From Amoebidium appalachense (lineage: Eukaryota; Protista; Ichthyosporea), in the NCBI GenBank assembly GCA_963693365.1, contig CAVNZM010000002.1, forward strand, positions 12,518,328 to 12,582,327: 64,000 bases of DNA. The letters run 5' to 3'. The position numbers were made by a program, and so were the translations under genes. How positions within the stretch are numbered: position 1 is the first letter of the stretch; every line of letters starts with the position of its first letter. The notes under the pieces were generated by a model that saw nothing but the letters and a program-made list of their open reading frames with translations, did not search any database and was not told the DNA's origin. This document shows positions 1 through 64,000 of the stretch, one piece after another.

Positions 1-629
1 TTTTTCCTCTTTCTTCGTCTTTTCTTTTCTCTTTCTTTCTTCTCTTGTTTCCTTTCATTTAATTATATTTCTCTCTCACTAATATACGTTGAGTAGATTT
101 ATATTACTCGTTATGTTTTGATTGGTAGAAAAACACTTAGGTTACACTTTAGCTTGTCAGGTATGATTCATAGCTTAGTCAACCACTTTTGTTTTGTGTG
201 TTGCCGTACTATATCCAATCAGTGGACTTAGTCAGAAAATGTCTGAGTCTTTGTAGCCGATGATAGGTTAGAAACACCACCTCTTTCCTCGTTACTCTTC
301 ACCTCTTTTCTTTCTTATAGCTGTGACCTATGGTGTGTGTTCCCGCGTCTCCGGATCTATCCGGGAAATAATCAGTTAATTATGATTGGTTATTTTAGAC
401 ATAGATCTGATTTCCGACTGGTCGGAAATCATGTATGGATTTAACTTAAGGGAATTTCAGGTATTTATTAGCGATCAAAATAAATTGAGTTCAGTCGTGT
501 CTAAACATTGATGTCTGTTGTGTACACTGCTCCGATCGTTCCGTGTTTTGTTGTTGTGTGTGTCTGTGGTGTTTTCACACTGCACCACTGTGTCTCTGCT
601 TACATCCTAAATACTTATAGAATTTAACA
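1..629. other. AT/T-rich LTR-like sequence abutting the truncated 3' end of Copia-1
   Basis: Non-coding and compositionally like the LTRs elsewhere in the window; ends in ...TTAACA next to the point where the Copia-1 RT frame breaks off. No partner LTR is visible. Confidence 0.25.
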
Positions 630-3600
630 AGTGGGCCGAGGGAGGGGGAGGTAGAACGAACGGAGGAGAAGCTCCCAGGCAGTCTTGGTGGGCTTGGAGC
701 TGAATCGGCCGAGGTAGCCAATGGCATACGAGATGTCAGGCCGGGAGCACCGAGCAACCCACAGCAGACGGCCGAGGAGTTCACGGTAGGGGACGGTGGT
801 GGGCAGGGATGAGTGGGCCCGGGAGGTCTCGTTGATGATGGTGCCCACGGGAATAGGGGTGGCCTTAGGCTTGGCATCGACCAGGTTGAAGTCGGTGATG
901 ATGTCCTTGATGTAGGAGGACTGCAGCAGCTTGAGGGAGTCACGGGTGTACAGCAGTTGGGTGCCGAGGAAGATGTCTGGCAGACCGACCTTGCACTCGG
1001 CAGACTTCGTGATGTGACGAACAAGCCCCTGCATGATGGTGGAGTTCCGTGTGCAGGTGATGATGGCATCATCAACGTAGTTGCCCGAACGGATGATGTG
1101 CCCGTTGGGGAACTGACGGAAGTAGACACACGGATCGGAACGGAGACGGGTGAGGCCGTGGGCAATGAGAATGGAGTTGAAGAACTCGTACCATGCCAGG
1201 GATGCCTGCTTGAGTCCGTAGATGGCCTTCTTGAGTTTCCAGACTTTGTGTTCATTGCCAGGGAGGATAAAACCAGGAGGTTGCTCCATGTACAAAGTCT
1301 CGTCGAGGGGGCTGTTGAGGAAGGCCGTGCTGATGTCGAGTTGATGGATCTCGTGGTCCTGTTGCACACCGAGGGCAAGCAGGGCACGGACGGAGGAGGA
1401 CATGACGACAGGGGAAGAGTTTTCACCGTAGTCAACACCGTAGACTTGGGTGAAACCCTTGGCCACACCACGACCCTTGATCTTGGTGTCACCAGCAGAG
1501 TTGAGGACCTTCTCCGTGACAATCCACTTGAATCGGATGATGTTGGCATCGGAGGGGGGCTCAACTACGTCGAAGATGTCCTTGTCGATGAAAGCCTTGT
1601 ACTCGGCAGTGAGGGCAGTCACCACTTCATCACCCTTGGTGCCAGAGCACAGCTTCTGAATTCATTTGACCGGGGCAGCTGAGACACATCAAGGCTGGGT
1701 CGGGAGATGCTCACCATAGCCATAGCAGGCCGGGAGGAGAGACGGGAGGAACGACGGGGAACGGTACGGAGGGGCTCAGGGGCCGGGGGGTTGTCTGTGA
1801 CAGACACTCGGTGGTCGGGGATGGGGGCCTGGAAGCCAGGGATGGGTGCCGTGTTGAGGGGGGAGTCGGATAACACGGGGCTGGACGGGGCCGAGTGGAA
1901 CTCCGGAGACCCAGGACGAACCGGGGTGAGATGACCAGGTACGTGGTCATTGACGGCAGGGGCCGGCAGCAGGGGTTGCTGACCGGTGGGGGGGGGGGGG
2001 TGGGGTGGAGCCACGGGGGCAGGTACACGACGGGGGGAACGACGGATAATCACCGACGGAATTTCATCGTCATCGGAATTGGAATTTCCGGAATGCAGGG
2101 ATGAATCGATTGAGGTCGTCTGATTGGTGGCCTGCACAGAAATCTGATTGGATGCCGTGGTGAATTGTGATTCGTCGAAGACGACATCGCGGTAGAGGTT
2201 GACCGTGTTGCCACGTAGATTCATGATCTTGTGGGCTTTGTTGGTGATATCCCAGCCCACGTAGGTGCCGAGTTTGACGGTAGAGGCCAACTTGTCTCGT
2301 TTGGATGCAGGGACGTGTACATAGGCTGGGCAGCCGAACACGTGCAGGTGGGAGATGTCAGGCTTGACACCGTAGAAAATTTCAAACGGTGTACGGCCAT
2401 TGGCAGCTCTGGCCGGGGTCACGTTGATGATGTAGGCAGCATGCTTGAGAGCAGCTCCCCACAGTTTGGGGGAAAGGGAGTCGGCCTTGTCCTGATGAAG
2501 GAAGCACCGAACGATCTCCTGCAGATCCCTCATCTTACGTTCAACGAAGCCGTTGAGTTGGGGGCAGTCAACCGGGGTAAATTCTTGAATGATGCCCTTG
2601 GACTGGCAGTACTGCTCCATAGCGTGGGAGGTGAACTCGGACCCAGAGTCTGAACGGAAGTGGGTCACCACCTTGTCGGGTTGCTTGTCAGTAGTCTCAA
2701 CCAGGGCCTTGACGTATTCGAGAGTTTCGGATCGATCACGGAGGAGGTACACGATGGTGTAGCCGGAGGCATCACAGGTACACACGAGGGCCACCTTGTA
2801 GCCACCATAGGAGGCACAGGGAGGCTCGAAGAAGTCCATGTGCCACTTGGCACCGGGGAAGGGGCACTGGGTTCTGGTGCCGGAGAATGGGGCCTTGGTG
2901 GTCTTGCCGGAGACACAACCGAAGCAGTCAGTGGTGTCAGCCACTGAGAGGGATGAGGGGAGGCCTGTCACGAGGTCACCTCTCACCATCTTGGTGAGGG
3001 TGGACAGGGCACGATGGCCGAGACGGTGGTGCCAGAGCTGAGGATCATTGTTGACCTTGACGTTGGCTACCAGAGCAGTGACGGTCCGAGGGATGGAGGG
3101 ACGTATCTCATAGTCAGTGATGAAGTACAGTCCATCTGTGCCTGTGAGGGAACACACGATGTTGCCACCACGAGTGTAGAGGTATGATGGGAATGCATCC
3201 TCATCATCGAGGTGGGCAAGGAGACCCGACTTGGAGGCCATTGAGGGTGATATCAGGAAGGCTGGGGAGTCGGGTACATAGAGGGTGTTGAGGCTCAGTA
3301 CTGATGTTACTCCGTTGTAGGTGACGGCCAGGTTGATGACACCACGGTGATGTGCAGTGACGATGCCGAGGCCGTGGACGTCAGTCGGGGGGCATGGCTC
3401 AAGAGTAGAGAAGTACTCTTTTACTGGGCACACGTGGACGTTTGAAGCCGAGTCCCAGCAGGGGTCCATGGGTAGGGAGGCCGTGGTGGACACGAGGGCA
3501 AAATGCACCTCTTTTCCAGACTTGGTGTTGGCACGGTGACGACGGGCAATTGAGCAGCCAGGTTTGTCACACTGTGTGACATGATGGTCTTCGTGACAGT

Positions 3601-4561
3601 AGGCACAGTCGAGGGAGCCAGTGGTCTTGGCTCGGGGTGGCTGGGAATGACGGTTACCCCCTTTACGTGGGGGGTAGGGTGACCGGGAACGATAGCCGGG
3701 GGAACGGGACCGTGAGTAATCACGGTCAACTGAGGGGGATCGATCGGTGGGACGACCGCGGGGGTGACGGGAGACGGAGCTGTCACGTCGGGGGATCCGG
3801 TGTCTGAGGTCGTCCTTGGTGAGTACACGGCTTTGCAGGGCACGTGCTGTTCGGACGGTGGAGGAGGACCCGGACCCAGAGTCGATGAGACCTTCACGGA
3901 TCTCTGCAGCTCTGATGTCACTGATTAGACGGTTGTAGGTCTCGTAGTTAATGGTACGACGGAAGTAGTCGGCAATCATGGCCTGGATGTCGGTACAAAC
4001 TAACTTACGGTTCTTCTTGAGGTGGATGAAGAAGTTATCAACCATAGTCTTGTGAGGAATGGGCTCTTCGAGGATGTGCAGGGTAGTGCACAGACGGCGT
4101 GCCATGGTGAGGTAGGCCGTGACGGTCTTGAAGTCTTTGAGTTCAAGCTCATGGTAGTCGAGGAGGATTTGACGAGCACGATCTTCACGTTCAGCCGCAT
4201 AGGTCATACGGAGGTTGTGGAAAGCTTGGGCAGGTGACACATCATCGTGGATTTGACCAGAGTTATACAGCTCATCATTGGAGACGAGTTGAGTAAACAT
4301 CTGTTCAAGGAGGTTGGAAGCCTCGGTGTAGGCCTCCTCAGTGTCGTAGCCGTGCCACTCATTCTCGTCGGAAGGGTCGACCCACTCGGGGGCCTTGATG
4401 ACGGGCACTAACTTGGCCGCGGTGGTGGTACGTAGGTACCGGAAGATGACGGGTTCCCACTCATAATAGGTGAGACGTTTGCCGGACTTCTTGTCCGTGG
4501 TGTCATCCCCTTTCCAGGGGGTGAGGTTGAGATACGCAGGTTTCTCCGACATGGTGATCAA
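624..4561 (-). pseudogene. Copia gag-pol polyprotein, frameshifted and truncated
   Basis: ORF 1619-4561 has a Zn knuckle (CAYCHEDHHVTQC), protease (WDSASNVH), GAG-pre-integrase (LWHHRLGH) and integrase (HMD...SDSGSEF...NGFVER). ORF 624-1625 has RT (QLDISTAFL, LYGLKQA, YVDD). Comparison with Copia-2 indicates a ~5-nt insertion near 1662-1666; homology is lost near 645. Confidence 0.9.
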
Positions 4562-5089
4562 TCAGTCAGATGATGCGTGAGAGAGGAATCAGATCGGTAT
4601 TCAAATTTGAATATTTTTTTTTGATTGCAGCGAGAGTATGTGTTTGCGAGAGCGTGCGAAAATGGGCCTTTAACCTGTTGTTTTGTACGGGTCTAAGGGA
4701 GCAGAGTGCACAGAGGTGTCATGTAAAAACACGACTAACACATTAATGAGAGGGCAATCGGAGTTGTTCACGAGACATTGAAAGATTTCAAACAACAACT
4801 GAATCTTTATTGTGCTCTCGGTTCCTTTTGTACTTGCGACTTATCACCTTATCACAACTAAAGAGGGAGAACCAATCGGTTCTATCAGAAGATAGAAAAA
4901 CACATTCCGACAGAGCATACGCATTCCAACTTCCGATTAAACTAAAGTGTAGAAACTCTTACTTAAATAAATTAAGTAATTATACATCTAGTCACTATTA
5001 ACTCACATATATATTTATGTTCGTCTCTATAAAGAAACTTATTTAAATACATATATTTCCTAACAGTCGACACTCTCAAAGTGAAGACA
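645..5089 (-). mobile_element. Ty1/copia LTR retrotransposon (Copia-1), 3'-truncated
   Basis: Gag-PR-IN-RT order on the minus strand. PBS GGTTAAAGGCCC at 4664-4675. The sequence from 4676 is homologous to the Copia-2 LTR end. No RNase H or 3' LTR. The outer LTR end (5089) is approximate. Confidence 0.9.
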
Positions 5090-5404
5090 CTTTGCAATAA
5101 ACCGAATTCCATATATATCTATTGTCCAATCACAACACACATATATTAACAGACAGGAATGCACAACACAATCTACAGATGTACTCGCTCGCGACTATTG
5201 GCGAGCCATCCTTTTGAGAACAAACTAGGCCATTTTGAAATAAAGGAAAGACAACGAGTGAGGCTAGCCAATCACGCTACCTCTCAGATAAACAGAGGAG
5301 AGCAAATAGAAATAAAACACAATAAGTTCTTATCAGGCAAGAGAGCCAGGTGTGCACAGATCTACAGATATCTGTGCCCACAGAAACAAGGGAGAGAGAG
5401 ATAC

Positions 5405-7950
<2,546 letters not shown>

Positions 7951-8544
7951 CCCCTTTCCCCTCCCCGGCCTCATCACACCAACTGGACCCACAAACACAA
8001 GCACGGCCACCCTTGTTCAACTCGGTATTATACATTTTGTGCCAGTGTGTCACGGATGTGCTAAGAAATGTGCAGTTACCAAGGGGTTTGGAAGTTTCGG
8101 AATGTTACTTTACAAATAAAAAAACCGTTAGGGGTTCATTAAGGCACCAGCTATACATACAAGCCTGATCATGATTCACCCGCCAGTCCGTGACTTACTG
8201 TAACAACGTTTTCTCTTGCAATTGGGGCTTTTACGAATATCACAGAGCAAAAATCCTACAGTCTCATCGGGTTTCAGATTCTGAGCCACACACAGTGTGC
8301 GTCAAGCCAGGAGAAAATTTACTACTACCGGAATGATTACAATAACGGGAATACTATATGACGCTGTTGCTATATATTGAACTTGCTAAATATGGGATAA
8401 AGCACTTGCGGAGTTCCACTGGCTATGATACCTGAATCATTTGAGAGATTATTCTTTGAGCACAATACTCAGGTCTCGTTACATTACTAATGGTGTTGCG
8501 CTTTCTACAGGAAGTTCTATTCAGCCGCTAGTACACATGTCACC

Positions 8545-9934
8545 TCAGTCATCGTAGTAATAACCGTAGCCTGTGTGATGCCTCTCATAGTTATCTCTAT
8601 AGTAGGGCCTATGATCTCTATGATTCCTATGTACATGCCCATAACGAATTTCGTGATGATCTCTATTATTCCTGTGTCCATATGCATGCGGATGTTCATG
8701 GTGCCGAGCACGATAATGCAACCATTCCACATTTCCTGTTCTATAATTTCTCAGATTGTACATTCTCTTTGGTTTTGCGTTTGTGCTTGTTAACTGCATG
8801 GCGCGCCCTTCCAGCTTAGTCTTATCGGGGCCAGTCCAAAAGGGTAGTCCCTCGTCGCATATACCCTCAACATCATCAGTGGGTGATTTTTTTGTGCTCC
8901 ACAAAACAAGCCCCCATACGGGGAGGGGGGGGTTTGATCTCCCATCCGAAATAACTACGTTCTTATCTATCTGAATATTTAGCTTGTGCGAACACGCACC
9001 GTTTAACCCCTTTTCTACCGTTATGGATTCTCCGTCTTTTAAAATAGACTGAGGAAAGCGTGCAACATTTGAAGTAACGTCGATGTAGTTTCCATCGTCG
9101 CTTCCCGCAGCGCGAAAAACCCCATTGGCCGGATTTGGTTTTGGGCGTTCGAGACCCGTAGCTGGTTTGACTGCAGCTGTCACTCTCGTGGGATTTTTGT
9201 TCGTTGGTATCGGGGTAGGAAGGCCGGTTGGCACGGGCGGGTAAGAGTGTTAAAGTTGCTGTATCTGTGAAGAAACCCCCCGGAAAGTTCGTCGGAAATC
9301 CCGTGGATTCGCCCGTAGGCCACACAGCGTCAGTAAACCCAGGTACGTTAGCACCTGGCCCAGGTGGCATGTTAGTCTGGAACGGAAAACTCACTCCCTG
9401 GATTCCGGCAGGTAGGCCGTGCAGGCCGGTATCCATTCCAAATCCGGGAGGCAGGCCAGTGTCTGTTGGGCCAAAACCGGCGGGTAGGCCCTGTGCGGTA
9501 TTCATTTGAAATCCGCCTGCAGGAGGTACTACTAGTCCGTTATCTGGTGCTCCAAATCCGACTAGTGGGCCGGTTAAAGTGTTCGTTGGAATTCCGCCAG
9601 ACAGACCAGGTAGGTTGGTATCCATTCCAAAGCCGGGAGGTATAACGGTGTTTGTGAGCATTGAGTTAAAGTTATTATTGCCAGGAGGAGTCATGGTGTT
9701 TTGAGGTGTTGGTGCGAATGTGTCTGTGGGGCCAGGCAAAGGCGGCAAAAAACTCGAGCTACTGAACATGTCGTTAGCTGCGGCCATATCCAAGGGGGGT
9801 GGTGTAGGTGGTACGGCATTTGCGGGTAGTTGATTTGCGGTTGTAGGTGTGGTGGTGGGATTAATGGGCAATGATAGTGTGTATGGTACAAAAGCTATAC
9901 AGATACCGAGGGCTCTGAGGCTTGTTGGTGCCAT
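8545..9934 (-). CDS. Putative secreted Pro/Gly/Thr-rich protein, split by a frameshift near 9240
   Basis: ATG 9934 gives a signal-peptide-like MAPTSLRALGICIAFVPYTLSLP, then PPGFGMDT repeats. The P/T-rich composition continues in ORF 8545-9234 (PTGLPTPIPT), then a globular-looking segment and a His/Arg/Tyr-rich tail. Confidence 0.6.
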
Positions 9935-10884
9935 TTTATGATTTAATTAACGAAAAGGTTTACAGACTATTTCTAAAACAAGACTTGTGTGTGCATTTGA
10001 GCAAAAAGTAGCGAAAAGCAACATGGCACCGAGCTGGTGTACAGCCGTGGGGAACCTACGCTGCATAGCCTTAGGAAACTAAAATTACTTTACTAAGCAA
10101 GATCACTTGCAATTGGTGTTCAAATAGAGCTGGAAGTGTGAGCAGCTATGTACTTTACACCTCAGTTTTCTGTGTCAGGCTGATGGGGTCACAGGGAATG
10201 CTAACTGTGAGAACCACAAATCTGTTGCATAAACCGTAAGGCTTAGGTGTGCAAGACATAAACAAACGAGCTACATACATGGTTAACGAAGTTTTTGACC
10301 GAGAAGTGCTGAAGCTCGACACTGAAACGTCTGCTTGAACATCGATAGAAGCTGCAAGACTGACTGTCACTGACCTGACTAGCTAGGCTAGCCAACCTTC
10401 AAGATATGATACCTGAAAATTGAAAGTCGCTTAAATAGCACGGTTGCTACTGCTACATATGGACTCTCTCAGAACTCGGACATGGTTTTTATGAAAAAAC
10501 AAATTCGACTGTCCGAGTTTGACTCGATCAGTGATAGCGAGGATCGCGTCTTCCAAAGTTTTAGACTCGCCGATGCTTTGATTGGACAATATTGCACCAA
10601 GGGAAATTTCTCTGTAGATCGAGATTGCGATTCTTCATCCCGTCGCCTGTCGGCCGGGGGTTGCCTGGGTTTGGCGCTCTTAATCGTATTTAGGCAACTT
10701 CACTTTCACTTCGATCTCTTAGCTGTCACGTCAACTTTTTTTCCCGGTTCTTCACCATGGCAGGTATATAAATACTTTCGTTTCTTCTTTTTGTGGTGGG
10801 ACTCAGGGGAACGTGACTGCAGCGTTTAAATTTGTGTGGTGTGGCCTGACATGTATTCCTATACAACATATGGGGGCGCGGAAC

Positions 10885-11360
10885 CCCGTGGATGTGACGT
10901 CACAGGTGTGACGTCACATCCACACGGTCCCGCAGCCCCCAAAGATATGGCATAGGTGGATATGAGGTGTGTGATATCTGTGTATATCGCGACATGGGAT
11001 ATGAGATATGGGTGGATATATGTACAGGAGCACGTGCACACATTGTGTGTGCAAAACACGTGCAGCGCACGTGGTTTTAATTAAAAAATTAAATAGAGAG
11101 GGCGGAACACGTGTACGCGTACGTGTGCGCGTACATGTGGTGCGCACACGTACAGGTGCTGCGGATCCAAGGAATGCGAGAATTCTGAATTCCGGCGAAA
11201 ACTGACCAATGGGAATTCGAATCCTGAATTCAATGGGAAACTGACCAATGGAAATAGTCGCCCAATGGGAATTGGGCGAAAAAGCAAATTTGCCGGAACA
11301 CTGACCAATCAGAACGCGTAAGCCGAAATCTGTACATTCCATCCCGAAACTGACCAATAG
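10885..11360 (+). promoter_or_regulatory. Terminal regulatory region: palindromic CRE pair and CCAAT repeats
   Basis: TGACGTCA at 10895-10902 and 10909-10916 inside an inverted repeat (GTGGATGTGACGTCAC...GTGACGTCACATCCAC). ACTGACCAAT occurs four times between 11201 and 11360, upstream of the PolB-like ORF. Mirrored at 37336-37815. Confidence 0.5.
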
Positions 11361-11689
11361 GACCGCGAATGGCTCATTGTTTTTGGTAAACAGAGGCGGC
11401 CGGCCGGCGGCGGCCAGACACGCGCACAGATTTGTTGTTTTTGCGTACTGCTTCGTGAGATTTGGAGAGATTTTTGCTTTTGAGATTTCACTGGGCTTTG
11501 AGATTTAATAGACACAGGCACAGAGACGTTATTTTGCATGCTGTTTTTTATTGAGGCATTGCTCTGGCACAGCCAGGCTAGCAACCATCGATTAGATTGA
11601 TACTTGAGATTTATAAGATTACAGCCTGAGATCTAAGGTTACCATTCAAGATATTCAGCGAGAGCCAGGAAGAGTTTGAAGATGATCTG

Positions 11690-13186
11690 TTGCGGGCACT
11701 GGATGCCGACCCGCAGCAGGTCCTGCAGGCCCACCCCTTCCTGCAGGCCATGTTGGCCCCACCACCCCCACCCCCACCCCTCCCCGGCCAGCCCCCCGCC
11801 CCCGCCCCCATCAATCACCCCGATGACCCCCAGATCATTGCCATGCCGGCCGAGGGCAACTGGCAACTGCGTTCCCGTGTAGATGACATGCAGGCACGGG
11901 GACTGGGTGTGCGTGGCCACACCCTCGAGTACCAACCCCTGCGCACCCTTGACGTGACTGAGTTCCCCCAGTTTTTTGCAGCCATGCTGTTCGATGCCAT
12001 GGCCCGTGCAGATGTGCAGGCGGGGGACATGCTGATTGTGCGTATCATCAGCCTGCACGTGCAGGCCAACGGTGTGGACAACCAGATGGGGGATGATGGC
12101 AACCCCAACGCCGACGTGACCAACCGTCGTGTGTTTACTGCCGGCCCCATGGAGGTGTTCAATGGTGATGTCAACGCCGTGGTGCTCAAGCGGATGGAGA
12201 ACATACGGCAACGCACCCAGAGTGCAGCCGAGACCTTCATGGACGGCAGATCCACCGTGCATCTGACGGTGGCCCGACCCAAGGACATGGTGAGGAGGGG
12301 GGCCTGCGGGTCCCTGTCCACCACCACGGGGGTGAATGCACAGTGGCTGCAGGATCTGGTGGAGGCCAAGGCCGTGGTGGATGTGACCGCCCTCGTGCAG
12401 GCTGCCTGCAGCACCGACGACCCACAGGTGACCGGGGAGAGGGCCCTCGACCACCAGCAGCTGCACGGCTTTGCCTACGGCCCCAACTGTGCCCAGCTGT
12501 GCCTGTTGTACAGCATGGTGATGTGGGTGAAGAAGGCAGCCAATGGCAACGAGCAGGCCAGCCTGCCCACCGAGCACACACGCAAGGTGCTGGGCAAGGG
12601 GGGCAACCTCATGGATCGCAAGGACCACCACGTGCTGTGCCACCTGCTGACCCCGGAGGAGGTGTTGGGGGCCGGCAACACGACCCTGGGGGTGTCGAGA
12701 TCTTCCGGCTGTGGGGTGTGCAACCTGCTACTCCCCCCCACAGATCCAAGGAGCCACCACCAAGACCGTTACCTGCGGAGATTGGTGAGGGCAACCCGAG
12801 TGCTGTGGACCAAGTACGACCTGCCTGTGCCTGCAGAGGACGGCCTGACGGTGGATGAGCTGGGGGCAGCCGTGGATGCCCTCAACACAGCCATTGCCGA
12901 GCAGCCTGAGTCAGTCACCCGCCTGCGGCTGGTGGTGGTGGACATGGACAGCGGGGCCAAAGTGCTACGCCGGTACGGGGACCTGAGCATGGCCCTGCCC
13001 GCCTCCAAGCTGTGCACCATGTACTTGGCCCACTCACAGAAGCTGGGCCACTTCACGGCCATCACCTCCAGTGTCAGCACGACCATCGAGCGCCTACGAC
13101 ACAGCAACCACACGGGGGAGGCACGACGGAACCTCAGCACCTGCTACTACCCTCTGTCCTCCATCCCACCCCCAACCCCACTGTAA
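11690..13186 (+). pseudogene. N-terminal fragment (terminal protein plus OTU-like domain) of a Polinton/adintovirus protein-primed DNA polymerase B
   Basis: Motif order typical of the Polinton pPolB N-terminus: RQRTQSAAETF...VHLTVARP, NCAQLCL (putative catalytic Cys), ATRVLWTKYDLPVP...GLTVDEL, LRLVVVD, MYL...GHFTAITS (putative catalytic His). It stops at STCYY, the apparent start of the CxxC Zn motif; there are no exonuclease or polymerase motifs. Confidence 0.7.
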
Positions 13187-16100
13187 ACAGTTGGACTAGT
13201 TAGGATAAGGCAGAGTACAACTGAATCAAAATAAAGACAGAGAACGGGTAGAAAGGCACACGCGGCCAGGTTGCTTTTACTATGGGCCGACTCAGTCTGT
13301 CTCAGACTTCACTGATGTGATCCCCGTACTGGGACGGCTTTCTTATATAGCCCCCAGGTTTCGGATCAAGGCCCAGGATTGGTTCATCCGCGGCCAGCGC
13401 GGGTGGCAACATGCCATTCGTGATTCTGGTGCGGTCCGAGCCAGTCAGACCTTTGTCCTATTTATGCAAACCTCTTATTGGTTCACTTCGTTTATGTGGT
13501 ATGCAGCTGAAGAACCATATATGGTTCAATTCTTAGGTAAGAGTCAGTCCTATTGGTGCGGACATAATATTTATGTGATATTCATGACAAAGCACACGAT
13601 TCATTAGTAAACATGTACAGTTCATGTGTACAGTTGTTTACACTCCCCCCCTTGTCGGGAGCCTGGTGGTGTCGTTAGACAAGCAAACCACCAGGCTGAG
13701 AGGCGATAAACAACCTTCAGCGAGAATTCTTGTGCGCCGAGCTGCTGGGCAGAACAGAGCAAGGACGGTTGAATAGAGTTGTGCACGTCTATGAGCACTT
13801 CTTCATTTGCCAAAACGTAAATTCATGCAGCATTCTTCTGTGATTTCATTTTCGTGGCGAAGATTGTTGCAGAGTGTGCGTGCGAATAATTCGCTAAGCC
13901 TTCGTCTCTGTGCTTGGCTTTTCTGTAGAAGTAGTATTTTCCTTTTTGGGAATTTTTCCTTTTTAGGATACTCCCGCAGATTCGTTTTCAATTGCGAGTA
14001 ATTTGGTTGTGTGGATGAATGATCATACCAAACATTCGATAATGAATATAACTCGAGCCTTAGGTCACTTCGTACTCAGGTAGTGGTGGATAGCTTCAAG
14101 GCTTAGCCACTGCTCGTTATCCCGGTTCTACCTTAAGACTGTAAGGCGAGTCACCATGGCCGGAAAAGCCGCTTCTTTCATGAACAAATAGCACTTCTTT
14201 CCTTTCAGCTTTAACCCTGCATCATCGGAGCTGGGAAAAACATGAATAAAAATGCCCAAGTGTTCTTCGTTGGGCGACATAAAGAAATATATCACCCGTC
14301 AGAACCAGTAAAAGCCCGGTTCATAATTCATAAGAAGAGGGTAGGCAAAGCAAGCCTCCTTCAGAAAACACATGCTTCCATTCGTGAGCAGTTTTCGTAT
14401 CCCATTTGCCAGCCATTTTCGTTGAGCAGGGGGATTCCAGGCATAATACATTCTTCTGGAGGCTTGGCCTAAAAAGAAAAGTCGTCACAGTCGCCCTTTC
14501 TTTTGTAAGCAACTTCGTGAGCGTGCTTCGTGTTTTCATATCCTCCAGTGCAGGTCTGGATGGTGCCCCATCCTCTGCTTCATTTGTAGGTGGCCCTACT
14601 GTAGGTTCTGTTCGTTATGTGGAATACCAAAACCATTCGTATTCGTGGAACTGCTTTGTGCTGTGCTTTCTTTCGTGTTGGTGTTCATGAAGTTACCCCG
14701 TTCACACACCCTACTTCTTACATACATTAGATGTAAGTAGCTGCCTGGTGAGTGTGTGGTTCGTGTTCGTGGCATTCTTCTGTTCCTTCGTGAGAAGAAT
14801 ATTCGTTTTAGCAGAGGTGCCCAATAAGGCAGCTTGTGGGGTTGTCTCCCGCATGTGCCCATTGGTGGGGTATGCACGTGCTAAATTGTTACAGTGTCAT
14901 CATATTGCAAGGGAATAACATGGTCACCTCCGTACCAGGGCCTAGGTACACATGATGGTCCGATGTGTTAGTCAACAACACCTTGCATTCGTATTCGTAT
15001 TCGTCTTCCACGTCACTTTCTTCAGTAGTGAAGGAGGGTATTCGTAATTCGAAACTGAAAGGCTTCCAGCCAAAATACTGACACTGTATGCTGGGATTGT
15101 GAGGGAACGGTGCCCATGCCACATTCTTTTGTTCTGGTGGGGGTGTGCCGGCAGCTAGTGCAAGGCTTGACAGTGTAATTCGTATGTTACAGTATTGCCA
15201 CAGACTGGCAAGTACCATTAAATTCGTACCCCACACTTTCGTTTGTCTTTCACATGCACGAACAAAAGTTCTGCATCGACTTTATTAACAACAATGTCAT
15301 GCCTTCTGTGCACCAAGAGTGCAAATTCGTTTGGGCATGGCACCAGGAAGGGCCATACATGAGGCATATGTTCGTAATGTGTTTAGGCATGCCAGCATAC
15401 ATTCATGCGCATGTTGTGCATCCTGTGCGCTAAACTATGGGGCATGCTGTATTCGACAACAGCAAGGGATTCGAAGCATGCATGCAACACTACTTTCATA
15501 AAATCTTAGGTCCTACATGCTATAGCAACAGCGACTATCTTCTTCTTTAAGTGCATTTGTGCTGAAAGTGGCCGTGCATCTGAGTTGCGAGTGTGGACGT
15601 GCACGCAGTGGCATGGACACGATGACAGTGTGCAATAGCGCAATGCACGCAAGAGCAACAGTTTCCTTGTCTTCGTAACATAGCGGGGGCCGTGTGCATT
15701 GCAACCTAAGCAGTGTTGTGCATTCGTTCTTTTCATTTTCGTGTTTCCATTTCATTTTGCTTTCGTTTTTCGTTTTTTGTCGTTTGATAACTTCGTTACT
15801 TTGTTTTGTTTTGTGTTGCATTCATTTCGTATTTCCTCTATGCATTCGCTTGTCGTTAATTCTTTATTTCATTGCGTATTCGTGATGGTTCGTTTTTCGT
15901 TGGTTCATTGCTTCGTTAGCAATTCTTTATTCGTTTGTTCGTGTATTCGTTGTTTCGTTGTGTGTTCGTTTTTCTTCACATTTTTGATGTGTCGTAGCAA
16001 AAGAAGTTTTACATGCTTTCAATTCTTTCCGTGTAGGTGGGCTGGCCACTTCAAACTTGTCGGTGTATATATTCTAAGCCGGACAAGGAAAGATGTGCCT

Positions 16101-16758
16101 ATCATCGGGGTAAAAAGGATTGTGATCGGCCATGGGAGATTCTTGAGCTGATTGAAAGATGTGAGATTCTTGAACTGATTGAAAGATGTGAGATTCGAAG
16201 GATGCGAGATTCTTGAACTGCGCGGTCGCCAATGTAAACAGTTGGCAATGTATAACAGTGTCCTGCCGCGGTCGCCAATGTAAACAGTTGGACTAGTTAG
16301 GATAAGGCAGAGTACAACTGAATCAAAATAAAGACAGAGAACGGGTAGAAAGGCACACGCGGCCAGGTTGCTTTTACTATGGGCCGACTCAGTCTGTCTC
16401 AGACTTCACTGATGTGATCCCCGTACTGGGACGGCTTTCTTATATAGCCCCCAGGTTTCGGATCAAGGCCCAGGATTGGTTCATCCGCGGCCAGCGCGGG
16501 TGGCAACATGCCATTCGTGATTCTGGTGCGGTCCGAGCCAGTCAGACCTTTGTCCTATTTATGCAAACCTCTTATTGGTTCACTTCGTTTATGTGGTATG
16601 CAGCTGAAGAACCATATATGGTTCAATTCTTAGGTCAGAGTGAGTCCTATTGGTGCGGACATAATATTTATGTGATATTCATGACAAAGCACGAATCGTG
16701 TGCTAGTAGATCACATTCTTTAGTAAACATGTACAGTTCATGTGTACAGTTGTTTACA
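13182..16758 (-). mobile_element. Non-autonomous Gypsy-type LTR element with degenerate internal region
   Basis: LTRs 13182-13642 and 16279-16758 (TGTAAACA...TGTTTACA); 5-bp TSD CCCAC (13177-13181, 16759-16763); PPT next to 13643; PBS 16260-16277. Gypsy RT relic EEHL...VF...AGLKLKGKKC near 14150-14270. Confidence 0.9.
16260..16277 (-). other. Primer binding site complementary to a tRNA-Arg 3' end
   Basis: The plus strand reads GTCCTGCCGCGGTCGCCA, the 3' end of eukaryotic tRNA-Arg(UCG) plus CCA, 1 nt from the LTR. Confidence 0.8.
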
Positions 16759-16976
16759 CCCACCCAGCTCTGAAGGAACAACAGTTGTAAACAGACTATG
16801 TACGCTGTCAGACTATCAGGGGATTAGGGGATTATGTTCTCTTTCTGCAACGATTTTCCACAGAACCCCCCCCCCCTCCCCTCCCCCCCGGCCCCCCCAC
16901 TCCCCTTCCTAAAATGCACACAGGCACACATGCAAGTAAGCGCACGCACGCACACCCACAGCCGCACACACACGCG

Positions 16977-17015
<39 letters not shown>

Positions 17016-17078
17016 CCGGTTGTATCCCTCGCTTATAAAAATGTGATTCATGTTGTTCTGATAGAGTTTTGCCGGCAG

Positions 17079-20089
<3,011 letters not shown>

Positions 20090-22431
20090 GGACGGTGTTT
20101 TTGGTTTAGTTTGCCGTATCTCCGTGTATGAAATAATGCAGGGAACATCCAATACGTGGTGTTTTTGGTTGAGTTTTCCGAATCTCCTGGATTTATCGGC
20201 GTTTAGGAGAGTGAAACATGTAGGGAGTATCAAAAAAAACTGTGTTTTTGGTTTGGTTTTACGAGTTTCCCATGTCAGAGGGGGGGGGAAACAATTCGAT
20301 AATAGAGAAACCCGGGCGTTTTGGGGTTCTTTTTCTGAGTTTTCCCCAACTCGAGGCACAAACTCAGGCTAACGCGTGGTTGCCTGTACATGTGGAGGAC
20401 GAGGAGGAGGATGAAAACATGTAGGGAACATCGTGGTGACGTCATGCGTGACAAATGTTTCCGGCCCGGCTGTGCTGACTTGGCTGACGTAAGCTTAATT
20501 AAGACAGCAGAGTCGTAGAAGAGCAAAATAGATGACGAGGACGTTTTTTGACCTATACCCTTTAACCTATGCTAGCCATTGAAGTTTTTCAGTAGCTTGT
20601 GGAGCTTAGACAGACGAGCGAAGCGCTTTACAGCCCAAGGGGACCCATTTGCCTGCGAGCTGTGACGTCATACTTGGCGTAAGAGTCCAGTGGTGTGTGT
20701 CTGGAAGTCTATGGTCGAATATTTCATGGTTCCTTTGATGATCAGAGTACCTCGTCCCATTACCTCCACACATGCCTAGTCGAGCATGAGCTCTTTGTCG
20801 TAAGTAGCACTTGCGGCAACCCAAAGTAACTAATTTTGCACTTCTTTTCGGGTTCGACAAGAGTTTTTTCCGGACATGGTGTACAAAACAAAATAATCAG
20901 TACTGAAGCTATGGCAGCTCGTGATCACATAGATGCTGTTTGGCCTAGTCTATTTCGCCCGTTGAGTCTTAATGAGTCCTGAAATAACAGGGCTGGCTGA
21001 CAAAGAGCTTGTCGAGACCTTGATCGAGACAGTTGTTAACGAGCATGCTGTTCAAGTTTGTCCTGATGACTAAGTCAAGCTGAAGCTTCGATTCCATGAA
21101 AGCGATGCGGATAGTACACACACACATGCACAAACACTTACCCCTGCCATTCACTTGCTAACAAACATCAACCATACTCTTGCTGTCCCCTCTCTCTTGT
21201 TCAACACGTGCTTACTCTTAAGAGATTCGATCACCCTTTTCCTTTTGCCTCTTACTATCCCCCCGATTCCGTGCTTGCTTACTTGATACCCCCTCATTCA
21301 TGCTCAACCACACACACACATGCATGAATTTGCTTTTTCTCCCCTCCCTCCCCTATCACCCCCCATGACTTTTTTATCTCCCTTCTCTCCTCGGAACCAC
21401 AACTATTTCGTACTCTGGCTCACCTCACACACACGCTTTCACACACTTTCTCTCTACTTTCGAACCACCCACCAACCCACTCGCCGTCCCTTCTCGTATA
21501 TCTCCTATTTGCGCACTATCTACAGAAGTGAGCTATCGAGAGATTCACATTCGTCTTTAGATTCTATTATTATATATCTTTTATATTATACTTGCCCAAC
21601 AATCTCTGTTCCTCGTTCCCTATAGTTGTTGAAAACCTTTGTGACACGTCCTTAATATGACCTATGAATGCTAAGGCTTAATGCCAGTTTTTGCAAATGA
21701 TTGACAACACTGTCATTTTTTGGTATAAAGCTGATAGACCCACACAGGAATCCAACTAAGCGCGGGGCATGGCTTCTGTGCTTCTGTGATGAGCCATGCT
21801 TATCATTGCACAGTATAGCTAGCTTTAAGATGTCTAGTGTGTATGAACACATCAGGACATCTTGGCACCCTGGCACCCGGAATGGATAACGAGGGGGTAG
21901 AAGAGAGGAGTAGAACGGGCAGAAATCAAATCAACTGCCGCCGAGCTGCAGCGGCGAGACCCTAAGACGGCATCACCAGGGCCACAATCTCTTGGGAAGG
22001 CTTCTGCGTCTGCATGGCATTTAAGTGCGTAGTCAACTTGAGAGAAAGGTCATTCCAGCCTTATGTATTGATGTGGTCGTCAGCAAGGGTGAAGTGTCGA
22101 TAGTGTAGGTCATTCGATAGAGCAGCTTACGGCTCCGACTAAAAATTCAAAACAAACGGTGTCCCTTGCTTCACTCAAATAAACGGCTAGCTATTGCCAC
22201 CTGGGCCCTGCAAGCGCTTTCACTGACCTTCACTCATATCCACTTTGCATGTCTTACAACTGGACTTGTACATCATCAACCTATGCCACAATCTCATAAA
22301 CAACCTTCAAAAAATCAGTTTCCTAACAGCGAACAAATATATCTAAAACGAGTTTGCTGCATGCCCAGGCTCAAAGACGCCGGAAGTAACTCAACCATAA
22401 CAACTTCTTACGAGGACCTCTGACCAAGCAT

Positions 22432-22830
22432 CTACTGCCCGGCCTTGGGATGGGGCTGGAAAGGGTAGTCTGCAGACAGGCCGGTCTTCACCAGAACATC
22501 CCACGTAAACGCCTTGAAGGCTTCCACCTCCCTCTGGTGCTTCTGCTCCTGTATCTCCAGCTTGTGCTCAAACAACTCCCTCTGGGCAGCCATTTCCTTT
22601 TCCTTGCTACGCAGCTCAACCTCGACGACCGCCTGAGTCTTGCTGATCTTTTCCTCCACGACCGCCTGAGTCTTGCTGATCTTTTCCTCCAGAACTGCAG
22701 TGCGCTGACGGTTTGCCTCAACGTAATGAAACGTAGCCCCGAACGTCCCAAACAGGGCCACCGCTGCGGTAATATTTGTTGCATTGTCGGTGAAGGCCTG
22801 AAAAAACCGTTGCGCCCAGTGGGTTGTCAT
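22432..22830 (-). CDS. Small intronless protein: hydrophobic segment followed by a coiled coil
   Basis: 132-aa ATG-started ORF with ITAAVALFGTFGATF followed by an E/K/Q-rich helical region containing a 33-bp tandem repeat (EEKISKTQAVV x2). Confidence 0.5.
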   Translation of the reverse strand: MTTHWAQRFFQAFTDNATNITAAVALFGTFGATFHYVEANRQRTAVLEEKISKTQAVVEEKISKTQAVVEVELRSKEKEMAAQRELFEHKLEIQEQKHQREVEAFKAFTWDVLVKTGLSADYPFQPHPKAGQ

Positions 22831-23104
22831 TTTTCTCTGACGACTTCTTGGTAGACTAGAGCAAGGCCTCCTTCCTGCAAATGAAAATGGGCGAGCGATT
22901 GGGCAAACTGATGATCATGTATGTTCGCAGACAAGGGTCGACGGGTCGCTTTTCGGGCCAGCACTCCAGATGTTCGCATGGAAAAGCAGGGAAACCCAGT
23001 CCGAAGTGGGTTTTAAAACTTTAAGGTGAAATCATATATTTTAAAAAGTAAAATATCATGCTATCGTATGCATTTATTACGGATATTATGTAATAAATAT
23101 CATG

Positions 23105-23302
23105 GGGTTTACGCTGTTTACTCGAGGCAAAGAGAACCAGTCTCAGGTATGGGGGGGGGTTTTGCTCGGAATATCCCCTCAGCGGTATATCATGATCACG
23201 TACATAGATATAGATGTCGGGTGGTGACTATATATCAGGGTTTACTTTCTCTACGAGACACCATAAAGACTATAAGGAGAAATCAATTAGTTGGGGTTCC
23301 CC

Positions 23303-23343
<41 letters not shown>

Positions 23344-23373
23344 GGGCTCCCCTCGGGACACTCGGTATCAGCT

Positions 23374-23465
<92 letters not shown>

Positions 23466-24298
23466 CGCGTGCGCTATAATTTTGTAGTGATGTGTTTCTC
23501 AAGCCAATCAATACATCTAATAAACAGGTCGTAGTTACGCGTGTTTAGTATAAAATCAAGGATGTTGTAATTTACAGGTAGGCTATCTTTCTGGGTGTCT
23601 GTTGTGAATGTGACGTGTGTGTGTTGCGGTATTATGTGGTCTATCAAACTACATTTGGCGATACATGACCGGTTAAACTGGTGTGTGTGTGTGTTGTTTG
23701 GGCATGCAAATGATGCCACCTTATACTTATTAGATCTCCACTGTATAGCACGTGTACAGTAAAAGCGTGGTAATTGATCAATAATACCATCAGCTAGAGA
23801 AAGACCAGTTCTACAGGAAGGTAATATGTATTTAGGTGTTATATACTTGCGAGTGCCATATTTGGTAATATGGTTGAGGCGGTCAGTATATATAAAACGA
23901 GACATAAGGCTTAGTTTTTCAAGGTGTATGCTTTCATCGGGTCTAGTGTCGTGTGGTATCTTTTTCCATTTGTTATATTGCGTGATTATCTTGTGATTGT
24001 GTACATGTTTAATAAGTAAGTGGCAGTCCAAAGTCACACACACACTATTGCGGGGTTTATTTGTATTTGTGCCCAGGGGAGAAGGGGAGAGAGAGGGGAG
24101 GAAAGAGGGGAGAGGTGAGGAGGGGACAGGTCGGATAGAGAAGAGAGGGTGGGAGGGCAAATACTTCTTTAAGCGGCTTATGTGCTTATTGAATTTCAGC
24201 GCGAGATAGGATACTCTAGCAGAGTATTGGGACCAGACCATATATCGAGAGCGTTACAGGCCCAGGTTTACAACAGTTGTTAGAAAGGAGGCAACTTC
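23105..24298 (-). mobile_element. 5'-truncated copy of the LINE-like RT element
   Basis: Near-identical to 48937-49698 plus 53246-53624 in reverse; flanked by TSD TAAATATCATG (23094-23104, 24299-24309); preserves the RT C-terminus ...LNTRNYDLFIRCIDWLEKHITTKL. Confidence 0.9.
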
Positions 24299-25007
24299 TA
24301 AATATCATGCTATGTCTTTAGGGGGTAAACCTGCAAATCGTGAGAACTTTTCCCAGAAACTCGTATATCTTGTGAAGGGATGATTATTTTTAATAGCGGA
24401 AAAAACCTTTATAATACAATTTTAAGTCCTCTACTAGGAACTGGTACTTAAAACAACAAAGCGACAGCAGTTTAGTTCAGGCAGTTGATTTGTCGACCAT
24501 ACCTTCAAATCAATTAGAGAACCCTGTAGATCATGATAGGCTCTTGACTGTCGGATGATCGATCTATCACATGTCGCCGCAAAACACTGGCAAAACAAGA
24601 GGTCCCGTCGAGTGCCCACACTATCTATTCTCCCACTTTCTCCTAGCTCTTTTTACGGTCACTAAAACTCCGAGGCTTCGAGGCCAAACATACACAAGGA
24701 CAAGTAAAATGGCATTTGCCGACATTATTCTTGTGCCCCGGCTTGACACAAGCGACATGGTTGACATAGAGTACAAGGATGATGCGCAGTTACTGAAAAT
24801 CAAGCACTATCCTCACTTGGAAGTCCTGCTTACCATCTTGGAGGATACAGCACACATATACTACGCAAACGTCACAACTGCGGAATATGAAGCTGTTCTG
24901 CGTCAAAAGGAACTCTTTATTTTTAAACAATCAGACGGCAGCCCCATAGTCGCTCGTGGGCATCACATCATCCTCCGTGTCACTCCCACTTCCTTCACCT
25001 TCTTCCC

Positions 25008-26425
25008 CTACATCTTCCCACATGCTCCTCCCCCTGTATCTCTCCTCCCACTCCTCCTTTGCGCTCTGTTCCCCTCGCCCTCCTGTGCGTACTCGCTTTC
25101 GCTAACATCCTGCTCCGCATCATTGGTGGTGTTGTTCGGTTTCGCTGCGGCGCTTGTGTTCTCCAACCCCTTGTTCCGTGTCTTTAGGTGCCGCTTGCAC
25201 AGTCGCACCCCTCCGTGTTCGTGGCTTGGCATGGCTTTGAGGCCACAAAGTTCCCCCGACTGCTTGTTTGCTTGGCAGGGACCGATAACCAGTGCCACTA
25301 AGGCCTTTTGCTTCTTTCTTCCCTCCGCTGCCTTTGCCCGTTCCTCCTTCTTCTGCTTCTCCTCCGCCACAACACGTTCCTTCTCTCTTCTGCCGTCCAA
25401 GTGCTGCTCGCTTGTTCCGATCATGCACCCCTGTTGCTTTTTCCGTTTTCGCACTATCGTGGCGTTGCTGTTTGGGTTGCGTTCTGCGAGTGGTGCTCGA
25501 CCGTGTGGTGGTGTTTGCTGGGGCGTGCTGGTGGGGTCGGCTGTTTGCGCGGGGGGGGGGTTGGGTGGGGAGGGGGCCTGCCTGCTCGGGACGAATGTTG
25601 TGCACTGTACCGAACCGCTGTCTTGCTGTTTTGAGGGCAAAGACTTCTGCCTCCAATTCGGGTGTCGCCGGGTGTGCTCGAGGTATATTGTGCTGGTGCT
25701 CCAACCGTCATCAGAGTAGGCTAGCAACGCGTCTGGGTGGATATACTTAACGGCCGTTTCCATTTCCTCTGACATGAGACTCGAGGGCACTACAATGGTG
25801 GGTGGGTGGGCGTCACCGGACGCAACAATAGTAGGAATGATGGATAGGTGCCAGTCTTGCTCCGCAAACCCATAGCCGACTTTGTATGTTTTTCATGTCT
25901 GTGACCGTGAGAAGTTTCTGACCCGCACGCACGTTGGTTATGCGCAGTTGTTTCTCGTCGTCATTGAACAGATTCTTCTCCACGTTTATCTGCTTTTCTT
26001 CCACCAGTTCCTCCACCATATCAAACCACGAATTCATCTTCTCCTCCGTGAGAGCGGAAACGCGCGCTTTCGAAAGTTCGTTTGGTTTGCGGAAATTGAG
26101 GTTGTAATTATAACCGTGCTGTTTGGCACGGCGTTCGAACAAATTGAACCACCCCTCACCCGGAAGCCCGTCTGCTGTATTGAATTTTTTGCCGTTACGC
26201 TCAGCAATGTCCCGTGCAGACCTGAGAACTTCAGCACGAGAAACCCCCAACCCCCTCCCAGCCAGGAACACCAGCCCACTAGCAAGGCCAATCTCCTCAT
26301 CTCAGTGTTAGAATGGGCTTAGGGCCCGGTTTCTTGTTTCCATACTCAGGGTCTTTTTTGTGTCTGTATAGGGTTGCAACGGAAATGCCAGTGGTTGCAG
26401 CTACTTCATCAGCAATCTTGCGCGA
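25008..26425 (-). pseudogene. pogo/Tigger-like (Tc1-mariner) transposase relic
   Basis: N-terminal HTH (VAATTGISVATLYRHKK...KPGPKPILT), CENP-B-type HTH (GLPGEGWFNLFERR), start of the DDE domain (LFNDDEK) and a K/E-rich C-terminus with a Cys/His motif. It is frameshifted and lacks most of the catalytic core; no TIRs were identified. Confidence 0.7.
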
Positions 26426-26439
26426 ACATCCAAAACATA

Positions 26440-28090
26440 TCAAACCCATCTAGGATATGCAACTGTATATTAATGGATAGCTTTTGGATATCCACACGAT
26501 ATGTAGGATGGTTTCAGTCGAACATATCAATACCATCCACTGGATATATACAACATGTCTATTTCCTCCTGACCTCCAACCAATGTCCAATATGTATGTA
26601 GTTCCATGCTTAGATAGTGAACAAGATATTGCACCCCCAATAAATATCACATATGGATATCCATGCTGTACCTCCATTGGGCATCGTTGTGATATCAAAT
26701 ATCTGGATATGCAATCAATGCATATATGGATACATAAGTGCACCTATAATGGCCATTAAATACACATTAGATGCATATGAATGCAGACATCAAAGGCCAC
26801 CTGGTTGGTTCGGCATGTATTGGATATTAGACATATGCCCACAATGGATATCGACGCTGGATATCCAATGATGGAATTTCAACTGCATTCCTCCGTTGGA
26901 TAGCTATATGGATATGTAACATTCTGGATATCCATTTGGATGCTTAGCTGTATATTAGACTGGATCAGTAACAACATATCCAATACATGACTGACAAGGA
27001 TATCCGATCAAAATCCCCATACAGATATCAAGATATCCCTGTAGCAAGACATGCAATACACCTAACAAGTATATCCAATGGCGGTCTATAGTGGATGTCC
27101 ATATTGGATATCCATTATAATATCCAGATGGATCGCTAATACATGTGCATTTGACCCCAACGCTAATGAACAATGCATGCCCATATTGGATACGTTCCAT
27201 GGATATCCATTCCGATATCCAGATACATACGCATTTGCTTGTCCACTAGACCCTCCTATAATAACCAAAGCATGACGATTCCACATATCCAATTAGGTCA
27301 CCAAACTTTATGGCTCTGACGGTTATCCATATACACCCGCATGCTGATGTCCAATAGACAATCATACTAAGACACAATGGATAGCTATACTGGTTATCTA
27401 GGCTCAACATCCATACAGATATCTTGATACAGCTGCATTTGCCCATCCACTAGACCCTAATACTAATATCCAATGCATGACGAAAATACATATCACAATA
27501 GACCCCCATACCGATCTCCAACGGCTATCCATATGCACCCCTGCTTACCCATCCAATATATGTCGATATTCATATACAATGCATCACCATTCACAATATC
27601 TAATTTTAATATCCAACATGATATGCGGATACATATACACCTACATATGCACTCGGCACCTATGTTGATACCTAATGCATGAAAAACAAACATATCAAAG
27701 TAGATGTCCAACCTAATGCCTAACACTTAACAAACATACATGTTTTGGGATATCCATTAACACCCGTATCTAATACTTATAATATCACTATAACAGCTAT
27801 CTGGGTTGATACCCATACAGATAGCCAGATACATCTGTAGCTACATCTCTAGGGTACATCCACTGGATTAATTGCATAATTTTGGTACTGTATATCTGCA
27901 ACATATCTATTAGTGTGTATTTGATGTGTAATAAGGCCTTTCCGGATAAACATTATACATCTTTACCGATCCATCGCATAACCATATGATGGCTAATGAC
28001 CACCATTGATAAATAATTTATGTCTGATATCTATCACATAAGTAATACTTATCCACGGTACAAAGTTACACAACCACGTTATACTCGGTT
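26440..28090. repeat. AT-rich degenerate array of GGATAT/ATATCC motifs
   Basis: Dense recurrence of GGATA, TATCC and TGGATATCCA in both orientations over ~1.6 kb; no credible ORF. Confidence 0.7.
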
Positions 28091-28366
28091 CCACAAATCA
28101 AGGGGAAGAAATAGATAAAAAAGAGGAAGAAATAAGAAAGAAAAAAAAGAAGAAAAAAAAAAATCCAAAACCCCACAAATCACCCACACACCTTAAGACC
28201 ACAGGGATCATCTCAGCATTCATAGGCCTGTAGCCCACATGCCCAACCTGGGCAAGCAGTGCCTGTATGAACCCTGAATGGCTGCCAACCCCTATGTGCC
28301 GTATACTGGGGCCTGGTGGTGTTGTTTTCACAGCATGAGCCAGAAATCGCTATTCTACCCCCTTAC

Positions 28367-29558
28367 TGTTATTTTGTGTGGGTAAACGGAGAAGCAGAGA
28401 GCACAGATGGGTGTTATGTAAAACACAACACAAAGACACACGGGAAAAACACAACCGGAGAGGAGGAACGATTTCTGGAACCATAGGAAGTGAATACGAC
28501 TGCTTGTAATTTATTTCAAGATGAGGTCCCTTTTATACTTGGGAATGTGAAACGATAAACCAATCAAAAGAATGAAAACTATGAGTGTAAAATATATTGA
28601 ATAAAATGTCTGTCGACATTTAGAATATAAAACTCAATCCTCTAATGAAAGAAACTTCTAATAAAAGCACGGAAACATTTAATAAAATGAAACCACTTAT
28701 GTAACTATTAATTCATAACATATATTTATACATGTTCTTATCATAACACGTCTAAATATAATTTTTTTTCTTAATAGTTGAAGAACATAGCACAATGCTA
28801 CGTCGTGGGAAAGGAATGAGAAAGGAATGTAAGTTACTATATTTGGGAAAATACAAACGAGATATGATTGGATGACATATATAGATTTTGACGCAAACGA
28901 CAATACGTGTGCGCGAGCTAAGTATGTCGATACGTACACAGATCTAAGATGTCGTGTACACGGAAACGGAAAAGAAAGAAAGAAATGAAGAAAGGAAAAG
29001 GAAACAAACTACAACAACTAATAAATAAATACCAAACTCAACTTCTAAGTCTTGCTGAGAATTAAGTGAAGATGACATCCCCACTCAAGGGTTGGAAGTT
29101 GGGTTCTCGTGAAGTTTGTTGATGTGACTGTTGATGTTAAGACTTTCACACATGTAGAAGTAGGTGCCGTGAAGTCACAGTCAAGTTTCCCCACTCGAGA
29201 AGACAATGGAGAAGACTTGAAGGTGCAAGCCGGGGAAGAAAACCAAAACGGAAGAAGCACACAACGACGGTTGCCTCTGAAGACTCGGAAGATGACGGTA
29301 GCCAATGACGTGATATATAAATATATATAGAAGAAACAACTAGTGTATGTGTGACGTGTTGGTGGCTAATGTTAAATACATTATATATATGGTGGTATAT
29401 AAATAAACGACGGATGGTGGAGAAGAAATCCCCACTGAAGATGCACACACTGAAGATCGATGAAGACAGCAGTAGACTTTCGTTGGGAGGTGTCTCTACA
29501 CGGTGATGTGTAGACCACTGGCCAGGGCCCCAACCTACTTGAAGACCACTGTAGATGA

Positions 29559-29606
<48 letters not shown>

Positions 29607-32600
29607 CTCAGTCACGAAGACTGAGTGAATCACGGTGTTGCTCGTGGGAGGGCCCGGGCAGGGGCTTGGTGAAGATGTCAGCCACGTTGTCTTTGCTGGA
29701 CACGTAGGTGACGACCACATCCCCACTCTTGATGTAGTCCTTCGTGTTGTGGTAACGGACTGCAATGTGTTTGGTCCGGTGCTTGATGCTGTTGGTGTGC
29801 AGGAGGGCAATGGTGGACTGGTTGTCACAGTAGACGGGGGTGGGGTCGGTCATCGGGTAGCCGAGTTCACGGAGGAGATCACGGTGCCAGATGACGTTTT
29901 GAACAGCAGCATTGATGGCCAGAAGCTCAGCCTCGGTGGTGGATGTTGCCGTGATGGACTGCAGCTTCGAATACCATGTGATGGGTATGCCCTTGAAGAA
30001 GATGACGTATCCGGGGGTTGAACGACGGGTGTTGGGGCAGTTGGCAAAGTCAGCATCAGAATAACACTCCAGCAAGGGGGTGTTGTCGTCGGAAGCAGAC
30101 TTGTCGTAGTGAAGGCCGAGGTTGGAAGTGCCGATGAGGTACCGAACTACACGGAGTAGACATTCCCATGCAAGTTTGGTGGGGTTGGCACTGAATCTAC
30201 CGAGGTAGCCGATGGCAAAGGAGATGTCGGGCCGGGAACAACGAGCAACCCACAAAAGACGGCCGAGTAGTTCACGGTAGGGAACCTTGATGGGTGGTGA
30301 GTCGTTCTCGTTGATGGTGATGACGGTGCCGACGGGAATGGGAGTAGCCTTGGGGTGAGCATCGTTGAGGTTGAAGTCTCTGACGATGTCGTTGATGTAG
30401 GATTGCTGAAGCAGCTTGAGGTGACCGGGGGTGTGGATGAGCTGGGTGCCAAGGAAGATGTCGGGAAGGTCAACCTTGCAGAGAGCTGACTTCATGATGT
30501 GGTCTACTAGATCCTTGGTGTGGGAGGAGTTGGCCGTGCAGATGATGATGACGTCGTCCACATAGTTGCCAGTGAGGATGATGTCACCGTTGGGGAAGGT
30601 CTTGATGTAGACACATGGATCTGAACGGAGACGTTCGAGACCGTGAGCAAGGAGGACCTTGTCGAAGTACTCATACCAGGCCAGTGATGCTTGCTTGAGC
30701 CCGTAGAGTGCCTTCTTAAGTTTCCAGACCTTGTGTTCGTTGCCGGGGGTGATGAAGCCAGGTGGTGGCTCAATGTAGATGTCTTCTTGAAGAGGACTGT
30801 TGAGGAAGGCAGTTGAGACGTCGAGTTGATGAATCTCATGGTTGCCGTCCACACCGATGGCAAGGAGGGCACGGACGGAGGAGGACATCACCACGGGGGA
30901 AGAGGTGTCACCGTAGTCAACACCGTAGACTTGAGTGAAGCCCTTTGCAACACCACGAGCTTTGATCTTGGTGTCACCGGCTGAGTTGAGGACTTTCTCA
31001 GTCACAATCCACTTGAACTTGATGATGTTGGCACCAGGGGGGGGATCAACAATGGTGAAGACATCCTTGGTGATGAAGGCTTGGTACTCGGAGGTGAGGG
31101 CAGCTATGACGGCATCACCGTTGGGACCGTTGCAAAGCTTTTGAATGCCCTTGGGGAGCTGGTCAATGTTGATGGTCGGTGCTACGATGCTGACCAGTGC
31201 CGTTGGAGTCTTGGTGAGACGTGTAGACCGACGAAGGTTGGGCTTGGGGGGGTCCTTGAGGGGGGTGGTGGCCGGGTAGGTGGTGGAGGCCGGGATAGGG
31301 GCATGGAAGCCAGGAATAGGACCGGTGGTGAGGGGGGCATCGGTGTCCACAGGGCTGCTCGTGGCCGAGTGGAAGGTGGGGGACCCAGGACGAACCGGAG
31401 TCATGTAGCCGGGTTGATGCACAGCAACGGGGGGGGCCGGCAGCAAGGGTTGTTGGCCAGTGGGGAGGGGGCTCGGGGGAGGCACGGGTTCAACCGGGGC
31501 TGGTTGGTTGTGCCAGGACGGTTGGGAGATGACCACAGACGGAGTTTCATCGTCGTCGTCGGAGGGGGGGTCCAATGTCGGCAGATCGGGTTTGGGGGGA
31601 ACGGAGACCTGATTGGTGCTGCCCGTGAATTTCGACTCGTCGAAGATCACATCACGGCAGATCTTGATTTGGTTGCTGGCATGGTCGAGGATCTTGTGTG
31701 CCTTGGAGGGTAGGTCCCAGCCGACGTAGGTGCCGACTCTGACGGTTGATGCCAGCTTGTTCCTCTTTGACCGGGGAACATGCACATAGGCAGGGGAGCC
31801 GAACACGTGGAGCTGGGAGACGTCGGGTTTGAAGCCGTGGAAGGCCTCGAAGGGAGTGTTGCCGTTGGCAGCAGATGACGGTGTGACGTTGATGATGTAG
31901 CTTGTATGCTTGAGAGCAGCAACCCACAACTTGGGAGAGAGAGGTTGGTCCTTGTCGGCATGGAGGAAGCAACGGACTGTCTCTTGCAGTTCTCTCATCT
32001 TCCGTTCAACAACACCATTGTGTTGTGGTGTGTCGACGGGGGCAAACTCCATGATGATGCCTTTCTGCTTGCAGTAGGCCTCGGTGTCCTTGGAGGTGAA
32101 CTCAGAGCCGGAGTCAAACCGAAGATGGGTGACGATCTCAGGTGTCTGACGTTCGATGGTTTCAACGAGAGACTGAATGTGGCTGAGGGTTTCACCACGG
32201 TTGTAAAGGGGGAATACGGTGGTGTAACCGGTGGCATCACAAACACACACCAGAGCAACCTTGTAGCCTCCGTAGGAAGCACAGGGAGCTTCGAAGAAGT
32301 CCAGGTGCCACTTAGCACCGGGAATGGTGAACTTGGAACGGGTGCCGGGAAAGGGGGCCTTGGTGGTCTTGCCAGACATGCAGCCGAAGCAGTCACTGTT
32401 GTCGGGTGACTTGAGGGAGGGGGGCATGCCGATGACAAGCTCATCCTTGGCCATCCTGGTGACGGTGGAGAGGGCACGGTGGCCGAGACGGTTGTGCCAA
32501 AGGGTGAGGTCGTCGGGTGGTTGAGTCCTTGCTGTGTAGGCTTGGACCCCCGGGTGTTTAGGAGTCTCAATCACATAGTCAGTGATGTAGTAGAGACCGT

Positions 32601-34756
32601 CGAGGGGGGTGAGATCTGTAATAATGTCACCATTACGGCTGTAGAGGAACGACGGGTGGTTGTCTGTATCGTCACAATGACCTAGGAGGCCGGCAGCTGA
32701 TGCCATGGAGGTAGACACGAGGAAAGACGGTGCCTCGGGTACGTAGTAAGCATTGATGCTGCACGGTGTTGGGTGGCCGTTGTAGTGCAGTGTCATGTTG
32801 ATGATGCCACGTTGTTTGGCATTGACTGTGCCGAGGCCGTGAATGGGGGTGGGAGGACACGGGGTAAGGGAGGAGAAATACTCCTTGATGGGGCAGATGT
32901 GTGCATTACAAGCACTGTCCCAGACGGGGTCGTTACTGTCAGGTGTGCCGGTGGAGGAGATGAGTGCAAATTTCACACTCTTGTCACCTTTCTCCTGCTT
33001 GGCACGACGAGCAACTGTGCAGCCAGGCTCCGGGCATGCTGTGATGTGGTGGGGCTCATGGCAGTAGGAACACTTCACACTGTTGGTGTTGTGCTGTCGG
33101 TTACGGTTGTCCCTGTTACCACGGTGGTAAGGGGAAGTTGAACGGGGGCCGGGTGACTTGGAGGGAGGACGAGGATCACGGGAACGGGACGGGGAACGGT
33201 GAGGTGTATGCTCACGTCGAGGAATACGGTTACGGAGGTCACCGGGGGGAAGCACTCTGCTCTGGAGTGCACGGAGGGGACGGTTGTTGACGGTTGCACC
33301 TGTGCCTGCGTCGATGAGGCCGGCACGGATTTCAGCTCCTCGGATGTCACTGATGAGCATGTTGAAGGACGGGTAGGCCTTGTTGTTCATCCAGTAGTCG
33401 GAGCAGAGACGTTCAATGTCGGGGCAGACCAGGGCTGTGTTCTTCCGGATGTGGAGGAAGAACTTACGTACGACATCCTTGTGCTGGACGGGTTCGTCGA
33501 GGCAGGCAAGTGTCGTAGCCAGACGTTGGAGACGGGTGAGGTATGCTGTGACGTTGGGGTAGTCTCGTAGTTCAAGCTCCTCGAAGGTGACTTGAATCTG
33601 GGTGACTCGGGCCTCCTTCTCTGCTACATACGCCATACGTAGGTTGTGGAAGACTTCACCACCGTGGACACCGTCTTGCATCCGGCCGGAGTCGTAGAGC
33701 TCGGTCGGGTGGACGGACTGGTTGAGGATCTGGTCGAGGACGTCGGAAGCTTTCTTGTAGGAGTCCTTGGTGGTGTAGCCTAGCCACTGGTTGGCTTCAG
33801 CGCCGTCAACCCACTGTGGCCTCTTGATAGCGTCAACGAATTTCTCGGCAATGGTGGTTCTAATGAACCGGTGAATGAGTGGCTCCCACTCGAAATAATT
33901 AAGACGTTTCTCGTCTCGTTTCTCGGACGGATTCCATATTGGAAGGTTGATATACGACGGTTTGTCAGTCATGATTGAAGCAGTAAGACTGAGAGATTTT
34001 CGCGGTTGTAGCGAGATTGTGTGTTAGCGTGCAAAGGGGCCGTAAACCTGTTATTTTGTGTGGGTAAACGGAGAAGCAGAGAGCACAGATGGGTGTTATG
34101 TAAAACACAACACAAAGACACACGGGAAAAACACAACCGGAGAGGAGGAACGATTTCTGGAACCATAGGAAGTGAATACGACTGCTTGTGATTTATTTCA
34201 AGATGAGGTCCCTTTTATACTTGGGAATGTGAAACGATAAACCAATCAAAAGAATGAAAACTATGAGTGTAAAATATATCGAATAAAATGTCTGTCGACA
34301 TTTAGAATATAAAACTCAATCCTCTAATGAAAGAAACTTCTAATAAAAGCACGGAAACATTTAATAAAATGAAACCACTTATGTAACTATTAATTCATAA
34401 CATATATTTATACATGTTCTTATCATAACACGTCTAAATATAATTATTCCTAATAGTTGAAGAACATAGCACAATGCTACGTCGTGGGAAAGGAATGAGA
34501 AAGGAATGTAAGTTACTATATTTGGGAAAATACAAACGAGATATGATTGGATGACATATATAGATTTTGACGCAAACGACAATACGTGTGCGCGAGCTAA
34601 GTATGTCGATACGTACACAGATCTAAGATGTCGTGTACACGGAAACGGAAAAGAAAGAAAGAAATGAAGAAAGGAAAAGGAAACAAACTACAACAACTAA
34701 TAAATAAATACCAAACTCAACTTCTAAGTCTTGCTGAGAATTAAGTGAAGATGACA
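28367..34756 (-). mobile_element. Full-length Ty1/copia LTR retrotransposon (Copia-2)
   Basis: LTRs 28367-29077 and 34049-34756 (TG...CA, a few differences); PBS GGTTTACGGCCC 34037-34048; PPT next to 29078; TSD CTTAC/TTTAC; the empty site is preserved at 17512-17516. Confidence 0.96.
29608..33972 (-). CDS. Copia gag-pol polyprotein (Gag, PR, IN, RT, RNase H), intact 1454 aa
   Basis: CSYCHEPHHITAC, WDSACNAH, LWHNRLGH, DSGSEF...NGVVER, LYGLKQA, YVDD, YSDADFA, STTEAE, CDNQS, KHIAVRYH, ADIFTK. Confidence 0.96.
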   Translation of the reverse strand: MTDKPSYINLPIWNPSEKRDEKRLNYFEWEPLIHRFIRTTIAEKFVDAIKRPQWVDGAEANQWLGYTTKDSYKKASDVLDQILNQSVHPTELYDSGRMQDGVHGGEVFHNLRMAYVAEKEARVTQIQVTFEELELRDYPNVTAYLTRLQRLATTLACLDEPVQHKDVVRKFFLHIRKNTALVCPDIERLCSDYWMNNKAYPSFNMLISDIRGAEIRAGLIDAGTGATVNNRPLRALQSRVLPPGDLRNRIPRREHTPHRSPSRSRDPRPPSKSPGPRSTSPYHRGNRDNRNRQHNTNSVKCSYCHEPHHITACPEPGCTVARRAKQEKGDKSVKFALISSTGTPDSNDPVWDSACNAHICPIKEYFSSLTPCPPTPIHGLGTVNAKQRGIINMTLHYNGHPTPCSINAYYVPEAPSFLVSTSMASAAGLLGHCDDTDNHPSFLYSRNGDIITDLTPLDGLYYITDYVIETPKHPGVQAYTARTQPPDDLTLWHNRLGHRALSTVTRMAKDELVIGMPPSLKSPDNSDCFGCMSGKTTKAPFPGTRSKFTIPGAKWHLDFFEAPCASYGGYKVALVCVCDATGYTTVFPLYNRGETLSHIQSLVETIERQTPEIVTHLRFDSGSEFTSKDTEAYCKQKGIIMEFAPVDTPQHNGVVERKMRELQETVRCFLHADKDQPLSPKLWVAALKHTSYIINVTPSSAANGNTPFEAFHGFKPDVSQLHVFGSPAYVHVPRSKRNKLASTVRVGTYVGWDLPSKAHKILDHASNQIKICRDVIFDESKFTGSTNQVSVPPKPDLPTLDPPSDDDDETPSVVISQPSWHNQPAPVEPVPPPSPLPTGQQPLLPAPPVAVHQPGYMTPVRPGSPTFHSATSSPVDTDAPLTTGPIPGFHAPIPASTTYPATTPLKDPPKPNLRRSTRLTKTPTALVSIVAPTINIDQLPKGIQKLCNGPNGDAVIAALTSEYQAFITKDVFTIVDPPPGANIIKFKWIVTEKVLNSAGDTKIKARGVAKGFTQVYGVDYGDTSSPVVMSSSVRALLAIGVDGNHEIHQLDVSTAFLNSPLQEDIYIEPPPGFITPGNEHKVWKLKKALYGLKQASLAWYEYFDKVLLAHGLERLRSDPCVYIKTFPNGDIILTGNYVDDVIIICTANSSHTKDLVDHIMKSALCKVDLPDIFLGTQLIHTPGHLKLLQQSYINDIVRDFNLNDAHPKATPIPVGTVITINENDSPPIKVPYRELLGRLLWVARCSRPDISFAIGYLGRFSANPTKLAWECLLRVVRYLIGTSNLGLHYDKSASDDNTPLLECYSDADFANCPNTRRSTPGYVIFFKGIPITWYSKLQSITATSTTEAELLAINAAVQNVIWHRDLLRELGYPMTDPTPVYCDNQSTIALLHTNSIKHRTKHIAVRYHNTKDYIKSGDVVVTYVSSKDNVADIFTKPLPGPSHEQHRDSLSLRD

Positions 34757-34969
34757 TTTACTCCCCTCCCCCTCACCTTTTTTTTTCGCACACCACATAC
34801 ACACACACACACACACACACCCTCCCCCCACCCACCCACCCACCCACCCACCCATACCCCCCCCCCCCCCCCCCCCACACACACACCCACCCCCACCCAC
34901 CCACCCACCCACCCACCCACGTACACACACACACCCATACCCACACACACTCACACACACCCACACACA

Positions 34970-35012
<43 letters not shown>

Positions 35013-35257
35013 ACGCACACTCACACACTCACACACACACACTCACACACTCACACACACACACTCGCTCACTCACACACACACACACGCACACACACAC
35101 ACAAAAAAAAAAAAAACACACACACACACACACACGCACACGCACCTGCTAGCTCCCACAGCTGTTCCAGAAATGCTTGTGCCCGCTGTTTCACCTGCCG
35201 GCAAAACTCTATCAGAACAACATGAATCACATTTTTATAAGCGAGGGATACAACCGG

Positions 35258-35298
<41 letters not shown>

Positions 35299-35519
35299 CG
35301 TGTGTGTGCGGCTGTGGGTGTGCGTGCGTGCGCTTACCTGCATGTGTGCCTGTGTGCATTTTAGGAAGGGGAGTGGGGGGGCCGGGGGGGAGGGGGAGGG
35401 GGGGGGGGGGGGTCTGTGGAAAATCGTTGCAGAAAGAGAACATAATCCCCTAATCCCCTGATAGTCTGAAAGCGTACATAGTCTGTTTACAACTGTTGTT
35501 CCTTCAGAGCTGGGTGGGG

Positions 35520-37020
35520 TTGGGGGTGGGATGGAGGACAGAGGGTAGTAGCAGGTGCTGAGGTTCCGTCGTGCCTCCCCCGTGTGGTTGCTGTGTCGTA
35601 GGCGCTCGATGGTCGTGCTGACACTGGAGGTGATGGCCGTGAAGTGGCCCAGCTTCTGGGAGTGGGCCAAGTACATGGTGCACAGCTTGGAGGCGGGCAG
35701 GGCCATGCTCAGGTCCCCGTACCGGCGTAGCACTTTGGCCCCGCTGTCCATGTCCACCACCACCAGCCGCAGGCGGGTGACTGACTCAGGCTGCTCGGCA
35801 ATGGCTGTGTTAAGGGGATCCACGGCTGCCCCCAGCTCATCCACCGTCAGGCCGTCCTCTGCAGGCACAGGCAGGTCGTACTTGGTCCACAGCACTCGGG
35901 TTGCCCTCACCAATCTCCGCAGGTAACGGTCTTGGTGGTGGCTCCTTGGATCTGTGGGGGGGAGTAGCAGGTTGCACACCCCACAGCCGGAAGATCTCGA
36001 CACCCCCAGGGTCGTGTTGCCGGCCCCCAACACCTCCTCCGGGGTCAGCAGGTGGCACAGCACGTGGTGGTCCTTGCGATCCATGAGGTTGCCCCCCTTG
36101 CCCAGCACCTTGCGTGTGTGCTCGGTGGGCAGGCTGGCCTGCTCGTTGCCATTGGCTGCCTTCTTCACCCACATCACCATGCTGTACAACAGGCACAGCT
36201 GGGCACAGTTGGGGCCGTAGGCAAAGCCGTGCAGCTGCTGGTGGTCGAGGGCCCTCTCCCCGGTCACCTGTGGGTCGTCGGTGCTGCAGGCAGCCTGCAC
36301 GAGGGCGGTCACATCCACCACGGCCTTGGCCTCCACCAGATCCTGCAGCCACTGTGCATTCACCCCCGTGGTGGTGGACAGGGACCCGCAGGCCCCCCTC
36401 CTCACCATGTCCTTGGGTCGGGCCACCGTCAGATGCACGGTGGATCTGCCGTCCATGAAGGTCTCGGCTGCACTCTGGGTGCGTTGCCGTATGTTCTCCA
36501 TCCGCTTGAGCACCACGGCGTTGACATCACCATTGAACACCTCCATGGGGCCGGCAGTAAACACACGACGGTTGGTCACGTCGGCGTTGGGGTTGCCATC
36601 ATCCCCCATCTGGTTGTCCACACCGTTGGCCTGCACGTGCAGGCTGATGATACGCACAATCAGCATGTCCCCCGCCTGCACATCTGCACGGGCCATGGCA
36701 TCGAACAGCATGGCTGCAAAAAACTGGGGGAACTCAGTCACGTCAAGGGTGCGCAGGGGTTGGTACTCGAGGGTGTGGCCACGCACACCCAGTCCCCGTG
36801 CCTGCATGTCATCTACACGGGAACGCAGTTGCCAGTTGCCCTCGGCCGGCATGGCAATGATCTGGGGGTCATCGGGGTGATTGATGGGGGCGGGGGCGGG
36901 GGGCTGGCCGGGGAGGGGGTGGGGGTGGGGGTGGTGGGGCCAACATGGCCTGCAGGAAGGGGTGGGCCTGCAGGACCTGCTGCGGGTCGGCATCCAGTGC
37001 CCGCAACAGATCATCTTCAA
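35520..37020 (-). pseudogene. Second copy of the pPolB N-terminal fragment
   Basis: Near-identical to 11690-13186. One extra C in the C-run near 36915 shifts the N-terminal frame; the frame reads on into captured host sequence. Confidence 0.7.
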
Positions 37021-39178
37021 ACTCTTCCTGGCTCTCGCTGAATATCTTGAATGGTAACCTTAGATCTCAGGCTGTAATCTTATAAATCTCAAGTATCAAT
37101 CTAATCGATGGTTGCTAGCCTGGCTGTGCCAGAGCAATGCCTCAATAAAAAACAGCATGCAAAATAACGTCTCTGTGCCTGTGTCTATTAAATCTCAAAG
37201 CCCAGTGAAATCTCAAAAGCAAAAATCTCTCCAAATCTCACGAAGCAGTACGCAAAAACAACAAATCTGTGCGCGTGTCTGGCCACCGCCGGCCGGCCGC
37301 CTCTGTTTACCAAAAACAATGAGCCATTCGCGGTCCTATTGGTCAGTTTCGGGATGGAATGTACAGATTTCGGCTTACGCGTTCTGATTGGTCAGTGTTC
37401 CGGCAAATTTGCTTTTTCGCCCAATTCCCATTGGGCGACTATTTCCATTGGTCAGTTTCCCATTGAATTCAGGATTCGAATTACCATTGGTCAGTTTTCG
37501 CCGGAATTCAGAATTCTCGCATTCCTTGGATCCGCAGCACCTGTACGTGTGCGCACCACATGTACGCGCACACGTACGCGTACACGTGTTCCGCCCTCTC
37601 TATTTAATTTTTTAATTAAAACCACGTGCGCTGCACGTGTTTTGCACACACACAGTGTGTGCACGTGCTCCTGTACATATATCCACCCATATCTCATATC
37701 CCATGTCGCGATATACACAGATATCACACACCTCATATCCACCTATGCCATATCTTTGGGGGCTGCGGGACCGTGTGGATGTGACATCACACCTGTGACG
37801 TCACATCCACGGGGTGCCGCGCCCCCATATGTAGTCCTATACTGCTGTGAGAGTGTGGGGGCATCTCCCTTTCGCGGAGTTTCTTGCTTGAGAAGTGGTT
37901 TCTTCAACGCTTGGTGGTCCACTGCAACCTATGGTAACTTCTACACGCTGTCTACGCTTCTACGCGACCTATTGGCGGTGGGCTGCTGCAATTTCTTCAG
38001 CTACTTCTGCGCCGCGTGAGTGGAGGGGCGGCTACTTGGTCGTCGGGGAGCTTTCCAAGGGACTGCCAGTCCTTAGCCTCCAATCGTATGGCAATGACCG
38101 GGTTTGCTTGCATGCATTCTGTAATTGTGTTTTTCTGTGTGTCCTGCCACAATTAGGCCACCTTATCAGAGAGCTAGATGCAGTTTCTCCGGGCTATCTA
38201 GGGGCCGGGCCCGTTGGGATTGTTTTTTAGCTCAGATTTGGTCTGCATTGCTCTTTTAGAGGCTGACTTGCTTGCTGTGCCTCGGTAGGTTTTGAGGGGG
38301 GCCTGTTGGGAAGGAGCAGTAATGATGCCTTCTTGCGGAGTGTGGTCTGGTCAACATTGATGCATATGACTATAGCTAGTTGGAGCAAACTACTTTCACG
38401 CATACACGTACACTTAAGCTTGTTTTGCCCGCTGGTGTCCTTATAATCACTTGTCGCTTTATTTATATTTCAGTTCTATTGGTGGTTATGTAGCCTGTGG
38501 CTGTACGTTGCCTTCATCAACGGATCAATAAACCCGAGTCAAGAGAAAACTTCCGAGCATTTTGATACCCCCCAGGGTCGTATTTACTAATTGGATGCCC
38601 GGTTTTCTAAATCGTAATTTGGGTCGATACGATTCGTAAGGCAAACCCTTGTTTCAGGCCTTCCACGGAAAAAAAAAAATTCCATAAAAGGTCTCGTTTT
38701 GGTTATAAGCGTTACGCCCGCAACAAAAGGCAGACTTTTATTGCGCACATTGCAAAAAAACAATTATGTCGGGTGTAGAATGTAATAATATATATCACCT
38801 TTCGAAGAACCGAGCCTTACTCAGAGGCGTTTTTCGTCATCGCATTCTCCAATAAACGGAACGAACTATGATTGGACAAAAGAGCACCATGTATGTATGT
38901 CTTCCAAGACTCGTTTCTTATGGACCACTTTGGATCTACTATTCAAAAATCGATCAATTTTTTGCTTCGCTCCAACACCCGAGGTTGGCCGCCATAGGGC
39001 CGTCGTTTGTCGGGCTGCCTGGCAGCGGCTCCAGCTGCCCGACGTAGAAGCTACTTCTGGCCAAGACAAACCCCTTTACGTAACAATATTTGCTTTTTCC
39101 TCAAAATGCTACACAGATGCTTTTTATTATAAATGATAATTTCTATCGTCTTAGTTATTTTGGGGTTTGCAGGCTTGT

Positions 39179-42100
39179 TGTCGAACAGGATAGCCATCCG
39201 GTATGCCCTGCGTTAGCGTAGCACTAGTGATCGGGAATATTCGAGATATTCGGGATAAACTGGTGGATAGGTTCACGATAGATCAGGATAGATCTAGAAG
39301 AGTCTAGAAGATTCTATTGGAGTGTTTTGATTGGTAGCGACTAGATCCACAGCGGCGGGTAGACCAATCGGGAATAGTATGTAACATTCCAGTTAGCCAG
39401 ACCACAAGTATATAAAGGTCCCGGCAGGCCAGTCAATGCAAGTCAGCAAATAATAAAGTCTCACAGAGAAACCTCTAAGTTACGGTTATGGGCCCAGTAC
39501 AACGCTACGATCAAGCGACTGTTGAGACAAGATGGGAAGAGCAAAATGTCCAGTTCCCATGTATGAAGGAGAAGGCAAGGGCAAAATATCCTACTCAATG
39601 TGGGCCATGCGCATGAAGTGCTTCCTCGAGGGCGAGGAATTATGGTACACGATTGAAGACGTGGCTCCTGAAGTGATAGGAGAGGACGGCGAACCGGTGG
39701 AGCAACCTCCGGTGGAGATCGACCCCTTGGATCAGAAGAAGGCGACTTCCTACCTGGTGGAGACACTAGGTGATGTACCTGCAAGCCTGTGTCGGCGAGC
39801 TATTGCCGTAGGAAATCCCAAGGACATATGGGATACGGTAGCATCATACGCTGCGCGCAACACAGATGAGCACAAGAGAATGTTGATTCAACAGTTCTGG
39901 CGTGCTGATATGATGCCGACGGAAAGCGTGCTGGAGTATGCGGCCCGTCTGGAGTGCATTGTGCAGGATCTTCTTCATATCGATCCCAATGGAGTTAGTG
40001 AGGACATGGTTGCCGAGAAATTCCTGGACGGTGTAGGCGCTGACGACCGATTCCGCACCGACGTTAGGACCATTCAAGCTTTACCAGCAGCTGAGAAGAC
40101 AATGGAAAAGATAATCGCCAAGCTGCGTGGTTTTGAGGAGAACGAGGCTGCAAGGGAACAGCAGCGGGTGATGATGACCAGCACCCAAGGGCGCGGCGGT
40201 ACGCCACGACAGGACACCGGCAAGCCGCGCGTGACTGACATATCCAAGGTGGAGTGTTACAAATGTCACAAGTTTGGGCACTACAAGTCACAGTGTCCAA
40301 AGAAGAAGAAGGGCGGCAATCGCGGCGACAAGGCGAAGCAGAACGGAGCTTCCAAGGAGCTCGCCATGGCGGTAAACAGCGGACTCCCTTCTTCAACTGA
40401 GTGGTATTGGGACTGCGGCGCAACCTCCCATGTCACATGCCGAAAGGACTGGATGGAAGACTTCCGGTCGATCACACCCAAACCCGTCGCTCTGGGTAAC
40501 ACCCCGGGTGTGATGGCGCTAGGAATAGGCGTCGTAAGATTAACAAGTGAGTTCCAGGGCAACAGCATGACATTTAGACTGCAGAATGTGCTGTACGTGC
40601 CAGCATTTGGAACTAACGTGATGTCGGCTTCAAGCGCCGGCAAGCACGGGTTAAGAGGCATCACCGACGGTCGACAGTGTACGATTGAGAGTGCCACAGA
40701 TGGCCAAGTTGTGGCCCGTGGGGTAGTGGAGGGAGGCCTGTATCGTCTCCTAGTGAAACCCGGATGTGAGAGCGTGAACATGGTGACCACTGCAGTCGGC
40801 AGCAGTGGGGGTAACACCGTGTGTGAGCCGGTAAAGGGCAGCGCCAGTTTATGGCACCGGCGGTTTGGTCATGTGGCAACAAACACGCTACAGAAAATGG
40901 CTAAAGAAAACATCGTCGAGGGTCTGTGCATCGACTGCAAACCCCAGGATGACGGTGTGTGCGAGGGATGCGCGAGAGGGAAGCAAGCCCGGCTCTCTTT
41001 CAGTAAGCTACCCCGCAAGACAGCGCCAGCGAAGCTCGACAGAGTTCATTCTGATGTGGCAGGACCGTTCAACAAGGAGTCGCTGCAAGGTTCCAAGTAT
41101 TATGTCACCTTCATCGACGACAAGACAAGGTTCACTACGGTGTACTTCATGAAACATAAATCCCAAGTGCATACTTACTTCAAGAAGTACAAGGCACACG
41201 TAGAGAAGCAACACGGTGCCAGCATCAAGATTCTGCGTTCCGACAACGGGGGTGAGTACACCTCCACTGAGTTCAAGTCGTTCCTGGAAGCGTGCGGCAT
41301 TGAACATGAGGCGACAGTCCCTTACACACCAGAGCAGAATGGTGTAGCAGAGAGGGCTAACAGGACCATTGTCGAGACGGCGCGCTGCATGCTGCAGTCA
41401 GCAGGCATGAGTATGGGGTTCTGGCAGCTGGCAGTACAGGCAGCTGTGTACATCAAGAACCTGACGCCAACCACAGTACTGGGTGGCATGACACCTTGGG
41501 AGGCATGGTATGGAGAGAAGCCCGATGTTAGCCATCTACGTGTATTTGGTAGCAAGGCATTTGTCCATGTGCCGAAGGACGAGCGCAGGAAGCTAGACGC
41601 CAAGAGTCGGGAGTGTAAATTCGTCGGCTACACAGGTGACAGCAAGACGTACTTGTTGTGGGACACCGAGGCGCGCAAGACTATCGTCGGGCGAGATGTG
41701 GTGATCGATGAATCATGCACCCCAAAGGCCGGTATTCCGGTGGTGCAAGATGAGCCAATGGAATTGCTGATGCATAAGCCAATCGGAAATCAGCAGAGCT
41801 TGGAATCGAGAGATCCAATCAGCGCCAAGAAGCAACATTCCTTTCGGAAGCCTGCAATCGGCACTGACAGTGGATATGATTCAGATGCTATCGGCGACGG
41901 CGCGGGCGAGGACAGCGGCGATTCGGACGCGGCAGGGTCAGGAGACGAGGAAGATAGTGCAGAGTTGCAGGTTGCAACCAGAAGTGCCTATCCGTCTATG
42001 ACTACAAGGCGCGGTGGGACCTACGGCATCAACGCAGGTGTAGTAGAGTACCGCGACAGTATCAGCATGGCAATTGAGAGTGCTGATAGCAATGAGGATG

Positions 42101-44104
42101 ACCCTGTGACACTGGAAGAAGCAATCTCCAGGCCAGATGGTGCAAAGTGGAAGGCTGCGCTGGACGAGGAGTACGAATCTCTAGTCAAGAATGGGACATG
42201 GTCACTGGTGCCACTCCCACCAGGTCGTCGGGCAGTTTCCTTCAAGTGGGTCTTCAAGATGAAACGCAACGCCGACGGCAGTGTCGAGCGCTACAAGGCC
42301 CGTGGTGTGGCCAGGGGCTTCTCTCAGCAAGAGGGGATAGACTACGAAGAGACCTTTGCCCCGGTGGCCAAGTTCACCAGCTTCAGACTTCTCTTCGCTA
42401 TGGCAGCGGCAGAGAACATGCACCTCACACAAATAGATATCGTCACGGCGTTCCTGAACGGCGACATCAAGGAAGAGCTGTACATGCAGCAACCGCGTGG
42501 GTACGAGGTACCCGGAAAGGAAGACTATGTGTGTCGTTTGCACAAGAGTCTGTATGGCCTCAAGCAAGCAGCAAGGTGCTGGAATGAGAAGATGCATGAG
42601 GCTATGGTCGATCTTGGCTTCACACGTGTGGAAGCTGATCGATGTGTCTACTTCAAGGTCAACGGAAGTGGAAAGACGGTGGTGGCTGTGCATGTGGACG
42701 ACATGCTAGTGGCGGCGTCGACAGATGATCTTATTCAAGAATTCGTCAGGCAGGTTGCGACGAAGTTCTCCGTCAAGGTGATCGGCGAGCCAAAGCTGCT
42801 ACTCGGTGTGCAGGTCAGTCGTGACGCTGCAACAGGCGATATCAAGTTGTCACAGGAAACGTACATCAAGTCATTGATGCGGCGCTTCAACATGGTCGAC
42901 TGCAAGGGTAAGTCAACACCGCTACCGGAGCGATGTGTGTTGAGCAAGGCCATGAGTCCGGCAAGCGAGGAGGAGAGAGTGGCGATGCGGCAAGTTCCTT
43001 ATGCCAGAGCTGTGGGCTCCTTAATGTACGCAATGGTGGCCACCCGGCCAGACATTGCACAAGCAGTGGGGGAACTTAGTAAGTTCGTGAGCAACCCGGG
43101 ACTTCAACACTGGGACGCAGCCAAACATCTTCTCCGGTACCTCAAGGGGACAACCAACTACGGGATTGTCTACCGCGGAGGACGAGGAGGGAGTACAACA
43201 GTGGAGGGATTCACTGACTCCGATTACGCTGGCAACTCCGACGACCGTAAGTCGACGAGCGGATACATCTTCACTGCCAATGGATCTGCCATCAGCTGGG
43301 GCAGCAAGCAACAGAAGACTGTGGCTACTTCATCTACAGAGGCGGAGTATATGGCTACGTGCCTGGCAGTCAAAGAGGCTAAGTGGCTACGACAGCTGCT
43401 GGGGCAGCTGGGCTACGATATGAGTGAGGCGACCATCATCTACGCCGACAACCAGGCCAGCATCAAGCTTGCAAGGAACCCGATGCTCCATAACAGGAGC
43501 AAACACATCGACGTTCAGTACCACTACACCCGTGAGTGTGTGGAGAATGGGGATGTAGAACTTGTGTATTGCAGCACGAACAGTAACGTGGCCGACATGT
43601 GCACCAAAGCTTTAGGGAGACTTAAGTTAGTGCAGCATCGGCAGGCCATCGGCATGGCTGAGTAAGAACTACAAATAGTGTAGTGTTAATGTTCGTGTAG
43701 TAGGTGTTATATGTGTTAGTATAGTAGCATAGTTTTAGAGTTGCATCTTAGGTTTAGGTTGCATGCGGTAGATAGATAGAACACAGTGCAAGTGGGGGTG
43801 TCGAACAGGATAGCCATCCGGTATGCCCTGCGTTAGCGTAGCACTAGTGATCGGGAATATTCGAGATATTCGGGATAAACTGGTGGATAGGTTCACGATA
43901 GATCAGGATAGATCTAGAAGAGTCTAGAAGATTCTATTGGAGTGTTTTGATTGGTAGCGACTAGATCCACAGCGGCGGGTAGACCAATCGGGAATAGTAT
44001 GTAACATTCCAGTTAGCCAGACCACAAGTATATAAAGGTCCCGGCAGGCCAGTCAATGCAAGTCAGCAAATAATAAAGTCTCACAGAGAAACCTCTAAGT
44101 TACA
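39179..44104 (+). mobile_element. Full-length, very young Ty1/copia LTR retrotransposon (Copia-3)
   Basis: 306-bp LTRs 39179-39484 and 43799-44104 are identical except for the last base; perfect TSD CTTGT (39174-39178, 44105-44109); PBS GGTTATGGGCCCAG 39484-39497; PPT AAGTGGGGG before the 3' LTR. Confidence 0.97.
39532..43665 (+). CDS. Copia gag-pol polyprotein, intact 1377 aa
   Basis: CYKCHKFGHYKSQC, WYWDCGATSH, LWHRRFGH, HSDV...SDNGGEY...NGVAER, LYGLKQA, HVDD, FTDSDYA, STEAEY, KHIDVQYH. Confidence 0.97.
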   Translation: MGRAKCPVPMYEGEGKGKISYSMWAMRMKCFLEGEELWYTIEDVAPEVIGEDGEPVEQPPVEIDPLDQKKATSYLVETLGDVPASLCRRAIAVGNPKDIWDTVASYAARNTDEHKRMLIQQFWRADMMPTESVLEYAARLECIVQDLLHIDPNGVSEDMVAEKFLDGVGADDRFRTDVRTIQALPAAEKTMEKIIAKLRGFEENEAAREQQRVMMTSTQGRGGTPRQDTGKPRVTDISKVECYKCHKFGHYKSQCPKKKKGGNRGDKAKQNGASKELAMAVNSGLPSSTEWYWDCGATSHVTCRKDWMEDFRSITPKPVALGNTPGVMALGIGVVRLTSEFQGNSMTFRLQNVLYVPAFGTNVMSASSAGKHGLRGITDGRQCTIESATDGQVVARGVVEGGLYRLLVKPGCESVNMVTTAVGSSGGNTVCEPVKGSASLWHRRFGHVATNTLQKMAKENIVEGLCIDCKPQDDGVCEGCARGKQARLSFSKLPRKTAPAKLDRVHSDVAGPFNKESLQGSKYYVTFIDDKTRFTTVYFMKHKSQVHTYFKKYKAHVEKQHGASIKILRSDNGGEYTSTEFKSFLEACGIEHEATVPYTPEQNGVAERANRTIVETARCMLQSAGMSMGFWQLAVQAAVYIKNLTPTTVLGGMTPWEAWYGEKPDVSHLRVFGSKAFVHVPKDERRKLDAKSRECKFVGYTGDSKTYLLWDTEARKTIVGRDVVIDESCTPKAGIPVVQDEPMELLMHKPIGNQQSLESRDPISAKKQHSFRKPAIGTDSGYDSDAIGDGAGEDSGDSDAAGSGDEEDSAELQVATRSAYPSMTTRRGGTYGINAGVVEYRDSISMAIESADSNEDDPVTLEEAISRPDGAKWKAALDEEYESLVKNGTWSLVPLPPGRRAVSFKWVFKMKRNADGSVERYKARGVARGFSQQEGIDYEETFAPVAKFTSFRLLFAMAAAENMHLTQIDIVTAFLNGDIKEELYMQQPRGYEVPGKEDYVCRLHKSLYGLKQAARCWNEKMHEAMVDLGFTRVEADRCVYFKVNGSGKTVVAVHVDDMLVAASTDDLIQEFVRQVATKFSVKVIGEPKLLLGVQVSRDAATGDIKLSQETYIKSLMRRFNMVDCKGKSTPLPERCVLSKAMSPASEEERVAMRQVPYARAVGSLMYAMVATRPDIAQAVGELSKFVSNPGLQHWDAAKHLLRYLKGTTNYGIVYRGGRGGSTTVEGFTDSDYAGNSDDRKSTSGYIFTANGSAISWGSKQQKTVATSSTEAEYMATCLAVKEAKWLRQLLGQLGYDMSEATIIYADNQASIKLARNPMLHNRSKHIDVQYHYTRECVENGDVELVYCSTNSNVADMCTKALGRLKLVQHRQAIGMAE

Positions 44105-44931
44105 CTTGTTGCGTTGGGCGTTTTTCTTAGCCATTCGTGATCATGAGGGCATCACACATGCACCGTAGTTAAACATATGCACAAGTACTACGGGTGTTGA
44201 ACATTTACTGCCTGCATGGTGCGTTTCTGCCAAATACACTCTCTGGGGGTAGAGTAGGCATGGCGTGTGAACATTATACACACGTACAGCGTGATCATTC
44301 AGTCCACCTTTTTGTGGAATGCCCTGTCAGCCATACACATACCGACAACGGGAAGGCGTTTCGGTCGAAAACACATCATGACTGTTTTCCACACCGTCCA
44401 ACGCAACCAGCAGACTCTGACAGACACCCTGTTGTTCTTTTTGTGATAAATTACTTGTTGCATATATCGTCTCGTCAAGTATCCCTTGCATCCAAAGGTC
44501 ACTTGAGTGCAACGTGTTTTGTTGCACAGTGCAGTGTGCAGAGGTAGCACTAGTATCGGTACGAGCCCACTATGTACTGCCACTAACATGAAACAAGTTG
44601 AATTAGATGCTTGCTACTTAACTGTATTGTTTTTCTTTCTCTTGCTCACGGATAAAAGAAATGCAAACCCGGCAGCTCTCTTTCTATTCTAAGTCTTTGT
44701 ACATCTACCCGTCTGCTCTCTCCCTACACCAGATCTGCGCAGAAGCTGCTAATTATATCTAACGTTACGTTGTCTTGGGCTAGCACTAACCCGGACCGTG
44801 CGTGTTTGCAAACCGCCACTGCACCAAAAGAGGCCGGTTAATATACTGTGCCAGTGTGTCGTTTGTTACACAGGGTAAGTGTGTGTGTGTGTATTGCGCA
44901 TGTGTGTGTACTGTGTGTGACATTAAGATGG

Positions 44932-45075
<144 letters not shown>

Positions 45076-45262
45076 CGCAGTGTGTGTGTGTGTGTTTGTG
45101 TGTGTGTGAGTCACTTGTGTCACGTTTGCGTGTGTATTTGTGCACGCGTACACTTAGGCGTCTGTATATGCTTGTGTGTGTGTGTGTGTGTGCCCTTGCG
45201 TGCACGGGTGTGTATGCACACGTCTGTGTGTGTATTCTTTGTGTGTGCGTATATGTGTGTCA

Positions 45263-45443
<181 letters not shown>

Positions 45444-45492
45444 ATGTGTGTTGCAATCCGGTGGGTGGGTGTTTGTTAGAGTATGTGTCGTG

Positions 45493-45548
<56 letters not shown>

Positions 45549-45611
45549 TGTGTGTTTCAATCCCGTGGGTAGGTGTTTGTTAGAGTATGTGTCACGTGTT
45601 TGTCTGTATGT

Positions 45612-45658
<47 letters not shown>

Positions 45659-46096
45659 CGCACACACACGCGCACGCACACGCGTTCAGGTGTGAGTGTA
45701 TGTCGACGTCAGTGAAGGTGTACGTTGTTATGCTCTCACGATCCTCTTCCTAGCCTTCCCTCCCGGGACCCTTCCCCCCCCCCCCCCCCCCCCTTCTTTC
45801 CCTCCCCTCGCCAGGGGCACCTTGTTGCCCCGCCTCTCTTGTAGGTGCCTAGGGAGGGAGGTGGTGGTGGGGGAGGGAGGAAGGGGGAGGAAGGAAGGCA
45901 TAAGGAACTTCGGAAAGGGGGGGGGGGGGGGGGGGGGCTGGCGGGCAAAAGTGGGGTTTGGGTGGGGCGGCTGGGGAAGGTGGGGTCGATATGGAGAAGG
46001 TAACAGATCTGTGTAAGAAGTGTTGAAGTGAGCGAGGTCAAGCTGCCTTGTTTACATGTAGTTATTTGTGTGTTTATGTGTGTGTGTGTGTCACGG

Positions 46097-46169
<73 letters not shown>

Positions 46170-46178
46170 CTCTCTCGT

Positions 46179-46224
<46 letters not shown>

Positions 46225-46280
46225 TGGTGTGTGTGTGTGTCTGTGTGTGTGTGTGTGTGTGTACGACATGTGTGTGTGCG

Positions 46281-46311
<31 letters not shown>

Positions 46312-47313
46312 TTGTGTGTATTTTTGTTTGTATGTTTGTGTGTGTTTCTTACGGCCCGGTGTTCTTGCCTAAGTTAGTTGTGTAGAGGGGGGACTAGTAC
46401 GGGCGGGCCTTCCCATGCAGTCAGGGGTGGGCAGGTGGGTGGTTATGGGCAGTGTATAAGTTGAGCATGATGGGGGTGGGACAAACTTGAGCCTATGCCT
46501 GAACAACCAAGCCATGTTTATTTGGCTTCTTCTGAGTGGTAGCACCAAAACCCCACTGTTTGCACCTTCTAGAACGGGCGTACAGTGGGACAAGCTCCGG
46601 TAACAGGTTTGAGGTGTAGTGGCTTGTTGTCGATGACACAAAAAAAGTTGCAGTGACCGGGTTAAAGTGGTCTCTGCATAACCTTTGGCTCTTATAGGTT
46701 CTTTTTTCACTCTACTGGGCCACGTCACGGCGTCTTCTAACCATAGTTCCGTGAAACACACACCATACCACCACGTCCACAGATCTAGACTCCGGAGGTA
46801 GACTGCAGCTCTACTGATGAGCAGGCATGTGCGTGCGGGGCTTTTGATTGTTTAACCAATATTTTAAACTGTTGTTATTTGTGTCATATACAATTACTCA
46901 CTACTCTAAAAGTGCGCTTATACTAGCTTAAAGTAGGTTAGATTAGAGTCGCTTCAGTTCTTGTAGGTGTTGTAAGTTTCGCACGGAAAACCATGGCGCC
47001 GCGGCTACGCAGTCTGCACAGGGGAAGGCCCTATGGCTCCAGAGCCGCATTCCACAGATCGGCCTATTATAGATCCACTGTAGTCCGAATGATTCACATT
47101 GAATGTGAATCAATTTTGTGGCGCTTCTCAATTTTTACCTTGTGGTCAAAAAATACATGTTACTTAAGCAAAAACTTAGTTTTGGTAGTCAAAAAAACGC
47201 CCATATAATTTTTTTGGGGTGTTTATGTCTATATTTTTCATGTTACTTAGAGACGTTCGAGAGGTGGTGCGAGCTCCAAACAATGTGAATCAATCTGAAA
47301 ACAATGTGAATCA

Positions 47314-47410
47314 ATTCAGTCGCACACATCGATTCAGTCGCACACATCGATTCAGTCGCACACACATCGATTCAGTCGCACACATCGATTCAGTCGCACA
47401 CATCGATTCA
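47314..47410 (+). repeat. Tandem repeat, 5 x 18 bp (ATTCAGTCGCACACATCG)
   Basis: Five adjacent copies, one with an extra CA, ~100 bp upstream of the RT ORF. Confidence 0.95.
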
Positions 47411-47515
47411 AATGTCGCTTTTTATTATCTGCTAATAAATAGTATCCTTCGCGCATCCACCCCTAAACCAGGCCATCCGTGGCCCTAAGGGCCGGGGAAC
47501 ACCCCCATCCATGTC

Positions 47516-49711
47516 ATGGCACATGCCTATAATCGTTTCAGAACCTCTTTCAAAGTTCCATCTACACCCATCACACATGTGCGACCATTAAAACGTCCAG
47601 CAGATACACCTACCACAGATGCACAACCAGAAAAACATCGCCTTAGACTAAGCGCAACACCTATTTACAATACACTACCCATTCAGAATAACACCACACC
47701 ACTCCGTAGAAACACAATAACAACCATGCCGAAACTTTCGGCATGGTTGTTATCTAGTTATAGCTCTAGTAAGTCTTGTGGACCTGATGGACTCCCTGCT
47801 GGGTTTCTTAAAATCCTTGTTCCCTCCTACCCACAAAAGGAAAGTGATCGTGCTATTAAACCTGATCTTACTATCATGTTAAGCTCTCTCTTTTCTTGGT
47901 GTGTTAAATGTGGACATGTCCCGTCATCTTGGTTAGATACCTTAGTGATCCCCATAGTTAAGAAGGACTCTGAGGGCCCCATATCATCCTTTCGCCCCAT
48001 TACACTAACCCAGGTTGTTCGTAGATTCTTTGAAGCTTGCTTACTTAGGTTATTTGCACATCACCCTAGGTTTCAATCTATTCTTCACATACACCCATGC
48101 CAATCCGCTTTTCGTAAAAACAATTCATGTTATGTTCAAATAATGGCACTGCACGATTCTATGCAAGTTGGTGCACAATATGTTGGCTTTATTGATTGGA
48201 AAACTGCTTACGATTCTGTCTCCCCTGGTCTCCTATGGGAAAAGCTTGCTGCACGGGGTGTACCACACTGCATTGGTGTTCTGTTAGAAGCACTCTTGTC
48301 TCAAACCTATGGTAGAGCTGTGGTTAATGGGCATCTTTCATATGGTTTTGCTCGTACTAGAGGTCTCTTGCAGGGTTCATTGCTTAGCCCCTTTTTGTTT
48401 AACCTATTTATAGATGATTTGGCTGTCAAGATTTACGCCGAAAACGATGACCCTATTAATAACTTTCTGCCTGCACTTCTCTATGCTGATGATCTGTCCC
48501 TCCTTGCCCGTACCCCTAGACGCCTGCAAAGATTGTTCGATGTAGTGTCAGAGTGGTGCAAGGCAAACCTTATGATCCTTAACATAGACAAATGTGGTGT
48601 TCTTGTACCTGATATAGCTAACAATTTACACACATTTACATTATCATCTAAACCTGTACCTATAGTTCCAGAATACAAATATCTTGGTGTTCCGGTTGAT
48701 TCTGTTGGTGTTATGTTTCCCCATATGGTCGAAAAGAGGGTAGAGTTGGCTCGTAAGCGGTTAGCTTTCTTTTTGGCTAATATTTTTAAAGACACACCCC
48801 TCCATCCTTCTATTAGACTTACATTTATTCGCACTTTTGTCTTCCCGGCATGTGAATATGGTTTACCCCTTCTCGCCGCTTGGATCAAGAAAGAGAGAAG
48901 TAGAGCGCTTAAACCCCTGGCAAATTTCCTTGAAGCAGAAGTTGCCTCCTTTCTATCTAACAACTGTTGTAAACCTGGGCCTGTAACGCTCTCGATATAT
49001 GGTCTGGTCCCAATAGCTGCTAGAGTATCCTATCTCGCGCTGAAATTCAATAAGCACATAAGCCGCTTAAAGAAGTATTTGCCCTCCCACCCTCTCTTCT
49101 CTATCCGACCTGTCCCCTCCTCACCTCTCCCCTCTTTCCTCCCCTCTCTCTCCCCTTCTCCCCTGGGCACAAATACAAATAAACCCCGCAATAGTGTGTG
49201 TTTGACTTTGGACTGCCACTTACTTATTAAACATGTACACAATCACAAGATAATCACGCAATATAACAAATGGAAAAAGATACCACACGACACTAGACCC
49301 GATGAAAGCATACACCTTGAAAAACTAAGCCTTATGTCTCGTTTTATATATACTGACCGCCTCAACCATATTGCCAAATATGGCACTCGCAAGTGTATAA
49401 CACCTAAATACATATTACCTTCCTGTAGAACTGGTCTTTCTCTAGCTGATGGTATTATTGATCAATTACCACGCTTTTACTGTACACGTGCTATACAGTG
49501 GAGATCTAATAAGTATAAGGTGGCATCATTTGCATGCCCAAACAACACACACACACACCAGTTTAACCGGTCATGTATCGCCAAATGTAGTTTAATAGAC
49601 CACATAATACCGCAACACACACACGTCACATTCACAACAGACACCCAGAAAGATAGCCTACCTGTAAATTACAACATCCTTGATTTTATACTAAACACCA
49701 CGGCCCTCTGA
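47516..49711 (+). CDS. Non-LTR reverse transcriptase without a visible endonuclease; last ~21 codons displaced by the P insertion
   Basis: KSCGPDG, IPIVKK, FRPITL, QSAFR, DWKTAYDSV, GLLQGSLLSPFLF, YADD, YKYLG, and a C-terminal Cys/His-rich motif. Confidence 0.92.
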   Translation: MAHAYNRFRTSFKVPSTPITHVRPLKRPADTPTTDAQPEKHRLRLSATPIYNTLPIQNNTTPLRRNTITTMPKLSAWLLSSYSSSKSCGPDGLPAGFLKILVPSYPQKESDRAIKPDLTIMLSSLFSWCVKCGHVPSSWLDTLVIPIVKKDSEGPISSFRPITLTQVVRRFFEACLLRLFAHHPRFQSILHIHPCQSAFRKNNSCYVQIMALHDSMQVGAQYVGFIDWKTAYDSVSPGLLWEKLAARGVPHCIGVLLEALLSQTYGRAVVNGHLSYGFARTRGLLQGSLLSPFLFNLFIDDLAVKIYAENDDPINNFLPALLYADDLSLLARTPRRLQRLFDVVSEWCKANLMILNIDKCGVLVPDIANNLHTFTLSSKPVPIVPEYKYLGVPVDSVGVMFPHMVEKRVELARKRLAFFLANIFKDTPLHPSIRLTFIRTFVFPACEYGLPLLAAWIKKERSRALKPLANFLEAEVASFLSNNCCKPGPVTLSIYGLVPIAARVSYLALKFNKHISRLKKYLPSHPLFSIRPVPSSPLPSFLPSLSPSPLGTNTNKPRNSVCLTLDCHLLIKHVHNHKIITQYNKWKKIPHDTRPDESIHLEKLSLMSRFIYTDRLNHIAKYGTRKCITPKYILPSCRTGLSLADGIIDQLPRFYCTRAIQWRSNKYKVASFACPNNTHTHQFNRSCIAKCSLIDHIIPQHTHVTFTTDTQKDSLPVNYNILDFILNTTAL

Positions 49712-51245
49712 AAAAAAGACGGCCTGGATACAGAACGGGGTCAAAAGAGCAGATTGGTATTTCGATCCACTGGATTCGCTAGCAAACTACTATCAGTGCG
49801 CAGATTATGAAGGAAAACGGAAGGAAAAAAAAAAACGACAAAAGTTTATGAAGTGCTTCCTATGTTCTAAGGCGTTTTTTTGTCTTAGAGTAATATGCGC
49901 AAGCCCTATAGCACAAAGTTTTGGCATAGTGTACATAATAGTGTAGCTGAGTCTCAGTATAGTTATATCTATTGAGCAGTTCAAAGAAAAGAAAGAGGGT
50001 TAGAAAACACTGACAAAGCCGCTAGAGCTCTGCTTCCTCCAAATACGCCTCTACCATCCAATCGTACTCCGCCTCTGCTGCCTCCAGTGCAGCCACCAGC
50101 TCGTCATCATTTCCCTCCATCTCCCACTCGACGGTAGGTGGTTCCGCCGTGGTTGCTTTGTTTTCACCTTTCTTTCCCTTCTTCCTCCCTTCGCCTCCCT
50201 TTTCCTCTGTTTTGCTCTCCTTTTTCTTCTTTGCTGGTTTTGTCGACGGCATGCTCCCTGCAACTGTGGCGGGGATGCCTGCCCCCGCGGCGGCCTCGCT
50301 CGCCGCCAAAGCGGCCGCCTGCACTGTTTTGGCTTTCCGGTTTGCTTTGTTGGGTGCTTTCTTCGCTTGTTCCTTGCGTTGACGCACATACGCGCTCAGG
50401 TGGCAGTTGGTTGCAACGGTTATTAGTCGTTCCACTAGTGCTCTCTTTTGCGTGCCGCACACCCCACACTCGTCCATAAGTGCCTTATCGGTATTGTACC
50501 TTTTGACTGCATGTTCGCTGAGTAGCACAGCCACCGTTCTATGGCTGCCCCCCGGAAGGTACGTGTTGACCAGTGGCTTTAGCAGTGCCTCCACCACACA
50601 GTAGACCAATGTGACAATGCTCACTGTTGGTGGTGAAGGGAAAGTCAGGCCCCCCCGATTGGCGGCGCGGATGAGTCGGTAGTGATCGTCTGTGGCTCTC
50701 CCGGCCGTAGTGGTGGCTGTTTCGGTAGCTGTGGTGCTTGTTTCACTGGGTGTGTTGGTGTTTTTGTTGGGTGTGGTGATTTCGAGTTGTGCACGACTTG
50801 TGTTGCAGCCAACACCGCGCACGTGAAGCGCGTGCACACAGAACCCTGCCCGGTAGGTTAGCACCTCTGGCTTTCTGACGTCTTCGCTGATTTTATAGAC
50901 GTGGCCCCAGATGGTGTTGTTGTAGAGTGGGAGAATGGTCTCGATGGTGATCGTTTTGCGTTTGCTGTTGAGTCCTGTGTTCATGTTGTCGAACAGCTGT
51001 GTTACACTTGTGCCCGTCTGCACTGCCAGCTTTGCCAGCTTCTGCACCCGTATCCTTTTGACGGCCTGGAGAGTCTGTTCATAGAGGTGAGTTTATTGTG
51101 TGATTTGTGTATATATAGATGGCACGTGGCTATAAAAGTTTAATATGACACACTATGGCGCGGGCGCGCAAGCAGTGTATCATAGCATATCTTCGTGTGT
51201 ACACAAGCATGGTTTAGGTATATCTGCATGGGGTTGTGTATGTAT

Positions 51246-51296
<51 letters not shown>

Positions 51297-51405
51297 TACG
51301 GTGTGTGTGTGTGTGTGTGTGTGTGGTGTTTGGTGTATGTGTGTCTGTGTGTGTGTGTGTGCGTGTACGTGTGTGCATTTTTGTGGTTTGAGTTCAACAG
51401 CCCCG

Positions 51406-51442
<37 letters not shown>

Positions 51443-51790
51443 TTTCATTTTTCGTTCAGTTTTCTTTGCACCCTTTCTTTTCACCACACTCCTTTTATCC
51501 TGATACCCCCCCTCCCCCTCCCCTCCTCCTCCAACCCCTTCTTCCGTCCCTGCCTCTCTCGCTATCCCCCCCCCCCCCCTTTTTTTTTCTCCTGATTATT
51601 TTATTCCCTGGGGCCACCATGTCATGACACCACTATCCTATTATTAAGGTGAATCACCAAATCATCCTATATCTGTTCTGTCTCTGTTCTTTGTAATGCT
51701 GTATGAATCGTGTGTGTGTGATGTATCTCTTGTGTTTCATTGTTGCAGGCAGTGGGTGGGTGGCTGAGTAGGGTAGGGGTGTGCGTGCGT

Positions 51791-51853
<63 letters not shown>

Positions 51854-52139
51854 AGGAGGGGAGGTACCCACCTGTGCTGTCCCAACGTTGTAGTTCCCAC
51901 CGCTGTACTGTCGGATTGTGCCAAAAGCACCCTCAAGGGAGTCGGTTTGAAACTTTCTGGTGAGCACAAAGTTGAGCTTCTCGCCGCTCACGCCGCTGTC
52001 CAGGAGATAGCGGATGAGACTGGCCTGCAAATTAAAAGTCAGCAAAATCTGTGTGGCACCACATTTGACTACGCTTGGCATGTGAAAAACCATATGGAAA
52101 CCCCCCCCCCCCCCCTCCCCACCCACCCATCCCGACACA

Positions 52140-52193
<54 letters not shown>

Positions 52194-52273
52194 AACACAC
52201 TGATGCGCGCGCACACACACACGTGTCACACACACACACACACACACACAGTGTCACACACAGACACACACAA

Positions 52274-52309
<36 letters not shown>

Positions 52310-53237
52310 TTCATGCCGGTCGACTCCTCATGTGACCTTGTGTGTTGGGGGGGTGAGGGGGTGAGGGGGCGAGGGCATGAGGACATTGGAGGGGATTTTG
52401 AGGGGGGGGGGGGGGGGGGTACCATTGTCTTGCTCGTAAACGCCAGCGACCACTGTGTTTCCTCCGTAAACCCTCCAGCCGGCGTGCCGCTCCCCTATTT
52501 CCAGGGCACGGACAACAAGCTGGCCGAACACGAACATCTCCTTCTGGCGCTTCCTCGCTACTGCCTCTTCCTCTTGCCTTGCCCGAACCTTCTCCATCTT
52601 TGCGGCTCTCTCTTCCGGGTCCGTACGAGGAGGCGCGGAAGGGGCGCTCAGGTAACTGGGGCAGTTGGGAAAAATGCTCGGGACGGCGCCTGGCCTAGGC
52701 CACGCTTTGCCACCTTTTTTAACGATGTCATGGGCGGGAAAGTGACGGCAGCAGACCCGCGCAACACCGTGCGGGTCGAAGTTATCAGGCCACTGCCTCG
52801 GCACAGCACGTAGCCACGCACTGAGAAGGTTCCGTGTTTCTTCGCGTAGCGTCTCGCTTTTATTGCGCCCGTCGTTTGGGTTGGGGAATTTGTAAACGAA
52901 AACCTTGTTTTGGTCGTCGTAGTTGCCTCTGCAGCCTGGAACACTGCATATGTTACCGATTTTGTTGCTACGCAGACCGTTACTTCTCTTCTTATCCATT
53001 CCAGGCTCGGGAGGAGCAGCTCCCTTCATAAGGCCAGTCCCGCCGTCAGCCATGTTACCGATGTCTCCGTCTTTGAACCAAAAAAAGCGAGACGTAAACG
53101 AAAAACAACAACATACATGTTCTGTGCCGACATCTCGTTTTAGGGCCGGAATCCAGTGGATCGAGATACCACGAGCACAATGGAATGCGATTTTATGACG
53201 TAGTGTATCCAGGCCGTCTTTTTTTCAGAGGGCCGTG
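49699..53237 (-). mobile_element. P-superfamily DNA transposon, internally deleted
   Basis: 34-bp perfect TIRs CACGGCCCTCTGAAAAAAAGACGGCCTGGATACA (49699-49732, 53204-53237); 8-bp TSD CTAAACAC (49691-49698, 53238-53245). Confidence 0.95.
50022..53053 (-). pseudogene. Spliced THAP-domain P transposase lacking most of the catalytic core
   Basis: THAP domain CSVPGC...KFP...W...VCCRHF...GAVPSIF (52420-53053); P-type RNase H C-terminal motif FVLTRKFQTDSLEGAFGTIRQYSGGN (~51872-52080); C-terminal exon 50022-~51060. Confidence 0.85.
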
Positions 53238-53383
53238 CTAAACACACGTAACTACGACCTGTTTATTAGATGTATTGATTGGCTTGAGAAACACATCACT
53301 ACAAAATTATAGCGCACGCGCACACACACACACACACATACACACACACAACCAGCTGACACCGAGTGTCCCGAGGGGAGCCC

Positions 53384-53429
<46 letters not shown>

Positions 53430-53926
53430 GGGGAACCCCAACTACTTGATTTCTCCTTGTAGTCTTTATGGTGTCCTGTAGAGAAAGTAAACCCTGATAT
53501 ATAGTCACCACCCGACATCTATGTACGTGATCATGATATACCGCTGAGGGGATATTCCGAGCAAAACCCCCCCCCATACCTGAGACTGGTTCTCTTTGCC
53601 TCGAGTAAACAGCGTAAACCCCCCAATCAATTCGCGACTTCGAGTCGCGACTCACATGATCACGGCCGCGCCAGCCGGGGGGGCTACGTGATCCGACATA
53701 TCATACTAATTAGTGACTAAGTGACACGTGCAGCGTGCGAGGGCTTTTAATGCCGGCATGTCATAGTGCCTGCCAAATGAATAGCGTGTGTCTGTAGGTG
53801 TGTGTGTGCGCGCATGTGTGTGAGTGGGTGGGTGGGTGGGTGCCGGGTGGGTGGGTGTATGTGTATGTGTGTGTGTGTGTGTGTGTGTGGCGGTGTGCAC
53901 GTGTGTACGGTGTGCGCGCGCGCGTC

Positions 53927-53957
<31 letters not shown>

Positions 53958-53967
53958 TGTGTGTCAC

Positions 53968-54021
<54 letters not shown>

Positions 54022-54163
54022 CGTGTGTGTGTGTGTGTGTTCGGAGAACGTGTGTGTTAGTGTGTGTGTGTGTGCGACTATGATGTGTGTGTCATTATGG
54101 TGAACAATGTGTGTGGCACTGTGTGTGTGTGTGTGTGTGTACATGTGTGCATGTGTGTGCACC

Positions 54164-54257
<94 letters not shown>

Positions 54258-54318
54258 TGTGTGTGTGTGTATGTACGGTGTGTGTGTGTGTGTGTGTGTG
54301 TGCAACGGTGTGTGTGTG

Positions 54319-54357
<39 letters not shown>

Positions 54358-54483
54358 CGTGTGTGCGTGTGTGTGTATATGTGTGTGTATGTGTCTGTAT
54401 GTGTGTGCACGGCCGGGTGTGTGTGTGTGTACGTGTGTGTGCCTGTGTGTGTGTGTTTGCGTGTGTGTGTGTGTGTGTGTGTG

Positions 54484-54561
<78 letters not shown>

Positions 54562-56308
54562 CATTGTGTGTGTATGATGTGGTGTGCGTGTGTGCGCGCA
54601 CACGGTGTATGTGTAGCACTGTGTGTCACGGTGTATGTATGTGTGTGGGCGCATGTCAATGTGTGCACATTGACTGATAGAGCACAAGCAAGCCTTACTG
54701 TGAGAGACCAGGGGACATAGGGAGTGGGGGATATCCCCGGGTGCGTTGGTGCGGGGCAAGTTGGGAGTTGGGGGGAGGGCAGAAATACCTGTGTGTACGG
54801 CCCGGCCCCTAATATTTTTAGGGTATAGGGGATGGGTTAAACTTTAATACTTAAGTTTGGGGATGGAATACGAAATGGGTGGGGGTCCTTTATGTGGCAG
54901 TAGTAAGATTCTCAATTCATGATCGTCGGATGTATCCCCCCTCCCCCCCCCTCCCCCCTCCACCTCTCCCCCCCCCCCTCCCCCCCCCACGCACATGCAC
55001 TTTTTTAAGGGACCATTCCTCATGGAGAAAGAACGGTGCCTCCCCCTCCTCCACCCCCCTCTCTCCCCACCCCCACCGCCCTCCCTCCGTTTTCCAGATT
55101 CGCTATCTATTGGCCTGGGCAAATGCGCCACCTGCGACCGCATGTACCCATGGAGTATACCGTATGATTAATCGTCATAAAGTTTACCGCGCACACACGT
55201 GCACACACACACGCACACGGACGCACGCAAACACGCACACACGCACTAGCACCCACACCCACACCGGCCGGCATGCATGCATCTGAAACACACGCACACA
55301 CAATCATCACACAACACACACACGTGTGTACAAGCACATGCGTTCTGAACAAACACAAAAACCAACACAAACACAGACAAAGACGCACACACACACACAC
55401 ACACACTGGCACAGACACACAAAGTTCAGTTTAAACTTGTAGTACACATACAATTGCCATCACGATCTTGAGGCAGTAATAAGTGAAGCACTGTAAAGGT
55501 GTGTGTACTGCCCCGGGTGTGTGTGATTGTTTACGGACCAACGTCGGGCCCGGATCGAAATCGAATCGAACCGCTAGAATGTAGCTCTAGAATCACGGCC
55601 ATCAGGTGTTTCTAGATGGCCGTGCTCTAGAATGTACAGTCCCACTGGAAAAAACTGAGTCGCTTTGATTGAGTGAGCGCCGTGAGCGAGGCAGAAGACT
55701 GAAAAAGAGGGAGGGGATCTCCGAGATTAGGAGAGATCTAGATAGAAAGAGAGAAGTCAGCGGGAGAGAGCTAGACAAGGTTTCGTTAGTACCAATACAC
55801 CATATGCGTATAAGCTCACGCAACCAATACACCATATGCGTATAAGCTCACGCATGCACACGTACCTCATAAGATACATGACGCGGCCACCAATAAACAC
55901 ATGGACGCAAGATGAACTCTGGCTTGGGAAAAGCAAATAAGCAGAAATTTTGGCTGTAGGGAGGTGCTGGGGAAGAGTTTGGCAACAAGGAGCAAGAAAC
56001 CAAAATCGATGTTGCTCGAGTGTTAGGAGAGAATAAATTTCACGTTCTCAGAATTGAATCATGCCTAGGCTTTAGAGGCCAGCGCCACAAACCTGTCGAG
56101 ATCTTGTGTTCGAGTCGGAGCCGGGTACGAGAAGTTGAACAGGAATCTGTGAAGAATCTCGGAACCAGGCGTGCCATACAGGATCAGAGATACATTTTAC
56201 ATAAGGGTAAGTCGATGATTTAATCTTTGTGGTTAGTTCTTTTCTTACAGCGTCATTAAGAGCGAGGAATGGAAGTAGTTCCAAGTTGTTATAAATGTTG
56301 TTCAGCCT

Positions 56309-56339
<31 letters not shown>

Positions 56340-56466
56340 GGGCACCTACGGGAACCCTTTCCCTTCCCCTCTTTCCCCTGACTGTGCAAGTGCAATTTAA
56401 AGCCAACAGAAAAAACAATAAAGGAAGCACCCCCCCCCCCCCCCCCCCCCCCCCCCCTCTCCCCCC

Positions 56467-56499
<33 letters not shown>

Positions 56500-57296
56500 A
56501 CACCACCACCACCACCACCGCCGCCGCCACCACCATCCACCCCGGTGACCCACCCACTCACTCGCCTCCTCTCCGCTGAGGGAGCCCACACATACACTTC
56601 TTGTCTTTCCACAAAAAAGCAAACACAAAAACCAGAAAACTTCTCTGAACGGGAGGGGGTGGGGCGGGGGTTAAGGGGAGATGGGGGCGGGGCGGGGCGG
56701 AGCAGGGGGGAGGGGAGGGGGGGGAGGGGGGCAGGCAAGTGATTACCCTCTTCATCCCAATCCCCACCACACGCCCACCCATTCTAGCCCATTCGTGATT
56801 AACCCCCCCCCCCCCCCCCCCCCTCTTCCCGCAACACACACACACTTTTTTTTTTATTGGGGGAGGGGGGGGGTCTGGTTTTTACTCTCTTGTAAAAAGC
56901 GTTTTGTTTTTTGTCTTTTGATGCCTCGACTTCTATAATTCCAAGTACCCAATGCATTCATCCCTCCCCCCCCCCCCCCCCCCCCCTTCCTCCCCCCTTC
57001 TCCCCCCTAAAACCTCCCCCACCATATTCCTTTGTGGTTTTCTTCGCAAATGAATTATCCCACTGCACGGTGCCCTCGGTTTCCGTATCTTTGACTTTGA
57101 ACTGTGTGTTGTTCCCCCTTGTAGTTTGCTCTTTGGTGTCTCCTCCATAATTCCAACCCTCTAATACATACATCAACCCTTCCCCCCCCCCCCCCCCCCC
57201 CCCGGCGCCCTACACACCTCCCATTTCGTTGCTTTCCCCCCTTCTGCCCCCCACCCAACTGTTATGATGCCCATCCGGCCCACTCCCCCCCCCCCC

Positions 57297-57336
<40 letters not shown>

Positions 57337-57666
57337 AAAAAAGGGGGATAGGCTCTGCTTTTTATGCATACCCGTTTTGTGTGGTTTGCATTCTGCATTG
57401 TGTTGTTCCGTTGTGAACGTGTCCTTCGTATTCTAGCACACATTCTAACTCTCGCCGCCCCTCCCCCCTCCCCCCCCCCCCCCCCCTCCCCTTCCGGGGG
57501 TTCCCTAGGCATCGTCTGTACACTCTCCCGCCCGTGCCCCTGCCATGTTATTCTCCTTGTTCATTTGTTCTTTCCGCACATTCCCTTTTTCCAAGGGATA
57601 GTCTTGTAGATGGAGATGCAAACACTGCTGCCCTTGGATCTTTTGTCTGACCCCCACTCTCCCCCC

Positions 57667-57767
<101 letters not shown>

Positions 57768-57787
57768 CTCACGCACACATACACACA

Positions 57788-57848
<61 letters not shown>

Positions 57849-57962
57849 TTCCCGACCACCGTCCCCCCCCAAAAAAATAGGGAAAAGAAAGGAAGACAAA
57901 AGAAAAGAAAAACACAGGATTATCCAAGTGAGCAGCTTTCTGCTGTTTATCAACTAAAAAAA

Positions 57963-63419
<5,457 letters not shown>

Positions 63420-64000
63420 GTATGTCCTCCCCCCCCCTTCCCCCCCCCCCCCCCCCGCGCCAACCACCACCATCCCCCCACCCCCTCTGCCTTGTGAAGG
63501 GAAGCTTAGAGCCTTCCCTCCTCCCCCCGCCCTTTGGGTCTGTTTAGGGGTCTCTTCGCTGCGCTTTTGTTTTGTTTTTATCCTCGTGTATTACCTCACC
63601 CTCCCCCCCCCCCCCCCCCCCCCCCCCCCTCCCCTCCCCCTGGCGCACTGGCAGATAGTTGTTTACTGTTTTCCGCATCCCGTCTTGGGTACGTGGATTT
63701 GGTACCGTGCGTTACTCCCCCCCCCCCCCCACACACACACACACCCACCCACCCACCCACCCACCCCCCCCGCCCACCCACCCACCCACCCACCCACTCA
63801 CCCACCCGCCCTTCTCTTTTCCCTTCCGTTCCCCCTCCCCCCCCCCCCTCTCCCCCCCCCTTTCCCCCGTCGAGGATGGGCTTTACTTGTGATGCATACT
63901 CTTTGGGTGTGATTTGCACTAGCTGCATTATGATGGCGGCCATGAACGTGTACAATTCGTGCTGTCTCTCCCCCCTCCCCCCTTCTTCCCATTCACCGTT

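Follow-up and report, generated by a model that had tools for sequence, protein, structure and literature searches.

The window, i.e. the whole 64,000-nucleotide stretch of Amoebidium appalachense DNA analysed here, contains a 27 kb insertion (10864..37834) framed by two inverted arms (Table 1). These arms, near-identical and about 3.3 kb net each as described in a preliminary description of the locus, are borne out by self-BLAST of the window, in which 10863-13181 matches 37835-35514 in inverted orientation (99.5%, 2,322 columns), 16759-17515 matches 35518-34758 (95.2%) and 17511-17748 matches 28367-28130 (97.1%). Identity reaches 98.0% across 3,325 columns. The element ends are CAACATATGG and, read from the opposite strand, CTACATATGG. 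Both are directly flanked by the previously reported direct repeat TCCTATA, and its register is indeed ambiguous: the target duplication can be read as 7 bp, as 6 bp with uneven ends, or as 5 bp (CCTAT) with wider termini. All three lengths are inside the Polinton range of 5-8 bp, and a 7-mer would abut both ends by chance about once in 16,000 per register. The two flanks are the halves of one repeat, and an independent empty-site form agrees with the target duplication, which supports the view of a single insertion unit. Without the two LTR elements, each confined to one arm and bordered by its own 5-bp target duplication as previously noticed, the net length is 16,994 bp, in agreement with the earlier estimate of about 17 kb; that estimate had missed a third insertion, a LINE, whose removal brings the element to 15.8 kb.

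Table 1. Features of the insertion and of its surroundings in the window.
Feature	Position	Strand	Remarks
High-copy repeat, left part	10687..10856		Very high copy; split by the element; resumes after 37841
Left target-site duplication	10857..10863		TCCTATA; alternative registers give 5 or 6 bp
Left terminal region	10864..11629	+	Terminal hairpin; CRE palindromes at 10895 and 10909; CCAAT boxes at 11206-11354
Predicted terminal DNA hairpin	10867..10949	+	-35.3 kcal/mol; z -8.1; 0/200 shuffles as stable
Arm ORF	11630..13186	+	518 codons; predicted PRD1-like terminal-protein domain, then likely vOTU-like domain (by eye); stops at LTR insertion
LTR retroelement without intact genes	13182..16758	-	Left arm only; 5-bp duplication CCCAC/CCCAC; superfamily unconfirmed
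Left arm tail	16759..17748	+	Microsatellite-rich, intron-like; 49-nt exon-like segment at 17079-17127
Cargo A	17749..19960		Host-intron-like, continues left arm; three 57-nt repeats about 360 bp apart
Cargo B	19961..23104		Repeat-poor; orphan ORF of about 130 aa at 22435-22830, - strand
5'-truncated LINE	23105..24309	-	11-bp duplication TAAATATCATG; 98.7% like 48937-49698
Cargo C	24310..26400		Broken pogo/Fot1-like transposase relic at 25008-26301 (- strand, by eye); orphan ORF at 24712 (+)
Cargo D	26401..28129		AT-rich, degenerate GATATC repeats; read depth above rest of cargo
Right arm, inner end	28130..28366	-	Junction with cargo D inside T/A tract
Copia element	28367..34756	-	Right arm only; 1,471-codon pol frame; duplication CTTAC/TTTAC, one mismatch
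Right arm, remainder	34757..37834	-	Tail, ORF copy, terminal region
Right target-site duplication	37835..37841		TCCTATA
THAP-bearing P-like transposon	49699-53237		33-bp ends; 8-bp duplication

Not every property of the ends is typical of Polintons, whose terminal dinucleotides are AG...CT. Here, the termini begin with CA/CT, or with AC in the 5-bp register, and the 3.3 kb arm exceeds the 100-1,500 bp used as a criterion for Polinton TIRs. Long inverted repeats are also a known artefact of long-read sequencing, and no junction-spanning read was seen. The probability that the structure derives from a fold-back read or a mis-join is nevertheless practically negligible, considering that the arms differ by 12 substitutions within their first 2.6 kb, that each arm has independently received an insertion bracketed by a separate duplication, and that the target duplication agrees with the independent empty-site form.

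The CRE/CCAAT region described near the terminus is found in the left terminal 500 bp, which hold two palindromic CRE sites together with five CCAAT boxes; three of the boxes fall within AACTGACCAAT. Terminal DNA patterns gave no match among viral and metagenome contigs. The earlier identification of a pPolB N-terminus in the arm is supported by structure prediction. A PRD1-like terminal-protein domain with a little-finger/PAD fold is predicted at the N-terminus of the arm ORF (about 11900-12290), so that its first domain is predicted to adopt a Polinton-type terminal-protein fold, as compared with the N-terminal TP-vOTU part of pPolB (10.1101/2024.03.18.585575). The model of the second domain has a pLDDT of 38 and its matches are generic helices, none of them informative. 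A Cys at codon 287 and a His at codon 474 are candidate catalytic vOTU motifs, as judged by eye. Past about 505 codons, the coding bias of the ORF is lost, and its copy in the right arm loses the reading frame in a run of C close to the 5' end.

At the sequence level, the arm ORF returned no family in Pfam and nothing in PHROGs and NCBIfam. PDB sequences gave two matches, at E 0.06 on a proline run; neither the word-index search, whether for longer, near or shorter lengths, nor the metagenome contigs gave a relative, and phmmer against 1.84 billion representatives gave none at E<=0.001. The best ESM Atlas score (0.84) belongs to an unnamed protein, a second query giving no usable match, and one of the six candidate stretches in viral contigs scored as a relative, with no locus attached to that score. 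With Foldseek, no match is found in the viral and PDB libraries at E<=0.001; ranks 7 and 11 are adintovirus proteins (E 0.14 and 0.22), which are hints only.

The element was proposed to have no integrase, capsid or ATPase of its own, and family scans of the interior agree. In all 26 interior ORFs of at least 100 aa (longest 386 aa), no family reached the cut-off, be it rve integrase, packaging ATPase, protease or capsid proteins, and the polymerase core (DNA_pol_B; exonuclease and palm) gave no match in these 26 or in the arm ORF. The rve domain occurs in Copia frames only.

The interior is more difficult to name. The exon-like segment of the arm tail has splice sites of host type, and the simple-repeat content of the arm tail (0.22) and of cargo A (0.17) is close to that of the introns of the AP3B-like host gene (0.18). 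In the 57-nt repeats of cargo A, one + frame is open in all three and one - frame in two of the three. The orphan ORF of cargo B includes a hydrophobic stretch and looks coiled-coil-like by eye; no relative was found in viral contigs, and PHROGs and NCBIfam gave weak coiled-coil matches only. The pogo-like relic of cargo C is without Pfam or PDB support, and no Rfam family occurs in the window. What had been called host sequence in the arms and interior resembles host DNA solely in its composition. The further claim of spliced host genes found no support: the searches gave no homologue of the cargo and no parent host gene for cargo or arm tail, and intron-like character is missing from about 70% of the interior.

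Read depth, from which the absent cover of X6 at 9076-10515 and the near-absent cover of X9 at 18300-22968 were excluded as evidence, shows that the interior is multi-copy, whereas the left flank is single-copy. The cargo is thus not the single-copy DNA that, according to the preliminary description, would argue against transposition. Depth, the one line of support on this point, points to an amplification that left each genome with some 5-15 near-identical copies of the unit, and it also reveals a larger family with the ends and the arm ORF of the element. The abundance of this arm family, together with the Polinton-mediated inversions published in the accessible part of 10.1101/2024.01.15.575659, would suit two opposed Polinton remnants around an inverted or duplicated piece of chromosome, never mobile as one and comparable to C. 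elegans eri-6/7. Such a composite is very improbable. The empty-site form refutes it for the most part; a single target duplication encloses the entire unit between two halves of one repeat, the arms have a common non-viral tail of 1 kb and an identical break point, and the interior and left flank differ in copy number.

Depth bears as well on whether both arms belong to the family. Possibly, if rather unlikely, its members combine an extended left portion with a right end that is short or of another kind. The second 3.3 kb arm would then be particular to the window copy or to its direct progenitor and would stem from gap repair or gene conversion drawing internal sequence into the terminal repeat, as in Galileo. 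The arm joints stand at 0.5-1x cargo depth, cargo D has its separate, higher depth, and none of the contigs listed bridges the inner right junction (record 27 of X9 ends at 28122 and record 22 of X6 at 28104). Non-autonomous Galileo copies are described as having lengthened their TIRs by recruiting internal DNA, according to the available text of PMC3573991. However, joint depths would be lower bounds where alleles split contigs, and at position 12441, a single site, the depth of the window-type letter (about 700 in X1, 150 in X2) is near 2x cargo depth. A clean target duplication on both sides also implies that both ends were competent for integration.

An alternative source of mobility would be a DDE transposase, if a foldback transposon of the P/Galileo or Mutator type had captured a pPolB fragment. 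P/Galileo elements have CA ends, which the C-first termini fit. The 7-bp duplication fits the 7-bp target sites of P/Galileo as well (available text of PMC3573991), a THAP-bearing P-like transposon resides in the same genome, and the cargo includes the pogo-like relic recognised by eye. This origin is nonetheless quite improbable. The THAP element, the one found in the window, has unrelated ends and a different duplication, the arm terminus has no BLAST likeness to the rest of the window, and the pogo-like relic is broken, without detected terminal repeats. Terminal and ORF bins are similar in read depth, so that the terminus seems to move along with the ORF, and duplications of 5-8 bp are covered by Polintons (10.1101/2023.08.22.554363, accessible text).

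The 27 kb insertion probably derives from a Polinton/adintovirus-type element, is no longer autonomous and was copied to several loci by a helper. The earlier proposal of a defective element mobilised as one unit is partly supported, by the insertion unit, the predicted terminal-protein fold, the lack of own machinery and the multi-copy cargo, whereas its host genes, helper and copy-back step would be putative. The arm opens with the predicted terminal hairpin and promoter-like motifs and leads into the ORF with the predicted terminal-protein fold. An ancestral element may have broken just past the terminal-protein/vOTU part of pPolB and joined chromosomal DNA and transposon relics. The lost second end would have been restored by copying the outermost 3.3 kb on the left, with priming in a T-tract, either by chromosomal gap repair or by panhandle repair, a mechanism of protein-primed replication. 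Amplification, to which depth points, would have relied on the polymerase and integrase of an autonomous relative. In the window copy, integration split the high-copy repeat and duplicated the target, and one LTR element per arm and the LINE mid-element were acquired afterwards. It is clearly unlikely, but conceivable, that the 15.8 kb genome-sized unit lives as a satellite on an endogenous virus of adintovirus-like type. It would then have retained two origins and a self-cleaving terminal protein of its own, depend on the helper for replication and packaging, compete with it like a copy-back defective-interfering genome and carry spliced host exons between loci and strains.

Several known systems resemble parts of this layout, as described in the accessible text of the sources cited here. 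Polintons/Mavericks and adintoviruses (Polintoviricetes) have long TIRs, a 5-8 bp target duplication and a size of 13-25 kb (10.1101/2023.08.22.554363). The element shares these traits and, as predicted, the N-terminal TP part of pPolB with a putative vOTU domain, whereas it is without polymerase core, integrase, ATPase, protease, capsid or detectable sequence homology, and one third of its 3.3 kb TIR is non-viral. Butterfly polintons that lost polB are still mobile, with transposon cargo and TIRs of about 2 kb duplicating core genes (10.1101/2025.02.07.637071, Pannagram); these features are paralleled here, but butterfly polintons keep other core genes, whereas this element has the N-terminal piece of pPolB alone and a wholly non-viral interior. 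Nematode Mavericks with wasp/krma cargo likewise have intron-containing DNA, here intron-like, beside a terminal repeat (10.1101/2022.07.12.499685), but they are largely complete, their cargo genes are known and they have passed between species, whereas the present element is gutted and no cargo gene was recognised in it. Pack-MULEs (PMC6431247) and Galileo 2RT copies (PMC3573991) are non-autonomous TIR elements with captured DNA or TIRs lengthened from internal sequence. Unlike the 15.8 kb element with virus-type ends, Pack-MULEs are mostly 1-2 kb, Galileo TIRs reach 1.26 kb, and both depend on cut-and-paste transposases. In Amoebidium itself, many endogenous adintovirus insertions, some truncated and degenerating, are polymorphic among isolates, the available text of PMC11244446 mentioning no derivative that is multi-copy, filled with cargo and bounded by mirrored arms. 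The idea is less new in that intron-containing Maverick cargo, mobile polintons without polB and gene-containing 2 kb TIRs are already published. No report of a nonautonomous Polinton with this exact layout was found in the accessible literature, searched outside subscription papers and Repbase, which has entries for non-autonomous Polintons.

Near-identical gene-less copies offer a family for asking what Polinton-type movement needs in cis, apparently the ends alone. If other copies have both arms, Polinton-type elements can regenerate one end from kilobases of the opposite one, and 10 kb of non-viral DNA can be spread in a eukaryotic genome in the manner of Pack-MULEs but on a tenfold larger scale. 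Testable leads on replication priming are provided by the terminal-protein frame, which is still present, and by the terminal hairpin.

As for the later insertions, the Gypsy label given to the LTR element of the left arm is unconfirmed, no family being found at the cut-off in three of its ORFs scanned; its strand is deduced from a polypurine tract and a primer site, both recognised by eye. The segment 23104-23413, considered as a separate SINE, was rejected as such and corresponds to the 3' end of the LINE copy.

The element at 10864-37834 is well defined and real, and is probably mobile as a unit. As the preliminary description had it, self-BLAST finds inverted arms, in three blocks: 10863-13181 against 37835-35514 (99.5%), 16759-17515 against 35518-34758 (95.2%) and 17511-17748 against 28367-28130 (97.1%). 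Combined, these form arms of ~3.3 kb with 98.0% identity to each other; over their first 2.6 kb they differ by 12 substitutions. TCCTATA adjoins both ends, the duplication being of 5, 6 or 7 bp depending on register, and each arm has received one LTR-type insertion. Without these two insertions and the LINE, the unit measures 15.8 kb. Each arm is predicted to form, within its outer 85 bases, a hairpin built on two CRE palindromes (z -8.1 and -6.5; 0/200 shuffles each). Of the five positions at which the arms differ by substitution over the first 2 kb, three sit in the outer 50 bases.

On both sides of the element (170 bp on the left side), the DNA is very deep in public runs, so the insertion target is a high-copy repeat; many contigs of this repeat loop from ~10796 back to 10697. 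One contig of the run X9 carries the right flank and, further leftward, agrees with the left flank at 24 of 27 columns, TCCTATA being present once; this score was equalled by 3 of 2,000 random window 63-mers in a sample that could include the site itself. This contig represents a paralogous repeat copy in its empty form, distinct from an empty allele at the window locus. It argues for the single integration unit with target duplication proposed earlier, and against both a local inversion and an assembly artefact, the latter being scarcely credible. A rearrangement in place between two remnants, as at eri-6/7 (10.1101/2024.01.15.575659, available text), is very improbable.

A single contig of the run X1 (depth 48.7) covers the left flank, without a difference from the window over 2,187 bases, and X2 has four identical contigs there (depth 5.5-6.8); either run may come from the strain of the window itself. 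Relative to the left flank, the cargo contigs listed, i.e. those between the arms, reach a depth of 6.3-11.1x in X1, 9.3-15.8x in X2 and 3.4-8.9x in X6 (weak baseline), ratios to be halved if the left flank is a heterozygous allele. The X1 cargo contigs listed show 11 differences from the window in 4,100 bases, and joints bypassing each LTR insertion reach 4-10x single-copy depth. At 23104, a contig departs from the window in 3/3 runs with a listed contig there (11 differing letters), which is what a LINE confined to this copy would produce. Bins of the arm ORF are ~4-15x deeper than the tail bin in 4/4 runs. With the caveat that depth is not copy number, we read these values as a large family having terminus and ORF in common, with a subfamily of ~5-15 copies having this cargo. 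Contigs also jump back from 11314 to 10930 at ~12 (X1), 15 (X2) and 7 (X6) single-copy depths, which suggests that some members have this 385-bp subterminal unit more than once, or another arrangement. The whole unit is spanned by no contig, and the depth of the arm joints falls short of twice that of the cargo, so that two arms in every copy does not follow; a second long arm particular to this copy only is conceivable, at a modest probability.

None of the 26 ORFs of at least 100 aa between the arms (longest 386 aa) reached the Pfam cut-off. The scan shows no polymerase core, no integrase and no capsid gene, thus the element is not an autonomous Polinton, and it is likened in its working to a non-autonomous one. 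Nor did the scan find a gene family to sustain "host genes" as cargo. The window is DNA of an intron-rich eukaryote, as seen in the introns of the AP-3 beta adaptin-like gene (one exon matching solved AP-3 beta chains, E 1e-18), where GT/CA and poly-G/C runs abound. Captured host DNA is a fair description of ~3 kb: simple-repeat content is 0.22 in the arm tail and 0.17 in 17749-19960, versus 0.18 in host introns, and in these parts one segment of 49 nt has splice sites of the host type. The other 8 kb are not host-intron-like and comprise repeat-poor DNA, two orphan ORFs, the LINE, a pogo-like relic whose transposase, recognised by eye, is broken, and AT-rich degenerate GATATC repeats, direct and inverted (26401-28129). 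The latter are several-fold deeper than other cargo and may belong to another mobile family. Three 57-nt repeats (17638-18417; spacing 354 and 369 bp) lie amid microsatellites, with one frame open in 3/3, and are possible tandem exons.

Features of the window with their coordinates
Feature	Position	Strand	Remarks
Copia element	575-5070		
Proline/glycine-rich protein gene	8545-9946	-	single-copy; signal-like start; two overlapping frames
Target repeat	10687-10863 and 37835-38300		unclassified; very high-copy (depth)
Terminal hairpins, ~85 bases	10867-10949 and 37749-37831		predicted
LTR element interrupting left arm	13182-16758		own 5-bp duplication
Orphan ORF, ~130 aa	22435-22830	-	intronless; no family found
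Truncated LINE	23105-24309		11-bp duplication
Orphan ORF, ~110 aa	24712-25050	+	intronless; no family found
Copia element interrupting right arm	28367-34756		own 5-bp duplication
Copia element	39179-44103		identical 305-bp LTRs; open 1,379-codon frame
P-like transposon, 3.5 kb	49699-53237		THAP domain, Pfam E 7e-11
AP-3 beta adaptin-like host gene	57964-63420	+	start near 57964; long microsatellite-rich introns

According to the available text of the sources, several traits have precedents: Mavericks with intron-containing cargo (10.1101/2022.07.12.499685), polB-less polintons that remain mobile with transposon cargo and TIRs of 2 kb duplicating core genes (both 10.1101/2025.02.07.637071), and truncated adintoviruses in a protist (PMC11244446). 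A multi-copy element made of ends and a terminal-protein piece, with non-viral DNA within the arms and nothing viral between them, had no match in the literature searched, all of it outside Repbase, subscription papers and supplements.

The origin that we favour, with reasonable though not high confidence, is a Polinton-type element that was broken, re-ended by copying its left end, and then spread in trans. It would have broken after the segment encoding the predicted terminal-protein and putative vOTU-like domains, and been joined to chromosomal and transposon DNA. The second end would have been regained by copying 3.3 kb of the left end starting from a T-tract, in which the arm-cargo junction sits, and the resulting unit would have spread in trans. 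The copying route could be panhandle repair in the course of protein-primed replication, a process drawn from adenovirus work. Repair in the chromosome would fit equally, with TIR extension in Galileo as precedent (PMC3573991, available text).

A cut-and-paste foldback transposon as the source of the ends is unlikely; in the P-like THAP element of the window, the ends differ and the duplication is of 8 bp. This transposon, with 33-bp perfect terminal repeats and intron-like stretches within, lies within the 3' portion of a LINE (47489-53622). The identical LTRs and open frame of the Copia element to the right of the unit point to a very recent insertion. In the proline/glycine-rich protein gene, X1 and X2 are identical to the window where covered.
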